Positions 1-64,000 of a stretch of 64,000 bases of DNA are shown piece after piece; positions within the stretch are counted from its first letter, which is position 1; each line of letters opens with the position of its first letter. The translations under genes and the position numbers were made by a program. The DNA is from an uncultured Acidobacteriota bacterium (GTDB lineage Bacteria > Acidobacteriota > Thermoanaerobaculia > Multivoradales > JAHEKO01): the NCBI GenBank assembly GCA_963713825.1, contig CAVQNG010000005.1, forward strand, positions 490,778-554,777, read 5' to 3'. The notes under the pieces were generated by a model, which saw only the letters and a list, made by a program, of their open reading frames with translations, ran no database searches and was not told where the DNA came from.

Positions 1-1
1 G

Positions 2-217
2 GTACTCATGTACCCAGCGGCCGATGGCAGTTGGTGGGGTGTTGCCCTGGTCGTGATGGTCTTCGGCGTCACGACGGTCGCCACCATGCTGGTGACGGTC
101 GCTGTCGGCTACCTGGGAATCTCTCGTCTACCTCTGGGCCGACTCGAACGCTTCTCCCACGCCCTCGCCGGCCTGGCCCTCGTCGTCTGCGGCCTCGCAA
201 TCCAACTCGGCTTCTGA
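2..217 (+). CDS. C-terminal fragment of a membrane protein, probably a nickel/cobalt transporter-like (UreH/RcnA/TauE-like) protein; truncated by the window edge
   Basis: Hydrophobic helices with LMYPAA...LERFSHALAG; lies next to hyp genes. Confidence 0.55.
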   Translation, partial: VLMYPAADGSWWGVALVVMVFGVTTVATMLVTVAVGYLGISRLPLGRLERFSHALAGLALVVCGLAIQLGF

Positions 218-245
218 TCACCTCCAGGTTCTCAGAACTTCCTTT

Positions 246-270
246 GTAGGGGAGGGGCTTGCCCCCTCCC
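246..270. repeat. GTAG-family REP palindrome. Other copies at ~17731, 19379, 19638, 20431-20482, 20517, 47086, 47418, 55097-55148
   Basis: GTAG+GGGAGGGGCTTGCCCCCTCCC-type hairpins recur in intergenic regions, some as inverted pairs. Confidence 0.8.
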
Positions 271-322
271 GAGTAGAACCCCGTATCCCCTGCGGTCCAG
301 TCCTTTCGGTCTACCTGGGGCA

Positions 323-361
323 CTACCCCTTCGGGTAGGCTGTTCCCACCTAGGCGAGTGT
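323..361. promoter_or_regulatory. Tandem CYACCC-N4-GGGTRG palindromic sites
   Basis: CTACCC-CTTC-GGGTAG (323-338) and CCACCT-AGGC-GAGTGT (346-361), 23 bp apart. Confidence 0.5.
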
Positions 362-397
362 GTTCTTTACCACCTCACAATGGTATTTATCAGATGC

Positions 398-466
398 CTC
401 GACAAAGGCAGAGCCGGTGAAATTCCGGGCGCAGGCCACGGGTCTTCTCTTTTTCCCATAACTGCC
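398..466 (+). ncRNA. Possible degenerate c-di-GMP-I (GEMM-I) riboswitch-like element
   Basis: CGACAAAGGCAGAGCCGGTGAAATTCCGGGCGCAGGCCACGGGTC resembles GGCAAA-stem-GAAA-stem-GCAAAGCCACGGGTC; the 3' half is a poor match. Confidence 0.25.
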
Positions 467-577
467 TCCAGTGGAAGTGTGTCCAGACGTCCCGTCTGGA
501 AGGAAGGAAAACTCGGAAAACTCGGGGACACTATTCAAGTTACCGAGCCCGCCCCGAAAAAAGGGTGGCACCTTTGG

Positions 578-1648
578 TCAGCAGATACGAGGGAGCTGCT
601 CGCCGCTGAGCATGTCGACGACACGCATGCCGCCGACGCGGCTGCGGAGGTAGACGCGGCCATGGTGCTCGTCCACGACCTCGCCGATGATGGCCGCTTC
701 CTTGCCGAGTGGGTCGGAGCGCATCGCTTCGAGGACGTTGTCCGCCGCTTGCGGGGCCACGATCGCCAGGCATTTTCCTTCGTTGGCGACATAGAGGGGG
801 TCGAAGCCGAGGATCTCGCAGGCGCCGCGCACTTCTTCCTGCAACGGGATGGAGTGCTCGTCGAGCCGGAAGCCGATCTTGGATTGCTCGGCGATCTCGT
901 TGAGCGCACTGGCCACACCGCCACGGGTGGGGTCACGCAGCACATGCACGTCGTCCCCTCCGGCAGCCAGGACCTTCTCGACCAGCGGATAGAGGGTCGC
1001 CGAATCGCTCTCCAATTGGGTCTCGAACTCGAGACCTTCGCGCACCGACATGATGGCGATGCCGTGGACTGCGATCTGTCCGCTCACCAGCACCTTGTCG
1101 CCAACCTGCGCCTTGAGTGGAGTGATATCGACGCCATCGGGGATGATCCCGAGCCCGGTGGTGTTGATGTAGATGCCGTCCCCTTTACCCTTGTCCACCA
1201 CCTTCGTGTCTCCGGTGACCACTGACACACCAGCCTCATCGGCTGCCCTCTGCAGCGATTGGACGATGCGCCAGAGATCTTCCATTGGCAGGCCCTCTTC
1301 CAGGATGAACCCGGCCGACAGCGCCATCGGTTTGGCGCCGCACATGGCCAGGTCGTTGACCGTGCCGTGTACCGCCAGCGATCCAATGTCACCGCCAGGA
1401 AAGAAGAGCGGGCTGATGACGAAGGAGTCGGTGGAGAAGGCCAAGCGACTTCCGCCCACGCCCAGAATGGCCCCATCGTGGAGCATGTCGAGCTCCGGAT
1501 TGGCGAAGGCCTTGGCGAACATTCCTTCGATGAGAATCTGGGAGAGGCGCCCCCCGCCGCCGTGCGCGAGCTGCACAGATGGGTAGTCGCTCAGAGGGAT
1601 CGGGCACACCGCACCCGCGAACGTAATTTCGGAGCTGTCGTCGCTCAT
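578..1648 (-). CDS. hypE: Hydrogenase maturation protein HypE
   Basis: [27 protein letters not shown] and C-terminal LPRIC. Confidence 0.97.
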
Positions 1649-2734
1649 TGTCCCCGTCCATACTGGTAGTAGGCGGCGCAGGCCCCTTCAGCGGAGACCA
1701 TCGGGGCGCCCAGAGGGTGCTCAGGCGTGCACTTCGTACCGAAGGCCGTGCACTCGATGGGGTTTCTGCAGTCCCTTCAGGATCTCACCGGCGATGCACT
1801 CCGGCGCCTCCTGGGTCACGATGTCTCCCACGTCGTAGCGCTGCTCGGCGTCGAAGGTGACCAGCTCTTCTTTCAGCCGATAGCCGCTCATGGGGATCTC
1901 ACCGATACCCCGCCATTTGCGGTCGCAGACGTCGAAGACCTGTCCCAGGAGCTTCTGGGCCGGCTTGTTACCGTCCCGCGTCACCGCCCTCGTGTACTGA
2001 TTCTCGACGCCGTAACGGCCTTCCTCGAGAGCCTTCAACGTCATGTAGATGCCGTGCAACAGATCGAGTGGCTCGAAGCCGGTCACGATGAGGGGGATCT
2101 TGTACTTCTCGCCAATGGGCTCGTACTCCCAGTAACCCATCACCGCGCAAACATGGCCAGCCGCGAGGAACCCCTGCACTTGGTTGTCGGGAGCGCTCAA
2201 GAGAGCCTCCATGGCTGGGGGCACCAGGACGTGCGAGCAGAGGATGGAGAAATTCTCGATGCCGAGTTGGTGTGCCTGCCAGACGGCCATCGCGTTGGGT
2301 GGGGCAGTGGTCTCGAAACCGACGGCGAAGAACACCACCTCCTTATCCGGATTCTGCTGGGCCAGCTTCACCGCGTCCAGAGGTGAGTAGACCATCCGTA
2401 CGTCGGCCCCCTCGCTCTTGACGGCCAGCAGATCCGAGGTCGAGCCGGGCACCCTGAGCATGTCGCCGAAGGAGGTGAAGATCACATTCGGTCGGCGCGC
2501 GATCACCAGCGCCTTGTCGATGAGCTCGAGAGGTGTCACGCAGACCGGACATCCGGGGCCGTGCACGAGAGTCACCGACTCGGGCAGCAACCGATCGACG
2601 CCCGACTTGATGAGCGTGTGTGTCTGGCCGCCACAGATCTCCATCAGGGTCCAGTCGCGAGTGACCAGTTCCTCGATTCCCTCGACGAACTTGCGAGCGT
2701 CCTCCTCGCTGCGGTACTCGTCGATGAACTTCAT
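1645..2734 (-). CDS. hypD: Hydrogenase maturation protein HypD; one frameshift near 1757-1763, probably a sequencing error
   Basis: [22 protein letters not shown]; conserved tail [30 protein letters not shown] continues in another frame to a TGA overlapping the hypE ATG. Confidence 0.95.
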
Positions 2735-3025
2735 CTAGTTGGCCTCGCCGGGTCCGGTCGGCTGGACCTCACTCGGCTGCGGCACGTCGAGCTCTTCGAG
2801 CTCGCCCATCTCCTTGAGGAACTCGAAGACCTTGTGGGCTTCCGCTTCGTCGATCGTACTGATCGCGAAGCCGACGTGCACGACGACGTAGTCGCCGACC
2901 TCGACCTCCGGCGTGTAGGCGAGACAGACCTCTTTGACGATGCCGCCGAAGCTCACCCGCGCCATATTCATGCCGGTTGGATCTTCCCGGATTTCGAGGA
3001 TCTGGCCTGGAACACCTAAACACAT
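2735..3025 (-). CDS. hypC: Hydrogenase chaperone HypC
   Basis: MCLGVPG N-terminus and GDYVVVHVGFAI. Confidence 0.97.
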   Translation of the reverse strand: MCLGVPGQILEIREDPTGMNMARVSFGGIVKEVCLAYTPEVEVGDYVVVHVGFAISTIDEAEAHKVFEFLKEMGELEELDVPQPSEVQPTGPGEAN

Positions 3026-3037
3026 CTTGCACCCCCT

Positions 3038-5452
3038 CTAGTCAGTCAACGGACTCGATCCCTCTGCCATTCGCGCCGCGGCGACCGCGATCTGTCCCAA
3101 GCTGATGCCACCATCATTGGGTGGCACCTGCCGGTGCAACAAGACGTCGAAGCCGGCCTCGCGCAGCCGCTGACTGGCTCGCTCGGTCAGGAGCCGGTTC
3201 TGGAAGCAGCCTCCCGTCAAGGCTACTTTCGGCTCCCCGACCGCTTTGGCGACCGCCAGTATGGCCTCCACCAGAGCGTTGTGGAACCTGGCGGCAATGA
3301 TACCGACATCCACCCCGCGTCGCGAGTCCTCGATCATGGCCTCGACAAGCGGCTGCCAGTCGATCTCCAGGATCTCTTCCCGATCCTCGGGCGCCGCCTG
3401 GAAGAGCTCGCGATCAGCCGAAGGTGTGGCGACGACGACAGGGTAGGCGGCGAGCACATCTTTGTCGGCGATCCACTCCACGGCCATAGCAGCCTGGCCT
3501 TCGAAGGCGACCCTCTGCTGAATCCCCAGAATGGAGGCCACCGCGTCGAAGAGGCGGCCGGCGCTGGTCGTGCGCGGGGTGTTGAGCCCTGTCTCGAGCA
3601 TGTGTCCCAGCAAGCGGAGCTCCGCCTCGTCGAAGGCCTGCACCGGTGTCAGGTCATCGCGATCCAAAGCCTCGTCACCGAGCATCTCCCATAGAAGTGC
3701 CAGCCCGCATCGCCGGGGCTGTTTGACGGCCGCATCGCCTCCCGGTAAATGGAAGGGCCGGAGTCGGCAGACGCGAGAGAACGAGGCCATGTCCCCGAGC
3801 AGGAACTCGCCTCCCCATACCGTGCCATCGGTGCCATATCCGGTGCCGTCCCAGGTGACCCCCAACGCCCTGGTCTCGACCTCGTTCTCCATCAGGCAGC
3901 CAGCCAGATGGGCATGGTGGTGCTGCACGGCGAACGTCGGCTTGCCGACGAGCAGGTTCTTCCAGGATGATCCCTCGCCGATTTGTGACGTCGATGTATC
4001 TGCATCGCTACCGTCGACGATCTGCTGCACCCATCGGGTCGAGGGGTAGTCAGGATGCAGGTCGTTGACGATCGCTACGGGCTCGGCCTCGTACATGTCG
4101 AGAAAGTCCCGGGCCACCGCCTCGAAGGCTTCGAAGGCCTGGGGTGTTTCCATGTCGCCGATGTGCTGGCTCAAGAAGACCTTGTCACCGACGGAGAGCG
4201 CGACCGTGTTCTTCAGGTGGGCTCCCACCGCAAGCAGAGTCGGGAGCGGCTTGGCGGCGACGATCGGCATGGGGGCCATACCTCGCGCGCGGCGGATCGG
4301 TTGAGCCTTGCCAGCGACAACCGAGACCACGCTGTCATCGACATGGCGCTGGATCGGTCGGTCGTGGACCAGGAGCAGGTCCGCGATCCCGCCGAGGCGG
4401 TCCAAAGCCTCTCCGTTGTCGATGCAGATCGGCTCGTCGCTCAAGTTGCCGCTGGTCGCGACGACTGGGAAGCTGAGCTCCCCGAGCAGCAGGTGATGCA
4501 GCGGGGTATAGGGAAGCATCAGGCCGAGCCACGGATTGTCCGGTGCCACCGCCGCGGCGATCCCGGCAAACGGCTGACGCTGCAGTAAGACGATGGGGCT
4601 CTCCGGGGATTCCAACAGGGTTTCTTCGGCGGGATCCACGAGGCAGATCCGTCGCGCTTCCTCGATGTCCCGCACCATGAGTGCCAGGGGTTTTTCATAG
4701 CGCGCTTTGCGTTGTCGCAGGCGGGTGACCGCGGCGGCGCTGCGACCATCGACCATCAGATGGAAGCCGCCCAGGCCCTTGACCGCCAGAATCTCTCCGC
4801 GGCGGAGGGCTTCAGCCGCCTGTTGCAAAGCGAAGTCGCCGGTCGCTTGGGTGTTCCCTCTGGTGTCCCACAGGGCGAGTTGGGGGCCACAAGCCGGACA
4901 GGCATTGGGCTGGGCGTGAAACCTCCGGTCCATGGGCTCGGTGTATTCGCCACCGCACTCCGGGCACATTTGGAAACCGCGCATCGTCGTATTCGGGCGG
5001 TCGTAGGGCAACGCCTCGATGATGGTGAAGCGTGGGCCGCAGTTCGTGCAATTCGTAAATGGGTAACGGAAACGCCTGTCGCCTTTGTCCAGCACCTCGG
5101 CGAGGCAGTCGGGGCAGGTGGCGATGTCCGGCAGCATGACTACCGACTTGGTGCCCTCCTCCTCGCTGTGCCGAATTTCGAAGGTCTCGAACCCCTCCGG
5201 CGCCAACCAGTTCATCTCCAGGCTATGAATGACGGCGCGAGGAGGCTTCTCGACCGGCAGGCGACGCAGGAAGGTGTCCAGAATCTCCTTCGGTCCCTCG
5301 ACTTCGATGAAGACCCCGCGACTGTCGTTGAGGACCCACCCCGGCAGCTCCATCTCGTGGGCCAGGCGGTAGACGTAGGGCCGAAACCCGACGCCCTGTA
5401 CGGCGCCACGGATCTCGATTCCCAGCCTCCTGGTGTCCTGGTCGGACGTCAT
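3038..5452 (-). CDS. hypF: Carbamoyltransferase HypF
   Basis: VQGVGFRP acylphosphatase domain, two Zn fingers, KGLGGFHL, QHHHAH, PPNDGGISLGQ. Confidence 0.97.
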   Translation of the reverse strand: MTSDQDTRRLGIEIRGAVQGVGFRPYVYRLAHEMELPGWVLNDSRGVFIEVEGPKEILDTFLRRLPVEKPPRAVIHSLEMNWLAPEGFETFEIRHSEEEGTKSVVMLPDIATCPDCLAEVLDKGDRRFRYPFTNCTNCGPRFTIIEALPYDRPNTTMRGFQMCPECGGEYTEPMDRRFHAQPNACPACGPQLALWDTRGNTQATGDFALQQAAEALRRGEILAVKGLGGFHLMVDGRSAAAVTRLRQRKARYEKPLALMVRDIEEARRICLVDPAEETLLESPESPIVLLQRQPFAGIAAAVAPDNPWLGLMLPYTPLHHLLLGELSFPVVATSGNLSDEPICIDNGEALDRLGGIADLLLVHDRPIQRHVDDSVVSVVAGKAQPIRRARGMAPMPIVAAKPLPTLLAVGAHLKNTVALSVGDKVFLSQHIGDMETPQAFEAFEAVARDFLDMYEAEPVAIVNDLHPDYPSTRWVQQIVDGSDADTSTSQIGEGSSWKNLLVGKPTFAVQHHHAHLAGCLMENEVETRALGVTWDGTGYGTDGTVWGGEFLLGDMASFSRVCRLRPFHLPGGDAAVKQPRRCGLALLWEMLGDEALDRDDLTPVQAFDEAELRLLGHMLETGLNTPRTTSAGRLFDAVASILGIQQRVAFEGQAAMAVEWIADKDVLAAYPVVVATPSADRELFQAAPEDREEILEIDWQPLVEAMIEDSRRGVDVGIIAARFHNALVEAILAVAKAVGEPKVALTGGCFQNRLLTERASQRLREAGFDVLLHRQVPPNDGGISLGQIAVAAARMAEGSSPLTD

Positions 5453-5581
5453 CAGTTCCTTTCGAGCTTGCGCGAAGGCGTATTCTAGCGACTCGTGCGA
5501 TTGTTTATACTGGGCCCGGCATTGATCTGCTGTTCCGCGCCGGCAGGGATACCTCGAGGTGGGCCTTCAGGAGGGAAGGGT

Positions 5582-6079
5582 ATGAGCGACGACGCCCGTG
5601 TGAGCGGCACATCCCCAATCGACAACCAGTCCGACCGCAGTCTGGAACAGGAGCGGTTCCCAAGACGGACCCTATTCAAGGTCCTCGGTGGTGCTGCCGG
5701 AGTCGCGGCCGTGACCCAATTGACTGGACTGTCGGGCTGTGGCCCCAAGGTTCCCGAGCCGCCTCCTGTGGCGGAAGTCCCCCTGAGCTCGCTTCCCGAG
5801 GGTGAAAAGGTGCGAGCGATGATGGGAGTCACTCCCATCGAGGTCACCCGCACCGGAGACGAAGTCACCGCCCACTCACTGTGGTGCACCCATCTGGGGT
5901 GTGAAGTGAAGTGGGACGGCGAGCAGAAGAAGTACTTCTGCCCCTGCCATGAGGGCGTCTACAACGCCAAGGGAATCCCCATCAGCGGCCCGCCACCCCG
6001 CCGCCTCGACAAGCTGCAAGTGACCGTTGCGGATGGCATCGCAAGCATCACTACCATCGAAGCGGTAACCGAAATCTGA
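5582..6079 (+). CDS. Rieske [2Fe-2S] protein (QcrA/PetC-like) with Tat signal
   Basis: RRTLFK twin-arginine motif, CTHLGC, CPCH, GPPPR. Confidence 0.9.
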   Translation: MSDDARVSGTSPIDNQSDRSLEQERFPRRTLFKVLGGAAGVAAVTQLTGLSGCGPKVPEPPPVAEVPLSSLPEGEKVRAMMGVTPIEVTRTGDEVTAHSLWCTHLGCEVKWDGEQKKYFCPCHEGVYNAKGIPISGPPPRRLDKLQVTVADGIASITTIEAVTEI

Positions 6080-6162
6080 ATCGGCAGCTCGACCGCGGTC
6101 GCGTGGAGGTCCGTCCGGGTGGTCCGCAGGCGCTGGTCCCTAGGACATCTGGTCATTGTGGA

Positions 6163-6478
6163 GGGGTCCGACGTGGGGCCCCCAGGGGGCTATCCTCCCT
6201 TCCGCTGCAAGAACCCCCATGGAGGTCCCCACGCCGGACCCTGGGCGCGGCCTTGCACTTCTGTACCTTCGAGCTTTCTGTCCCCTACGCTCCTAGGCCC
6301 CTGCGCCTTCAATGCCTCAATGCCACCATTGGTGCCAGAGGTTCGTTCGGGTGGTCAGAAAGGGGGTGCCACGTCGAGCGCAGCGCAAGGGCCTTCGCAG
6401 AGCAGATGAGATGAGGCGCGATGACGTGACAAGGTGGCGGCCCGCCCGTTGCAGTCCGAGTAGCCGACGCCGTCCCCC
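6163..6478 (+). repeat. Left arm of a long composite inverted repeat
   Basis: 6163-6243 is the exact reverse complement of 8905-8985; 6331-6478 closely matches the reverse complement of 8699-8845. Confidence 0.92.
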
Positions 6479-6625
6479 TAAGGGCCACCCGGATGGACCT
6501 CGATGAGACAGCAACAACCTGCAAAGGCCCCCGGGGTGCAATTCGGGTCGGGGTTCCGGTGTTACAGTAGGTAGAGGCAGACTTAGAGTTTTCAGGCACT
6601 GCGTTGATCCCGTTGGGGGGAGCAC

Positions 6626-8209
6626 ATGGCGCTGCCTCAGATTGTGGTTACCGGCTCTTCCGGATTTCTCGGCCGGCACTTGCTGGACGAGTTGAAGGAG
6701 GAGTATCGGATCTTCGGGATCGCCCGCCGCTCGCCAGCCAAGGTGGGCGCACCCATCCACCGCAACATCACCTGGTATCAAGCCGACATCGGTGACCAGC
6801 TGGAGCTGGCCACGGCCTTCCGCAAGATCCGCGAAGAGGGTGGCGCTGAGATGGTGATCCATCTGGCAGCGCACTACGACTTCATTCGCGACAAGCATCC
6901 CAACTACTGGCGAACCAACGTCGAAGGGCTGCGCAACGTCCTCGAGGAGTGCCTCGATCTCCGCTTGCGGCGCTTCGTCTTCGCGAGCTCGGCAGCCGCC
7001 TGTGGTTTCCCGCCATCCTACGAACCGGCGCGGGTGCTGACCGAAGACACACCGGCCGACGGCAGGCACATCTATGCCATAACCAAACGACTGGGCGAAG
7101 AGATGGTGGAGGAGTACAGCGACGACATCCCCACCGCCACGATTCGGTTTGCAGCGCTGTTCTCCGACTGGTGTGAGTACCCGCCTCTGTTCATCTTCTT
7201 GCAGACCTGGCTCTCGAAGAGTTGGCGCCGCCGGATGTTGGGCGGCAAGGGAGAGTTCGCGATCCCGTACCTCCACGTCCGTGAAGCCGTGCGGGTGGTG
7301 AGGAGAGTCATGCGGCAGGCCGACGACTTATCGAGCGGCGACGTATTCCTGGCCTGCCCGGATGGGGGAGTGACTGCACGGTACCTCTTCGAGGAAGCGA
7401 CGATGCTCTACTTCGGTTCGGGTGAAGAGCCGATCTGGGTGCCGCGGTGGTTTTGTCGCCTGGGGATGAAGACGCGGGAGAGGATCCTGACCCTGCTGGG
7501 ACACACTCCCTTCGAGCGCGCCTGGATGGCGGACTACATCGATCGGCAGCTGTTGGTCGATGCCCGCCAGACCCGCCAGATCCTGGACTGGGAGCCTCGT
7601 CCCCGCTTGAACATCTCGCGGCGACTTCCCTTCATGATCGAGAACTTCAAGACCGATCCTGTGGAGTGGTACCAGAAGAATCACGCAGCAATGCGCATAG
7701 AGCCGCCGCTGGACAATTTGCGCGTCCATCGGATGTTGGAGAAATACGAATCGAGAATCCTCGAAGGCATGTCCACACTGATGACGAATCGCGACGGCAG
7801 AGAGCGGTTCCCCTCCTACCAGACGCTCTCTGCCGATGAGCAACTGTGGAATCACCGTGTCGCTTTGCGTCACGTCATGGATTCGGTCCGCACGAGGGAC
7901 AAGTCGATCTACGCCTCCTTCTGTCGAGACTTGGCCGAGCTTCGGTCTGGGCAGGGTTTCGAGGCCGAGGAGGTCTGCGAGGCCCTTCGCACTCTGCGGG
8001 ATGTCTGCATGCGGGTCCTGTTTCAGGACCCCGAAGCCGAGGGCCTGGCTCAAGAGATCGAAGACCACATCACCATGACCATGCTGTTCGGCTGCGATCA
8101 GATCGAGGACACCTTCGAGCAACTGGTGGATGTCGACATTTCATGGGAAGAGAAACGGGATAAAGTAGCCTCCGAGATGGAGGAGCCCGCCGTTGCCAAC
8201 GAACCCTGA
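6626..8209 (+). CDS. NAD-dependent epimerase/dehydratase (extended SDR) with C-terminal helical RsbRD_N/globin-like domain
   Basis: TGSSGFLG, HLAA, YAITK; C-terminal LAELRSGQGFEAEEV. Confidence 0.8.
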   Translation: MALPQIVVTGSSGFLGRHLLDELKEEYRIFGIARRSPAKVGAPIHRNITWYQADIGDQLELATAFRKIREEGGAEMVIHLAAHYDFIRDKHPNYWRTNVEGLRNVLEECLDLRLRRFVFASSAAACGFPPSYEPARVLTEDTPADGRHIYAITKRLGEEMVEEYSDDIPTATIRFAALFSDWCEYPPLFIFLQTWLSKSWRRRMLGGKGEFAIPYLHVREAVRVVRRVMRQADDLSSGDVFLACPDGGVTARYLFEEATMLYFGSGEEPIWVPRWFCRLGMKTRERILTLLGHTPFERAWMADYIDRQLLVDARQTRQILDWEPRPRLNISRRLPFMIENFKTDPVEWYQKNHAAMRIEPPLDNLRVHRMLEKYESRILEGMSTLMTNRDGRERFPSYQTLSADEQLWNHRVALRHVMDSVRTRDKSIYASFCRDLAELRSGQGFEAEEVCEALRTLRDVCMRVLFQDPEAEGLAQEIEDHITMTMLFGCDQIEDTFEQLVDVDISWEEKRDKVASEMEEPAVANEP

Positions 8210-8603
8210 CACACCCCTGACATCCGATTCCTTCTGGCCACGTGCCGAGAAGTGGCTAGTCGTCCTGATCGCCATCCACAGTTTCGTCGTCGCCCTCTTC
8301 TTGATGTTCCTGACCCGTTGGGGTGCCGCTTTCGGTGGTTGGGGAGATGTTTCACCCCTGTTCTTCGCACGTCAGGCCGGGGTCTTTCACATTGTCGTGG
8401 GGATCGGGTACCTGCTCGAGTACTTCAGGGACCGGGGTGTCACATTCTTGCTGACCACCAAGGTTCTGGCGGTGTTGTTCCTGGCGTCGATGATGGTGGT
8501 GGCCGAGCCCGCTCCCTGGGCCGTTCCGCTGTCGGGCGTCGCGGACGCCTTCATGGCGCTGGTGGTTTACCTCGTACACCGCAAGGCAAAACAAGTCAGT
8601 TGA
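8193..8603 (+). CDS. Small four-helix membrane protein (start uncertain)
   Basis: Four hydrophobic segments; overlaps the stop of the upstream gene. Confidence 0.7.
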   Translation: MPTNPDTPLTSDSFWPRAEKWLVVLIAIHSFVVALFLMFLTRWGAAFGGWGDVSPLFFARQAGVFHIVVGIGYLLEYFRDRGVTFLLTTKVLAVLFLASMMVVAEPAPWAVPLSGVADAFMALVVYLVHRKAKQVS

Positions 8604-8698
8604 TCCCGTACGGGTTCAACCTCCGGCTTGGGGGTTGAGGCGGCCGGACTTCGTCCCGGCTCGATCTTTTGGGGCGTGGGGCGATGGGTGGGCCGCCT

Positions 8699-8985
8699 GG
8701 GGGACAGCGTCGGCTACTCAGACTGCAACGGGTGGCCGCCACCTTGTCACGTCATCGCGCCGGATCTCTCATGCTCTGCGATGGCCCGTGCGCTGCGCTC
8801 GACGTGGCACCCCCTGACGAACCACCCGAACGAACCTCTGGCACCTTTGAGGTCAGTAGGGCGCTGAGGCAGTGGGGCAGTGAGGGCTTGAGAGCACACC
8901 GGTTCAGGGTCCGGCGTGGGGACCTCCATGGGGGTTCTTGCAGCGGAAGGGAGGATAGCCCCCTGGGGGCCCCACGTCGGACCCC
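8699..8985 (-). repeat. Right arm of the long composite inverted repeat
   Basis: Reverse complement of the two modules in 6163-6478. Confidence 0.92.
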
Positions 8986-9049
8986 CGCACGATCAGTCCC
9001 GCAGCCCAGGACCCAAGTCCCAAGACCCAGGATAGATCGGCGACTGGGG

Positions 9050-10666
9050 TCAATCGCTGGCGTCGAGCTTTTCGCGCAGCTCGAACTCGGCGGAGGAGGG
9101 CTTGGTGTCACGGTGGTGGGTGCGCCACAGCTGGTCCTGGTACCGGAAGGTGGGCGCCGCCACTTCGCCTTCCTGCATGTACTCGAAGATCTCCTGCACC
9201 TGGTCGATGCTGAAAGTGATCGTCGTCGTGATGTAGTCGTGCAGGTCCTTGTCCGTCACTCCCGAGTCGGGGAGGTTGCCCAGCACTTCCAGGCAGACAT
9301 GGTTCAGCGCCGCCAGGGCCGAGGCCACCTCCTCACACGCGAACCCCTGCTGACATCGCAGCTCGGCGACGTCGCGGCAGTAGGCCATGAGGATGCCCTT
9401 CTCGCGCGTCCGAATCGAAGTCATGAGCGTGTGGATGATCACCTTGATATGCCAGTCGAGATCGTCGGCGGGAAGAGCCTGATAGCTGGAGAGGGGGTCC
9501 TCGCCGCGCTCGCCGACAAGGATCTCCGCGAACTGCCGGGCGATCTCCTCTTCGTGGGCTTCCAGCAGGCGGTAGATCCGCAGGTTGGGCCGCATCTTGA
9601 CCGCCATCGCCTCCTGGTTGCGCCGCGACCACTCCACGGGATCGGTCTGCATGTTCTCGATCAGGAACGGGAAGCGTCGCAGGATGTCGAGGCGCGGGTG
9701 CGGCTCCCAGTCCAGGATCTCATGGGTGTAGGTGGCTTCTGCCGTCAGCTGCAGATCGATGAACTTTGCCATCCAGGGCCGCTCGAAGGGCCGGTTGCCC
9801 AGTAGCCGACCCATCGCATCCCGCATCACCATGCCGGGGCCGGCGAGAAACTTGGGCATGTGGATGGGTTTGGGTGCCTGACCGTAGTAGTAGGAGGTGG
9901 CCGCTTCGAACAGCTCCTGATGAGTGACGGCGCCATTGGTGCTGGCGTTCAAGACAGCGACCTGCTCCAGATCGTCGGCCTTCTCGACAACTTTGCGCAG
10001 GAAGTTCGCACCGTCGCGCACATGCAGGTAGGGGACGGCTGACTCTCCCTTGCCACCGAGGATCTTCGAGTTCCACTGGTTCGACAACCAGGTCTCGAGG
10101 AAGACGAAGAGAGGCGGGTACTCACACCAGTCCGAGAACATGGCGGCGAATCGGACGATGGCCGAGGGCACCTCGTCGGCGTACTCGCGTAGCATCTCCT
10201 CACCCTTGCGCTTGCTGACCGCATAGGGATGCTGACCGTCGGGCGGACTTTGCTCTGTAAGTGCCTGTCCAGGGGGAGGGAACTCGCAGGCGGCCAGGGA
10301 GCTGGCGAAAATGAACCGCTTCGGCTTCATCACCCGGCACTGCTCGAGGAGGTTGCGCAGGCCGTCGAGGTTGGTTCGCTGGTACTCCGGATGATCCTCG
10401 CCGCTGAAGTCGTAGTAGGCGGCCAGGTGAATCACGGAGTGGATCTCGTCGCCGTTCTTGACCTCGTTGCAGACCGCCTGGAGGGCGTTCTCGTTGCAGA
10501 TGTCGAACTGATGCCAGCTGATGTTGGGGTGCTTGGGCACGCCGCTCTCGGACTGCGAGCGCAGGTCGATGGCGATCAGCTTGTACTGCGATTTGAGGAG
10601 ATCGAGAACCCGTCGCCCGAGAAAGCCCGAGGCCCCCGTGATCGCGACCCGTGGTAGTGATTCCAT
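9050..10666 (-). CDS. Second SDR epimerase + RsbRD_N/globin-like fusion, paralogue of 6626-8209
   Basis: TGASGFLG, YAVSK, shared FSDWCEYPPLF and PFERxWMA, VAELRCQQGFACEEV. Confidence 0.8.
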   Translation of the reverse strand: MESLPRVAITGASGFLGRRVLDLLKSQYKLIAIDLRSQSESGVPKHPNISWHQFDICNENALQAVCNEVKNGDEIHSVIHLAAYYDFSGEDHPEYQRTNLDGLRNLLEQCRVMKPKRFIFASSLAACEFPPPGQALTEQSPPDGQHPYAVSKRKGEEMLREYADEVPSAIVRFAAMFSDWCEYPPLFVFLETWLSNQWNSKILGGKGESAVPYLHVRDGANFLRKVVEKADDLEQVAVLNASTNGAVTHQELFEAATSYYYGQAPKPIHMPKFLAGPGMVMRDAMGRLLGNRPFERPWMAKFIDLQLTAEATYTHEILDWEPHPRLDILRRFPFLIENMQTDPVEWSRRNQEAMAVKMRPNLRIYRLLEAHEEEIARQFAEILVGERGEDPLSSYQALPADDLDWHIKVIIHTLMTSIRTREKGILMAYCRDVAELRCQQGFACEEVASALAALNHVCLEVLGNLPDSGVTDKDLHDYITTTITFSIDQVQEIFEYMQEGEVAAPTFRYQDQLWRTHHRDTKPSSAEFELREKLDASD

Positions 10667-10703
10667 GGCGAGGCAAATATACACGATGGCAAGAGAGGGC
10701 ATA

Positions 10704-10782
10704 AGGGCTTAGGGGCGTAGGGGTAGGGCAGTGAGGCCATGGGGCATTGGGGCAGTGGGGCATTGAGGCAGTGAGGGATTGG
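10704..10782. repeat. Degenerate 8-bp tandem repeats (GGGGCA(T/G)T-like); similar tracts near 6280-6325, 8860-8890 and 52150-52210
   Basis: ggggcattggggcagtggggcattgaggcagtgaggg periodicity. Confidence 0.65.
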
Positions 10783-10873
10783 GACTTGAAGCGGCCAGCG
10801 CCTCTGCCGGCCGTATCGCGGCTCAGCTATGAGTTGTTGCCAACGCAGGGTTTTCCGATAGAGTTGCCCCCCG

Positions 10874-12694
10874 ATGACGAACATCCTGGGGATTTCGGCG
10901 TTCTACCATGACTCCGCGGCCTGCCTCGTGCAGGACGGAGAGCTCGTGGCCGCTGCCCAGGAGGAGCGCTTCACCCGCAAGAAGCACGACCACCGATTTC
11001 CCGATTCAGCAGTGCGGTACTGCCTGCAGGAGGCTGGCATCACGGCCGATCAACTGGATGCCGTGGCCTTCTACGACAAGCCCTGGCTGAAGTTCGAGCG
11101 GTTGCTGGAGACCTACCTCTCCTTTGCACCGGCGGGCCTGCCTTCGTTCCTGAAGGCGATGCCGCTGTGGCTGAAGCAGAAGCTCTGGATGGGCGAGCTG
11201 ATCCAGAAACAGGTCGGCTTCGAGGGCGACTTGCTCTACCCCGAGCACCATCAATCCCACGCTGCCTCGGCCTTCTATCCCTCGCCGTATCAGCGGGCAG
11301 CGATCTTGACCATCGATGGTGTCGGCGAATGGGCCACCGCATCCTGGGGTGTAGGCCATGACCACAATGTAGACATCCGCTGCGAGCTGATGTTTCCTCA
11401 CAGCCTCGGATTGCTCTATTCGGCCTTCACCTACTACACCGGTTTCCGAGTCAACTCGGGTGAGTACAAAGTGATGGGCCTCGCCCCGTACGGCGAGCCG
11501 AAGTACGTCGACCTGATCCTCGACAATGTGATGGACCTGCGCGAGGACGGCTCCTTCTGGCTGGACATGGACTACTTCAACTACTGCCAGGGTCTGACGA
11601 TGACCTCGGAGAAGTTCCATCGGCTTTTCGGGGGCCCGCCGCGGGCTCCGGAGTCGGAGCTGACGCAGAAGGAGATGGACCTGGCCCGCTCGGTCCAGGA
11701 GGTCACTGAAGAAGCCATGTTGCGCATGGCCCGGCATGTGAAGAAAGAGACCGGCGAGAAGTACCTCTGTCTGGCCGGCGGCTGTGCCCTCAACTGCGTG
11801 GCCAACGGCAAGATCCTGCGCTCCGGCATCTTCGAGGACATCTTTATCCAGCCGGCTGCTGGAGATGCCGGCGGAGCGCTCGGAGCGGCCCTCTTCACCT
11901 GGCACCAGGTGATGCAGAAACCTCGAACGGCAGCCGGAGATCGTGACTCCCAGAAGGGTTCCTACTTGGGGCCGGCGTTCGAGTCCAAGACGATCGAGAC
12001 GTGGCTCGAACGGGAGGAGATCCCCTACGAGCGACATGAGCCCGAGGCAATCCCAGGCCTGGTCGCCGACATCATCGACGACGAGAAGGTCGTTGGCTTC
12101 TTCGCGGGCCGAATGGAATTCGGTCCCCGAGCCCTGGGTGGGCGCAGCATTATCGGCGATGCCCGCTCGACCAAGATGCAGTCGATCATGAACCTGAAGA
12201 TCAAGTACCGGGAGTCCTTCCGGCCTTTCGCGCCCTCCTGTCTCGTCGAGGATGTCTCGGAGCTCTTCGAGCTCGACCGTCCCTCGCCCTACATGCTCCT
12301 CGTGGCGGACGTCCAGAAGAGTCGGCGCAAGGCGATGACCGAGGAGCAGAAGAGCTTCTTCGGCATCGAGAAGCTGAATGTGCCCCGCTCGGACATACCG
12401 GCGATCACCCATATCGACTACTCTGCCCGTGTGCAATCGGTCGATGGTGTCAACAACCGGCCCTACTACGACACGATTCGAGCTTTCAAGGAGAAGACCG
12501 GCTACGGGGTGGTCGTCAACACGTCGTTCAATGTGCGCGGGGAGCCCATCGTCTGCACGCCGCAGGATGCGTTTCTCTGCTTTATGCGCACTGAGATGGA
12601 CGTGCTGGTGCTCGAGAACCTCGTCCTCTACAAGACACAGCAAAAGGAGCTCGAAGGCGACGAGGACTGGCGGGAGCAGTATGACCTGGACTGA
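10874..12694 (+). CDS. O-carbamoyltransferase, NodU/CmcH (SxtI-like) family
   Basis: ILGISAFYHDSAA, QEERFTRKKH, EHHQSHAASA, GEYKVMGLAPYG, EFGPRALG, NTSFNVRGEPIV. Confidence 0.95.
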   Translation: MTNILGISAFYHDSAACLVQDGELVAAAQEERFTRKKHDHRFPDSAVRYCLQEAGITADQLDAVAFYDKPWLKFERLLETYLSFAPAGLPSFLKAMPLWLKQKLWMGELIQKQVGFEGDLLYPEHHQSHAASAFYPSPYQRAAILTIDGVGEWATASWGVGHDHNVDIRCELMFPHSLGLLYSAFTYYTGFRVNSGEYKVMGLAPYGEPKYVDLILDNVMDLREDGSFWLDMDYFNYCQGLTMTSEKFHRLFGGPPRAPESELTQKEMDLARSVQEVTEEAMLRMARHVKKETGEKYLCLAGGCALNCVANGKILRSGIFEDIFIQPAAGDAGGALGAALFTWHQVMQKPRTAAGDRDSQKGSYLGPAFESKTIETWLEREEIPYERHEPEAIPGLVADIIDDEKVVGFFAGRMEFGPRALGGRSIIGDARSTKMQSIMNLKIKYRESFRPFAPSCLVEDVSELFELDRPSPYMLLVADVQKSRRKAMTEEQKSFFGIEKLNVPRSDIPAITHIDYSARVQSVDGVNNRPYYDTIRAFKEKTGYGVVVNTSFNVRGEPIVCTPQDAFLCFMRTEMDVLVLENLVLYKTQQKELEGDEDWREQYDLD

Positions 12695-12706
12695 TCGTTG
12701 GGAATG

Positions 12707-12749
12707 CGGTGACAGGCACCTCATTTCTGAAATGAGGTGCCTGTCACCG
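12707..12749. repeat. 43-bp near-perfect palindrome (21-bp arms)
   Basis: CGGTGACAGGCACCTCATTTC-T-GAAATGAGGTGCCTGTCACCG. Confidence 0.9.
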
Positions 12750-12766
12750 AAAAAAGGAAGAGGCTG

Positions 12767-13168
12767 ATGAGCGAGCACGCAGCCAAGACCGTCAAAGAGC
12801 TCCGGAAGTTCGGCTTCGCATTCACGGGCGGTCTGACGCTTCTCGGTAGCCTGCTCCTCTGGCGGGGCAAGGCGCCGGGTCCCTATGTCCTGGGAGCGGC
12901 CGCTGTGGTCCTAACCCTGGCTCTGCTGGCACCTGCCGCGCTTCGACCGCTGGAAAAGACGCTCGCCACGATCTTCCGGTGGGTCACGGCTGCCCTGACT
13001 TACGTGATCCTGGTTGTGACCTACTATCTGGTGGTGACCCCGATGGGGATCATCATGCGACTTCTGGGCAAGGATCCCCTGCATTTGAAGCGAGAGCCGA
13101 ATCGACCATCCTTCTGGGTATCGGTAGAGGAGGATGGGCCGGCGTCGCGGCCGGACAAGCCGTACTAG
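12767..13168 (+). CDS. SxtJ-family membrane protein
   Basis: LRKFG...YYLVVTPMGIIMRLLGKDPL...PY; follows the carbamoyltransferase. Confidence 0.85.
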   Translation: MSEHAAKTVKELRKFGFAFTGGLTLLGSLLLWRGKAPGPYVLGAAAVVLTLALLAPAALRPLEKTLATIFRWVTAALTYVILVVTYYLVVTPMGIIMRLLGKDPLHLKREPNRPSFWVSVEEDGPASRPDKPY

Positions 13169-13375
13169 AGGGTCGAGGCGGCCGTCATGCTTCCGGCCGA
13201 TCTTTGAGGGCTTGGGGGTTGAAGAGGCCGTCGCTTGCTCCGGCCGGGTCTTTGGGGCGATGGGGCAGAGAAGTACTGAAGCGACCGGCGTCTCTGCCGG
13301 CCGGGGTGTGTGGGGGAGGGGAAGGTTCTTCTATAATCGAGATCTGATTAGTGGCTTTGAAGGGATAGGCAGCTC

Positions 13376-13534
13376 ATGGCATCGAATTCCAAGATCGGCA
13401 CCATCTGGGGCTTTCTCAAGACCCGCAAGAAGTGGTGGCTGACGCCCATCATTCTCACTCTGGTCCTGCTGGCGGCCCTGATCGTGCTGACCGAGTCCTC
13501 GGCGGTCGCGCCGTTCATCTACGCGTTGTTTTAG
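13376..13534 (+). CDS. DUF5989/SxtK-like 52-aa membrane protein (below the ORF-track cutoff)
   Basis: Manual translation MASNSKIGTIWGFLKTRKKWWLTPIILTLVLLAALIVLTESSAVAPFIYALF with the RKKWWL and APFIY.LF signatures. Confidence 0.9.
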   Translation: MASNSKIGTIWGFLKTRKKWWLTPIILTLVLLAALIVLTESSAVAPFIYALF

Positions 13535-13539
13535 GCGCG

Positions 13540-13935
13540 GGCTCGTACCTCGCCCACGCAGGGTAATGAGGGCTTGGGGTTGAGGAGTCCGGCGTTCCTT
13601 CGGGCAATCCTTGAGGCAGTGGGGCACTGAGGGCTTGGGGGTTGAGGCGCTCGGCGAGTGCGCCGAGCGGTCTTTGGGGGCTTGGGGGAAGACGGATTCA
13701 ATACCCCTCGGCCCTTACGCCCCTAAGCCCATCTGAATCGGCCGCCCCTACAGAGTAGACGCGTTTGAAGCGGCCGGACCTGTGCCGGCCGGGGAGCCCC
13801 AAGCCCCAGAACCCAAGCCCCCATTGCCTCAAAGGTCGGCCGGAGCAAGCGACGGACGATTCAACCCCCAAGCCCTCAAAGAATCGGCCTACACGAAGTG
13901 TGGCCGCCTCAACCCCCAGGCCCTCAAAGACCAGC
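13540..13935. repeat. Cluster of short GC-rich repeats (GGGCTTGGGGGTTGA and its inverse, GCGGCCGG..CCGGCCG palindromes); also 13195-13310 and 8625-8675
   Basis: Repeated motifs in both orientations in non-coding DNA. Confidence 0.6.
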
Positions 13936-13975
13936 CGAAGGTACGCCGGCTGGCTCAACCCTCTGTTCACATTCC

Positions 13976-14039
13976 CTACCCTCTAGGGTAGCTGCCAAAC
14001 CCACCCGACTGTGTGCCCCTCGACTACCCCCGGGGGTAT
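13976..14039. promoter_or_regulatory. Three tandem CYACCC-N4-GGGTRG sites upstream of the decaheme cytochrome
   Basis: CTACCC-TCTA-GGGTAG (13976), CCACCC-GACT-GTGTGC (14001), CTACCC-CCGG-GGGTAT (14024). Confidence 0.6.
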
Positions 14040-14056
14040 AAGAGGGGATCCCGAGC

Positions 14057-14074
14057 TTGTGCGAACCTTCACAA
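14057..14074. promoter_or_regulatory. Rex-like operator
   Basis: TTGTGCG-AACC-TTCACAA versus Rex consensus TTGTGAA-N4-TTCACAA. Confidence 0.6.
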
Positions 14075-14368
14075 GCGGAGGGCACAGGAGCCTTCAAGAA
14101 AGCTCATCCTGGCCCCCGCTTTCGGAACGACCCTTAGGGGGTAACGCAAGTTGTCTGGACTATCGTGGCGTTGTTGACCGACGGTTGAGGCGTGCTGGCA
14201 GCAGGCCTGCGACCATCAAGCTGTGTCGGCAGCAGCCGAAGCGGGCGGTACAAGGCGCGGATCCGACCCACACGCGAAGGCCAGCCTACTTGCATTTTCC
14301 CGAGGGGCCGCTCACGGGGGTGGGGGCCGTTTTCACCTGAATAGCGTTTCCGAGAGGGAGGTCTCGTA

Positions 14369-15304
14369 ATGAGATTTCATGGGAAGTTGCTGTTCCTGGT
14401 GGCATCAGCTGTCCTGTTGGTCGCGGCGGTAGCGACGGCGGGCGACGTACCGACGGCGGACAACGCCTACATCGGTAGCGAAGCCTGCCTGGACTGCCAT
14501 GAAGTGGCTGACTTGGGGCTCATGGAGCACGACGTGCACATGCAGATCCAATCTTTCGAAGTGCAGGGCCGCGAGGTCGGCTGCGAGGGCTGTCATGGCC
14601 CTGGCAAGCTGCATATGGAGGAGAGCGATCCGGAATTGATTCGCACCTTTGCTGATGATGCGGACTACTCCCAAGAAGTGTGCATGAACTGCCACGCCAC
14701 CAAGAACCTGCCGGAATGGGATGCCTCGATCCACGCACTCGAGGCCGTCCAGTGCACTGATTGTCACGGGGTGCACAAGAGGACGTTCAAGCCCAATGAA
14801 GCGTGCACAGCCTGCCACGCGGATGCGAGGGCCGCTTTCGAGCTGCCGTCGCACCATCCGCTACGCGAGGGCAAGATGGAATGCTCTAGCTGTCACGACC
14901 CACACTCTGCCACCGAGTTCATGCTCAAGACGCGCATGCGCAAGGCCGATCTTTGCTACACCTGTCATCAGGACAAAGAAGGCCCGTTCATCTTCGAGCA
15001 TCCCCCGGTGCAAGAGGACTGCAATCTCTGCCACACGCCGCACGGCTCCGTGGCCGACAACCTGCTCACCGCCAATGAGCCGACGTTGTGCTTGCAGTGC
15101 CATGACTTCCACTTTCACACCGGATACCGCGCCTCCGACAGCCTCGAAGTGGACGTTGGAGGAATCGAGCGAGAGAACCCGTTCGGTCCCGAGGGCTTCC
15201 AGATTGCCTACTCGACCAATTGCACGCAGTGCCATGCCCGGGTCCACGGATCCGACACCCCGTCGCAGACGCCGACGAACTACGGCAAGGGCCTGACCCA
15301 GTAA
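14369..15304 (+). CDS. Periplasmic decaheme cytochrome c, MtrA/DmsE family
   Basis: Signal peptide, 10 CXXCH, PSHHPLREG, GPFIFEHPPV, C-terminal CTQCH..VHGS. Confidence 0.92.
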   Translation: MRFHGKLLFLVASAVLLVAAVATAGDVPTADNAYIGSEACLDCHEVADLGLMEHDVHMQIQSFEVQGREVGCEGCHGPGKLHMEESDPELIRTFADDADYSQEVCMNCHATKNLPEWDASIHALEAVQCTDCHGVHKRTFKPNEACTACHADARAAFELPSHHPLREGKMECSSCHDPHSATEFMLKTRMRKADLCYTCHQDKEGPFIFEHPPVQEDCNLCHTPHGSVADNLLTANEPTLCLQCHDFHFHTGYRASDSLEVDVGGIERENPFGPEGFQIAYSTNCTQCHARVHGSDTPSQTPTNYGKGLTQ

Positions 15305-15316
15305 AGGAGGAGAGAG

Positions 15317-17482
15317 ATGAAAACAACCTATCGACTCCTACTGGTAGCTCTGGTAGTGGCAACGGTCCCGGCGGCGACGATGGCGGCTATCGGTGACGGT
15401 GGCACCATCATTGTCGAGCGGACTTTCTGGCTTGGATACTGGGACTCCAGCGTCGACGGATCTCCGGATCTCGCCGCCGAGTACCGAGTGATCGGTGACG
15501 GCCCCGACCTGGGCGTCAAGCTGAAGACCATCCACGAGTGGGGCGCAGTCGACTTCTACGGCCGGTATCGCGATTCGGCAGACCAGAAGTACAAACTGGA
15601 CTTCGACGTCAATCGCGTGTTCCGTTCACAGAATTTGCTCAATTCGCTCATCCATCGGCTCGGACATCAGCCGATCGAGCACTTCCAGGCGGCGACCAAT
15701 CATGGCCGTGTGGTGTGGGAGAGCGACCTCGATCCAGATTCGGAATACGACCTCAAGTACCAGGTCTTCGAGACCAAAAACGAGGTTCAGTTGCCGAGCG
15801 TCGACGGCCTTACGGTCGGTTTCGGCTATCGCAACCAGCAGCGTAAGGGGACGCGTCAGCACACGACGATTTCTCACTGCGATGCTTGTCATGTGAACAG
15901 TCAGGACCGGCCGACCGACGAGACCACGGACGACGCCTATATCGATCTGAAATACGCCTGGGCTTCGAACTTCGTTCGCGGCAGCTACACCGGGCGCAGC
16001 TATAGTGAGAGCCCACAGAACATCTCGCTACTGTTCGATGACGCGCTGCAACCGGAATTGAGAACCCCGGTTTTCGACAATCGTGTCCAGTGGGATGTCG
16101 ACGAAGGCCCGCAGCCCGTGGACCTGAAGCCGGACATCTCGAAGGACATCTTCAAACTCGACACCCTGATCAATACCAGCGGTTGGGGCATCGTCGGCGA
16201 AGGCGTCTGGTCTTCGACCGAGAACGACTACACACGCAACAAGACCGATTTCACCGGTTTCATGGCGAGTGTGGCCAAGCGTTTCGGCTCGGATCGGCGC
16301 TGGAACTTCCGCTGGCGGGGTCGTACCTACTCGGTTGACAATTCCACGGTGGAGTTGGTTCCGATCCAGCGGCCAGGTACGGCTGGACCGCAGTCACCGG
16401 GGACCTATGGTTCCTACTACCCCGATTGGCCGCAGACATTCACCCGACTGCCGGCAGTGAAACGGGACGTCCTCGAGTCGAAGGCCGATCTCGTCTTCGG
16501 TAGGTCCACTCGCGGTATCGGACAGTTCCGGTTCACCTGGAACTACGACAAGCAGGATCGTGAGTACTACGAAGTGGCCCCGGGAACGACCGACACCACG
16601 AAGAACCTGCTCGGTGTGTCCTGGTCGGCACGACCTGGGAAGGGTTGGAAGACGTATGCCGGCATCAAGTACGCCGACATCAGCAATCCCTTTCAGATCG
16701 TTGATGGCAAGTACTCGACGCTGGTCTCACAACCGTCCGGAGGCAGCCCCTTCGACCCGCGTGCGGCCCAGTACTGGCAGATGCACAACGCTCGCATCGC
16801 CGAAGGAACGACGTCGCCAGCGTCCTACTTCCAGGCTGACTTGCGTGGCACCTACCTGCACGACGGCAACATGCTGACGGCTTCGTACCGCTACTGGAAG
16901 GGTGACAACAATGACGGTGATCTGAATGACTGGGCGCGGGATTCCCAGGCCTTCAACATCACCTACTGGGCGACACCCTCGCCGGATTGGCAGTGGTACG
17001 TCGGTTACAACTACAACGACACCTCGATGGACACGGTGTTCACCATCCCGATCTTCGATGGGTGAGCGGGCTCCATTGTTTCGGGCCAGGCTGGCTCGGA
17101 TTCGAGCACGACCAAGTACACATCCACCGTCAACACCGGGATGGGTGGCCTGAAGTTCAAGGTCACAGAAGCATTCAAGATTGGTTTCGACCTGGCATAC
17201 GTCGATGCCACGGCTGGAATGGACTCATTCCGATTCGAAACCGCTGAAGCATGGGCGGCTACCAAGCCGAACCAGAACTACGACATGTCGCTGGTCAACA
17301 CCTATTCGGATCTCGACACCTCGCGATTCGAGTCGGACCTGTGGGCCAAGTTCGGCTTCGGGAAGTCTCTCTTCCTGTATGGCGACTGGCGGTATGTCGA
17401 CTATGCCGACGACGCGCCGTATCTCTACGACACGTCCGGCGAGATCAGCTGGTACACGCTCAGCCTAGGCTGGTCGTTCTGA
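15317..17482 (+). CDS. MtrB/PioB-like outer-membrane beta-barrel with one CXXCH and an in-frame UGA (17063-17065), probable selenocysteine; 721 aa if read through
   Basis: ORFs 15317-17065 and 17141-17482 share a frame with 25 sense codons between; signal peptide and CDACH in the first, terminal LSLGWSF beta-signal in the second. Confidence 0.8.
17066..17107 (+). promoter_or_regulatory. Candidate bacterial SECIS element
   Basis: Stem TTCGGGCC/GGCTCGGA (17080-17100) with loop AGGCT, loop G 24 nt after the UGA; lower stem GCTC/GAGC. Confidence 0.7.
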
Positions 17483-17519
17483 TGCACTTTCGTTAGCCTC
17501 CTTGGTGCATCGGTTCCAA

Positions 17520-17555
17520 GACCCCGCCCTTCATTGGGCGGGGTCGTTTTTGTTT
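17520..17555 (+). terminator. Rho-independent terminator
   Basis: GACCCCGCCC-ttcatt-GGGCGGGGTC followed by GTTTTTGTTT. Confidence 0.85.
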
Positions 17556-17756
17556 CAGGCCGGCGGAACTTCCGGCCCTTGATTGTCCTGGGGCTTGGGT
17601 CCTGGGTCGTGAAGGGTTGAAGCGGCCGTCGCCCCTGGCGGCCAGGGTGGGTGGGGGAACCGGATTTGCGGCGTCCGGCCACGGGTGATTGAATCGGCCG
17701 TCGCCTCTGTCGGCCGGGGTGGGCGGTGGTGTAGGGGAGGGCCTTGCGCCCTCCCG

Positions 17757-19337
17757 CTATGGTGCCAGCCAAGCGAGCGGTCGAATCTGCCCCAGATCCT
17801 GCTCCGCGGCCATCCTCTCCAACATCTCATGATCCACTTGGTACAACCTCCAGAACCCCTCTCTCGTGACCGGAACCAACGCTGGGACCAGCGCAACATT
17901 TTCGTGGTTCTCTGCGCTTCCGTTGGCCAAGACCACATCGAACCAGGCCAGATCGCTCAGCTTCAGGTTCCACGGCTCCCATTCGAGGTTGTGGGTCCAG
18001 GCGTGGCTGTAGGTTTCCTTGAACACCACCGGCATCGGGGCGAAGTTGGCGAAGGAGAAGGCGAGCGTCCCGCCGCCGCGCACCTGGGCGTAGGCAGGGA
18101 GCTGCAGAAAGGGCAGCCGCTTGATCACCTGGCTTCGTTGCTGCGTCTCGATGCCGAGAACTCGTGACTGCGGCGGTACCTGCTCCAGCGCCTGCTCGAA
18201 GCCCGAGAGCTCGTGACGCTCGTAGAAGCTCCAGAGGATGGCCAGCATCGCGACGAACAGAAGGGCGACGGCTGAGGTCCCGATTCGGGCGAGCGAGGGC
18301 TTGATTCTCGGTGCCGGTGCGGCCAGGACCAGCAGCACCAGCGCCGGTGCCGTCCACCGTTGCGCGAATTCGGTCGTCTGGTGGTAGAGATTGGGGAGCG
18401 CCAGTGCTGCGAGGAACAGCATCGATCCTGCGAGCGCGAGGGCCCCGTCACCCTCTTCTCGGAGGCTCTTGCGGTTCTGGACCAGCCCCACCGCGACCCA
18501 TAACAGGATCAGTCCGAGCATAACGATTTCCGTGGGGCCTCTGACCCCACCGAAGCCCGTGTTCACCAACCAGCTCGGATTCAGTCGTTGCCAAGGCATG
18601 GGAGCCCAGTCCACCGGAGACGTGAACTGCAGCTTCTCCAGGTTTCCGTACCAGAGGGCTGCAAGGACCAGTACTGGGGCCACAGCCGCGAATCGCCTCA
18701 GGCGTCGCTTCCGAAGAGGCAAGCGAGCCGCCACATCGTGGACCACCAACCAGATGAACCCGGCCACCAGCCAAAGGGCGTGGCTGAAATAGAGCAGCAG
18801 GAATCCCAGCAGCAGTTTCCACTCGGAGCGCTTTTCGGCCGGCTGGGTCGTCAGGTGGATCCACAAGAGAAACACCGGCAACCCGACTACGAAGGGAGCG
18901 AACCCCCAGTACATCGAGAGGCTGAAGAAGAAGAGGGATGCCAAGACCGCCGACGAGATGCTCCGCCCGCGGCTGGCCGCCAGCGCGTGGATCCCACCTG
19001 CCCAGGCCATTCCGAACAGCGCCATCCCGATCAGGCCGACCTTCATCGGCTCCACGAGCTTCCAGAGAGCCCCGAACACCAGATAGGCGATCCAGTAGGG
19101 CGTCAGCCACTGGACGCGATAGACCGAATCGGGATTCCCGAGGGTCTCGAAGAACAACCGCACCTGCGCCACATGCTGCGGCAAGTCCGCCGATGGAGGA
19201 ACATCCACCGCCAGAAACGGCACCACCATCAGTCCCATCGCCAGCAGCGCAAACCACAGCCTCGCTGAGTTCAGCTGCGCCCGAAGCGGCCGGCGCCCCT
19301 GCCGGCCGGGGTGTGCGCGGGATTGGTCAGGTCCCAT
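17757..19337 (-). CDS. Polytopic membrane protein, possible GT-C glycosyltransferase; true start may be downstream of 19337
   Basis: Many TM segments, DLPQH motif after the first helix, soluble C-terminal domain. Confidence 0.6.
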   Translation of the reverse strand: MGPDQSRAHPGRQGRRPLRAQLNSARLWFALLAMGLMVVPFLAVDVPPSADLPQHVAQVRLFFETLGNPDSVYRVQWLTPYWIAYLVFGALWKLVEPMKVGLIGMALFGMAWAGGIHALAASRGRSISSAVLASLFFFSLSMYWGFAPFVVGLPVFLLWIHLTTQPAEKRSEWKLLLGFLLLYFSHALWLVAGFIWLVVHDVAARLPLRKRRLRRFAAVAPVLVLAALWYGNLEKLQFTSPVDWAPMPWQRLNPSWLVNTGFGGVRGPTEIVMLGLILLWVAVGLVQNRKSLREEGDGALALAGSMLFLAALALPNLYHQTTEFAQRWTAPALVLLVLAAPAPRIKPSLARIGTSAVALLFVAMLAILWSFYERHELSGFEQALEQVPPQSRVLGIETQQRSQVIKRLPFLQLPAYAQVRGGGTLAFSFANFAPMPVVFKETYSHAWTHNLEWEPWNLKLSDLAWFDVVLANGSAENHENVALVPALVPVTREGFWRLYQVDHEMLERMAAEQDLGQIRPLAWLAP

Positions 19338-19530
19338 GTCGCGACTCTGGCGTATGCAGTCCGTGCTGGGTGGGGGATGTAGGGGCGGGGCTTGTCCCCG
19401 CCCGCGGACGCCCCTGCCGGCCGTTTGTCACTTTGGCCTGTGAGATGTCCTTTTTGGGTGCTAAGTGGTGTTTTTTGGACGGTGAGCTGTCATTGTTTGC
19501 TGCAGCGGCCGGCGCCCCTGCCGGCCGGGG
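19284..19530. repeat. Second REP-like family GCGGCCGGCGCCCCTGCCGGCCG (copies at ~19286, 19505; also ~10790, 13280, 17620, 17695, 47021, 55166)
   Basis: Recurrent ~23-bp imperfect palindrome. Confidence 0.75.
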
Positions 19531-19666
19531 AGTGTGGGGGTGCCCGGATCCGTGCCGGCCTTCCAACGACGAACTCGAATTGTCAGCTCCCATGCCGCCC
19601 CGACTCTAGCGCATGGCGGTTGGGTTGGGAGGGGGATGTAGGGGCGGGGCTTGCCCCCGCCCGCTG

Positions 19667-20086
19667 TCATGCATCTGCCGGCAGGATCCGAAACGGCTTC
19701 CCGCCAGCACCTCTCAGCGCCCGGAAGTGCCTGTGATCGAGCGTCAAGAGGTCGAGGACGTTTTGCTTCTCCGACAACACGACGATCGATGCATCGGCCA
19801 AGCCGATCCCCAGATCGGAGTACTGCTCGATGATCTCTCTAGCACGCTTGATGTCTGCGAGTTCGAAGGGAGCAAGATCATAGGCCCCACGCTCGACTTC
19901 TCGAAGAAGAGTGAGCTCTTTGGGGATACCCGCGAGCTTGGTAACCAGGTAGTCCAGCTCGGCGAGAACGAAGGGAGACAGAAACAAGAGTCCTTTGTTC
20001 TTGGTGAGAACCTTGGCGCAGTCTTTATGGCTGCGTTGGTCAGGAGATAGGGCGGCGAGCAATCCGCAGGAGTCGACCAGCATCAT
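19667..20086 (-). CDS. vapC: PIN-domain toxin VapC
   Basis: LVDS...LAELDY...LADASIV...LTLDHRHF acidic PIN residues. Confidence 0.9.
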   Translation of the reverse strand: MMLVDSCGLLAALSPDQRSHKDCAKVLTKNKGLLFLSPFVLAELDYLVTKLAGIPKELTLLREVERGAYDLAPFELADIKRAREIIEQYSDLGIGLADASIVVLSEKQNVLDLLTLDHRHFRALRGAGGKPFRILPADA

Positions 20087-20319
20087 GACTCGCCGAAGCC
20101 CTCGAGCAGCTCGTCCACGCGTTCTGCGGCAGTAGGATCGCCCAGGCCTTCCGAGAACAGTGGAATCGTGGGCTTGGGCCTTGGGCGTTGGTCGACAGCT
20201 CGCTGAATCGCAGCACGAATGATCTCCGCTTCGGAGCGCTTCTCCTCGGCGGCCATCTTCTCGAGATCTGCCTTCAGAGCTTCAGGGAGGTAAACCGTCG
20301 TCTTGATCATGCCATACAT
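20083..20319 (-). CDS. vapB: CopG/ribbon-helix-helix antitoxin VapB
   Basis: KTTVYLP...SEAEIIRAAI; 4-bp overlap with the toxin gene. Confidence 0.88.
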   Translation of the reverse strand: MYGMIKTTVYLPEALKADLEKMAAEEKRSEAEIIRAAIQRAVDQRPRPKPTIPLFSEGLGDPTAAERVDELLEGFGES

Positions 20320-20671
20320 TATGCCATACCTCGAAAGTCATTGATTCCGTTGCTATTTGTCAGCCATCACTGGTAGAGATGACGGGAAGTCGATGGAGGT
20401 TCTTGCAGACCATCTTGTGCAGGGCGGAACGTAGAGGAGGGGCTTGCCCCCTCCCACGGGCGCCCGCAAGGGGCGCCCCTACATTTGGCCGTCATGGATG
20501 GGAATGGGCGGGGAATGTAGGGGAGGGCCTTGCGCCCTCCCGGGGTGCCCCCTTGTGATCCCATTCCTTCGGGTGGGTCCGGATCCTGCCCTTTTAGGGC
20601 TTGGGTCCAGGGGGTCGGCCGGATACCATAGGCGCGGCCTCGGAGTCGAGGCCGTCTCTAGGAGGATTCCA

Positions 20672-21928
20672 ATGACTCGAATTCGCATTCCCATGGCCTT
20701 TCTGGCCCTCCTCGTTGCCCTGACGGCAGTGCCTGCAATGGGTGACGAGATCGACAAGCCCTACCGAATGGAGATCGGCGACCCGGCTCGCAAGACCCAG
20801 AAGGCCGACCTCGTCCTGGACGCCATCACCGACACTCGCACGGGTGAGCTTCTGAGCCCCGCACAGCTGGCCGACAGGCTGGCCGACAAGCGCATCGTGT
20901 TCATGGGCGAGAGCCACACCGACATCTTCTTTCACCGCTCCCAGTTCCAGATCATCGAGGCCCTGCAGAACGCCGGCCGCGAGGTCCTGATCGGCCTCGA
21001 GATGTACCCCTACACCAAGCAGGAGTTGCTGGATAACTGGGTGGCCGGCCGCTACACCGAAGAGGGCTTCCTCGAGATCTCGCAGTGGTACGAGGCCTGG
21101 GGCTACCACTGGGACTACTACCGCTCCATCTTCATGTTCGCGCAGGAGCACGGCCTCCCCATGTACGCCCTCAATACTCCGCGCGAGATCATCGCGGCAG
21201 TCCGCAAGAAGGGCTTCGACGAGCTGACCGAAGAAGAGAAGGCTCAGATGCCGCCCGACATCGACACCGACAACGCGGACCACCTCGAGCTCTTCAAGGC
21301 CTTCTTCGAAGGCGAGGACTTCCACTCCTCGATGACCGATGAGCAGTGGATGGGAATGTTCTCCGCCCAGTGCACCTGGGACGCCACCTTCGGCAACAAC
21401 GCCCTCAAAGCCCTGGAGAAGCACCCCGATCCCAACGCGATCCTCGTGGTCCTCGTGGGCTCCGGCCACGTCACCTACGACTTAGGGATACAGCGCCAGA
21501 TCGCCCAGTGGGAGCAGGTACCCATGGCCACCGTGATTCCCATCAATGTCGTGGACGGTGACGGTGTTGCCATCCCCCAGGTGCAGGCTTCCTACGCCGA
21601 CTTCCTGTGGGGCATGCCGCCTGTGACCGACCCGATCTACCCGACGATCGGACTTTCTACTCGCAGCACAGGTGACGAAGGCCAACGCACCGTGATTTTC
21701 ATCAGTGAGGAATCAGTGGCTGAGCGGGCTGGGTTTCAGATGGGCGACGTGCTTCTCGAGTTCGACGGCCAGCCTCTTCCTGACAAGGCGACTTTCTCCA
21801 ACTTGATGGCGGGCATGATGTGGGGTGACAGGGCCGTGATCAAGGTGCGCAGGGGAGAGGAAGAGATAGACCTGGATGTGGCCTTTCGTCGAGCTCTTGC
21901 TGAATCAGATTCCGGCGATGTTCAGTGA
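20672..21928 (+). CDS. ChaN/PhuW-like (heme/iron uptake) protein with C-terminal PDZ domain
   Basis: Signal peptide, IVFMGESH, IGLEM, VLVGSGHV; AERAGFQMGDVLLEFDG PDZ; AGGAGG RBS. Confidence 0.8.
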   Translation: MTRIRIPMAFLALLVALTAVPAMGDEIDKPYRMEIGDPARKTQKADLVLDAITDTRTGELLSPAQLADRLADKRIVFMGESHTDIFFHRSQFQIIEALQNAGREVLIGLEMYPYTKQELLDNWVAGRYTEEGFLEISQWYEAWGYHWDYYRSIFMFAQEHGLPMYALNTPREIIAAVRKKGFDELTEEEKAQMPPDIDTDNADHLELFKAFFEGEDFHSSMTDEQWMGMFSAQCTWDATFGNNALKALEKHPDPNAILVVLVGSGHVTYDLGIQRQIAQWEQVPMATVIPINVVDGDGVAIPQVQASYADFLWGMPPVTDPIYPTIGLSTRSTGDEGQRTVIFISEESVAERAGFQMGDVLLEFDGQPLPDKATFSNLMAGMMWGDRAVIKVRRGEEEIDLDVAFRRALAESDSGDVQ

Positions 21929-22036
21929 GGCCTCTCTCCCGATAGAGGATTTCCATTCGGTAGGACTCGGGGTCAGAGATCAGCTGGCCCTTTTCCTTTC
22001 TGACGTGACCCGGACTTAAAGCAAGAAACGCACCCA

Positions 22037-25000
22037 GTGATGAAGGCAGCTGTCTACATTCTCTTCCTGTTATCGGGCGCCTGCGGCCTGGTGTACGAAG
22101 TCGTCTGGTCTCGGATGCTGACCCAGATCTTCGGCAGCACGGTGATCGCCGTTGGGACTGTGCTGGCAGCATTCATGTGTGGCTTGGCCCTAGGAAGCTA
22201 TGCCCTGGGCAAGCGTGGAGACAGGAGCTCCAACCCTCTTCGGCTATACGCCTCCTATGAGCTGGGGATCGGTGCTTCGGCACTGGTCTCCACGCTTTTG
22301 ATGGGTAGAGTGGAGTGGCTGTATCTGTGGTTGTACGGGGTGGCAGGTGGATCGGCGGCACTTTTTGGTGCTCTTCGATTCGTGTTGGCTTTCGGCCTGG
22401 TCTTCGTTCCCACCTTCCTCATGGGCGCAACGCTGCCGCTCTTGGCCAGATTCGTAATCACGCGGCTTTCGACGGTCGGGACTCATCTCAGCACGCTGTA
22501 TGCGATCAACACGGTCGGAGCCGTGGCAGGCAGCACGGCGGCCGGGTTCTATTTGATCGGTACCTTTGGGATTCATCGATCGGTGTTCTTGGCGGTTGTC
22601 TGCAATCTCGGAATTGGTCTTATCGCTTGGATCATGTCAGCGAGACCTGGCGACGAAGAGATGGAGGTCCCGTCTCAGGCCATCGACAGTTCTCCACCGG
22701 TGGTCTCTTCACCAGGGGAGCGACCGGACGAAAGCGCCAGGGTACTTCTCTGGGCCTTCGGCCTAGCCGGTTTCACGTCGTTCGCCTACGAGATCTTCTG
22801 GACCCGCTCGCTGGTCCATCTGCTTGGCAACTCAACTTACGCCTTCACGATGATGCTTTCGGCGTTCCTGATTGGGATCGCTCTTGGTGGATACCTCATT
22901 CGCTTTGTCATCGGTCGAATCTCGGACCGCTTGAAGTGGTTCGCCGGGCTTCAGCTTCTGATTGGCCTCTCTTCTGCTGCGGCCCTACCGGTAATGTTCT
23001 CGATCCTCGAGTCCGAGGCGTTGTCTGGATTCCTGTTGAGGATGTCGAACGACCTTGGGGCGCTCATGGTGTCGCGCTTCGTGACAGCGCTGCTGATCAT
23101 GTTGGTCCCAGCTACCATGATCGGTGCCTTGTTCCCGTTGGTGGGGAGCATCTATGTCCAGGACTTGAGGCGAACCGGTTCCGATGTGGGTAAGTTGTAT
23201 GCCGTCAACACAATCGGCAACGTGTTCGGAGCCCTGGCACCGGGTTTCGTCCTACTTCCGATCTTCGGAATCCAGAAGGGCATCGTCCTGATGGCTGCCC
23301 TCAATGTGTCGATTGGCCTCTACGTGTTTCTTCTCGGCAGCAAGAGTGCCGCGAGGCTTCGATACGGAGTCCCAGTCCTGTTTCTGCTTGCTGTTGTGGT
23401 GCTGTCTAGAGCAGATTTCGATTTCCGGTTCCCAGCCGAGCATGAGACGCCCAACGACAGGGTTCTCTACTATCGGGAGGGAGTCTCAGGCACAACCAAG
23501 GTGTTCGAGGAGCCCAGTACCGGCGAAAAGAGGATGGCCATCGATGGCATCGTGATCGGCGGGACTGAGTTCACCGATTACAAACAACAGATTCTGGCTC
23601 ACTTGCCCAAGCTGCTCTTGAAGGAGTTCGATTCGGAGCTCTCAGTTGGCCTGGGCTCAGGGATACTGCTTGGAGAGAGCCTTCGCCACCACGGCCTGGA
23701 GAGGCTCGTCTGTCTGGAAATCGAGCCGAGCGTACTGGAAGGGGCTGCATACTTCGAAGAGGAGAACTACGGAGTCCTGGACGATCCGCGAGTCGAGATC
23801 GTCATCGATGATGCCAGCAACTACCTACGAACGACTGCCGAGGAGTTCGACATTATCTCGGCGGACGAGAAGACCGCTGACAAGTACGCTTCCAACGGGT
23901 TCTCGTACTCGAGCGATTACTATCACCAGCTGAGGGAGCACCTCTCCCCGAACGGTCTGGTCGTGCAGTGGATACCCAACCATATCCCGGCAAGCCAGTA
24001 CCGGATGGTGCTCAGGACCTTCGCCGAGTCGTTCCCCCACGTTACCGTCTGGTACTTTCCGCCAGCTGGAAAGGGAGGGCCAGCGAACACGATCGTGACA
24101 GGGTCTGTTCAAGAGCTCGAGATCGACTTGAACTGGATGAACAAAGTCCTGCAGGACGATCCGGAGGCGTTCGACGGCTGGAGGAAATACGGAATAGCCA
24201 ATGGCGAGGAGATCCTGGCGCACTACATTTCAGACAGGTCAGCTGTTCTCAATGCCACGATCGGTGCCAAGGAGAACACTCTAGAGCACCCCTACTACGA
24301 GTTCTATTCGCCAAGGGACTACTCGACATCCGTCAATGCGAGAACGCTGGAAAGTCATGACTTCTTGATGATCTTGCGCGCGGCAGATGGGCCTGATGGT
24401 CTTGCGCAGCGTCTCCCAGGACCTGTGGGCCCGAGATTGAGTGCGGCCATCGAGGCAGAGTACGAGTTCCTCTTGGGTTTGAGGAAGGAGTTGCAAGCGA
24501 GGCCACACGAAGAGGTCGCTGCCGCTTTCGAAGCCGCACTGACCATTGCGCCCTGGAACGCGAACCTTCGCAGCCAGATTCTCTCCTACCTTTGGACCGA
24601 AGCCGGAAATGCCTTCTTGGCTGGCGATTTTGCGTGGGCTCTGGACCGGATGCGCGAAGCGGCCGAGGTCTACCCCGAGAATGGAGAAGTCCGGTACTAC
24701 TACGGGCTCACCCTCTTGAACACTGGGCAGCCTGAGCAGGCGATCCAAGAGATGAAGGATGCGATTCTCCGCAACCCCAGGTTGATCGCTCCTCGACGTC
24801 ATCTTGCCTCGCAGTATCTGGCCAACGGTAGGTTCGAGGACGCCGCGATTCAACTGCAGGGTGTTCTTGTCATCGACCCTGAGGACCTCTTCTCTTTGGT
24901 GACGTACGCTGCATTGTTGGCGGAGAAACAGGCTGACTTTGCGGCGGCCGGACGACACCTGGAAGTGGCGGAGCAACTTGCCCCTGGCGACCCGTCGGTG

Positions 25001-25141
25001 ATCGATGCGCGAGCCTGGGTCGCCCATCTGAGTGGAGACCGGAACGAGGCTCGCCGAATTGTCGAGGAGGGTGGTAGCTACTACTTGAGCGATGCCTTGT
25101 TCGAGCAACGTCGGAAGGCGATCTTGGGAGGAGCACCATGA
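22037..25141 (+). CDS. Fused membrane domain/spermidine synthase-like protein with C-terminal TPRs
   Basis: SGACGLVYEVVW, LYAINTVGA, VGLGSG SAM-binding motif, LEIEP, TPR tail. Confidence 0.88.
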   Translation: MMKAAVYILFLLSGACGLVYEVVWSRMLTQIFGSTVIAVGTVLAAFMCGLALGSYALGKRGDRSSNPLRLYASYELGIGASALVSTLLMGRVEWLYLWLYGVAGGSAALFGALRFVLAFGLVFVPTFLMGATLPLLARFVITRLSTVGTHLSTLYAINTVGAVAGSTAAGFYLIGTFGIHRSVFLAVVCNLGIGLIAWIMSARPGDEEMEVPSQAIDSSPPVVSSPGERPDESARVLLWAFGLAGFTSFAYEIFWTRSLVHLLGNSTYAFTMMLSAFLIGIALGGYLIRFVIGRISDRLKWFAGLQLLIGLSSAAALPVMFSILESEALSGFLLRMSNDLGALMVSRFVTALLIMLVPATMIGALFPLVGSIYVQDLRRTGSDVGKLYAVNTIGNVFGALAPGFVLLPIFGIQKGIVLMAALNVSIGLYVFLLGSKSAARLRYGVPVLFLLAVVVLSRADFDFRFPAEHETPNDRVLYYREGVSGTTKVFEEPSTGEKRMAIDGIVIGGTEFTDYKQQILAHLPKLLLKEFDSELSVGLGSGILLGESLRHHGLERLVCLEIEPSVLEGAAYFEEENYGVLDDPRVEIVIDDASNYLRTTAEEFDIISADEKTADKYASNGFSYSSDYYHQLREHLSPNGLVVQWIPNHIPASQYRMVLRTFAESFPHVTVWYFPPAGKGGPANTIVTGSVQELEIDLNWMNKVLQDDPEAFDGWRKYGIANGEEILAHYISDRSAVLNATIGAKENTLEHPYYEFYSPRDYSTSVNARTLESHDFLMILRAADGPDGLAQRLPGPVGPRLSAAIEAEYEFLLGLRKELQARPHEEVAAAFEAALTIAPWNANLRSQILSYLWTEAGNAFLAGDFAWALDRMREAAEVYPENGEVRYYYGLTLLNTGQPEQAIQEMKDAILRNPRLIAPRRHLASQYLANGRFEDAAIQLQGVLVIDPEDLFSLVTYAALLAEKQADFAAAGRHLEVAEQLAPGDPSVIDARAWVAHLSGDRNEARRIVEEGGSYYLSDALFEQRRKAILGGAP

Positions 25142-26874
25142 GAACTGTCCGGGTCGTTGGTGCCGCCTTGGTGGCTCTCTTGGCGCTGGTGGTATACGCC
25201 AATACCCTGCTCAATGGCCTCCACGTCGACGATCAGCAGCAGATCGTCGACAACCCGTGGATCCGCGACCCCACCGCCCTTGGCGAGATCTTCACGTCAG
25301 GCGTCTGGGACCACGCAGGCCGGGTCTCCAGCTATTACCGACCCGGGATGTTCCTGCTCTACATGGGTACGTTTCTGCTCTTCGGATTGCAGCCCTGGGC
25401 CTTTCATCTGCTCAACGTGACTCTTCACGTAGGGGCGTCAGTCCTGGTGTACCTGATCGTCTGGCGGTTGTCGTTTCAAAATCAGGACCCACATGCCGAC
25501 CCAGACCAAGGGAAACAGTCGCTGGTCGCGATGCCATCTCTGGCTGCTGGAGCGCTTTTCGCGACTCATCCCATTCACACAGAGTCCGTGGCCTGGGCCG
25601 CAGGGGTCACGGATGTCTCGTTCAGTCTCTTCTTCTTGCTGGCGCTGTACCTGTATATCAATTCTCGACAAACCTGGATCTCTATCATCGCTTCAGCGGT
25701 CGCGTTCTTCGCTGCTCTCTTATGCAAGGAACCGGCGATCACACTACCGGTGGTGCTAGTCGCCTACGATCTCTTCTTACGCCGCGAGAAGTTCTCGCTC
25801 GGTCGCTGTGCTCTGCGGCAGGTGCCATACGTTGCAGCCATCGCCATCTACATGGTGTTGCGAGTCCAGGCCTTGGGAGGCTTTGCGCCGGTGAGCACCG
25901 AGGCCTCATTCACGTTGTACCACTACGTGATCAACGTCATGGCCCTGTTCTCGCGCTACCTCGAGGCTCTGGTCTTGCCTCTGAATCTCAACTTCTGGCA
26001 TATCTTCCGACCGGTTACGAGCCTGGCCTCGCCTACCGGGATCAAGTCCATATTGGTGGTTTCCGCCTTTCTGGGTCTTGCCTTGCTCGCATGGAGAAAG
26101 AGCCGAGCCGCTCTGTTCGGATTGACTCTGCTGGTCGTACCTCTGCTACCTTCATTCCATGTGTCAGCCCTGAACCAGGGACTCGAGAACGCTTTCGCCG
26201 AGCGTTACCTCTACCTGCCTTCCGTCGGCTTTGTGATCGTGATTGCAGCGTTTCTCGCCTGGGTCAGCATCAACCGACCCCAGTGGAGACGCTTGCTGAT
26301 CGTGATGGTTGCCGTTGTTGTCGTCGCCTACTCGGTGACGACAATTCGCCGGAATGTAGTATGGAAGGACGCGTTCAGCCTCTGGTCGGACGCGATCAGC
26401 AAATCACCTCAGAGTGCCGTGGTGCAGATGAACTACGGGTTTTCCCTCATTGGCCGGGGCGAGGTGAGCGCCGGGCGCGAGCATCTCGAGAAGGCTCGAG
26501 AGCTCGATCCCGCCCGAGTCGACCTCAAGATCCAGAATGGCATCGCCTATGCCGGTCGCGGCAATATCAAACAGGCGATCCTGGAACTCAGTGCAGCCCT
26601 GGAGCTCGACCCCCAGTCGGTGATGGCTCACTACAACATCGCAATTCTGTTCGAGAAACTGGGCTGGATGGACGAGGCGATCCAGCACTACGAAAAGGCC
26701 CTCGCTCTGGCGCCGGACTTCGCTGATGCCCACAACAATCTGGGCATCCTGTTTGCTGAAGATGGAGATCTGGTGAATGCAGGGCTTCACTTCGAGACAG
26801 CCGTACGACTCGATAGCACCCATCCCGAGTACCGGGCCAACCTCGAGCGGCTCCGGAGCCTGGAAGGTCGGTAG
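25138..26874 (+). CDS. TMTC-like GT-C glycosyltransferase with TPR repeats
   Basis: VDD..IVDNP, YYRP, HPIHTESVAW, CKE, AERYLYLPS, AHNNLG TPRs. Confidence 0.88.
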   Translation: MRTVRVVGAALVALLALVVYANTLLNGLHVDDQQQIVDNPWIRDPTALGEIFTSGVWDHAGRVSSYYRPGMFLLYMGTFLLFGLQPWAFHLLNVTLHVGASVLVYLIVWRLSFQNQDPHADPDQGKQSLVAMPSLAAGALFATHPIHTESVAWAAGVTDVSFSLFFLLALYLYINSRQTWISIIASAVAFFAALLCKEPAITLPVVLVAYDLFLRREKFSLGRCALRQVPYVAAIAIYMVLRVQALGGFAPVSTEASFTLYHYVINVMALFSRYLEALVLPLNLNFWHIFRPVTSLASPTGIKSILVVSAFLGLALLAWRKSRAALFGLTLLVVPLLPSFHVSALNQGLENAFAERYLYLPSVGFVIVIAAFLAWVSINRPQWRRLLIVMVAVVVVAYSVTTIRRNVVWKDAFSLWSDAISKSPQSAVVQMNYGFSLIGRGEVSAGREHLEKARELDPARVDLKIQNGIAYAGRGNIKQAILELSAALELDPQSVMAHYNIAILFEKLGWMDEAIQHYEKALALAPDFADAHNNLGILFAEDGDLVNAGLHFETAVRLDSTHPEYRANLERLRSLEGR

Positions 26875-26913
26875 AGAACAGGGCAGCAGTCAGGCCAAGT
26901 AGCTGTTGGGCCT

Positions 26914-27819
26914 CTACTGGACGATCTCGAATCGCTGCACCCGGTTATTTCCCCGATCCGCAACGAACAGGTAGTCGCCACTGGTGGCCAGGCCGGTGGG
27001 ATAGCGAAGGAAGCCCTCTCTCCAACCGAGCTGCGACTGGCGACCTTCGAACGAGCCGTTCTGGCCGACGATGACGATGCCGCCGCCGGACTTGTCGGCG
27101 AGGTACAGATGCCCCCAGGTATCCGCGGCGATGGCCGTAGGAAAGGCCATATCTTCTGTCATGGGCTCAGTCACGGCCGCCAAGATCTCATCGTCCTTCG
27201 AGGCGGAGAAGACCTGTTTGTTGCTGGTGTCGATGGCGAAGAGGACGCCTGTCGAGGTGACCGTCAAATCGGAGAGAAATCCGACCTCTGGCGGGAACGC
27301 TATCTGACGCACGACGGCGCCTCCGGGATCCAGGACCACGATCTTGCCTGCAGAGATATTCAGTAGGTAGAGATTGTCGCGGCTGTCGATCGCAAAGCTG
27401 CGGAGGATGGTCTCCTCCTGCCGGGAATCGACCGGTACCTCCACGAAGCTCTTGAACTCACCAGCAGCCGTCAGGCGGGCCAGGCGATGTGACTTACCAT
27501 CCAGCGCCAGAATCTCCCCTTTTGAATCGATACCGACCCGGATTGGAAAAGGCACTTGAGCCAGGCGAACTTCGTCCCGCGGCTTGAACCCTTCTTTGAG
27601 CTGGTCGAAAATCACCAATCGGCGATTGCCGGTGTCGGCTACCACCAGAACAGACTTGCCATCGGAAGCTACTCCCTCGGGCTTGTTGAGAGCGGCACCC
27701 ACTGCGTCGACATAGATCGCGTTCGTGGGTCGCAGGCGAACCGTTTGCGCGAGCGAGTGCGATGCGGTTACGACGGCCAGCGTCAGAGCTAAGAAGAGAA
27801 CTCGTTGGTTTCTCGGCAT
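26914..27819 (-). CDS. NHL-repeat beta-propeller protein
   Basis: Signal peptide, PEGVA..VVADTGNRRL, FVADRGNNRVQRF. Confidence 0.85.
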   Translation of the reverse strand: MPRNQRVLFLALTLAVVTASHSLAQTVRLRPTNAIYVDAVGAALNKPEGVASDGKSVLVVADTGNRRLVIFDQLKEGFKPRDEVRLAQVPFPIRVGIDSKGEILALDGKSHRLARLTAAGEFKSFVEVPVDSRQEETILRSFAIDSRDNLYLLNISAGKIVVLDPGGAVVRQIAFPPEVGFLSDLTVTSTGVLFAIDTSNKQVFSASKDDEILAAVTEPMTEDMAFPTAIAADTWGHLYLADKSGGGIVIVGQNGSFEGRQSQLGWREGFLRYPTGLATSGDYLFVADRGNNRVQRFEIVQ

Positions 27820-27826
27820 TACGGGG

Positions 27827-29086
27827 TTACCTCGCAACCTGCTGGTGGCAGGAAACACAGAGATCGCCTGCGGGATCGAGATGCGACAGAGCTTTGAAAG
27901 GCGAGCCATGGGACCGGTGGCAACTCAGGCAATCGAGGGTCAGGTTCATGTTGCGCTGGTCCACGATCTCGTCCCCGAGGGGATGGGAGGAGTGCTGGCG
28001 CCAATCATGACAGGAGCCACACAGTTCGTCGACGCTCTCGTAGTCCGACAGAAACACATTGTCCGCCGCGTGGGGTGCATGGCAGGCGCTGCACTCACCA
28101 TCTTCGACTGGCTGATGTCTCGAGGCATCCTCTCCCAGATGGGCAGTGCTGTCCTGATGGCAGTTGGCGCACAACTCCTTGCCCGGTGCGATCAGCAATC
28201 CCGTTTCATTCGAGGCATGGGGATTGTGACAATTCAAGCAGGCGGTCTCGTCGGCAACCGGCCAGTGGAGCCGGTTCTTGTTGAAGGCGGCATTCAAGAC
28301 ATCGCTGTGACAGCCGCGACACAGCTGTGCGCCTGTCGCTTTCAATTCCAGCGCGTTGGGCGAGGAAGCTTCCAGGTGACACTGGTTGCACATCTTGTTG
28401 GTGAGCGGGGCGTGAACCTCGGCCAGCATGAGGCCCCCGTTGTTCGAGCCGTGCGGATCGTGACAGGAAGAGCAGCGCGAGTCTGCAACTGGATAGCCCA
28501 TGTGCTGTTGGGAAAACGAGGCCTGAGTGGTGTTGTGACAGGACTTGCACAGAGCTTCCATATCCTGTTTCAGCAGAGACCCGGCCTTGGTCGAGGCATG
28601 AGGGTCGTGGCAAGTGAGGCAATTCTGCCGCACTGGAGCGTGCCCGAACTCGCTCTGCTCCACGGTAGCCGCGATCTCCTCGTGGCAGCTGTAGCAGAGT
28701 TGATTGCCACCAGCGACCAGGACCTTGGGGTTTTGCGAAGCGTGGGGATCGTGGCAGGTAGCACAGTTGCCCTCGAGCACCGCTTGATGGATGCTCACCG
28801 CCTCTTCAGGAACGATGTCTGAATGACAGGTGGAGCAGATGGTGCTCGCATCGGAGTCCAGCAGCTGGCCGTGCGACGCCGCATGAGGATTGTGGCAATC
28901 GGAGCAATCGCCAGCTTTGACTGGTGTGTGCACGAAGGGCAACTTGATCTGTTCCTGGACCGTGACGTGGCAGTCGAGACAAAGCGCGCCCTTCGCACCC
29001 GTCTTCAAACGGTACGGATTCTGGGAAAAGGCTGCTGCCGGTAGGATCAGCAGGCCGATAAGAACGATCTTCCAGCGTAGGCGCAT
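27827..29086 (-). CDS. 16-heme c-type cytochrome (doubled-CXXCH family)
   Basis: Signal peptide MRLRWKIVLIG; 16 CXXCH counted; H.PV...CxxCH.PH pattern. Confidence 0.93.
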   Translation of the reverse strand: MRLRWKIVLIGLLILPAAAFSQNPYRLKTGAKGALCLDCHVTVQEQIKLPFVHTPVKAGDCSDCHNPHAASHGQLLDSDASTICSTCHSDIVPEEAVSIHQAVLEGNCATCHDPHASQNPKVLVAGGNQLCYSCHEEIAATVEQSEFGHAPVRQNCLTCHDPHASTKAGSLLKQDMEALCKSCHNTTQASFSQQHMGYPVADSRCSSCHDPHGSNNGGLMLAEVHAPLTNKMCNQCHLEASSPNALELKATGAQLCRGCHSDVLNAAFNKNRLHWPVADETACLNCHNPHASNETGLLIAPGKELCANCHQDSTAHLGEDASRHQPVEDGECSACHAPHAADNVFLSDYESVDELCGSCHDWRQHSSHPLGDEIVDQRNMNLTLDCLSCHRSHGSPFKALSHLDPAGDLCVSCHQQVAR

Positions 29087-29097
29087 CTCGAGTCCCT

Positions 29098-31068
29098 CTA
29101 TTCCTGATCGACGAAATGGCAGTCTTCGCAGGACCTTGCGGCGAAGGGGGCGTGGGCCTCCTCCTTGAACATCTTGGGATCCTGCGAGGAATGGGGAGCA
29201 TGACAGCTCATGCAATTCATGACCCCCGGGTCGATGTATACGTGAGCGTAAGCGAAACTGTCGGATTCCAGATTGTGACACTCACTGCAGAGCGTTGTGG
29301 TGTCCTTGCTCAACAGCGGAATCTGCTCAGAGAAGTGCGGCTCGTGGCACCTCTGACAGTCCCTGGCCGCCGGGTCATGCGCCACTTCCGAGTCCATTCT
29401 TGCCTTCAGGTCCTCGTGGCAGGCGGCACAAAGGTCCGGACCCTGGGCCAGAAGCAGGGCCGAGGATTTCGACTTGTGCGGATTGTGGCACCCGGTGCAT
29501 TGGCCTGCCGCCAGTGGCTCGTGTTGGCTGGCGGCTTCCTGCATGCCGTCACCGACATCCGAATGACATTCGATGCAGAGCTCGTCCTCGGCTTTCACGA
29601 TCATGCCGACTTCGTTACTGGCATGGGCGTCGTGACAACCGAGGCAATCCCCGTCTTCGAACGGATAGTGGGTGGTGCCGGCCGTTTCCGGCTTCAGCAG
29701 ATCCGCATGGCAGTCGGCACAAAGGGCCGAGCCGGCCTTCTTGAGCAGGCCCGCCTCTTCGGCACCATGCGCCGCATGACAGGCGACACAATCGCCGGTC
29801 AGGACCGGTTGATGAACATTGGACACCTGGTAGCTGAGCTCGGCGTCTCCGTGACACTCGAAGCAGACTCGATCGGGGCGGTCATTGAGGATGGCCACGG
29901 AGTTCGAGCCGTGCGGGTTGTGGCACGAAGCGCACATCCCGTCGACGTAGGGCATGTGCTCGGCCGCTTGCCCCGTCTCCGGCTCGCCGTGGCAGCTGGA
30001 GCAGAGCGCTGCACTTTCCTCGACCAGGAGACCTTCATGGGTCGCGGTGTGCGGTGCGTGGCAGGATCGGCAACCATCGCCGTCCGTCAGGGCGGCGTGA
30101 CTATTGAGAACCTCTTGTCCCTGCTCCGAGTGGCACTCGACACAGAGCAGATTGCCCTTGCGGGCCAGGAGAGAGGGGCTATCCGCGGCGTGGGGGTCGT
30201 GGCAGCCTTCGCACATGCCGGCGCCGAAGGGCTCATGCATCACAGAGCCCATCTCGGACAATCCGGACTCGTCGTGGCACTGGAAACAGAGGGAGCTACC
30301 GCCCTCGGTGAGCTCGAACGGAGTCGAGGAACCGGCTGCCTCATGGCAGGAGTCACAGGCGGCCTCGGCCACTGGAGCGTGAACGCTGGCCCTGAGTAGG
30401 GCGGGTTGAGATGCGGAATGAGGATCGTGGCACAGAGCGCAATCGGACGACTCGACAGGATAGCCCTGATGGGATCCTGCAAACCCGGCGTCGTTCGCCT
30501 CATGGCAAGAGAGGCACAAGGGGGTCGCTGCACTCGTCAGGAGATCGGGAAAGTCCGAGCTGTGAGCCTTGTGACACGCACCACACCCCTCGTCTCGCAG
30601 CACCTCGTGCACCACTGGCTGTTCGAAGTCTGCTCTGTCGTGACAGACGAAGCAGGCCTCGGCTCCCGAGGAGCCCAGAAGGTGTTGGCCCTGCGAAGCG
30701 TGTGGGTTGTGGCACGAAGTGCAATCGGTGCCGCCGAGAAGGGCGGTATGGACATGGGCCTTCTGCAATCCGAGAGACTCCTGGTCATGGCACTCGTAGC
30801 AGAGCTGATTGCCTTGCTTCTTCAATAGCAGCTTGGGCACGAGGCCGTGTCTCAGGTGACAGGTCTCACAGTTACCGTCCTTCATGCCAGGATGCTGGCT
30901 CTTCATTCCGCGGTACTGCTGCTCGAACTCGGCATGGCAGTCGGCGCAGTCTTTCGAGCCCCCCAGCGACCGTCGCTTCTGGGCCAGGGTCGAATCGCTT
31001 GCACCCAGTGCCAAGACGGTCCAGATCAGCAACAGGACACCAAGGCGGGTCGTTCTTTCTCCGTTCAT
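29098..31068 (-). CDS. 26-heme c-type cytochrome (doubled-CXXCH family)
   Basis: Signal peptide; 26 CXXCH counted. Confidence 0.93.
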   Translation of the reverse strand: MNGERTTRLGVLLLIWTVLALGASDSTLAQKRRSLGGSKDCADCHAEFEQQYRGMKSQHPGMKDGNCETCHLRHGLVPKLLLKKQGNQLCYECHDQESLGLQKAHVHTALLGGTDCTSCHNPHASQGQHLLGSSGAEACFVCHDRADFEQPVVHEVLRDEGCGACHKAHSSDFPDLLTSAATPLCLSCHEANDAGFAGSHQGYPVESSDCALCHDPHSASQPALLRASVHAPVAEAACDSCHEAAGSSTPFELTEGGSSLCFQCHDESGLSEMGSVMHEPFGAGMCEGCHDPHAADSPSLLARKGNLLCVECHSEQGQEVLNSHAALTDGDGCRSCHAPHTATHEGLLVEESAALCSSCHGEPETGQAAEHMPYVDGMCASCHNPHGSNSVAILNDRPDRVCFECHGDAELSYQVSNVHQPVLTGDCVACHAAHGAEEAGLLKKAGSALCADCHADLLKPETAGTTHYPFEDGDCLGCHDAHASNEVGMIVKAEDELCIECHSDVGDGMQEAASQHEPLAAGQCTGCHNPHKSKSSALLLAQGPDLCAACHEDLKARMDSEVAHDPAARDCQRCHEPHFSEQIPLLSKDTTTLCSECHNLESDSFAYAHVYIDPGVMNCMSCHAPHSSQDPKMFKEEAHAPFAARSCEDCHFVDQE

Positions 31069-32858
31069 GGGTTCTCCTGAGAGTTCAGGCCGAGCAGCTG
31101 CTGGAGCCTGTCGTCGGTGACGAGAATCTCGATGTCAGAGGCCTTGCGCAACTCCTCGGCGTAGCGATCGATCGCTTCCTGTCGCTCTCGTCCAAAGGCC
31201 TGTTTGGCAATCTGCTCCCTGACCTGATCGAACGACTGTGGAGTGGCTGGGAAGGTCTCCATGATGTGGAGAGCGTAAGAAGGTTTTCCGGGTTCGCCGT
31301 AGAAGCGGAAATCACCGGCTGCTGCGCCAGCGACCGCACTCCGGACTCCGGCGGGTAAACCGGGCACTGCCAACAGACTCCGGTTGAATTGCAGGGTGGG
31401 CTGATCGTCACCGGGTGGAATCTGACCGCTGGCATTCTCGCCCATCCACTGCATGTCCGCGCCCTGTCGCAACTTCTCTAGCGCGGCCTCCGCATCGGCC
31501 TTCTCGTAGAAGACCAGGCTGTCGATACGCATCATCTCGGGTCCGGTGTAGTCGGAGAGATGGTCCTGGTAGTAGGCCTGGAGCTCTTCTTCATCGAGAC
31601 GGATCTCTGGATTGATCACCCGGCTGACAAAGGCAGCGAAGATCATGGTTTCTCGCAGGTCCTCGACCGAGGACTGGAATTCGCTCGAATCCAAGATTCC
31701 CAGCCTTTCTGCCTCCAGCTCGGCGGATCTCTCCAGCGTCAGGCGATCGAGAACCCCGAGGACCTCGTCGTTGACCCTCTGCTGCTCGAGGGCTCGCTCC
31801 ATGCCATGGAAGAGCTCTTGTTCGATGGTCCTGGTCAGTTCAGCCACCGTGATCGGTTCACCGCCATCGACCTCGGCCAGTACCCTCTGATCGTTGCGAA
31901 AGTCCTCCAACCCGGCACTGCCTGCACTGTCGAAGTCGAGGCTTTCTGCCAGCTCCCGATCCGCGGTGATGTAGCGGCCTCGCATTTCTTCGGTGTAGTC
32001 GCGAAGTCGTTCCATCTGACGGATTGTCAGGGCCTGACCTTCCGCTTCGGCGCGGGCCTCGGCATCTTCAGGAATGCGAGAGTCGAGCAGCTTCACGACG
32101 GCGAGGCCGCCAGTGATCGGAATTGGCGCGCTGATTTCTCCTGCTTCCATCTGGGTCAGGGCCTCAGTCACTGAAGGCCACATCTCGGCGGCTTTGAGGT
32201 AGTCATCACCCATGGATACCTGCGCCTTGCCCTGCTGTACCATCCTCTTCGCCTGGGCCTCGAAGTCACCGCCCCCCCGAATGGCCGCCTCGAAGTAACT
32301 TGCATCCTCGGCATCCTGGAAGAGGACAGATTGGACTTTCACTTCGCGAACGGCATCACGATACAGCTGCTGCGCGACTTCCGGATCACCTGTAACGATG
32401 TCTTGGACCGCCGCTTGAGCGATCCTCTGCCGAAGGAGGTCCAGGCGCCCCTCCTGCAGCCTGTTGATGACCTCTGGCAGCTCGCCCAAGCCGATGGCCT
32501 CGGCTTCTTGCATCATGAGTGTGGAGTTGATCACCCTGTCCAACAGCGCCGCAGCATCGGGGCGCTGGACCTTTTGACTCGCCTCGCCGAGGTCGACGTG
32601 GAAAGAGCTGACTTGACGCAGGAAGTCGTCGAGCGTGATGGGCTCGCCATTGACCCTGGCCAGGGGCTCCTGATCGGGAGCTTCGATCGGCTGAGCCCCG
32701 GCCGAGCCAACTGTTGCCGCGCAACAGGCGATCGCGCCTAGTATCAGGGGTAGTTTCTTGCGGCTGGCTATTGTCAAGATCGATTCCTCCAAACCTCGGG
32801 AATTCTGTACCGGATACAGTCTGTCAGCCATACTCTGTTGGGTAGCTGGCCTAACCAC
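31065..32858 (-). CDS. SurA/PpiC-type peptidyl-prolyl isomerase chaperone (OscH-like); start probably ~32776
   Basis: LARVNGEPIT, GDFEAQAK, GEISAPI; duplicated SurA-rotamase architecture; position in the omcS cluster. Confidence 0.8.
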   Translation of the reverse strand: MVRPATQQSMADRLYPVQNSRGLEESILTIASRKKLPLILGAIACCAATVGSAGAQPIEAPDQEPLARVNGEPITLDDFLRQVSSFHVDLGEASQKVQRPDAAALLDRVINSTLMMQEAEAIGLGELPEVINRLQEGRLDLLRQRIAQAAVQDIVTGDPEVAQQLYRDAVREVKVQSVLFQDAEDASYFEAAIRGGGDFEAQAKRMVQQGKAQVSMGDDYLKAAEMWPSVTEALTQMEAGEISAPIPITGGLAVVKLLDSRIPEDAEARAEAEGQALTIRQMERLRDYTEEMRGRYITADRELAESLDFDSAGSAGLEDFRNDQRVLAEVDGGEPITVAELTRTIEQELFHGMERALEQQRVNDEVLGVLDRLTLERSAELEAERLGILDSSEFQSSVEDLRETMIFAAFVSRVINPEIRLDEEELQAYYQDHLSDYTGPEMMRIDSLVFYEKADAEAALEKLRQGADMQWMGENASGQIPPGDDQPTLQFNRSLLAVPGLPAGVRSAVAGAAAGDFRFYGEPGKPSYALHIMETFPATPQSFDQVREQIAKQAFGRERQEAIDRYAEELRKASDIEILVTDDRLQQLLGLNSQENP

Positions 32859-32870
32859 CCTTGCGGGTGG
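32830..32870. promoter_or_regulatory. Tandem CYACCC-N4-GGGTRG sites upstream of the PPIase gene
   Basis: ATACTC-TGTT-GGGTAG (32830) and CCACCC-TTGC-GGGTGG (32855). Confidence 0.55.
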
Positions 32871-32942
32871 CTCGGCTCGCCGGATGGCGAGCGTAACCGG
32901 AGTGTGATTGCTGAGCGGCAGTGAACATCGCGAATGAGATCC

Positions 32943-34163
32943 CTATTTCGAGACGACGTGGATCAGTGCTCGGCTCATCCGGGATGCCAGATCCTGAGCT
33001 GTAGGAATGCTCCGCGCATCGAAGAAGAACACTCCATCACTGCCTTTGCTGAAGCTGATGGACGACCAGATCGCCTGTTCGGTCCGGGTGTCGACGGCTC
33101 GAAAGGAGAAGTCCACGACCGGATAGGGAGTTCCGGGGCCCGTTTCGAGGTATCGATCCACCTCGCCGAAGAGTGCGAGATCGGCTTTCATATCGATGCG
33201 AAGGATATCGGTGTCGGACGACGAAGGACCTTCAGTGTAGATCTGGCGCGTCTCCAGGAGCACCTGCCGGACGACGCCCGGTTCGATGATATCAGCTCCC
33301 AGCCGGACCAGGTGTCGAATGACCTGGTCGGTCAAGATCTCCCCGGCATAGTGTGTCGAGCTGTCGTTGGAAAAAGGGAGCACCGCCACCCGCTCGGCCT
33401 GTCTACGAACGTCTGGAAACTCAGGCGCGGCAAAGTAGACCCTGGGTCGAAAACGGCGGGAGCCCTTGACCCGACCTCTTCCCTTTTGCCTATTGCTGAC
33501 CGCTTGGGAGGACTCCAAGCCTGCAAAGGCGTCGGCGAGCTGAGTCGTGACTTTATCCAGGATCTCATCGAAGCCGTTGATGATGCCAAGGCCCAGAAGA
33601 CCTGGGGATTCGTCTCCGGTTCGAACTGCGCTGTCCATCCAGAGGATTCTCGGTTCTGCCGCCGTCGTGACGAGTCTGGAGGTGAGGGCCAGCTTGGGAG
33701 GGTTGGCTTCCTGGTACAGGTCGACAGACGTAATGAGGACCCCCTTGGCGCCGATCTCGGTCTGGAAGGACTGGGCCAGTACTCCATTGATGCCCCCCGT
33801 GAAGCGAATCCGGTGCCGGCGCATGAAAAGCTCCACGACTTCACGATCGAGGATCTCGTAGCCCCGAAATCCGAGCTTTATGGCGAGCATCGCCTGGATC
33901 TTGTCGATCGGGGCTGACCGCCGACTCCGATCCCAGATCGGCAGCATGGCGATCGATTCTGCGGAGGGAGCTGCGTAGACTGCCGAAGGCTGCAGGACCG
34001 GTCCGGTCTCCGGCCCTCCTTCAGCCACAGGCTCGATCTGCGCCTGCGTCGGGGCAGCTGGCATGGCACTGGCCACCATTGCCAAGGCCAGGAGCCGCCT
34101 GACACTCCGAAGGGTAGGTCTGTCTCGCAGGGAGCTCATCGAATCCAGGGGTCTATTGCACAA
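32943..34163 (-). CDS. Exported protein with two CsgG/TolB-N-like domains (OscG-like)
   Basis: IAMLPIWDRS and VAVLPFSNDS repeats; synteny. Confidence 0.7.
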   Translation of the reverse strand: MCNRPLDSMSSLRDRPTLRSVRRLLALAMVASAMPAAPTQAQIEPVAEGGPETGPVLQPSAVYAAPSAESIAMLPIWDRSRRSAPIDKIQAMLAIKLGFRGYEILDREVVELFMRRHRIRFTGGINGVLAQSFQTEIGAKGVLITSVDLYQEANPPKLALTSRLVTTAAEPRILWMDSAVRTGDESPGLLGLGIINGFDEILDKVTTQLADAFAGLESSQAVSNRQKGRGRVKGSRRFRPRVYFAAPEFPDVRRQAERVAVLPFSNDSSTHYAGEILTDQVIRHLVRLGADIIEPGVVRQVLLETRQIYTEGPSSSDTDILRIDMKADLALFGEVDRYLETGPGTPYPVVDFSFRAVDTRTEQAIWSSISFSKGSDGVFFFDARSIPTAQDLASRMSRALIHVVSK

Positions 34164-34734
34164 GCTGGTCGATGACCGCCTTGACCGCCTCGGTGGTGAC
34201 GATGTTCATGGGCTGGCCTCCGCCTCCGAGGAGTCGCTCCGAGGCGCCGACCCCACCGCGCGAAGCCGAAGCGCTCCAGACGGAGAGACCGGTCTGGCCT
34301 TCGAGCATCCTGACGCTGAGCGAGCATACGGTCGCGGCCGCCACGCCCGAGCGGACTTCGCCGTACTCGAGCACGGTTCCGGTGATCAGAACGTCGGCCT
34401 CGAGGTTCTCGGCCAAACGGATGGCCTCCTCGCTGGTCGGTTCTGTCGGGTTTTCCGGCTGGATTCTCGAGATCGACCTCGCCACTTCACCCGGTGGAAT
34501 GACATAGACCTCCACGGTGGCTTGTAGCATCGTCATGAACACGTCGCGGACTCTCTCTCCCGCGTTCCCAGTCGCGGTCAGATCGACGAAGGGCATGACC
34601 GCTACCGAACGAACCAGCCCGAAGTCCATATTGGGGTCGTGGAACGTCGACTGTGCGGCGGGCTGCGATGAGCAGCCCCACAGGCTGATCAGGGCAACGG
34701 TCGCTAGGATGAGTGGCAGGATTCTGTGGTTCAT
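34153..34734 (-). CDS. CsgG/DUF799-like lipoprotein (OscF-like)
   Basis: Lipobox LWGC, SVAVMPFVDLT, ADVLITGTVLEY. Confidence 0.8.
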   Translation of the reverse strand: MNHRILPLILATVALISLWGCSSQPAAQSTFHDPNMDFGLVRSVAVMPFVDLTATGNAGERVRDVFMTMLQATVEVYVIPPGEVARSISRIQPENPTEPTSEEAIRLAENLEADVLITGTVLEYGEVRSGVAAATVCSLSVRMLEGQTGLSVWSASASRGGVGASERLLGGGGQPMNIVTTEAVKAVIDQLVQ

Positions 34735-34774
34735 GGCTAGGCTCCTTCGGCAATCGGGCGCTGTCTGTCTCACC

Positions 34775-37015
34775 CTAGAAGATGATTCTGGTGCCGAATC
34801 TCAATATATCGGAGTTGCCGAGCTCGAACTCCGAATCGGTCTCGGATCGTTGATAGGACGCCTGGATATACCAGCGGCTGGTGATGTTCCACCGGACCCG
34901 TGGAGTGAACAGCTTGAAGACCGTATCGAACTCGGATCGATAGGTCTCGTTGTAGTTGATGCTCAATTGCAGGTTTCCGTTGGGGAACGGCGACCAGCTG
35001 ACTGCCCAGTCGGTGAATGTCCGGTCGTCGGTGTCGGTCTCTGTTTGGAGGCGATAACCACCGAATAGATAGACAGCCGGAAATGGAGTAAAGGTCAGGC
35101 TGATGCGGCCGAGGCTCTTGTCTCGATCGCGGCTGCCATCGATATCGCCGCCCTTTTCCTGGTCGTTTCGCAGTAGGTACTGCAGATTCACCGCCAAGGT
35201 GCGGTGCGGGATCAGGGTGGCGTTGGCGTTGACCTGGGTGCCGTCGATCTGGAGTCCGTCTGGTCGCTCAGCAGTGGTCGCACCGACGCCGACATCGACT
35301 CGCACACCCTTGTAGAGCTCGGCGTAGGTTAGCAGGAACAGCGACTTGTCGCTGGTGGAAAGGCCCTCGAACTCACCTTCCGTGCCGCTGAGCCCCTCGA
35401 ACTCACCTTCCCTGCCGCTGAACACGAGGGTCTGCTGCAGCGTCGGAAGCCAGGCGGCGCGGAGCGATGCCGAATAGGGGTAGGTCGTGCGATCTCCGTT
35501 CGATTCTCGCCCATCTTGGCGCGCGGCGCGCGCAGAGACCGTATAGGTGGGGTTGATCTCCTGGCGAAACGAGAGTCCGTTCGACATTTCCCAGGTGGCT
35601 TCGAAATCGTCGGTCTTGCGCGCGGCATAAGCGAACTCGTAGTAGAAGAACCGGTTTTCCAGCAACTGGGTGCGCAGGCTGGTGTTGAACCGATGGTTGG
35701 TTTGAGAGGTCTCCCTCTCGATCTCGGTGGATGAGGTCCTCTCGAAGGCTTCGAGCTCGGTGACAAAGATGTTGCGAAACTCTCCGGGCAGGGGAGCGGT
35801 CAGGTCGAGCGGCCTCACCACGACCTTGATGTAGCGTTGGGAGACATCGCCGAAGCGCAGCTCGAAGCGGGGATCCAGGGGACCTCCGAAGGGGGCCCGG
35901 GGGATTGTGGCCTGGAAGTCCCAGCGCCGGTTGTCGATGCTGGTGTAGATATCCCACGTGAAGAAGCCGGCCACCTCTGGCGGCAGCTCGCGATCCACCC
36001 ATACTCGGAGTGTGTCGACCGTCTTGGGCGTGTCCAGATCCAGGCCGAGGTTGCGGGGACTGTCGTCACCCCCCGGCGGCGGGAGCCCCAGATCAATCCC
36101 GGCTGAAGCTTGCAGATTGCCGTCGATGAGTGCCGGATTGGGCTCCAAGACTACATTGCTCGGAAACTCGGTGTTGGCGGATAGCCCAGAGAAAGCCGGC
36201 ACAGGTACGATGACTTCGCCACCCACGCCTTCCGAGATCGTCGTCAGATTCTGATGGTTGACGTTGTACTCGGCCAGGAAATGCAGACGGTCGCGCCAAC
36301 GTCGATCGAAATAGGTGACTCGGCCGGTATTGCTGAAGCGCTCCGTATCGACCTGCTCCAGTTGATCGGCCCTCTGTTCGACGCCGCCGCGGTAGTAGAA
36401 CTGGAGTGAATCGTAGAGCTCGTATTCCATGGTGAGGTCGGCCACGTCCTGGGTGGTATCCTGACGCTCCCTCTGCGAGTCGTAGGCTTTCCTATGCACC
36501 AGTCGGAGTCGCCATTCCGGGTACCGCTCGGGCGTCCAGCCGAAGACCGCGTCGAAGGTCTCCTGCACTTCTTTCAGCGACAGGCCGGCGGTTTCGACGC
36601 GATCGTCGAGGCGTACGTAGCCAAGGTAGGCGTCGTACAACGGAGTATTGAGTGTCAGTCTCAAGTAGGGTTGAAGCCTCTGCCTTTGGGTGTCTGGTAG
36701 GGGGTCTCCACCGCCGGCATCCTGGCCGTCGTTCTGCTCGAAAAGGCCTCCAACCAGTAGTCGCAGGTTGGGATACAGGGTCCAGTTCACGTTGAGGCTG
36801 TAGCGCTGCAACAGGTTGAGTCGACGAATGTCGGAGGGGGGAGACCCGACCAGCTGGTCCTGTCTGTTAGACCGGTCGGCTCCCAACTCGACGTAGCCGT
36901 CGAGTTGTTGCGCCCGGGGAGCTGTCTGGCCGACGATGGCTAGCAATATCAACGTCAGGGCTGGCCGCACCAGTCCCCTGGTACCCAAACGAACTGTCAA
37001 TTGGTGGCGGTTCAC
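34775..37015 (-). CDS. Outer-membrane beta-barrel protein with an inserted soluble domain (OscE-like)
   Basis: Signal peptide, amphipathic strands, C-terminal Phe (FGTRIIF). Confidence 0.78.
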   Translation of the reverse strand: MNRHQLTVRLGTRGLVRPALTLILLAIVGQTAPRAQQLDGYVELGADRSNRQDQLVGSPPSDIRRLNLLQRYSLNVNWTLYPNLRLLVGGLFEQNDGQDAGGGDPLPDTQRQRLQPYLRLTLNTPLYDAYLGYVRLDDRVETAGLSLKEVQETFDAVFGWTPERYPEWRLRLVHRKAYDSQRERQDTTQDVADLTMEYELYDSLQFYYRGGVEQRADQLEQVDTERFSNTGRVTYFDRRWRDRLHFLAEYNVNHQNLTTISEGVGGEVIVPVPAFSGLSANTEFPSNVVLEPNPALIDGNLQASAGIDLGLPPPGGDDSPRNLGLDLDTPKTVDTLRVWVDRELPPEVAGFFTWDIYTSIDNRRWDFQATIPRAPFGGPLDPRFELRFGDVSQRYIKVVVRPLDLTAPLPGEFRNIFVTELEAFERTSSTEIERETSQTNHRFNTSLRTQLLENRFFYYEFAYAARKTDDFEATWEMSNGLSFRQEINPTYTVSARAARQDGRESNGDRTTYPYSASLRAAWLPTLQQTLVFSGREGEFEGLSGTEGEFEGLSTSDKSLFLLTYAELYKGVRVDVGVGATTAERPDGLQIDGTQVNANATLIPHRTLAVNLQYLLRNDQEKGGDIDGSRDRDKSLGRISLTFTPFPAVYLFGGYRLQTETDTDDRTFTDWAVSWSPFPNGNLQLSINYNETYRSEFDTVFKLFTPRVRWNITSRWYIQASYQRSETDSEFELGNSDILRFGTRIIF

Positions 37016-37295
37016 AGGAGGCTATCCATCGAGATCTTCTGAGCGGTGCTGAGACTCCCGGCCCGATCGCAACCGGAGGGGGCCGCTGTCGGGTTGCTTC
37101 CAGCTCTCAGAGGGAAGACCACAACCCTGAAACTTCAAGGCTATCTTGTCTGCCTGGGCCCTCGATAGCCACATGCCGCGGGGTGGTAGGCGCCCCCCCC
37201 CCGCCGGGGTGGCACCTACCCGGAAAGACCGGAGACGGTGGTCGGTGAGGAGCCTGTGCGCCCAGATTTGGTCACTAGCTCGTTCCCCGCGCCTC

Positions 37296-38699
37296 CTAGT
37301 CGCCCGTCAACGCCAGCCAAAACGGTGCTGCATCCACAGCGGTGCGTGTCTTGGTGCTCTTGCCTACGACCTCGATGGAGCGGACTTCTCGGAGCTCGGC
37401 CAGGACGACGAAGAGGGCGTTCTGTTCCCCATCGAAGGACAGGAAACTCGGCGTTGCATCGACCGAAATCGAGTCGATCGGCAGCAGGGAAAAGGGATCG
37501 AAGATCTCGATCTCGCCAGAACCCTGGCGACTCAGATAGAGGTAGTCGGTTTGGGGGTTGACCTTCAGAGCTGTCACCCGCGGCCCGACGTAGACCTTGT
37601 TTCTGACGACCAGGGTCTCCGGGTCGACCACGGAGACATAGGGCGAGTGCCGATGGGCGACATAGAGTGAGCCCCCGAGTCGGTCGAGTTGGCCCCAGAA
37701 GGGGCCGGGATCGGTGGCGATGGTGCCGACCAGCGATCGCCGGCTGACATCGATGGCTGTAATGGTGGCGGACCCGGTATTGAAGACGTAGGCTCGCTGT
37801 CCGGCGCCATCCATCAGGACGGCCTCGGGCTGGTCGCCGACCGTGATGCGGTCGGTTTCGACCATGGAGAGCGGATCGATGAAGCTCAGGGTGCGTGAAC
37901 CGTGATCGGCAGCTAGGAGGGTGGCTCCGTCGGGGGTGAGGGCCAGGCCCACAGGCTGATCCCCGCCGCGCAGTCGCAGCGTGCTGAGTGAGCGGAACTC
38001 CAGCAGCCCGATCTCGAGGACAGTGTCGTCGCCTGGTAAGGCGACATAGGCTCGGCTTCGTCTCGAGTCCAGGGCGATCGCAGACGGCTCTCTACCGGTA
38101 GGAATGACGCCGACCACCCTGCCAGAGACCTTGTCGAACAGGGTGACGGTGTTGGCCTCGCGATTCGAGACGAGGGCCAGCAGGCCGCTCGCGGGTCGGG
38201 GCGGGGTCTGGCTTCGGAAGACTGGAGTGAAGAGGTCGGTCCCCCTGACCGAGGCCCGCGGGTCGAGTGTCAGGCTGAGGACCGTTGCCTGCTTTCTGTC
38301 CACTCGAAAAGGCACTGTAATGGAAATGGGCTCCGAGGGTGGCGGCAGTGCGATCTTCTCGCCCTGAGATTCGAGGCTGGCGGCCCCGATCGTCATGCTC
38401 AGGCCACTGTACTGGCCCGGGGGGAGCACGGAAGAGGAGAGGGCACGCTGCCGGAGCTGCTCCGCCCCACGAATCTCCCGGAGGAAGATCGGCAGCGTGA
38501 AGGTCTCACCAGCGGCATTTCTGGCCTCGAGCTCGAGGATCCGGAAGTCCAGTTGAGTGGCTTCGGCAACAAAAGGCTCCAGATACAGGTACAGGGCTCC
38601 ATCGACTTCGAGCGGCCGCGGGGCAGCCCCGAGCTCAGGGCTGGCGACAGCGCTGAACACAAGACAAACGAGCACTACCGAAATGACTTTGTGACGCAT
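37296..38699 (-). CDS. YVTN/YncE beta-propeller protein (OscD-like)
   Basis: RAYVALPG, RAYVFNTGS, LYVAHR repeats; signal peptide. Confidence 0.82.
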   Translation of the reverse strand: MRHKVISVVLVCLVFSAVASPELGAAPRPLEVDGALYLYLEPFVAEATQLDFRILELEARNAAGETFTLPIFLREIRGAEQLRQRALSSSVLPPGQYSGLSMTIGAASLESQGEKIALPPPSEPISITVPFRVDRKQATVLSLTLDPRASVRGTDLFTPVFRSQTPPRPASGLLALVSNREANTVTLFDKVSGRVVGVIPTGREPSAIALDSRRSRAYVALPGDDTVLEIGLLEFRSLSTLRLRGGDQPVGLALTPDGATLLAADHGSRTLSFIDPLSMVETDRITVGDQPEAVLMDGAGQRAYVFNTGSATITAIDVSRRSLVGTIATDPGPFWGQLDRLGGSLYVAHRHSPYVSVVDPETLVVRNKVYVGPRVTALKVNPQTDYLYLSRQGSGEIEIFDPFSLLPIDSISVDATPSFLSFDGEQNALFVVLAELREVRSIEVVGKSTKTRTAVDAAPFWLALTGD

Positions 38700-38736
38700 C
38701 GTCGAATGTTGCTGGTAGGCCCTTCGAAAAGGCCCA

Positions 38737-39729
38737 CTACCTCTCCTCGGAAAGTTGATCGGCGGGGGTTGGGTCCATCGGAGTCAGACGAAAGACCGCG
38801 ACGCCCTGGCCCCGGGCTTGGGTGACGTAGAACTTTCCCTCTTCTCCCATGACGAGGTCTGTAGGGCGGGCCAACAGACGGTCCCTCGCCTTGGAGAATT
38901 CGGTCAGGAACCGCAGGGTCTTGTCGAACACCATCACGACATTGCGGAGCTTGTCGGCGATCAGGATATTGCCGTGGTCGTCGGCGATGATGCCGGAGAC
39001 AATGCCGAACTTGCCGGGCGCTGAGCCGGCCATGCCGAACTGTCGCAGCTCACCATCAGGCGACACGACATAGGCCTTGAAATTGGTCGGGATCGTGAAG
39101 AGGATGTTCCCCGCGGGGTCGATATCGAGACCGAAGATCTCTTCGCTGGCCGGATCCTCGAGTTTCGCCAGTTGTGCCAGATCATGACTCTGTTGGTAGG
39201 CTCCTGATCCATCCACCGTCACCACCTGATGTTGACTTCTGCTGGCAAGAGTTACGAGTCCATCTCGATAGAAGAGAGCGTTGGGTCCGAAGTCCTCGAG
39301 CTCTGCCGGCAGACCGGTCACTTCCAGGCGTTCGATCGGGGTGCCGCGATAGTCGCAGCGGGAGAGCCACCACTGCCTTGTCTCGTCCGGTGTCTGGAGC
39401 GCTGTTTCCATGGGCTCGTAGGTTAGAAGCAGAAGGTCGCCCGAGTCCTCGACCACGAGATCGAGGATCTGCCCCAATGCAAGATCGACTTCGAAACGAT
39501 AGACCTCCATTCCGGTACTACTGAAGATCCGGACAGAGTTGCCCAGCGAGCCGTAGATTTCATCGCGTTGGCGGTCGATGTGGAGAATGACGTCGCTGTA
39601 CGGGACCATACCGCTGAAATCGGAGAGGTTGTAAAGGTAGGCTACCGTGACCTCCGGAGCCCCGGACAGGGCTCCCGAGGCGGCCAGGCCGAGGCAGATT
39701 GCGAGTCGAATGGTCGTGGTGAAGCGCAT
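38737..39729 (-). CDS. NHL-repeat/6-bladed beta-propeller protein
   Basis: Signal peptide MRFTTTIRLAICLG; FGMAGSAPGKF, ILIADKLRNVVMVFD. Confidence 0.82.
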   Translation of the reverse strand: MRFTTTIRLAICLGLAASGALSGAPEVTVAYLYNLSDFSGMVPYSDVILHIDRQRDEIYGSLGNSVRIFSSTGMEVYRFEVDLALGQILDLVVEDSGDLLLLTYEPMETALQTPDETRQWWLSRCDYRGTPIERLEVTGLPAELEDFGPNALFYRDGLVTLASRSQHQVVTVDGSGAYQQSHDLAQLAKLEDPASEEIFGLDIDPAGNILFTIPTNFKAYVVSPDGELRQFGMAGSAPGKFGIVSGIIADDHGNILIADKLRNVVMVFDKTLRFLTEFSKARDRLLARPTDLVMGEEGKFYVTQARGQGVAVFRLTPMDPTPADQLSEER

Positions 39730-39871
39730 CGAGTGCCAGGCACGCCGCTGTCCAGTTCTGCACGAGCGGCGCTGCGGAACTCTACAGGAATCGGCACTCT
39801 GGCTCAATTTGGCACGACGTGCTGGAGTACCACGATCGGGCGCCGATTGGGTATGGGCTCCGAGCGAAGGC

Positions 39872-39904
39872 AAAAAGAGGGGCTGGCTTTTCAGCCAGCC
39901 CCTT
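39872..39904 (-). terminator. Rho-independent terminator after omcS
   Basis: Minus strand AGGGGCTGGCT-gaaa-AGCCAGCCCCT followed by CTTTTT. Confidence 0.85.
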
Positions 39905-39946
39905 CGAGAACTCTGGTTGAGCTCTACGATCAGTGCACGTGTTCGA

Positions 39947-41239
39947 TTAGTCCTTGAGATGGCACTTGTTGCAGAGCACGCGCTGGTGTCCAGCGAACTC
40001 CTGCTGTGGCGGCCGGCCGTAGTAGGTCGCTGCCATCTGACCGACGGTGTAGCCGCGGTTGAACTGACCCTGGTTGCCGAGGCCAGCGTTGACACCCGGA
40101 TAGACCGGCGTAGCTGGGTCGCCGAGGGTCAGGAACTCTGCCTCGCCGTTCCAGCGGAGGATGTACTTCCAACCGCCTGCATGGGCCCGGTGGCAGGTCA
40201 TGCAATTCATGCGGTCGCCACCAGCAGGGCCGGTCAGAACAGTACCGTCGTTGTTGGCCAGCGCGGCCAGCGTAGCGATATCCGTCGTGCTGGTCGAGAA
40301 CGGCACCAGCGAGGTGAAGGAATCGGCCACGTTACCCGTCAGGTCACCGGTCTTGACATAGGCGTTGTAGTTGTTGGCTTCGTTGCCCAGAGTGTCATCG
40401 ACAGGATGGACCGTGCCGCCAGGAGCGCCTGGAGTGTCGGTGTGCATGCCGGTGTGGCAGGTGGCGCACCACTTGCCCCACGACGCGAACCCTGTGGTAC
40501 CGCCGTTTGCGAAGCCGTAGGCAACGCGAGTCGGATTGGGCGACTCGTTGCGATTGTAGTCGTCAGGCACGACTGCTGCGGGGGCGCCAGGGAAAGCCGC
40601 CGGAACGCCAGAGGCCTGGTAGCCGTTAGCGCCGAGGAGACGGTAGGTGCCGACAGCAGAGCCGGCCGCAGGAATCGCACCGTAGGATCCCGAGTCCACG
40701 ATCGGCGGGAAGGTCGTGCCGATCGTCGGGAAGATGACCGTTCCGGTGGAGTCAATGCGCCCGCCACCATGCGGATCGTGGCAGCTCTGGCAACCGAGCT
40801 GGCTGGATGCCATCGTGCCGCCAGGTGCCGTTAGATTCGTCGTGTCAGCGACGTAGGCGTTGTCGGCAGCGATGATGTTGTGGCCGCGCGTTTCGCCATC
40901 GTTGGTGATCGGAGCGTAGTAGGTAGCGGTGGCGGTGAGATCCTGACGCAGCCAGCCGAAGTCACCACCCGGTGTGCGCTGGACGACGATGTCTGTGTCA
41001 TTCGTCAGCTCAGCGGCCGGCGTGCTGATGTGGTAGCGGGTCGGGCCGGTATCGCCCGCGCTCTCGTGGCAGGACAGGCAGGTCGAGCTCTGGTCGGTAG
41101 CGACCAACAGGAAGCTCGCGCTCTCTGCGCTGTGCATGCTGTGGCAACCGGAGCATTCTGCGACGCCGCCATCATGGAAGGCGAGGGCGGGCGCGGCCAG
41201 GATCGCTACGGCGGCCAGTAGTAACAGGGTTTGTTTCAT
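39947..41239 (-). CDS. omcS: OmcS-family hexaheme nanowire cytochrome (430 aa)
   Basis: Signal peptide then FHDGGVAECSGCHSMH, TPGGDFGW, GHNIIA, APGG, C-terminal QRVLCNKCHLKD; 6 CXXCH; AAGGAG RBS. Confidence 0.93.
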   Translation of the reverse strand: MKQTLLLLAAVAILAAPALAFHDGGVAECSGCHSMHSAESASFLLVATDQSSTCLSCHESAGDTGPTRYHISTPAAELTNDTDIVVQRTPGGDFGWLRQDLTATATYYAPITNDGETRGHNIIAADNAYVADTTNLTAPGGTMASSQLGCQSCHDPHGGGRIDSTGTVIFPTIGTTFPPIVDSGSYGAIPAAGSAVGTYRLLGANGYQASGVPAAFPGAPAAVVPDDYNRNESPNPTRVAYGFANGGTTGFASWGKWCATCHTGMHTDTPGAPGGTVHPVDDTLGNEANNYNAYVKTGDLTGNVADSFTSLVPFSTSTTDIATLAALANNDGTVLTGPAGGDRMNCMTCHRAHAGGWKYILRWNGEAEFLTLGDPATPVYPGVNAGLGNQGQFNRGYTVGQMAATYYGRPPQQEFAGHQRVLCNKCHLKD

Positions 41240-41316
41240 TTCGCTTCTCCTTTGTTGATTAACCGTTCTATAACGGTTGGTTTGTGTAGTTGCAATTCCC
41301 ATTCGAGGGTCTATAC

Positions 41317-41332
41317 AGCAAGGGGCGTGCCA
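41317..41332 (-). promoter_or_regulatory. Sigma54 -24/-12 promoter of omcS
   Basis: Minus strand TGGCAC-GCCCC-TTGCT, exact consensus spacing. Confidence 0.88.
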
Positions 41333-41515
41333 GGTCGAGGCGCGCAGGGCAGCAGAAGGGCCTCTTGGACAGATAGATAGCTGTGCATGGAAATAAAGTC
41401 CCCAATTCCTTCGACTTAGGTCGCCAAGGCTCTCGATGCCACGCGAGTAGGATCTTGGTGGCGGTGGATTCTGCAGTCGTCTACGGCGGTAAGAGTACGG
41501 TCGTCGGGTTCCCTG

Positions 41516-41533
41516 GTGGGGAATATTCCCCAC
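41516..41533. promoter_or_regulatory. Perfect 18-bp palindrome, candidate enhancer for a sigma54 activator
   Basis: GTGGGGAATATTCCCCAC about 185 bp upstream of the -24 box. Confidence 0.55.
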
Positions 41534-41546
41534 TTTGGGGCTGACA

Positions 41547-41564
41547 TTGTGAAATTTTTCACAA
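41547..41564. promoter_or_regulatory. Rex operator
   Basis: TTGTGAA-ATTT-TTCACAA, perfect Rex consensus. Confidence 0.75.
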
Positions 41565-41661
41565 GCACTGAAGTGAGGACTAGGGCCCAAATAGGGAGGA
41601 TGCGGATTCGAGTCCGACCGGGTCAGCCGGGCCCAGAAGGATCGGATCAGAAGAGTTCGAC

Positions 41662-42057
41662 TCAAGCTTGAGGCGGTTTGTCGCTGTTGGCCTGGTGCTC
41701 GCTGCAGCGCACGAGTAGCTCGAGCTGTTCTCGAAGATCGGAGGTATGGTAGGGCTTCTCGATGAAAAAACAGGAGTGATTCAAGGGCCCCAGGCCGGCC
41801 TCCTCGGCGCTGCGGAAGACGCAGGATTCAAACAGCACGGGTATTTTTGGCGAGTGGCCCTGGCAGACGTCCTGGAACTGTCTCCAGGGTAGCCCGTCGG
41901 GGCCGATGTTGGCGATCACGGCTTCGGGAGGTCTGCTTTCGAGCGCCTTCAGTGCGGCGTCGAAGGTCGCGACTTCCTCCAACTCGATCTTCCCATCCAG
42001 AATTCTCTGAATCAGGGAAACCAGAAGATGGCTACCATCCAGAACGAGGAATCGCAT
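41662..42057 (-). CDS. Atypical stand-alone receiver-domain protein
   Basis: MRFLVLDG, PEAVIANI (Asn at the phospho-Asp position), FIEKPY. Confidence 0.7.
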   Translation of the reverse strand: MRFLVLDGSHLLVSLIQRILDGKIELEEVATFDAALKALESRPPEAVIANIGPDGLPWRQFQDVCQGHSPKIPVLFESCVFRSAEEAGLGPLNHSCFFIEKPYHTSDLREQLELLVRCSEHQANSDKPPQA

Positions 42058-42095
42058 AACTCCCTCCCGTGGCGCTAGAGACCTATTGATACTCG

Positions 42096-42111
42096 TGCAA
42101 ATATCGTTCCA
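42096..42111 (-). promoter_or_regulatory. Sigma54 -24/-12 promoter
   Basis: Minus strand TGGAAC-GATAT-TTGCA, about 40 bp upstream of the receiver gene. Confidence 0.65.
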
Positions 42112-42296
42112 AGGGCTTAGGAAGCGATGTGGGTGGGCGCAACCCATTGTGACCCTCGTTGAGGGAGCGCTGACTGAGGGATGGAACGCGCGTCAAGAGG
42201 GTCTCTGGTTCGGGCAATGGGCCGAGCCCGGTACCAGGAGTGCTCATTCCCTTGTCGAGCGTGAGCTCGAATACCTCTTTCCGCGGTGGACTGAGG

Positions 42297-42941
42297 TCAG
42301 GGTATCTGCGGGGACCAGTTGGAGGTATCGCCGGTCTCGAATCCGTCCTGGAAGATCGAGTTGCTCGTTGGGTCGAAGTCGAAGAAGACATCATCGACGA
42401 TCAGCGTGCTTGCGTCGGCGATATCTGTTTCGACCTGCAGCTGGAGATTTACGGTCTGGCCGGCATAGGGAGCGATGTCGACAGTGCGAAGGGTCCAGAT
42501 CGATGTGTTGATCCCCGCGTGCAATTGGAACTCGTCGACCTCGACGCCGTTGACAAGCAGCCGCGCGAAGTCGAATCCCAGGTGGGAATCCACGGAACCA
42601 ACCTGGAACCAATACTTGAGGCTCGGTGAGCCGGCAGGGACCATGATGCTCTGCTCGATGGAAGCAAGTTCGTTGTTGGCGATCCCGAGAACGGCCCCCC
42701 AGTTGCCGCTGTGGGCTGTGATGGACAGCGTTCTGAGGTCTCGGATCAGGTCCAGTCCCTGGACTGAAGACTCGGTCCAGACCTTGGCGCCCTGCTCGAA
42801 GTTCCCGTTGGGGAGGGGCTGGGTGTCGTTGGGAGTTATGGTGCTGCCACTGTTGACCCTCTGGCCTGGTCGGAACGACCCGGGCTCGCGAGGCTTGCGA
42901 CAGTGGCCAGAATGATGGCCGCGACGGCGATCCATGTCCAA
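42297..42941 (-). CDS. Beta-sandwich extracellular domain with C-terminal IFQDGFETG motif; 5' end unclear, possibly a remnant
   Basis: PNGNFEQG...AHSGNW...YAGQTVNL...VDDV; no signal peptide. Confidence 0.55.
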   Translation of the reverse strand: MDMDRRRGHHSGHCRKPREPGSFRPGQRVNSGSTITPNDTQPLPNGNFEQGAKVWTESSVQGLDLIRDLRTLSITAHSGNWGAVLGIANNELASIEQSIMVPAGSPSLKYWFQVGSVDSHLGFDFARLLVNGVEVDEFQLHAGINTSIWTLRTVDIAPYAGQTVNLQLQVETDIADASTLIVDDVFFDFDPTSNSIFQDGFETGDTSNWSPQIP

Positions 42942-43037
42942 GGGCGTCTATTCATCGTTCGGGTCTCCATCGGAGCCGATCCTCTACCAGCGGGAGCAGT
43001 CTATGTGGTCTCTAGCAGATCTTTCGAGGATGGGCCA

Positions 43038-43076
43038 ATACCCTCGGGGGTGGATTCCGCCCACCCGATCAGGTAG
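43038..43076. promoter_or_regulatory. Tandem CYACCC-N4-GGGTRG sites
   Basis: ATACCC-TCGG-GGGTGG (43038) and CCACCC-GATC-AGGTAG (43061). Confidence 0.55.
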
Positions 43077-43082
43077 GTGGAG

Positions 43083-44449
43083 CTAGCTGCCGAGATCGAA
43101 TTTCTTGAGGCGGTAGCGGAGCTGGTCGCGGGTGACGCCCAAGAGCTCGGCGGCGCGGGTCTGGTTGTCGCCGGTGGCGGCCATGGCGCGGGTGACGAGT
43201 TGGCGCTCCATCTCTTCGAGGGGGACGATCGGGGCTTCCGACGCCTGCGACATGCTGCCGCCGGCGCCGGTCGGGTCCATGCCCAGCTCGTTGAGAACCA
43301 GAGCTGACGGCTCGATCCAGGGCGATTTCTCGAGGATCATGGCGCGCTCGACGACATTGCGCAGCTCCCGAACGTTGCCAGGCCAGGAGTAGGAGAGGAG
43401 GAGGTTCTCGGACTCGCGGCTGAAGCCCTTGAATTTGCGGCCCATCTTGGGCTGGAGAGTCTCCAGGAAGTGATTGGCGAGGGGCAGGATGTCCTCCGGC
43501 CTCTCGCGCAGAGGTGGCACCCGGATAGGGAAGATGCTCAGGCGGTAGAAGAGGTCCTGCCGGAAGGTGCCCTCTCGGACCATGGAGGCCAGGTCCCGGT
43601 TGGTCAGGCCGATGACTCGCACGTCGACCTGGATCTCCCGAGAGCCACCGACCCGGCGCAGCCTCCTTTCTTCGAGCACGTGCAGCAGCTTGGCCTGGAG
43701 CTCCAGCTTGAGCTCGCCGATCTCGTCGAGGACGACGGTGCCGCCATCGACCAGCTCGAAGGCGCCCTTGCGGGTCTCCTTGGCGTCGGTGAAGGCGCCG
43801 CGCTCGTGGCCAAGGAGCTCGCTTTCGATGAGGGTGTCGGGCAGCGCCGCGCAGCTGATCTCGAGGATCTGCTTCTTGTGGCGATGGGCGAGAGCGTGGA
43901 TATAGCCGGGCGAGGACGTTCTTGCCGGTGCCGCTCTCCCCTTCGATCAGAATGGTGTCGATGTCGGATCGGGCGACCTCGTTGACGACCTCGAGGACGC
44001 GGTTGCAGGCATCGGATTCCGACACGATGTCGACTTGGATCTCGCGCTCCCGGGTCTGGCGGGCCGCCTGGACCTCCAAGTGCTCGCTGCGGATGGTCAG
44101 GGACTTCTCGATGAGCTTCACCAGATCGGCCTGGTCCACGGGCTTGCCCAGGAAGTCGATGGCGCCGAGCTTCATGGCGCGGACGGCTTCTTCGATCTGG
44201 CCGACCGCTGTCATGACGATGACTACCGTGTCCTCGAGGCGGCGGAGATTGCGCTCGAAGAAGTCGAGGCCGTTGCCGTCGGGCAGGGAGATGTCCAGCA
44301 GTAGGACGTCGGGTTGGTGGTCGTCGAGGTGCTCCCTCGCAGTGGCCAGGTTTTCGGGCATCGTGGACGTCGTGGCCGACGCGCTTGAGCTGCTCGGTCA
44401 GGGCCCAGCGCAGGAGCTTCTCGTCTTCGACAATCAGGATCAGGGCCAT
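43083..44449 (-). CDS. NtrC/AtoC-family sigma54-dependent response regulator; frameshifts near 44358 and 43905
   Basis: ILIVEDE, LLDISLPD, GESGTGK, ESELLGHERGAFTDA, WPGNVREL and a Fis HTH spread across three frames. Confidence 0.88.
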
Positions 44450-44483
44450 TGCAGTCTAGCTTTCGGGTTCTTCGTTCGGGGAT

Positions 44484-46136
44484 TCAGGCTCTTCGGCCAC
44501 TCGGGGGCGGCTCCTCAGTCTCTTCCCCAGGGAGAATCAGATAGAAGTTCGTGCCCCTGCCGACCTCGGAATCGACCTGCAGCGTACCACCGTGCTGCTC
44601 GACCAGGCTGCGGGCGATGGCCAGCCCGAGGCCTGTCCCTGAGAACTTGGTGGAGAAGAAGGGCTCGAAGACACGCTTGAGTTGTTCGGGTGGGATGCCG
44701 GGGCCGTCGTCTTGCACCGCCAGCACGATGCCGCCGCCTTCTGGGAAGTCGCTGGCACGAACCGTGACGGTCCCGCCGTCCTCCATGGCTTCGGCGGCAT
44801 TCTGGATGAGGTTGAGGAGGACCTGCCGAATCTTCGAGCCGTCGACCTGGGCCTCCAGGGGGCCGTTCGTTAGATCCAGCTCGAGTGCGACATTCTGCCG
44901 CCTCAGGCCTGGGGCCATGAGGATTCGAACCTCGTCGAGGAGCTTGTTGAGGTCTGTGGTCGCCAGGCGAGCGGGCCCAGGGCGTGCCGAGCCCAGCAGG
45001 CTGCGCAGCGTTCCATTGACCCGCTTCAGCTCGCTGAGCATTTCGTCGAAGAGCTCTTTGTTAGATTCGCTCTCCGACGGGTCTTCCCGGAGGATCTCCA
45101 GAGCGCCTTGAATACCGGCCAGCGGGTTCTTGATCTCATGCGCCAGGCCCGCCGCCAGGCGACCGAGGCTCGCCAGCTGGTCGGTGTGGGCCAGCTTGGT
45201 GGCGACCTCGGCTTGCCGTTGCCGCTGCCGACGCAGGAACTGCTGCAGCGACTTTTGTAGCTCAGCGGAGTGCGGGTCGAGAACCAGCCTGTGGGCACCG
45301 GATGCGGGTCCCTCTCCCGACTCGGCGGCGGCCAGCTCCTCTTCGAACTTACTGGAAAAGCGTTGCACGGATCGGCGAACTAGAGCGTTGATCCCACCCA
45401 GGGCGGCGGCCCAGGCTAGGATCAGGAGAGCGAGATTGCGGCGGGAGTGGTTCCGTACATCTCTGAGAGATTTCGTGACATCCATGCTCATCGAAGCGAC
45501 GGCCAGGGTCTCGCCGGCGGCGTGGCAGCGTACACACTCTTCGGTTGCGATGACCTTACTTAGCCCGCGGATCAGCTCCTTACCATCTTCCTCACTTAGC
45601 CAGACCCGCTCCAACTGAGGGCTCGGTAGGAGGCTCAGAATCGCGTCACGCTCCTGCTCGGTGACCAGTGGGTCCGAGCCGATAGACCTTCCATCGGGGA
45701 GGAGCAGTCTGAGCCCGACGACATAGTGCTCAGCCAGAACTGCTTCGAACATGTGGCGCAGCGTGCCGGAGCCAGTGTGGGCTACTGCGATCTGATTCAA
45801 CTGCCGAGTAGCAGCACTCAGTCTTTGCTGTGCTGACTCACGTGCGAGCCCCGCAACCTCGATTTCCGTGATGCGGGCCGTCGCGATGTAGAGAACCCAG
45901 AAGGCGAAAACATGCAGAGGTAGGGTGACCAGCCAAAAGCGGCCTCGGCGGGCCATGAAGGTTCGGAATCGGGCCCGCTTGCCCGGCTTGGGCAAGATCT
46001 CTTCTGTGTGATCGGAGATATCGATCTCAGGGATCTCGCCGCCGGCTGCACCGGCTTCGGAGACTCCGGACTCGGCCCCGGGCACCCCGGATTCGACTTT
46101 TCGGTCGACGGGTCCCTCTGGTTCCTGAGAGGTCAT
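44484..46136 (-). CDS. Sensor histidine kinase with a periplasmic CXXCH heme motif
   Basis: Two TM helices flanking CVRCH; LAHEIKNPL, NLIQNA, DDGPGI, GTGLGL. Confidence 0.92.
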   Translation of the reverse strand: MTSQEPEGPVDRKVESGVPGAESGVSEAGAAGGEIPEIDISDHTEEILPKPGKRARFRTFMARRGRFWLVTLPLHVFAFWVLYIATARITEIEVAGLARESAQQRLSAATRQLNQIAVAHTGSGTLRHMFEAVLAEHYVVGLRLLLPDGRSIGSDPLVTEQERDAILSLLPSPQLERVWLSEEDGKELIRGLSKVIATEECVRCHAAGETLAVASMSMDVTKSLRDVRNHSRRNLALLILAWAAALGGINALVRRSVQRFSSKFEEELAAAESGEGPASGAHRLVLDPHSAELQKSLQQFLRRQRQRQAEVATKLAHTDQLASLGRLAAGLAHEIKNPLAGIQGALEILREDPSESESNKELFDEMLSELKRVNGTLRSLLGSARPGPARLATTDLNKLLDEVRILMAPGLRRQNVALELDLTNGPLEAQVDGSKIRQVLLNLIQNAAEAMEDGGTVTVRASDFPEGGGIVLAVQDDGPGIPPEQLKRVFEPFFSTKFSGTGLGLAIARSLVEQHGGTLQVDSEVGRGTNFYLILPGEETEEPPPSGRRA

Positions 46137-46167
46137 GCCGCTGCTTCCAGTTGCCTGCGCCCTTTCC

Positions 46168-46983
46168 TCAGCCCGCCTTCTTGCCCTTGAGCGCCATGAA
46201 GACCAGCAGGATGCCGACTCCGATGACGATCAGGCCAGGAACCAGCCACGGGGAGATACCCTCTGACGGTGGGGGACCGGCTTGGGTCGACGCAGCTCCG
46301 GCACCGGGTTGTGCCGGCATCGGTGCCTGGGCTCCTGCGGGCGGGGGCTGTTGTGCGGTCGGCTGGAGTGCGCTGGCGGTGAGAGTCGGTGTGGACTTGT
46401 TGTAGTCGACCTCGATCGTGAAGGAAAGCTCGGCCCCGGCAGGGCCCAGATCCTCGCGCTGATAGATGAGACCGTCATTGGCGAGAGCCGGCGCTGCACT
46501 GGCGGGCTGTACCGTGAAACCGGTGGCTCCAATCGGCTGCAGCACCTCGAAGACAACGCGGTCGATCTCCAGGCCCCCTGGCCATTGTAAGTGGTAGTGG
46601 CGTTTCTCGGTGCTGACGTCGAGAGGCACGTAGTACTCGAGGCGAATCTCGGGTGCGTCGGTGGAGATGTAGACGGTGCTCATCTCCTCTCCTGGCTCGA
46701 GCATCGATTGGGCGACGAGTAGACCGCCACCTGGGAATCGCTTGGCTACGGCGCTGGGACTGCCTGCCGCGGTCGGGATGGGGAGAGGCACCGAAGTGGG
46801 AAGCGGTGTGTCCGGTGACAGAAAGCCCCGCAGCATTACGAGCACGGAGGGTTGGTCGTACTCCGGCCAGATAGAGATCTCCAGGCGCTCGAGGTGCGGT
46901 GTAGCCGGCCCAGGCGCATCCTGGGCGAAGGAGACCAGCGGGATGAGTAGAAGACAAGCAAAGAGAAAGATGGCTCTGTGCAT
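46168..46983 (-). CDS. Exported hypothetical protein with C-terminal membrane anchor
   Basis: Signal peptide, IWPEYDQPSVLV, Pro/Ala linker, TM helix and basic tail. Confidence 0.75.
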   Translation of the reverse strand: MHRAIFLFACLLLIPLVSFAQDAPGPATPHLERLEISIWPEYDQPSVLVMLRGFLSPDTPLPTSVPLPIPTAAGSPSAVAKRFPGGGLLVAQSMLEPGEEMSTVYISTDAPEIRLEYYVPLDVSTEKRHYHLQWPGGLEIDRVVFEVLQPIGATGFTVQPASAAPALANDGLIYQREDLGPAGAELSFTIEVDYNKSTPTLTASALQPTAQQPPPAGAQAPMPAQPGAGAASTQAGPPPSEGISPWLVPGLIVIGVGILLVFMALKGKKAG

Positions 46984-47197
46984 TTCGTAGAGTCTCCGGG
47001 ACAAGAGAAGGTCACACTGACGGCCGGCAGGGGCGCCTGGCACCCCCTCCCACCCCGGCTGGCAGAGGCGCCAGCCGCTTCCAATGGGCGGGGGCAAGCC
47101 CCGCCCCTACACTAACAAGCCAAGGGCAAGCCCCGCCCCAATAACAACAAGCCAAGGGCGAGCGGATGCCCAACTACGACAGTGCCAGGGTAAGCGT

Positions 47198-47389
47198 CTA
47201 CCCTGAACGGTCTCCTTTCTGCCTGATGATTCTAAACGCGATGAGGCCGACGAACCAAACGAGAGTTAGCGATACGAAGATCCATTCCAGGACGTAGTGC
47301 GGTTGATTCCCGGTCGTGATGTCATCCAGGGCCGCGTAGCAGAGGACCAGGAGGATGATGGAGATAGTGAAGGTGAGGAACCGTTTCAT
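47198..47389 (-). CDS. Small two-TM protein
   Basis: MKRFL...AALDDITTGNQP...; flanked by REPs. Confidence 0.55.
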   Translation of the reverse strand: MKRFLTFTISIILLVLCYAALDDITTGNQPHYVLEWIFVSLTLVWFVGLIAFRIIRQKGDRSG

Positions 47390-47500
47390 AGACACCGCCA
47401 ACAACGATACATCACCAAGGGCGGGGACAAGCCCCGCCCTTACATCGGATGTAGGTTCCCCAGGACCCAAGCCCCAGGACGGGCGGCAAGTAGCGCCGCC

Positions 47501-48499
47501 CTACAGCTCCGCCTTCCAGGACTTGAGGATGTCCATGTAGTTGGCGCGTTCGTAGGCGCCGGGGTCGGGGCTGCGGCTCAGGTTCATCGAGCCCTTGGCC
47601 TGGGTCAGGGAGTCGTAGTCGTGGTCGATGAGCCACTGGGCCAGCTCGCGGCGCACGATGCGCAGGTAGTCGGGGCCGTGCCTGAGCAGGGCCGAGACCA
47701 TTTGCACGGCATCGGCACCGGTCATGATCGCCTTGACCGCGTCGATCTCGCCATGCACGCCGCCGCTGACCGCGAAGGAGCAGTTCAATTGCCCCGTTAG
47801 GATCGCCAGCCAGCGCAGTCGCAGGAGCAGTGCCGATGAGGTGGAAAGGACCAGGGTCCGTTGTACCTCGAGCTCTTCGACGTCGATGTCGGCCTGGTAG
47901 AAGCGGTTGAAGAGCACCAGGCCGTCCGCCCCGGCATCTTCCAGGTGCTTGCCGAAGCTGGCCAGCGAGGTGTAGTAGGCGGAGAGCTTGACCGCCACCG
48001 GGATCGAGATCTGTTGCTTGACCTCGGTGATGATCTCGACGAAGCGCTGCTCGAGCTCGGCACCGCTCTCGTTCGGGTCCGTGGCCAGGTGGTAGACGTT
48101 CAATTCCAGGGCGTCGGCGCCGGTCTCCTCGATGAGGCGGGCGTACTCCAACCAGCGGCCCTTGGTGGTTCCATTGAGCGAGCCGATGACCGGCACGTTG
48201 ACGGCCTCGACGACCCGCCGCACCTTGTTCAGGTATTCGTCTGGGCCATAGGAGAGGGAGTCGGGCTCTGGAAAGTAAGACAGCGCCTCGGCGAAGGAGT
48301 TGGCAGGATCCTCCGTGAGCCGCGAGGCCGCTACCTCTTCATGCACAATCTGCTCTTCGAAGAGAGAGTTCATGCAGATGGCCGCGGCGCCGGCGTCCTC
48401 CAGCTGCTTCACGGTGTCCATGTCGTCCACCATCGGGGAGGCCCCTGGCATGAAGGGGTGGGGCAGGTCGAAACCTAGATATCGAGTCGACAGGTCCAT
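47501..48499 (-). CDS. Dihydroorotate dehydrogenase-like flavoprotein (PFOR-associated)
   Basis: DLSTRYLG, SLFEEQI, ALELN, AVKLS, LVLFNRFYQ. Confidence 0.9.
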   Translation of the reverse strand: MDLSTRYLGFDLPHPFMPGASPMVDDMDTVKQLEDAGAAAICMNSLFEEQIVHEEVAASRLTEDPANSFAEALSYFPEPDSLSYGPDEYLNKVRRVVEAVNVPVIGSLNGTTKGRWLEYARLIEETGADALELNVYHLATDPNESGAELEQRFVEIITEVKQQISIPVAVKLSAYYTSLASFGKHLEDAGADGLVLFNRFYQADIDVEELEVQRTLVLSTSSALLLRLRWLAILTGQLNCSFAVSGGVHGEIDAVKAIMTGADAVQMVSALLRHGPDYLRIVRRELAQWLIDHDYDSLTQAKGSMNLSRSPDPGAYERANYMDILKSWKAEL

Positions 48500-48511
48500 G
48501 GCTAATCTCTC

Positions 48512-52105
<3,594 letters not shown>

Positions 52106-52260
52106 TGTGGATCCTTGTGTTGACGCCAGATTCGCTGCGCTTATTGGCTTGAGGGCTTAGGGGCGTAAGGGCCTAGGGGCGTAGGGGTTCAAGGGACTAG
52201 AGACGTAGGGCCCCGGCCGCTTCAATCAATGCAGGCTAGCAGCAGGTACAGGGGCAGCCT

Positions 52261-52325
52261 ACACCCAGGTGGGTGGACCCGGGGGCGAGAATGCCCCACC
52301 CTCAAGGGTGGGTGTGAGGCTACCC
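52261..52325. promoter_or_regulatory. CYACCC-N4-GGGTRG sites in the divergent PFOR/lyase promoter region
   Basis: ACACCC-AGGT-GGGTGG (52261), CCACCC-TCAA-GGGTGG (52296), half-site CTACCC (52320). Confidence 0.55.
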
Positions 52326-52406
52326 ATCTGCCTCTGGTACGGTGGGCAGGTCAGAGTAATGATTAAGTGGGGTGATCTCCTAGCAGCCCCAACAAGGGGA
52401 ATCAAC

Positions 52407-53732
52407 ATGCGCAAGAAACGTGACCCGATGCCGCCGAAGTACGAGGGGATGCATCCCGAAAGCCTGATGATGAGCTACGGCTATGTGCCGGCCTGGTCTG
52501 AAGGGTCGGTCAAGCCGCCCATCTTCCAGACCTCGACTTTCGCTTTCGAGACTGCCGAAGAGGGCAAGGAGTTCTTCCAGTGGGCCTATGGCCTCAAGGA
52601 AAGGGACCCCGACAAGCCGATGGGGCTGATCTACAGTCGCCTCAACAACCCCGATCTGGAGATTCTCGAGGAGCGTCTCAAACTGTGGGACGAAGCGGAA
52701 GCCAGCGCAGTGTTCTCGTCTGGCATGTCGGCGATCTCGACTTCACTGCTGGCCCTGGTTCCGATCGGCGAGGCGGTGGTCTTTTCGCGGCCGATCTACG
52801 GTGGTACCGACCTGCTGCTCGAGACGATCCTGCCGGAGCGGGGCATCGTGACCCGAGAGTTCAGGGCGCGTTCCGAGCCAGAGGAGGTCGATGCCATCTG
52901 TGAGGAGCTCAAGGCCGCTGGTACTCCGGCGAAGGTGATCTTCCTGGAGACGCCAGCCAACCCGACGATGTGTATGACCGACATCGGGGGGATGGCCGAA
53001 GTGGCTCACAAGCACGGAGCCCTTTGCCTGGTAGACAACACATTCATGGGCCCGCTGTATCAGAAGCCGCTCAAGCACGGAGCGGACCTGGTGCTCTATT
53101 CGGCCACCAAGTATCTGGGCGGGCACAGCGATCTGGTGGCGGGCGTCGCCCTCGGCTCTTGCGAGCTCATCGAGAGGGTCAAGCTGTATCGCACGATTCT
53201 GGGCACTATGCTGGAGCCCTTCTCGGCCTGGTTGCTGATGCGCTCGCTGGAGACAGCGAAGCTGCGCATTACCTGTTCGCGCAAGAACGCCGAGAAGATC
53301 GCCGCCTGGTTGGTCGAGCATCCTCGGGTTGAGAAGGTCCACTTTCCGGGCATGCCCGACACCGCTAGACAAAGGGAAATCTACGAGAAGCAATGCACGG
53401 GTCCGGGAGGCATGTTGGCAATCGAGCTCAGAGACGCCGGCGAGAAGGAGGCCTTCCGATTTCTCAACAACGTCAAGCTTGCCAAGCTGGCGGTCAGTCT
53501 TGGCGGCACCGAGTCGTTGATCGAGCACCCGGCTACGATGACCCACGCCGATGTGCCGGTTGAGGAGCAGGAGGCGATCGGCATCACGCCGGCCCTGGTG
53601 CGACTGTCGGTAGGCATCGAGCATCCCGACGACCTCATCAGTTGCCTGTCCTACGCCCTCGACCAGATCGATACAGAAGAGGACGACGAGGCCGAGGTAG
53701 CGGTCGTGAGCCACGATGAGGAATCGAGCTAG
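52407..53732 (+). CDS. Methionine gamma-lyase/cystathionine gamma-synthase family PLP enzyme
   Basis: PIFQTSTF, YSRLNNP, FSSGMSAI, ETPANP, SATKYLGGHSD, VSLGGTESL. Confidence 0.93.
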   Translation: MRKKRDPMPPKYEGMHPESLMMSYGYVPAWSEGSVKPPIFQTSTFAFETAEEGKEFFQWAYGLKERDPDKPMGLIYSRLNNPDLEILEERLKLWDEAEASAVFSSGMSAISTSLLALVPIGEAVVFSRPIYGGTDLLLETILPERGIVTREFRARSEPEEVDAICEELKAAGTPAKVIFLETPANPTMCMTDIGGMAEVAHKHGALCLVDNTFMGPLYQKPLKHGADLVLYSATKYLGGHSDLVAGVALGSCELIERVKLYRTILGTMLEPFSAWLLMRSLETAKLRITCSRKNAEKIAAWLVEHPRVEKVHFPGMPDTARQREIYEKQCTGPGGMLAIELRDAGEKEAFRFLNNVKLAKLAVSLGGTESLIEHPATMTHADVPVEEQEAIGITPALVRLSVGIEHPDDLISCLSYALDQIDTEEDDEAEVAVVSHDEESS

Positions 53733-53759
53733 AAGCCCAGTGAAGAGGAGACGAGGACC

Positions 53760-54674
53760 ATGGAGGTAAAGACCGTACTCTGCCCGGTGGACTTCAGCCC
53801 GATCTCACTGCGGAACCTGCGCATGGCGGTGGAGGTCTGCAAACGGGTCGGCGCTCGCCTGGTGATCCACCACAATCTCGACGTGCGGCCGCCCGGCTTC
53901 CTGTCTGTGGCCTGGATGTGGTCCGAGGATCACGAGGCGGGGGAAGAAGAGAAGGCGGCGGAGGTGCCGGCCAAGCTGCAGGAGCTGTTCGATCGGATTC
54001 CCAAAGGGTTGGAGTACGAGGCGAAAGTCACGCGTGGTCCGTTGGAGGAGACGTTGCTGTTCGTGGCGCGTGGGTTGCCAGCGGATCTGATTGTCATGGG
54101 GAGCCACGGCAAGAGTGGATCGGAGCACGATTCCCTGACCGAGAAGATCATCATCAACGCGCCCTGCTCGGTGCTGACGATTGGCGAGAGCTACGTTCCG
54201 GAGGAAGTGTTCGATGCCGAGGACATCGAGCCTGCCGACCAGCTGACGATGCTCGTTCCGGTTGACTTCACACCGCAGGGACTCGGGGTTCTGGGAGCGG
54301 CCATCGATCTGGCGTTCGACATGCCGCACCACATGGAGGTTCTGCACGTGGTCGCTCAGACCGGCGCCGGAGACGTGGCGCAAGAGGAGAGAGAAGTGGA
54401 GGCCGCGCGTCGCCGATTACAGCGCATGATCCCCGAGAGCCTGGCGAGTCGGGTGTCGGTCCAGGTGAAGGTCGGTGGGCCAGCCGAGACGGTGCTCCGG
54501 ACGGCCAAGGAGCTCGACGTCCTATGCGTCATCATGGGAGCGCATGGCAAGGGAATGTTGAAGAGATTTCTCTTTGGCACCACGACCATGACGATTCTGC
54601 ATGGCGCTGGTTGTCCGGTGTGGTTCATGCCGGAGGCTTTGACGAAGTCGCTCCCGGGAGTTGCCGGTAGCTAG
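53760..54674 (+). CDS. Tandem universal stress protein
   Basis: Two PVDF...IVMGSHG/IMGAHG domains. Confidence 0.92.
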   Translation: MEVKTVLCPVDFSPISLRNLRMAVEVCKRVGARLVIHHNLDVRPPGFLSVAWMWSEDHEAGEEEKAAEVPAKLQELFDRIPKGLEYEAKVTRGPLEETLLFVARGLPADLIVMGSHGKSGSEHDSLTEKIIINAPCSVLTIGESYVPEEVFDAEDIEPADQLTMLVPVDFTPQGLGVLGAAIDLAFDMPHHMEVLHVVAQTGAGDVAQEEREVEAARRRLQRMIPESLASRVSVQVKVGGPAETVLRTAKELDVLCVIMGAHGKGMLKRFLFGTTTMTILHGAGCPVWFMPEALTKSLPGVAGS

Positions 54675-54714
54675 ATCCGCGGGGGAAGAGACACGGGTGG
54701 AGAGGAGGTCTTCG

Positions 54715-55038
54715 ATGGACTGGTCAGATGCGAAGGAGGCAACTCTTCTCCAATGGCGGCAGCTTCGATCCTCGGTCGATCGGCTGGACGAAGTCCGACT
54801 GCTGAAAGGAATCAACGCGGTCAACGAGCTGTGTGAAAAGGCCAAGCAGCAGGCCCACGGCGAGATGAACCGCTGCAACTACTGCATCGCCTTCCACCAG
54901 TTCGGCGGCTGCATGGGCGTCAGCCTCCAGATGAGCGAGTGTGCCGTCGACGGCGACAAGGAACGGCTGAAGGAGCTGATGGACGGGTTCATCCTCCAGC
55001 TCGAAGGGCTGGAGGTGCCGGAGGCCAGCAACGGCTAA
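54715..55038 (+). CDS. Small Cys-rich hypothetical protein
   Basis: GGAGG RBS; five Cys including CNYC. Confidence 0.7.
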   Translation: MDWSDAKEATLLQWRQLRSSVDRLDEVRLLKGINAVNELCEKAKQQAHGEMNRCNYCIAFHQFGGCMGVSLQMSECAVDGDKERLKELMDGFILQLEGLEVPEASNG

Positions 55039-55189
55039 CCCTTGTAGGACACCAGCAATCCTGATGTAGGGGAAGGGATTGCTAGGTGAAATTGATGTAG
55101 GGGAGGGGCTTGCCCCCTCCCGAGGGCGGCCGCAAGGGCCGCCCCTACATTTAGAAGATGGAATCAGCCGGCGCCCCTGCCGGTCGGGC

Positions 55190-56054
55190 CTATCCGAAGA
55201 TCTCCTTGAAGCGGCCGACGGAAGCTTGAAAGCCCTCTTCGAAGGTGCCACCGTCGGGGTGGTACACACTTTCAGAGAGATCGCTCCGTCATATTCGTCC
55301 TCCACCAGGGCAGCGGCGAGATCTTCGAGGATCGGTGCCATCTGACCGGTTCCCAGAGCACACTGTTGAACGCTGGCCTTGGCGATGTCCACGTTGCAGT
55401 CCTTGATGTGCAGGTGGCCCAGGTAGCCACCACGTAGCGTCTCGTAGCCCGCCGGGTAGACCTCTTCGGTGCAGTACAGGGTATTGGCGGGATCCCAGAG
55501 AACCTTGAGGTTGTCTGAGCCGAGATCGTCGATGAGCTTCCTCCCCAGATAGGCGGAGGCGACCATGGCATTGTTGCCGGTTTCGACGACCAGAGTGATG
55601 TCGTTTTCTTCGGCCAGTTTCACCGCCGGCTTGAGTAGGACGATGAGGTTTTTCCACGCACCCTTGCTGGCATTCCAGACCTCGGCGCCGTTGTAGCCGA
55701 AGATGATCATCTCCTTGCGAAAGCTCATGATCCGAACCAGCTTGGTGTCGACCGCCTTGGCCATGTCGATGCAGCGCTCGAGGGCGGCCATGTGCTTCTG
55801 GTGGTCGGCGTCACCCAGTTCGGTCTTGCCGACCAGGAGACCGACGAAGTTGTGTCGGGTAATGCAGGGGATCTTGACGCCGTAGTGCTCGACCAGGGCT
55901 ATCAGCCGTGCCATCTCGTCGTCATCGAGGTCGCCGACTTCTTTTCCCAGACGAACTGCAGCTCCGCGTATTCCAGATCCGCTTCGGTCATCACCTGCAG
56001 TGCGTGCTCCAGATCTCGACTGATACCGTCCGTGATGAGTCCCAGCTTCGCCAT
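55190..56054 (-). CDS. Sugar phosphate isomerase/epimerase (xylose isomerase-like TIM barrel), frameshifted
   Basis: MAKLGLITDGIS, LVVETG, VLWDPAN, HLHIKD. Confidence 0.75.
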
Positions 56055-56105
56055 GTGTGCTTCCCTCCTGAAATTCGATAGGTCCTTCTAGATTCGGATG
56101 CTCGG

Positions 56106-56989
56106 CTACCAGGTGACTTCCGTGCCCGCGATCTGCTCGAGAAGCTTGACGACGGACCAGTTGTCCTCGGTGGGGAACATCGAGATTCCTGATTGAAACA
56201 GCTCGTACGCAGCGCTGGTGGTGAACATGGCGGTGCCGGTCTCTCGGGCCATGTTCATGGAAATGCCCAAGTCCTTGTACATGGTGCCGATGTGGCTGCC
56301 GGTGTCTTTGAACTGCCTCTCCATGATCAGCTTGGCGCAGTTGTTGAAGAGAGGGCAGCCGATGGCGCTGGCACTGAAGACCTTGTAGAGCGTCTCGCCC
56401 TTGACCCCGGCGTTGGCACCGAGAACCAGCGATTCGAAGATGGCTGCGAAGGTGGTACCGATCATGGCCTGGAGCGCCGCTTTGACGGTCTGGCCCTCAA
56501 CGATCTCTTCGCCGACATGGAGAAGCGTCTTGGACACGGCTTCGGCCCATCCTGTTGTTGGGCCAGGACGTCCGCGTTGGCAGCCACCATCGAGTCAGGT
56601 TGCCGCCGTCGGCGCCGGCCTTGCCCCCGTGACCGGAGTGTGGATCAAGTCGATGCCCTTCTCTCCCACAGAACCCACCAACTCCCTGACTTCAGCAGGG
56701 ACGATAGTGTGCGGAGTCGATGATCGTCGTCTCCGGTTGCCGGCCCTCGAGCGGCCCTCCGGCCCCAGAACCACCTGCTTGACCTGGTCGCCATTGGGAC
56801 CATGACGAACACCACGTCGCTCTCGCCACCGACCTGACGACAGGATCGGCACGAGTGCCACCCGCCTCAACCAGGGCGGCCTTGCGCTCGTCCCGTACGT
56901 GGAGGCCATGAACAGGAAACCGCTCTCGAGGATGTTTCGGGCCATGCCGAGGCCCATGTCACCGAGGCCTACCCGTCCCACCCGTTCAT
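56106..56989 (-). CDS. NAD(P)-dependent beta-hydroxyacid dehydrogenase, multiple frameshifts
   Basis: GLGDMGLGMARN, GQTVKA, MYKDLG. Confidence 0.72.
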
Positions 56990-57063
56990 GTTATCTCCCC
57001 CTCCTCTGTCGTGCTTCTCAGGTTTAAGATTCTTCGATTTCTCTCTTCGCGACAGGGCGCCAT

Positions 57064-58353
57064 TCACCAGGTTCCACGCTTCTCACATGAGCAGCGTCGG
57101 CAACCAGAGGACGAGAGCCGGAACAGGATGCACCAGATCATCGTCGGCACGTTCGCCGTCGGAAAGGGCGAGCCCGATGAAGATTGGCCCGATACCCCGA
57201 TGTATGATCGCCGAACAGACATTGAGGCAGTTGCCGACCGGTGGCGAGCAGGCTCCGACGGCGAGGCCCGATCCAGGACAATGCCGAAATGCACCGGCGA
57301 GACGCCGATGTCGACCGCCGTGGGCAGGAAGATGGGTGTCAGCAGCAGGATCGCGGGGCTCACATCGATGAAGGTGCCGAAGAGCAGGACGATGAAGCTG
57401 AAGATGAGCATGAAGACCGTCGGTCCGAGGTCCAGGCTGACCAGGTAGGCGGTCGGGCCTCGGGCAGGCGTTGCAGTGCCAGGACATAGATGTAGAGCTG
57501 CGACAGGGCGATGATGATCATGATCTTGGAGCTGATCATCACGGTCTTCTGGACCGACCGCCACAGGGCGGGCAGACGCAGCCGACGGGTGAACGCCAGA
57601 CCGATGATCGCCGCATAAAGCACACCGATAGCAGAGGACTCGGTCGGAGTGGCGATGCCAAAGACGACGATGCCGACGATCAGAACCGGCATCAGCAGGA
57701 CGTAGGAGGAGACCAGGGCTTCCTTGGCGATCTCGCCAGGGCTCGGACGAAAATCCTCTTTCGGGTAGCCGTATCGATAGGCGAGGAACGAGGCGATACC
57801 GAACTGGAAGATGCCGATCATGATGCCGGGGATCGCTCCCCCGAGGAAGAGCTGACCCACGGACTGCTGCGCCACTACCGCGTAGAGCACCACCGGGATC
57901 GACGGCGGGGTCGGGCATGCCCATGGTGCGGGAGGCCACCGTAATGCCGGACGCGAACTGACGAGAGTAGCCGCGCCGTTCCATCTCGGGGATCAGAATC
58001 GAGCCGACAGAAGCCGTGTCAGAAGTAGAGGACCCCGAGATTCCGCCGAAGATCATGGAGGCCGCTACATTGACCAACGCCAGGCCACCGCGCAGCCGGC
58101 CGACGATCATCAGGCAGAAGTTGATCAGACGCCTGGTGATGCCGGCCTCGTTCATGAGGAAGCCCATGAGGATGAACAACGGCAGTGCGATCAAGGTGTA
58201 GGAGTTGAAGCCGGCGAACATCCGCTGCGGCAGGATGCGCATCAACTCGGGGTGGTACAGAGCGAAATAGAGGAACGAGGAGATGCCGATCGAATAGGCG
58301 ATGGGGATGCTGAGGGCCAGCAGGACAATCAGGCTGAGGATCAGGACGGTCAT
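57064..58353 (-). CDS. dctM: TRAP transporter large permease (DctM), frameshifted; 3' end approximate
   Basis: LIALPLFILMG, FGGISGS, ATPTES, PVHFG, PPVG. Confidence 0.8.
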   Translation of the reverse strand: MTVLILSLIVLLALSIPIAYSIGISSFLYFALYHPELMRILPQRMFAGFNSYTLIALPLFILMGFLMNEAGITRRLINFCLMIVGRLRGGLALVNVAASMIFGGISGSSTSDTASVGSILIPEMERRGYSRQFASGITVASRTMGMPDPAVDPGGALRGSGAAVRGSALPRGSDPRHHDRHLPVRYRLVPRLSIRLPERGFSSEPWRDRQGSPGLLLRPADAGSDRRHRRLWHRHSDRVLCYRCALCGDHRSGVHPSAASARPVAVGPEDRDDQLQDHDHHRPVAALHLCPGTATPARGPTAYLVSLDLGPTVFMLIFSFIVLLFGTFIDVSPAILLLTPIFLPTAVDIGVSPVHFGIVLDRASPSEPARHRSATASMSVRRSYIGVSGQSSSGSPFPTANVPTMIWCILFRLSSSGCRRCSCEKRGTW

Positions 58354-58367
58354 GGCCCAGAGTCGCG

Positions 58368-58867
58368 TCAGTCGCCCTGCATCCAGGGTACACCGAGGAC
58401 CTCCTCTTCACCTTTGAAGCCGAGATAGAGCTTGATGAAGCAGAAGAGAGCCGAGGCCGCTGTGCCGATGAGAATGGCGATCTGGGCGGTCCACCGCGGC
58501 ACCTGCAGGACCGAGATCATGCGTGAGCCCGTGATGCCGATCCACTGCAGCGAGTAGTAGAAGATCACCAGATTGAAGGCCAGAAGCAGGCTCAAGCCGA
58601 AGACGTCGATCCACTTGCGGGCTGTGGGTCCGAGGCGCTCGGTGAACCAGGAGATGGCCATATGGTCGCGTTTGGCGATGCCGACCGCGATGCCGAGAGC
58701 CGAGGTGTAGGCGAAGAGGATGGCGGCGAGCTCGTTGGCTCCGCCGATCGACTCGCGAAACCCGTAGCGCAGCGCCACCTGAGTGACGACGAGAGCGAAC
58801 ATGACCAGGAACGGAGGGAGAAGACCGCCTCGAGGATGCGAACCAGGACCGTTTCCAGTCGCTCCAT
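58368..58867 (-). CDS. dctQ: TRAP small permease (DctQ), frameshifted
   Basis: QVALRYGF...ELA...DHMAI; four TM helices. Confidence 0.78.
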
Positions 58868-58870
58868 GGA

Positions 58871-59889
58871 TTACTCCACGGCGCTCGAGTCGTCGCAACT
58901 GCGGGCCGCTGCAATGGCAGCGTTGATGTCCTCCCAGCTGAAGTCGCCGCGCTCGACGAAGAAGTCGTAGACGGGCCTCGTGCGCTCTCGCTGCTCGGTG
59001 ATGACCTCCGCGCTCGGCCGGATGATCTCGACTTCCTGTCCCAGCCTGGCGATGATCTCTTCCTCGGAGCTGGAGTAGAGCTCGTCGCTGAGCTCTCAGG
59101 CTCTCTCGCCACTGCATCGAAGATCTCGCGCAGATCCGCAGGCAGGGCTTCATACCAGGCGAGATTGACCATGAGCGGATCCGGGCCCGTTGCATGCGAG
59201 TCGATCGTGATCCACTGCAGCACCTGGTACTGTAGGCGGTCCCACAGATCCGAAGGCGGTGCCGTAGTGCCTTCGATGACACCAGTAAGGAGCGCCGAAT
59301 AGGTTTCGGACTGGGCGATGCCCTGAGGATTGGCACCGAGGGCGTCTTCCATACGATGAAAGACCTCCTGGGCATCGGGCACGCGAATCTTCAGCCCCGA
59401 AAAGTCGCTCGCGGTCCTAATCGGGCGCTCGTTGGAGCCGTGGGCGCGAAACCCCTGAGAGATGCCGATCGCAGGGACGTGCAATCCCTTGTTCTTGGCC
59501 TCTTCGGCAACTGCCGTCATCCAGGAGCTGCGAACGAGGCAGATGGCTTCCTGCCAGTCCTCGACCAGAAAGGGCAGCAGAACGATGTTGAAACGAATCG
59601 AGGCGTCCTCGAACATCCCGCCACGGGTCCCCTGAAGGGCACCGGTGGCGACGGCATCGGCCATCTCGCGCTCGGTGCCCAAGATGCCGCCGAAGTAGTT
59701 TTCCACCCGGATTCGCCCCGCGGTCCGCTCTTCGAGCTCTGTCTTGAAGAACTCCATGGATACGCTACGTGGATCGCTCTTGTTCTGGGCGTTGCCGTAC
59801 TTGAAGACATGGCTGTCATCACCACAGGCCGAGAGGGTTAGGAAGAGCAATGAAGTGACGATGAGGGCACCTGGATGACTTCGGGTCAT
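58871..59889 (-). CDS. dctP: TRAP substrate-binding lipoprotein (DctP), frameshifted
   Basis: LSAC lipobox, [26 protein letters not shown]. Confidence 0.8.
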
Positions 59890-61436
59890 GGGATGGTCGT
59901 CTCCTCCGCGGCTCGCACATCGCTGGCATGGAGCAGGCCAGTCCCGCCTTGCCCCAGGGCGAGTTGCATGATCCGTTCCTGAGTGGCCTCGGCTCGGTGC
60001 AGGATGCCCTGAAGAACTCCCTCGTGCATGACCGCTACACGATCGGCAAGCCCGAGGACCTCTGACATCTCGCTGGAGATGAGCACGACGGCGACTCCCT
60101 GTTCCACCAGCTCACCGATGAGCTCGTAGATCTCGGCCTTGGCCCCTACATCGATTCCGCGAGTGGGCTCGTCGAAGAGCAGGACTCGGCAGCGAGCTGC
60201 CAGCCATCGAGCCAGCACCACTTTCTGCTGGTTCCCGCCCGAGAGATCCGACGTCTTCCTGGGACAGAGAGGCGGCTCTGATGCGCAGCTTCTCCACCAT
60301 GCCCTGAGCCCGTTCGCGTTCGGCTCCGAGATAGAGGATCCCGAGCGAACGACCTCGTCGAGGATTGTCAGGGTGATGTTCTCCGTCACCGAGCATCTGG
60401 AGCACCAGGCTCTGCTGCTTCCGGTCTTCGGTGATGAAGCCCATGCCTGCGGCGATGGAGGCAGAGGGGTTGTTTCCAGGGAGAGATCGACCGGACACGA
60501 GAACCGTTCCCTCGTCCACACGGTCTGACCCGAAGACCGCCCGAGCCAGCTCGGTGCGACCCGAGCCCATAAGGCCGGCCACACGCAGGAGATCACCAGA
60601 TCGGCCTGAGAGGCTGACGGGTGAGAGAAGACCCTGGCGTGCGACGCCCTCCACCTCCAGGGCGACTTCACCCAGCGGCACCTGGCGCTTGGGAATCTGC
60701 TCGGCGATGGTGCGGCCGACCATCAAGTGGATGAGCTCGCCGACCTAGTGCCCTTGGCCTCCCGGGTTCCCACGGTTTCACCGTCACGCATGACGGTGAC
60801 GCGATCGCCGATAGCGAAGATCTCGTTCATCCGGTGGGAGATGTAGATGACTGGCACGCCGTCCCGACACAGGGAACGGATCACCGTGAAGAGGGCTTCG
60901 ATCTCTGTGTCGGCGAGAGCCGCCGTAGGCTCGTCCATCACCAGGAGTCGCACGTCCTGGCGGAAGGCGCGGGCGATCTCCACCAGCTGCTGCTCGGCCA
61001 CCGAGAACTCCGCCACCATCCTGTCCGGGTCCAGCGCAGATCGCAACCGACCCAGGATCTGCCGGGAGCCGTCGCGCATGACCCCACTCCGAATGAGACC
61101 GCCACGGAGAGGCTCGTGTCCCAGGAAGATATTCTGGGCCACGGTGAGACCGGGAACCAGGTTGAGCTCCTGGTGGATCATGACGGGGCGGTGGCGCTCG
61201 GCCTCCAGTGGGCTCGCCGGCCGGATCTCCTTCCCTGAGAACACCACGGAACCCGAGTCCGCCTCGTACTGGCCACAAAGGACCTTCATGAGAGTGGACT
61301 TGCCGGCACCGTTTTCGCCGAGGAGGACGTGGACTTCCCGGGCCGGACCGCGAGGTCCACGGTCTTGAGGGCCTGGACACCGGGGAAGCTCTTGGAGATG
61401 TCCCCGCATGTCGAGAATGGGCTCTGGGGCGGTCAC
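59886..61436 (-). CDS. Sugar ABC transporter ATP-binding protein (RbsA-like), frameshifted
   Basis: [36 protein letters not shown]. Confidence 0.85.
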
Positions 61437-63404
61437 GGCTGCTTCTCCGCATCGGTAGAGCTCGTGGTCCTCTGGCCGAACGTGTCGATGTTCTTCTTGT
61501 CGATGAGCTCGACTCGGGTAAGCACCTCCGGCGGTGGAGCTTCCCCTCCCTGAGGAGTGCTACGGCGTAGCGAACTCCCAGCCGACCCATCTCACCTGGG
61601 AACTGGGCCACCGAGCCCAGTAGTCGGTCTGCACGGATGTTCGCGAGGCGTCCGGGATGGCGTCGAAGCCGATCACCTGGACCTCTTTCAGCCGCCCAGC
61701 CGCGGCGATGGCTTCCAACGCACCCAATGCCATCTCATCGTTGGCGGCAAAGACGGCGTCCAGGTCCGGATGGCCCTGGAGCAGGTTCTCCGCCACGGTG
61801 TAGGCGCGAGCCCTCTCCCAGTTCGCGGTCTGGGTGGCCACCACCCGGATCCCCGGGTAGGCCTCTATGCCCTCCGGGAATCCCAGGCGCCGCTGGTCGG
61901 CGGTCTCGTGCCCGGAGATCCCCTCGATGATGGCCACGTCTCCTTTTCCGTCGAGCTCGGCTGCGAGATAACGACCGGCCACCGCGCCACCCTCGAAGTT
62001 GTCCGAGCCGATGTAGGTCAGTACCACCGCACCAACGGAGTCAGCGGCGGCCTGGTCGATCCGTGTGTCGAGGAGGAGGATCGGGATGTCTGCGTCGTTG
62101 GCCTTGCGAATGGCCGGGACCAGCTCTTTCGAGCCGGCCGGCGACAGCAGGATGGCATCCACAAACTGCTGAATCAGGTTCTCGATGATCTGGTGCTGGC
62201 GTTCCACGTCCGTCTCACGCTCGGGTGCGAGGGAGACGAGATGGACACCCTGTGCGGAGGCTTCGTCTTCGGCCGCTTCCTGCATCTCCGCCCAGAACGG
62301 TGAATTCAGTGCCTTGGGCACGAACGCCACCGTGAGGGTCGCATCCTGCTCCGGAGCCGATGAGCGGGCCCGGAACCCCAGGGCGGCCGATACGAGCGTG
62401 ACCGCAAGGACGCTTGTGAGCCCGATCTTGCGGTAGCGTCTCCAACCCTCCGGGGATCTGGCGCCTTGAGAACGGTGTCTGGCGCGGTCCAGGACCACGG
62501 CCGCCACCAGCACTCCACCCACCACCATTCCCTCCAGAGCGGACGGGACGTTCAGGGCGTTGAGCCCGTTCCGCAAGGTGCCCATGATCAAGGCTCCGAT
62601 GAGAGTGCCGAGGACCCGACCCTCGCCACCCATGAGACTCACCCCTCCGATCACTGCAGCAGCGATGGCGTAGAGCTCGTACATCTCACCCGAAAGCGGA
62701 GAGGCAGCGTTCAGACGTGACGTCATGAGGACCGCGGCCACCCCGGCCATGAGCCCGGACAAGGCGTAAATGGCAATTTTGTAGCGTCCCACCGGAACCC
62801 CGGACAGCCAGGCCGCCTGTTCGTTACCTCCGATGGCGTAGGTGTATCGACCGAGCTTGGTGCGGGTGAGGACCAGGTGGGCGAGGACGTAGAAGAAGGC
62901 CACGACCAGGACCAGAACCGGCACGCCGGCCAGGTTGCCGGACAATGCCCGAAACGACTCCGGCAGACCGCTGATGGGTTTGGAACCGGAGTAGATCTTG
63001 GCCGCGCTGCGAGCGATGAGCATCATGCCCAACGTCGTGATGAAGGGGGGGATACGGCCGAGGGTGGTGATCAGCCCGGTGAGAGTGCCACACGCGAGTC
63101 CCACCAGGAGCCCGGCACCGATGGCGACGAAGCCGGGATGTCCGGCGACCAGGAGATCGGCCACCACCAGGCCACAGAGAGCCAGAATAGACCCCACCGA
63201 CAGGTCGATGCCCCCAGAGATGATGACGAAGGTCAGGCCAATGCCAAGGATGGCGTTGATGGCCGACTGTTGCATGACGTTGAGCAGATTGTCGGTGCTC
63301 AGAAAGTGCGGTGAGGCTATGCCGAACAGGATGACCAGTCCGACCAGCACCAGCAGCGTCTGCAGGCTGGCGGGTAGGGTCTTGCTCCGGTCGGTTGGCG
63401 ACAT
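61433..63404 (-). CDS. Fused sugar ABC permease (RbsC-like) and substrate-binding protein (RbsB-like); frameshifts near the 3' end
   Basis: GGIDLSVGS, YAIGGN, IAAAVIGG then PFW, IGSDNFEGG, ANDEMALGA in a single frame. Confidence 0.82.
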
Positions 63405-63440
63405 GCGCAGCTCTCTCCTTGTGCCTGGTCGGGTCTCTAT

Positions 63441-64000
63441 CTATTCAGCGCTCCTTTGGCCGTTCGGCGCGATGGCCAGGTCCTCTCCCGCCACGTCCTG
63501 CCACGAATAGAGATGAAAGGTCTTGTCGTCGGACATCGCAATGAAGAGGCCGTTGGGGAACGAGGCGTTCAGCGCCGCGCTGGTGACCTCGGAACCGTCA
63601 CTCTCGTTCGTCGAGACCGCGACCGACTTGATGAACTGATGATCGTGCGGATCTCCCGGCGCGCCTTCGCGAGTGAAGATGCGAAAGGCGTTGGCCTGCT
63701 GGTCAGAGACCAGGATGTAACCCGTGCCGTCATCGATCTTGTAGATCGAGATGCCTTCGCGGTCCTGGGCAAAGCCGTCCGTGCCGAACAACGCCAGCTC
63801 GACGTTGGCATCCTGGGCGTCCGGGTCGGCGTGGTACTTGTGAATACCCGCACCCTCGTCGGAGTAGTAGACATATCCCAGCTCGTCTGTCCACGGCCAG
63901 GGCCTCGATCTCTCCGCTCGGTGCCGCTGAACTCACCGAACTCTCGTACCTTGACGGCCTCGACTGTGCCATTGCCATCGTCTTGCAGTCGGTACTGCCA
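63441..64000 (-). CDS. Beta-propeller phytase, C-terminal part; truncated by the window edge, frameshifted
   Basis: EIEALAVD, YYSDEG.GIHKY, DREGISIY, YILVSDQ, ESDG, FPNGLFIAM. Confidence 0.8.

What the first reader, a model, noticed from the sequence alone, without database searches (positions are those of the whole stretch)
14369..17482. Porin-cytochrome conduit whose porin looks like a heme-bearing selenoprotein (in-frame UGA + SECIS)
Seen: the barrel gene appears split at ...TIPIFDG-TGA, but the same frame runs on to a terminal LSLGWSF. The second part has no SD sequence or signal peptide, and the only terminator follows 17482. An 8-bp stem with an AGGCT loop has its G 24 nt after the UGA. 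The barrel also carries a CDACH motif. Knowledge: bacterial SECIS hairpins sit just 3' of the UGA with a G in the apical loop. I recall a Geobacter GSU2204-like CXXCH (seleno)protein family next to a decaheme gene, so the family may be catalogued but its function is unresolved. Inference: Sec583 may act as a heme ligand or a redox site at the outer membrane.
Basis: partly seen in the sequence, partly recalled or inferred. Interest (0 to 1): 0.85.

Follow-up and report, generated by a model that had tools for sequence, protein, structure and literature searches.

The report
Outer-membrane heme porin with selenocysteine
The apparently split porin gene is one gene read through a UGA as selenocysteine: it encodes an MtrB-like outer-membrane barrel with one heme motif, sits beside a ten-heme cytochrome, and belongs to a selenoprotein family that is already catalogued but has no known function.

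Summary
Window 15317-17482 (+) is one reading frame with a single internal TGA at 17063-17065 (codon 583).

- **Conservation of the TGA:** 54 related loci from other genomes have exactly one in-frame stop. It is always TGA and always sits in the same alignment column, inside a conserved motif. The frame runs on to the same C-terminus.
- **SECIS:** an 8-bp hairpin (17080-17100, loop AGGCU) meets all four criteria of the published bacterial SECIS model and shows compensatory base changes.
- **Sec machinery:** the genome has tRNA-Sec, SelA, SelB and SelD.
- **Cys counterpart:** two distant Desulfuromonas homologues have Cys there; the one whose DNA was read has TGC.
- **Fold:** the read-through models as a 26-strand barrel. 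Its best structural match is MtrB (6R2Q chain B).
- **Partner gene:** a decaheme gene lies directly upstream in all 53 loci that have upstream DNA.

The family is already catalogued as NCBIfam NF041027, "GSU2204 family CXXCH-containing (seleno)protein". It is paired with NF041028 and listed in the selenoprotein tables of reviews from 2022 and 2026. This is therefore a new acidobacterial member of a known, uncharacterised family.

The parts
14369..15304 (+). Periplasmic decaheme c-type cytochrome gene (311 aa, stop TAA), with a hydrophobic N-terminal leader read by eye and ten CXXCH motifs
   Evidence: NF041028 GSU2203 family scores 345.5 bits (cut-off 325) and TIGR03508 DmsE family decaheme scores 226.8 (cut-off 192.2). 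The ten CXXCH motifs are invariant in 25 aligned sequences. A homologue lies directly upstream of the barrel gene in 53 of 57 related loci; the other 4 have no upstream DNA.
15305..15310 (+). Shine-Dalgarno AGGAGG of the barrel gene
   Evidence: Read directly from the sequence.
15317..17482 (+). Single gene for a 721-residue outer-membrane barrel selenoprotein (GSU2204 family). The N-terminal leader is about residues 1-24, read by eye; no predictor was run. The terminal stop is TGA.
   Evidence: One frame. NF041027 matches residues 11-582, ending exactly before the TGA. The model has 26 long strands, mean pLDDT 84.5 and pTM 0.78. The top fold match is MtrB, 6r2q_B, E 1e-19.
15878..15892 (+). 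CDACH heme-c attachment motif (residues 188-192) at the tip of the long beta-hairpin formed by strands 7 and 8
   Evidence: C188, C191 and H192 are invariant in A3 (52 sequences, including the Desulfuromonas thiophila homologue P0093) and in 54 of 54 read-through rows that cover them.
17063..17065 (+). In-frame UGA, read as selenocysteine 583
   Evidence: 55 of 55 aligned rows (window plus 54 loci) carry TGA here. L080 has TGC and P0093 has Cys at the aligned place.
17080..17100 (+). SECIS-type hairpin: 8-bp stem (17080-17087 with 17093-17100) and loop AGGCU (17088-17092)
   Evidence: 92.1% of cells are paired against 75.7% in shuffles. 60 cells changed on both sides against 23.7. Slid controls pair at most 62.7%. 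The hairpin energy is at or below -7.5 kcal/mol in 54 of 54 sequences.
17066..17479 (+). Post-UGA part of the same protein (138 residues): barrel strands 22-26, ending in an aromatic residue (F)
   Evidence: Conserved in frame in all 54 loci. Substitutions are biased to the third codon position. The strands are those of the model.
17520..17555 (+). Intrinsic-terminator-like hairpin (10 pairs, 9 of them G-C) with a T-rich tail, closing the two-gene operon

Best explanation
Window 14369-17482 is a two-gene operon for a porin-cytochrome conduit.

**The genes.** The first gene encodes a Sec-pathway-exported MtrA/DmsE-like decaheme of the GSU2203 family. The second is a single gene whose UGA at codon 583 is decoded as selenocysteine. 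SelB and tRNA-Sec are recruited by a hairpin 14 nt downstream of the UGA. The product is a 721-residue, 26-strand MtrB-like outer-membrane barrel of the GSU2204 family.

**What is shown.**
- The UGA sits in a conserved in-frame context.
- The hairpin co-varies across homologues.
- The genome has the Sec machinery.
- Distant homologues have Cys at the position.
- The model has an MtrB-like fold.
- The decaheme gene is an obligate neighbour.

**What is inferred.**
- The decaheme threads the barrel as MtrA threads MtrB (about 0.7).
- The invariant CXXCH at the tip of the long hairpin of strands 7/8 carries a covalently bound c-type heme.
- Sec583 lies in the loop between the equally long strands 21/22. 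Both sites are on the face that carries all the long loops, which by the usual outer-membrane-protein rule is the cell-surface mouth.
- No MtrC-like surface cytochrome gene lies within about 3.5 kb on either side of the operon in the window (context in other loci not checked). The barrel's own heme and selenol may therefore form the terminal, outward-facing redox site. It would be fed by the decaheme and would act on chalcogen substrates (polysulfide/S0, selenite) or metal substrates, by analogy with the Sec-plus-heme site of MccSep. I put this last step at about 0.25-0.3.
For: **One gene, not two**
- Single frame.
- NF041027 "GSU2204_Se_pt_1" scores 451.4 bits (cut-off 350) and ends at residue 582.
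- 91 of 92 database homologues are 481-607 aa, the lengths expected if most stop at this point (a few are partial).
- 54 of 57 genome loci cover the site in one frame. All 54 have exactly one in-frame stop, always TGA and always in the same column.
- Downstream of the TGA, differences from three close relatives fall at codon positions 1/2/3 as 10/6/20, 15/13/31 and 25/21/45.
- Of 71 library proteins that match the post-UGA piece, 69 are orphan ORFs of 47-160 aa and none is a fused full-length form.

**SECIS**
- The pair counts and slid controls favour the hairpin.
- All four criteria of the consensus model are met in the window: 5-nt loop, 8-bp stem, loop pattern A-G-G-C-U, 22 nt between UGA and loop, and energy -11.2 kcal/mol. 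The criteria are as quoted in the Fig. 2 legend of PMC13188914.

**Sec machinery**
- tRNA-Sec 69.2 bits (cut-off 47).
- SelB 320.3 bits, or 353.1 with its neighbours in the frame.
- SelA 460.9 bits.
- SelD 339.5 bits, with its own in-frame TGA.

**TGA is otherwise a stop**
- TGA ends 5 of the 8 ORFs checked around the site, including this gene itself.

**Cys/Sec pair**
- P0093 has Cys and L080 has TGC at the aligned position.

**Fold and partner**
- Model statistics.
- 6r2q_B: E 1e-19, TM 0.65/0.72. The next hit has E 2.7e-8 and TM 0.33.
- Decaheme directly upstream in 53 of 57 loci, with ten invariant CXXCH motifs.

**Precedent for Sec acting beside a heme**
- MccSep, PMC13510729: abstract and Discussion read.
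Against: - There is no experimental evidence for selenium or heme in any member of the family. I saw only database names and review tables.
- No Rfam SECIS family matches, and the wider 81-nt region is not unusually stable.
- The hairpin overlaps strongly conserved codons (GGQDG), so part of its conservation could be protein-driven. The compensatory changes argue against this being the whole explanation.
- Strands 7/8 and 21/22 are 13-14 strands apart in a 26-strand barrel, roughly opposite walls. The heme and Sec meet only if both long hairpins bend inward. This could not be measured because no coordinates were returned.
- The assignment of the long-loop face to the cell surface rests on a rule recalled from general knowledge of outer-membrane proteins. 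It was not tested.
- The window's protein lacks the Cys466/Cys576 pair that 40 of 55 homologues carry next to the Sec. Any mechanism that needs a nearby thiol is therefore not universal.
Confidence: 0.85

Rival explanations
1. The TGA is a genuine stop. Two polypeptides are made, a 582-residue, 21-strand fragment and a separately translated C-terminal 5-strand piece, and they assemble into a split barrel.
For: Gene callers split the gene this way. 91 of 92 database homologues end at or before this point, and 69 of the 71 library proteins that match the post-UGA piece are short stand-alone ORFs. An ATG exists at 17141.
Against: The piece has no Shine-Dalgarno sequence and no signal peptide (direct reading), so it could not reach the outer membrane. 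The 25 codons between the TGA and that ATG are among the best conserved of the protein. The stop is TGA in 55 of 55 rows and never TAA or TAG. The hairpin co-varies. Desulfuromonas homologues are continuous, with Cys at the site.
Confidence: 0.04
2. UGA is recoded, but not as Sec. It is read through by a near-cognate or suppressor tRNA (Trp, Cys or Gly), or the organism reassigns TGA.
For: The frame is open under any code that gives TGA a residue.
Against: TGA ends 5 of the 8 ORFs checked around the site, including this gene, so there is no general reassignment. The genome has a complete Sec machinery. The hairpin fits the SECIS model. The Cys counterpart in distant homologues is the classic Cys/Sec pair.
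Confidence: 0.04
3. The gene is a pseudogene, or the TGA is an assembly or sequencing error for TGC or TGG.
For: A single internal stop in a metagenome-type assembly could in principle be an error.
Against: The same TGA occurs in 54 other assemblies. An independent run holds a contig identical across the site (record 20). Selection on the downstream frame is intact.
Confidence: 0.01
4. The protein is a real selenoprotein and a real conduit, but Sec583 has nothing to do with the barrel's heme. It could form a structural or redox selenenyl-sulfide, contact the decaheme, or bind a metal or chalcogen on its own.
For: Sec and CXXCH lie on hairpins about 13-14 strands apart in the model. 40 of 55 homologues carry a strictly co-occurring Cys466/Cys576 pair, with Cys576 seven residues before Sec. 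That would suit thiol/selenol chemistry without a heme.
Against: Both sites are the only invariant Cys/Sec positions. Both sit on unusually long hairpins on the same face. The window's own protein lacks the Cys pair.
Confidence: 0.5

Closest known systems
GSU2204 family CXXCH-containing (seleno)protein (NCBIfam NF041027), with its neighbour the GSU2203 family decaheme (NF041028, OmcK in Geobacter sulfurreducens)
   Same: Both profiles score above their curated cut-offs. The NF041027 profile ends exactly at the residue before the UGA. The CXXCH motif, the decaheme neighbour and the Sec/Cys position are all shared. [quoted passage not shown]
   Different: The window's protein shares only 22% identity with the Desulfuromonas member. 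Its nearest relatives are labelled Thermoanaerobaculia or Acidobacteriota. In this branch the site is TGA in 55 of 55 rows and no Cys form was found. The family has no assigned function. The only experimental data I saw were 2.4-fold and 2.7-fold up-regulation of GSU2204 and GSU2203 with hematite (table in PMC4070692).
MtrB-MtrA of the Shewanella MtrCAB complex (PDB 6R2Q)
   Same: The barrel is modelled with 26 strands and its best fold match is MtrB (E 1e-19, TM 0.65/0.72). The partner is a DmsE/MtrA-family decaheme (TIGR03508, 226.8 bits). The genes are adjacent.
   Different: The Pfam MtrB_PioB score is below its gathering cut-off (20 bits against 23). No MtrC-like surface cytochrome gene lies within about 3.5 kb of the operon. 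To my recollection MtrB carries neither a CXXCH motif nor Sec; I did not check this here.
MccSep / ExtKL (GSU2936), the pentaheme selenoprotein polysulfide reductase of Geobacter (NF040886)
   Same: It combines c-type heme with one selenocysteine in a respiratory protein of the cell envelope. Sec acts as the nucleophile beside a His/Cys-ligated heme, and the enzyme reduces polysulfide and selenite (PMC13510729, abstract and Discussion).
   Different: It belongs to an unrelated family. NF040886 does not match the window's protein, and the own genome has no NF040886 match above the cut-off. MccSep is a soluble periplasmic tetramer, not an outer-membrane barrel. The resemblance is mechanistic analogy only.
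Two-component porin-cytochrome conduits without a surface cytochrome (PioAB, MtoAB)
   Same: Each pairs a decaheme with an MtrB/PioB-like barrel in a two-gene unit.
   Different: These systems are recalled from memory and were not tested here. As far as I recall, their barrels carry no heme motif and no Sec.

Membership tests
NCBIfam NF041027 GSU2204 family CXXCH-containing (seleno)protein | Profile score above the curated cut-off (350 bits) | tested here: met
   451.4 bits over residues 11-582; 452.5 bits on the genome.
NCBIfam NF041027 GSU2204 family CXXCH-containing (seleno)protein | Conserved CXXCH motif | tested here: met
   CDACH at residues 188-192. The motif is invariant in 52 aligned sequences and in 54 of 54 rows that cover it.
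NCBIfam NF041027 GSU2204 family CXXCH-containing (seleno)protein | Sec (UGA) or Cys directly after the end of the part-1 profile, with the barrel continuing | tested here: met
   TGA at codon 583 with 138 further conserved residues. Desulfuromonas has Cys/TGC.
NCBIfam NF041027 GSU2204 family CXXCH-containing (seleno)protein | Adjacent GSU2203-family decaheme gene (NF041028) | tested here: met
   345.5 bits against a cut-off of 325. The gene is directly upstream in 53 of 57 loci; the remaining 4 lack upstream DNA.
Bacterial selenoprotein (general criteria) | In-frame UGA conserved among homologues, with conserved flanks on both sides | tested here: met
   55 of 55 rows. Substitutions downstream are biased to the third codon position.
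Bacterial selenoprotein (general criteria) | Bacterial SECIS: 3-9 nt loop, 4-16 bp stem, G in the first two loop positions, 16-37 nt from the UGA, energy at or below -7.5 kcal/mol (criteria from PMC13188914 Fig. 2 legend) | tested here: met
   Loop AGGCU, 8-bp stem, 22 nt spacing, -11.2 kcal/mol. 54 of 54 homologues are at or below -7.5 kcal/mol. The stem co-varies. No Rfam SECIS family matched.
Bacterial selenoprotein (general criteria) | selA, selB, selC and selD present in the genome | tested here: met
   all score above their cut-offs.
Bacterial selenoprotein (general criteria) | Homologues with Cys at the Sec position | tested here: met
   P0093 and L080. None was found within the acidobacterial branch.
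Bacterial selenoprotein (general criteria) | Selenium shown in the protein | not testable with these tools
   This needs 75Se labelling or mass spectrometry.
Pfam PF11854 MtrB_PioB outer-membrane barrel | Profile score above the gathering cut-off (23 bits) | tested here: not met
   20.0 bits, E 2.9e-4, over residues 152-237 only. The fold is nonetheless MtrB-like.
MtrAB-type porin-cytochrome complex | 26-strand barrel wide enough to sheathe a decaheme | tested here: met
   26 long strands in the model. Top match 6r2q_B. This rests on a model, not a solved structure.
MtrAB-type porin-cytochrome complex | Decaheme physically inserted in the barrel | not tested
   No complex prediction was obtained. 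The claim rests on gene adjacency and analogy.
MccSep/ExtKL (NF040886) | Profile match | tested here: not met
   NF041027 is the only NCBIfam hit of the read-through protein at E <= 0.1.

The most novel reading that the evidence does not exclude
The barrel itself may be the terminal enzyme of the conduit. The c-type heme on hairpin 7/8 and Sec583 on hairpin 21/22 would meet over the outer mouth of the pore and form a seleno-heme active site. Either Sec would be the sixth ligand of the heme (a natural His/Sec-ligated heme, with His/Cys in the Desulfuromonas forms), or it would be a nucleophile beside the heme as in MccSep. Such a site would let the cell reduce insoluble or extracellular chalcogen or metal substrates (S0/polysulfide, selenite, possibly metal oxides) at the cell surface without any MtrC-like cytochrome.
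Probability: 0.2. Interest if true: 0.8.

Novelty: new member of a known kind. Interest (0 to 1): 0.4.

Why it matters
Gene callers split this gene at the UGA. The conduit is therefore easily missed in sediment Acidobacteriota, where 47 of 301 genomes sampled from the class carry it above the family cut-off.

The biology is also unusual. An integral outer-membrane beta-barrel with both a heme attachment motif and a strictly conserved selenocysteine has no described function. MccSep has now been shown to use Sec beside a heme for polysulfide respiration. The authors of that work state that the outer-membrane leg of sulfur respiration is unknown (PMC13510729, Discussion). This family is a concrete candidate for redox chemistry at the outer membrane.

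None of this is new as a catalogue entry. The new contributions are the comparative proof for this branch, the co-varying SECIS, and the structural placement of the two sites.

Tried and rejected
- **Rfam**: no SECIS family or any other match above its gathering score in 13000-19000.
- **Fold of 81 nt around the site**: not more stable than shuffles, and the minimum-energy fold did not use the hairpin. With 60 nt starting at the UGA, the five inner pairs are in the minimum-energy fold in 49 of 54 sequences.
- **Complex prediction** of barrel plus decaheme: no result was obtained, so physical insertion of the decaheme stays untested.
- **Origin of the family's selenoprotein status:** the reviews cite Zhang and Gladyshev 2008 (PMC2398784). 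That paper's main text holds none of "cytochrome", "outer membrane" or "MtrB". Neither do PMC1976440 or PMC5029168. I did not open supplements. The two Haft papers (PMC9879109, PMC12013261) are not held. I therefore cannot say where, or whether, the family was first described in print beyond the review tables.
- **Literature searches:** "GSU2204" gave 2 papers and "GSU2203" gave 2 papers. A search for selenoprotein, MtrB, porin and selenocysteine with at least 3 of the 4 terms gave 58 papers, of which 20 were listed. None of the four papers I opened from these searches (PMC13188914, PMC4070692, PMC9312934, PMC13510729) describes experiments on the protein itself.
- **Search for fused Cys forms** using the post-UGA piece: a word-based search among longer proteins found none (the tool itself calls this weak evidence). 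The exhaustive search found 0 fused forms among 71 hits. Two longer hits, P0108 (1996 aa) and P0145 (386 aa), match in many short stretches and were not examined.
- **Public runs**: all are assembled contigs, so they say nothing about expression or strand. An RNA-library contig identical over 17223-17459 is not evidence of transcription.
- **L057** (frameshifted match), **L045** and **L064** (contigs end before the site) were left out of the counts.
- **Sec-heme distance:** not measurable, because model coordinates are not returned.
Full report
**1. The observation**

ORF 15317-17065 (582 aa) ends ...TIPIFDG followed by TGA. The ORF at 17141-17482 lies in the same frame. Reading TGA as U gives one 721-residue product ending LSLGWSF, followed by a second TGA that is the real stop.

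- CDACH is residues 188-192, window 15878-15892.
- AGGAGG (15305-15310) precedes the first ATG. Nothing comparable precedes the ATG at 17141.
- On the + strand of 13600-17800 the only terminator-like sites start at 17520 and 17558, both after the gene.
- The 8-bp stem is 17080-17087 paired with 17093-17100, with loop AGGCU. Its first G lies 24 nt after the A of UGA.

The description is accurate in every point.

**2. Is the UGA real and conserved?**

A search of the 5.8-billion-protein collection with the read-through gave 92 hits.
- 91 are 481-607 aa long and cover at most 81% of the query, so their reading frames end at or before this point.
- The remaining hit, P0093, is a full-length 810-aa Desulfuromonas thiophila protein that a source names "GSU2204 family CXXCH-containing (seleno)protein".

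DNA of 57 related loci was fetched from species-representative genomes. Most are labelled Thermoanaerobaculia, Holophagae or Acidobacteriota, and identity to the window ranges from 24% to 88%.
- Two contigs end before the site and one match is frameshifted.
- The other 54 each have exactly one in-frame stop, and it is always TGA.
- Aligned with the window, all 55 rows have the TGA in one column. It sits inside a conserved motif (IP-x-FDG, U, AG, then GGQ-x-G), and the frame continues to a conserved C-terminus.

Downstream of the TGA, differences from the three closest relatives fall mostly on third codon positions (10/6/20, 15/13/31 and 25/21/45), as they do upstream.

Contigs from public runs cover the site. 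One is identical over 16945-17083. No difference at 17063-17065 is listed, although 25 rows of that table were not shown and the best holder may be the source sample.

TGA is not reassigned. It terminates 5 of the 8 ORFs checked around the site, including this gene.

**3. SECIS**

The 72-nt stretches around the TGA of 54 sequences align without gaps. Results for the named 8-bp helix:

| Measure | Observed | Control |
|---|---|---|
| Cells that form a standard pair | 92.1% | 75.7% in shuffles (0 of 500 reach the observed value) |
| Cells changed on both sides | 60 | 23.7 |
| Covariation score | 0.369 | 0.091 |
| Cells paired in slid registers | - | at most 62.7% |

- One pair occurs as U-A (22 sequences), A-U (16), G-C (12) and G-U (3).
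- The measure "pairs with a change on both sides" (4) does not exceed the shuffles: 466 of 500 reach it.

The consensus bacterial SECIS model is quoted in the Fig. 2 legend of the 2026 review. It requires a 3-9 nt loop, a 4-16 bp stem, G in the first two loop positions (pattern N1-G-[G/U]-N-N2), 16-37 nt between UGA and loop, and an energy at or below -7.5 kcal/mol. The window has a 5-nt loop A-G-G-C-U, 8 bp, 22 nt and -11.2 kcal/mol. All 54 homologues are at or below -7.5 kcal/mol, and their loops all begin AG followed by G or U.

Two results count against the hairpin. No Rfam family matched. An 81-nt fold around the site is not more stable than shuffles and did not use the hairpin.

**4. Sec machinery and the Cys counterpart**

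The window's genome is 5.4 Mb and 96% complete. It encodes:
- tRNA-Sec, 69.2 bits against a cut-off of 47;
- SelB;
- SelA;
- SelD, which itself has an in-frame TGA.

In pairwise alignment, the Cys of P0093 aligns with residue 583. A second Desulfuromonas locus has TGC there, and a decaheme gene upstream.

Within the acidobacterial branch no Cys form was found.
- 55 of 55 rows have TGA.
- The word-based search found no longer protein containing the post-UGA piece.
- In the exhaustive search of 1.84 billion representatives, 69 of 71 hits are orphan ORFs of 47-160 aa and none is a fused barrel.

**5. What the protein is**

NCBIfam NF041027, "GSU2204_Se_pt_1", matches residues 11-582 with 451.4 bits (cut-off 350). 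The profile stops exactly where the Sec falls. The upstream gene matches NF041028, the GSU2203 family decaheme (345.5 bits, cut-off 325), and the DmsE-family decaheme model. Pfam MtrB_PioB is hit only weakly and below its cut-off.

An AlphaFold2 model was built on 52 sequences. It has mean pLDDT 84.5 and pTM 0.78 and shows 26 long strands.
- Foldseek's best PDB match is MtrB of the Mtr complex (6r2q_B): E 1e-19, TM 0.65/0.72.
- The next match has E 2.7e-8 and TM 0.33.
- The post-UGA part supplies strands 22-26, so a protein ending at residue 582 could not close the barrel.

In the model, all long connections join an odd strand to the next even strand. CXXCH sits at the tight tip of the unusually long strands 7/8 (165-187 and 191-215). 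Sec583 sits in the loop 581-590 between the equally long strands 21/22 (558-580 and 591-617). Both are therefore on the long-loop face. By the usual rule for outer-membrane barrels, which I recall from general knowledge and did not test, that face is the cell surface.

The two hairpins are 13-14 strands apart, roughly opposite walls. Contact would require both to bend inward. No coordinates are returned, so the distance is unknown.

Apart from the CXXCH and U583, the best-conserved possible heme ligands are His113 (51 of 55), His117 (49 of 55) and His187 (53 of 54).

**6. Context**

The decaheme has ten invariant CXXCH motifs. It lies directly upstream in 53 of 57 loci, and the other four have no upstream DNA.

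The neighbours in the window are unrelated: a carbamoyltransferase, an SxtJ-like protein, a membrane protein with no family, a PIN/RHH pair and a ChaN-PDZ protein. No MtrC-like gene lies within about 3.5 kb on either side of the operon in the window.

The genome has one copy of the family and no MccSep/ExtKL orthologue above the cut-off. Among 301 genomes sampled from the class, 47 (G000 included) have a match above the cut-off. Most of these genomes lie in one family, f16.

**7. Mechanism**

Shown:
- one gene;
- Sec decoding signals;
- an MtrB-like fold;
- an obligate decaheme partner.

Inferred:
- The decaheme threads the barrel as in MtrAB.
- The barrel carries one c-type heme.
- The heme and the selenol lie at the outer mouth and serve as the terminal redox site, in place of a surface cytochrome.

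MccSep (GSU2936) is a precedent for Sec working beside a heme. It is a pentaheme selenoprotein in which Sec attacks polysulfide or selenite next to a His/Cys-ligated heme. Its authors note that the outer-membrane route for sulfur species is unknown (PMC13510729, abstract and Discussion). This is an analogy and not homology.

**8. Novelty**

The family is catalogued by NCBIfam. It appears in the selenoprotein tables of a 2022 review and a 2026 review (passages seen). I could not find its primary description in the main texts of the three cited-type papers I opened, and the Haft papers are not held.

Searches for GSU2204 and GSU2203 returned three distinct papers between them. The only functional data in the two I opened are transcript changes with iron oxides.

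The window's gene is a new member of a known but uncharacterised family. The surprise value is moderate.

Noticed in passing
Residues 466 and 576 of the barrel (window 16712-16714 and 17042-17044) compared with loci L022-L079: 40 of 55 homologues have Cys at both positions and 15, the window among them, have Cys at neither. No sequence has only one. This strictly co-occurring pair lies seven residues before the Sec and looks like a disulfide or a redox partner that the window's subclade has lost.
   Followed up: partly
G000:C25:839157-840080 (-), outside the window: The genome's SelD match (339.5 bits) contains one in-frame TGA, so SelD is probably itself a selenoprotein here.
   Followed up: no
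window 13201-13882, 17617-17756, 19281-19664 and 20430-20542: Families of GC-rich, partly palindromic repeats of 27-65 nt fill the intergenic DNA on both sides of the operon. One 41-nt unit has 7 copies and one 27-nt unit has 5. They resemble REP-type elements and generate many spurious ORFs.
   Followed up: partly
window 815-1546 (-) (G000:C5:491592-492323): A weak match to the SelD profile (33.8 bits, below the cut-off) in a 369-aa open frame. It is probably another member of the AIR-synthase/PurM-like superfamily rather than SelD.
   Followed up: no
window 19667-20319 (-): A PIN-domain and ribbon-helix-helix gene pair (VapBC-type toxin-antitoxin) lies just downstream of the operon.
   Followed up: no
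Genomes of the same class: Many genomes have weaker NF041027 matches (20-60 bits) inside uninterrupted open frames of 750-1080 aa. These look like Sec-free MtrB/PioB-like paralogues and could serve as outgroups for dating the gain of Sec and CXXCH.
   Followed up: no

Follow-up and report, generated by a model that had tools for sequence, protein, structure and literature searches.

An osc-type gene cluster around an OmcS-family hexaheme cytochrome of separate lineage in a probable acidobacterial host

Whether an osc-type gene cluster found outside Geobacter makes a conductive cytochrome filament is the question raised by the locus at 22037..46136 of a 64,000-nt stretch of DNA (the window; all positions are counted within the whole stretch), which a preliminary description had read as a near-complete OmcS nanowire locus in a non-Geobacter host. 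The osc system of Geobacter sulfurreducens comprises omcS, omcT, and oscB-K (GSU2504-GSU2493; Shen et al. 2025, Cell Chem Biol 32:239, as presented in citing papers), and OmcS structures are available as PDB 6EF8/6NEF. By the account given in PMC12977616, polymerization is known for G. sulfurreducens OmcS only, and the functions of OmcS homologues are described as unknown.

The gene at 39947..41239 (minus strand) encodes the 430-aa hexaheme c-type cytochrome precursor of the preliminary description, with six CXXCH motifs in its translation. In a phmmer search against the PDB, residues 21-430 of the query were aligned to residues 1-407 of the 407-residue OmcS chain 6ef8_A (E 4e-88, 299.5 bits); judged by sequence, the protein is a member of the OmcS family. 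As read from the translation, a signal peptide of 20 residues, MKQTLLLLAAVAILAAPALA, precedes the mature sequence FHDGG; the mature N-terminus is FHDGGVAECSGCHSMH and the C-terminus QRVLCNKCHLKD. The mature N-terminus was set at Phe1, and the motif [FYL]H.GG begins the mature part in 48 of 48 family ORFs. Twelve His residues (H22, H33, H36, H58, H120, H154, H157, H262, H278, H350, H353, and H427) were invariant in 74 of 74 alignment rows, a number sufficient for six bis-His hemes. Among these is mature His16, the inter-subunit heme ligand of the OmcS filament. Its conservation had been correctly noted; as a mark of filament formation, however, it does not serve, since His16 and the other axial His residues are family-wide and therefore uninformative on which members polymerize.

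The genes 3′ of the hexaheme gene, all likewise on the minus strand, follow the osc order (lettering according to PMC13194489; the OscB label was assigned by position). They encode a 330-aa NHL-like β-propeller candidate (OscB-like, 38737..39729), a 467-aa YVTN/YncE-type β-propeller (OscD-like, 37296..38699; Pfam YNCE), a large outer-membrane β-barrel of 746 aa (OscE-like, 34775..37015; Pfam OMP_b-brl and AF2 model), and two GNA1162/PelC-like proteins, namely a 206-aa small lipoprotein with the lipobox LWGC (OscF-like, 34153..34773) and a two-domain protein of 406 aa (OscG-like, 32943..34163). These are followed by a SurA-like periplasmic PPIase chaperone of 597 aa (OscH-like, 31065..32858; Pfam Rotamase_2, SurA_N_2/3, and Rotamase), a 26-heme periplasmic cytochrome of 656 aa (OscI-like, 29098..31068; Pfam Paired_CXXCH_1 in 13 stretches), a 16-heme cytochrome (OscJ-like, 27827..29281; 16 CXXCH motifs and Pfam matches, likely start MRLRWK at 29086), and an NHL-repeat protein from a 331-aa ORF (OscK-like, 26914..27909; Pfam NHL, E 3.4e-19). 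The OscD- to OscK-like genes are all open, and from the OscE- to the OscK-like gene the intergenic spacings are 1, −11, 84, −4, 11, and −83 nt.

The spermidine-synthase and TPR flanks previously described were recovered on the plus strand by Pfam: a 578-aa TPR protein facing the cluster end (25138..26874; TPR families) and a 1034-aa membrane protein that combines a spermine/spermidine-synthase-like domain with TPRs at its C-terminus (22037..25141; Spermine_synth, TPR, and a weak MFS_1 match). On the other side, three minus-strand features lie upstream of the hexaheme gene: a small ORF (41662..42147) encoding 161 aa, or 131 aa if translation starts at the second Met, with a weak receiver-domain likeness (Pfam Response_reg, E 0.24) and no match in an NCBIfam search, an NtrC-type σ54 activator (43083..44361), and a sensor histidine kinase of 550 aa (44484..46136; Pfam HisKA and HATPase_c). 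All genes listed in the preliminary description were confirmed within 22037..46136, subject to four corrections that concern the CsgG assignment, a frameshift, the meaning of His16, and the first NHL label.

The first NHL propeller gene is present, and its homologues lie next to the hexaheme gene in 34 of 41 related loci; for the NHL label itself, the sole support was a sub-threshold Pfam match (E 0.076), accompanied by an SBBP match that was also sub-threshold. The two small proteins had been called CsgG-like. A Pfam search of both gave no CsgG match and only GNA1162-like matches of 22.1 bits (OscF-like) and 19.4 bits (OscG-like), both below the cut-off of 25.9. The OscF-like protein is 45-57% identical across the related loci. 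The AF2 model of the OscG-like protein (pLDDT 79.5), the only one of the two modelled, has two tandem α/β domains, and a Foldseek search placed PelC chains on top (E 7e-9, TM up to 0.81 on the target), GNA1162 at rank 20, and CsgG at rank 25 (E 6e-5, TM 0.38). The CsgG assignment was replaced by a likeness to PelC and GNA1162. In the PelBC exopolysaccharide exporter, a ring of PelC lipoproteins lies under the PelB porin (PDB 9H80, 5T10, 5T11). The modelled OscG domains each share the PelC fold, and both proteins are small, periplasm-facing, and encoded beside an outer-membrane barrel; in contrast to PelC, to which identity is only 15-18%, OscG has two tandem domains, and it would serve the export of a heme protein in place of a polysaccharide.

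The AF2 model of the OscE-like barrel (pLDDT 86.1) has about 28-30 long strands and carries a domain insertion at roughly residues 267-415. With 26 CXXCH motifs in 656 aa, the 26-heme protein fits GSU2495/OscI, which is described as a protein of about 70 kDa with 26 hemes (PMC12977616, PMC13194489). PMC13194489, citing Shen et al. 2025, lists a folding role for OscH, secretion for OscE, OscF, and OscG, and morphology for OscD.

The gene order was compared with 41 related loci in public genome contigs that were found with the OscD-like protein, a set outside which the G. sulfurreducens genome lies. Full-length OscD-like proteins formed 65 database clusters, the window's own included; the window's own species was absent from the public-contig matches, where the best OscD identity was 45%. 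Forty of the 41 loci were collinear with the window, so that its arrangement is not due to chance. Of the 30 loci whose downstream flank reached 9.9 kb or more, 25 had all eight OscD-to-OscK genes in this order. Geomonas, Geotalea, and Geobacter are represented among the 41 loci, whose labels are Thermodesulfobacteriota, Myxococcota, Nitrospirota, Deferrimicrobiota, and Acidobacteriota, with Bacteroidota as one further, doubtful label. The full-length OmcS match and the collinearity, which extends to Geobacteraceae, bear out an osc-type cluster with a hexaheme of the OmcS family, and there is hardly any doubt that the locus is such an "omcS companion" cluster.

Within this common plan, the position of the hexaheme gene varies. 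The order of the window (hexaheme, NHL-like, OscD) recurs in three loci, namely L022, L023, and the Geobacter sp. H2geo locus L028, and the order NHL-like, hexaheme, OscD occurs in 31. The OscC position, in which a hexaheme gene immediately precedes the OscD-type gene, is unfilled in the window, where the NHL-like gene intervenes. Only one omcS-like gene is present, as had been stated; the suggestion that this makes the locus a minimal version was not upheld, since most clusters (20 of 28 loci) have a single hexaheme. Homologues of the TPR gene adjoin the cluster in nine of the 41 loci, and those of the spermine-synthase/TPR gene lie in or beside it in five, of which L016 has the homologue inserted between OscE and OscF. 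In several loci, the cluster is preceded by homologues of the kinase and the activator.

The name OmcS could not be retained for the hexaheme. Its score against 6ef8_A in phmmer (299.5 bits) compares with 372.6 for Geobacter sp. H2geo, 398.2 for Geomonas, 493.5 for Myxococcales, and 392.0 for Deferrimicrobium, and it exceeds only the 211.2 bits of the L041 hexaheme from a Desulfuromonadales MAG; four of the five other osc-linked hexahemes scored are closer to OmcS than the window protein. These four include the H2geo and Geomonas proteins, which PMC12977616 assigns or relates to GSU2501-like clades. In a hexaheme tree built without OmcS, OmcT, and GSU2501 themselves, it fell into a separate clade of 14 rows (SH-aLRT 100) that holds no Desulfobacterota-type locus and has four taxon-named members (two Polarisedimenticolia, one Acidobacteriota, and one Saccharimonadales). 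By these scores and this tree, it is an osc-linked hexaheme of its own lineage and no close orthologue of G. sulfurreducens OmcS.

Transcription signals were found on both sides of the hexaheme gene. A σ54-type −24/−12 promoter-like site, TGGCACgccccTTGCT, lies at 41317..41332 (minus strand), 78 nt upstream of the ATG, and matches the consensus exactly; at up to one mismatch, the whole window contains three σ54 sites versus 1.77 expected, which is not above chance, and of 47 hexahemes in the related loci, only one is preceded by the strict motif. No Rfam riboswitch was found upstream of the gene, whereas G. sulfurreducens omcS presumably has a riboswitch of the GEMM type. An intrinsic-terminator-like hairpin (39878..39903, minus strand) lies 44 nt past the stop codon, with an 11-bp stem containing 8 G-C pairs, a U-run, and a folding z of −4.56 (0 of 200 shuffles equally stable). 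Comparable hairpins occur behind 28 of 48 hexaheme genes and behind 0/34, 1/40, 0/34, 0/30, 0/27, and 0/26 copies of six other osc genes. A terminator at this position suggests that the hexaheme is produced in amounts far above those of the other parts.

In the reading that we prefer, a complete osc-type cluster would make and export the hexaheme and polymerize it as a filament; for this whole chain, polymerization included, we see the chances as even. The hexaheme gene would form a strongly expressed transcription unit by itself, perhaps driven by a σ54 promoter, with most transcripts ending at the hairpin. The precursor, which carries a signal peptide and heme-binding motifs, would be exported by Sec and matured with six c-type hemes, a step that rests on established c-type cytochrome biogenesis. 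In the periplasm, it may be handled by the SurA-like PPIase and the propellers, as the papers citing Shen et al. 2025 suggest; the same literature and the fold likeness to PelBC point to a passage across the outer membrane through the OscE-like barrel, which would be served from the periplasmic side by the PelC-like OscF and OscG. Outside the cell, a heme wire would arise as subunits assemble head to tail, the His16 of one subunit binding a heme in the next, and the 26-heme and 16-heme cytochromes would bring electrons across the periplasm to the hexaheme.

Of the alternatives, the one that survives best is possible at a clearly lower probability: the hexaheme would not polymerize but act as a terminal reductase, a monomer or small oligomer at the surface or in the periplasm, and the cluster would form a trans-outer-membrane conduit with the 26- and 16-heme cytochromes inside or beneath the OscE barrel. 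The best PDB match of the OscE-like model is indeed MtrB (6r2q_B), the porin of the Mtr conduit; however, this match is weak and generic (TM 0.33-0.36, rmsd 14.9), with unrelated TonB-dependent receptors and ushers close behind, and the structure comparison with the PDB found no close solved relative. A conduit would also be consistent with the distance of the window hexaheme from OmcS, with a secretion role of the cluster that possibly predates OmcS, as considered in PMC12977616, with the listing of OscC as predicted periplasmic (PMC13194489), and with PMC8528874, where the acidobacterial OmcS-like clusters are seen as no more than candidates for exchanging electrons with metal oxides. On the other hand, PelC-like ring proteins and a SurA-like chaperone better suit the export of a protein product than a static conduit, and the terminator behind the hexaheme gene suggests a product far exceeding the other parts.

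It is unlikely that the locus is silent or decaying because its dedicated σ54 activator is broken. The kinase and the σ54 regulator flank the cluster as described, but the activator is not intact: Pfam matches on two ORF pieces (REC, AAA+, lid, and HTH_8) and a three-frame reading located one frameshift just past Walker A. If the frameshift is real, expression may be off, and the only promoter-like site before the hexaheme gene is of the σ54 type, no σ70-like site having been found in 26500..42500. However, none of the cytochrome and osc-like genes is interrupted or shortened relative to its homologues. Elsewhere in the window, two RbsA-like halves and a permease fused to a binding protein show the kind of splitting and fusion that assembly indels typically cause, so the frameshift may be an assembly error. 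A second ORF of 430 aa (43069..44361, minus strand) does not encode the cytochrome; it is the front part of this regulator.

The host assignment, for which the preliminary description had relied on an IFxDGFExG motif, was examined with a PFOR gene located about 2.4 kb beyond the histidine-kinase gene. Its product is 96% identical to a Thermoanaerobaculia-labelled protein, and eight of the 120 matches listed were taxon-named, six of them Thermoanaerobaculia and one "Acidobacteria" (seven of eight Acidobacteriota in total). Together with the labels in the hexaheme clade, this match supports a host that is probably a member of the Acidobacteriota and not Geobacter. With one neighbouring gene and the source labels of database proteins as its basis, an acidobacterial host is very likely, probably of the Thermoanaerobaculia/Polarisedimenticolia kind. 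A cluster of other than acidobacterial origin, by a chimeric contig or a recent transfer from Desulfobacterota-like bacteria, is most improbable: among the 41 loci, the osc proteins are most similar to the Deferrimicrobium-type group (e.g. OscD 45%, OscF 57%), the sole acidobacterial full-cluster locus (L040) is not the closest (OscD 32%), and the G+C content is 0.57-0.59 at 22-28 kb versus 0.60-0.65 elsewhere in the window, but this dip is small, the window OscD is an isolated branch not nested in another phylum's group, the hexaheme groups with Polarisedimenticolia/Acidobacteriota labels (SH-aLRT 100) with Desulfobacterota-type loci outside, and the 96% PFOR match lies on the far side of the regulators.

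Among known systems, that of G. sulfurreducens shares with the window a hexaheme of the same family, similar over its entire length and alike in its six hemes and every axial His residue, and, by the gene names in PMC13194489, the set of propeller, barrel, two PelC/GNA1162-like proteins, PPIase, 26- and 16-heme cytochromes, and NHL protein. It differs in having three hexahemes versus one; the window hexaheme lies upstream of the NHL-like gene with none between the NHL-like and OscD-like genes, is distant in sequence, and belongs to another host phylum. The H2geo locus has the same gene order with a single hexaheme, but its hexaheme is of another clade, and the window proteins are only 27-50% identical to its products. 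The MAG AM4 of Ca. Polarisedimenticola svalbardensis, compared by its description only, encodes two six-heme cytochromes of OmcS-like type, in clusters that also contain genes for periplasmic cytochromes and β-barrels (Flieder et al. 2021, PMC8528874). It resembles the window in its acidobacterial host, the six hemes, and this clustering, and Polarisedimenticolia-labelled proteins in the window hexaheme clade match its kind, whereas the window has one such cytochrome.

The novelty first attached to the locus has to be given up: the cluster occurs in 41 public loci of several phyla, and acidobacterial OmcS-like clusters have been in print since 2021, as described in PMC8528874. The window adds to osc-type clusters that are already known as widespread a hexaheme for which, from the genes alone, the formation of a conductive filament is plausible.

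From 26.9 to 41.3 kb, the minus strand of the window is occupied by a row of eleven genes. The first of them (39947..41239) encodes an OmcS-family hexaheme cytochrome, whose 430-residue precursor has the length given in the preliminary description; a second ORF of 430 aa (43069..44361) was rejected as a cytochrome, as it represents the front part of a sigma-54 regulator. Translation of the hexaheme gene revealed a 20-residue signal peptide ending in ALA, a mature protein with the N-terminus FHDGGVAECSGCHSMH and the C-terminus QRVLCNKCHLKD, and six CXXCH motifs. A phmmer search against PDB chains matched a single distinct sequence, the OmcS filament subunit (6ef8_A), with query residues 21-430 aligned to residues 1-407 of the 407-residue chain (E = 4e-88, 299.5 bits). 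By its sequence, the gene product is a secreted cytochrome carrying six hemes and the full complement of axial ligands. The hexaheme gene is followed by an NHL-like gene (38737..39729, minus strand, 330 aa, Pfam matches sub-threshold only) and then, on the same strand, by genes for a YVTN/YncE propeller (OscD, 467 aa), an outer-membrane barrel (OscE, 34775..37015, 746 aa), two GNA1162-like proteins (OscF and OscG, 206 and 406 aa, both under the Pfam cut-off), a SurA-like PPIase (OscH, Pfam), two cytochromes with 26 and then 16 CXXCH motifs by motif count (OscI and OscJ), and an NHL protein (OscK, Pfam) as the last gene of the cluster. The companion gene set is complete, and all its members are open reading frames. 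Between the barrel gene and the NHL gene that closes the cluster, the successive intergenic gaps are 1, -11, 84, -4, 11 and -83 nt, a spacing that looks like an operon. Two genes on the opposite strand face the cluster end, one for a membrane protein with spermine-synthase and TPR domains and one for a TPR protein (Pfam). The upstream flank comprises a small ORF faintly resembling a receiver domain, an ORF of 214 aa, and genes for a sigma-54 activator of the NtrC type and for a histidine kinase.

For the synteny search, 39 full-length propeller relatives were aligned, and one genome per GTDB species was scanned with a single peptide pattern; this non-exhaustive scan returned neither G. sulfurreducens nor any genome of the window's own species. 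The 90 pattern-matching stretches obtained included 52 that encode a relative, giving 49 loci, 41 of them with a near-full-length relative (L001-L041). A tblastn comparison with 16 window proteins revealed collinearity with the window, beginning at OscD, in 40 of these 41 loci; strains of Geomonas, Geotalea and Geobacter are represented among the loci. Where the downstream flank reached 9.9 kb or more (30 loci), OscD to OscK were complete and in the same order in 25 loci; of the five exceptions, two carry an insertion after which the available flank ends (L016, L039) and three end at OscG (L018, L020, L027). Thus, the gene set and order, shared with Geobacteraceae loci, are those of the osc cluster, as the preliminary description had proposed, with G. 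sulfurreducens itself outside the comparison. By their labels, the 41 loci belong to Thermodesulfobacteriota (13), Myxococcota (12), Nitrospirota (6), Deferrimicrobiota (1), Acidobacteriota (1) and Bacteroidota (1), and seven have no phylum. Several Myxococcota-labelled loci are titled only 'Deltaproteobacteria bacterium', and the label of L004 ('Bacteroidota bacterium') is doubtful; this locus is virtually identical in hexaheme and OscD to L003, 'Deltaproteobacteria bacterium GWA2_54_12'. Homologues of the spermine-synthase/TPR gene were observed in or beside the cluster in five of the 41 loci (L016:3971-6310, L041:7109-9370, L028, L033 and L034), in L016 between OscE and OscF, and TPR-protein homologues adjoin the cluster in nine of the 41. 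Both genes may belong to the system.

The hexaheme family comprises 158 clusters (50% identity) at E ≤1e-30 and 551 at E ≤1e-3. The mature start [FYL]H.GG..C..CH.[MIV]H was present in all 48 hexaheme ORFs from the loci and the window, and twelve histidines, among them that at mature position 16, were invariant in a 74-row alignment. His16, described earlier as the inter-subunit heme ligand of OmcS filaments, is indeed conserved in the window protein; because it is invariant across the family, it marks family membership and not filament formation. A quick maximum-likelihood tree was calculated from 67 hexahemes, 46 of them from the loci (broken copy L020_6187 excluded); OmcS, OmcT and GSU2501 are absent from this tree and were replaced by bit scores against the PDB chain. 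The window hexaheme fell into a 14-row clade (SH-aLRT 100) whose other members are all database proteins, with none of the 46 locus hexahemes inside it. Eight of the 13 other members carry no label, and the four taxon-named ones are assigned to Polarisedimenticolia (P0034 and P0041), Acidobacteriota (P0049) and Saccharimonadales (P0064), the last an odd label for a Gram-negative-type cluster. The nearest relatives, the database proteins P0003 and P0004, were 79% and 76% identical, respectively. Against 6ef8_A, the hexahemes of Myxococcales (L025), Geomonas (L013), Deferrimicrobium (L002) and Geobacter sp. H2geo (L028) scored 493.5, 398.2, 392.0 and 372.6 bits, respectively, followed by the window protein as fifth of the six scored (299.5 bits) and that of a Desulfuromonadales MAG (L041, 211.2 bits). 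The G. bemidjiensis group of a published classification is taken here as equivalent to Geomonas. That group was placed in clade 3B, beside an omcS, and the H2geo hexaheme in the GSU2501-like clade 3A (PMC12977616). From its separate clade and low OmcS bit score, the window hexaheme is assigned to the OmcS family as a member of its own lineage and not as an OmcS orthologue. The gene order NHL-like, hexaheme, OscD was found in 31 loci, whereas the window shares the order hexaheme, NHL-like, OscD with the Geobacteraceae loci L022, L023 and L028. A single hexaheme per cluster is the norm: the 28 loci whose upstream flank measured 5 kb or more contained one intact copy in 20 cases, two in five, three in two and none in one. 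In agreement with the single omcS-like gene reported before, no further hexaheme-type ORF was found in the window.

The predicted OscG model (pLDDT 79.5) consists of two tandem alpha/beta domains and was most similar to PelC (E = 7e-9, TM up to 0.81 on the target), followed by GNA1162, with CsgG at rank 25 (TM 0.38). PelC forms the ring of lipoproteins in PelBC, an exporter of the outer membrane. On the basis of this model, the small Osc proteins appear to be similar to the ring-forming PelC of the Pel exporter and not to CsgG, and the initial label 'CsgG-like' was abandoned. OscE was predicted as a barrel of approximately 28-30 long strands (pLDDT 86.1); a search with the model gave no close solved structure, the top match being MtrB (TM 0.33-0.36). 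A conserved beta-rich domain inserted into the OscE barrel (residues ~267-415; gene 34775..37015, minus strand) shows the consensus NPALxDGN...VWVDR...RYIKVVV...IFVTELQAF in 27 sequences. The roles proposed in PMC13194489 are folding for OscH, secretion for OscE, OscF and OscG, and morphology for OscD. Taken together with this secretion role, the OscG and OscE models suggest that the hexaheme would be exported through the OscE barrel, assisted by PelC-like proteins; in the final step, it would polymerise outside the cell. A complex model of two mature hexaheme copies (residues 21-430) with four hemes gave scores of 0.01 and 0.02 versus a mark of 0.42 and, calculated without controls, counts neither for nor against. 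The MtrB match of the OscE model would also fit a non-polymerising hexaheme that forms part of a porin-cytochrome-like conduit, a reading that we regard as rather unlikely and for which the literature, leaving the status of OmcS homologues open, provides room.

A terminator hairpin with an 11-bp stem is located 44 nt after the hexaheme gene (z = -4.56, 0 of 200 shuffles as stable). In L001-L041 and the window, terminator-like hairpins were found after 28 of the 48 hexaheme genes, and after six other osc genes such a hairpin occurred in 0/34 (NHL-like), 1/40 (OscD), 0/34 (OscE), 0/30 (OscG), 0/27 (OscH) and 0/26 (OscI) cases. A strong hairpin terminator behind the hexaheme gene is a family trait, and such a layout would be expected if the subunit were produced in far greater amounts than the proteins that assemble it. 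At 78 nt upstream of the hexaheme start codon, next to the sigma-54 activator and kinase genes, lies an exact match to the sigma-54 -24/-12 consensus, with the window-wide count of this consensus at chance level; it is thin evidence for a putative sigma-54 promoter. As a conserved feature of the family, this promoter was rejected, a strict site being present upstream of one of 47 related hexahemes. A search of 26500..42500 for sigma-70-like promoters was negative. Rfam searches gave no family over the whole window at gathering score and none in 41100-42400 at E up to 1; thus, a riboswitch upstream of the window hexaheme was rejected, with the riboswitches detected in L040, L013 and L028 as positive control. 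In the acidobacterial L040 (8392-8471, plus strand), a c-di-GMP-I-GGC aptamer (62.6 bits versus a gathering score of 59) lies directly 5' of the osc-linked hexaheme. Control of the hexaheme gene differs among lineages, with a riboswitch in L040 versus no Rfam match in the window.

The gene of the NtrC-type sigma-54 activator (43083..44361, minus strand) contains a single frameshift right after Walker A, with REC, AAA+, lid and HTH_8 otherwise intact. A broken activator could render the locus silent, which is improbable because other window genes are also split or fused, pointing to assembly indels. The gene for a sugar ABC ATPase is apparently split into two half-length ORFs, and a permease appears fused to a substrate-binding protein in a 614-aa ORF (59886..60671, 60723..61436 and 61560..63404, minus strand); together with the activator frameshift, these split and fused genes suggest indel errors in the assembly.

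The PFOR gene (48512..52105), approximately 2.4 kb beyond the kinase gene, has a best relative with 96% identity that is labelled Thermoanaerobaculia bacterium. A taxon name is attached to eight of the 120 matches listed: Thermoanaerobaculia to six, 'Acidobacteria bacterium' to one and Phycisphaeraceae to one. The NCBI taxonomy places the classes Thermoanaerobaculia and Ca. Polarisedimenticolia within Acidobacteriota; the labels of the PFOR relatives and the hexaheme clade, that is, one flanking gene and source labels, make an acidobacterial host likely. The motif IFQDGFETGD, previously used as host marker, was set aside; its ORF (42297..42941) has a weak MAM-like Pfam match only and no NCBIfam match. 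No rRNA, tRNA or other Rfam family was found in the window. The window OscD fits the peptide pattern of the scan, yet its best match in the genome collection is 45% identical, which places the window's species outside that collection. In an OscD tree the window forms an isolated long branch that is not sister to L040, the sole acidobacterial locus with a full cluster. A chimeric contig or recent transfer, to which the Deferrimicrobium-like closest relatives in the genome scan and a small G+C dip point weakly, is highly improbable in view of the hexaheme clade membership and the PFOR relationship.

Elsewhere in the window, a GSU2203-family decaheme (14369..15304, plus strand, 345.5 bits versus a cut-off of 325) and a GSU2204-family CXXCH (seleno)protein (15317..17065, plus strand, 452.8 bits versus a cut-off of 350) form a second cytochrome pair and another Geobacter-type electron-transfer module. 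In the intergenic stretch 13167..13964, a G-rich, REP-like element of ~20-60 nt (TGAGGGCTTGGGGGTTGA...) is repeated several times in direct and inverted orientation, and hydrogenase maturation genes hypE, hypD and hypF (578..5452, minus strand) were all over their NCBIfam cut-offs.

The osc cluster was defined by Shen et al. 2025 (Cell Chem Biol 32:239), whose title terms the machinery widespread and ancient. The genes omcS, omcT, oscC, oscI and oscJ correspond to GSU2504, GSU2503, GSU2501, GSU2495 and GSU2494, respectively (PMC13194489). PMC12977616 describes GSU2495 as a protein of ~70 kDa with 26 hemes, reports that all Geobacter genomes carrying the block of eight genes GSU2500-2493 have a GSU2501-like hexaheme but that omcS is missing from some of them, and poses as an open question which features decide hexaheme polymerisation. 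Two six-heme OmcS-like cytochromes clustered with periplasmic cytochrome and barrel genes were described in an acidobacterial MAG by Flieder et al. 2021 (PMC8528874), the only work found in a literature search joining Thermoanaerobaculia and OmcS. Among the literature on OmcS, nanowires and Acidobacteriota, an mBio paper includes the phylum as tree outgroup only, and the others listed present, by title and abstract, no such cluster study; PMC10954620 mentions neither osc genes nor Acidobacteria. The locus is one more instance of a cluster already published as widespread, and a clean, compact osc example from a lineage without a representative among the genomes scanned.

We tentatively suggest that Acidobacteriota of the Thermoanaerobaculia/Polarisedimenticolia type possibly own an old cytochrome-filament lineage, in which a hexaheme wire differing in detail from OmcS would be exported via a barrel of ~28-30 strands and PelC-like proteins under a two-component sigma-54 switch instead of a cyclic-dinucleotide riboswitch. 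The family-wide hexaheme terminator hairpin and the PelC likeness of the small Osc proteins may be useful beyond this window. If the hexaheme forms filaments, this distant OmcS relative with its complete, compact accessory set would be useful for finding the determinants of polymerisation, as a second, distant system for learning what makes hexahemes polymerise. Cytochrome nanowires would then be a trait of abundant sediment Acidobacteriota, and this sediment-common group would be added to those with long-range extracellular electron transfer via cytochrome wires.
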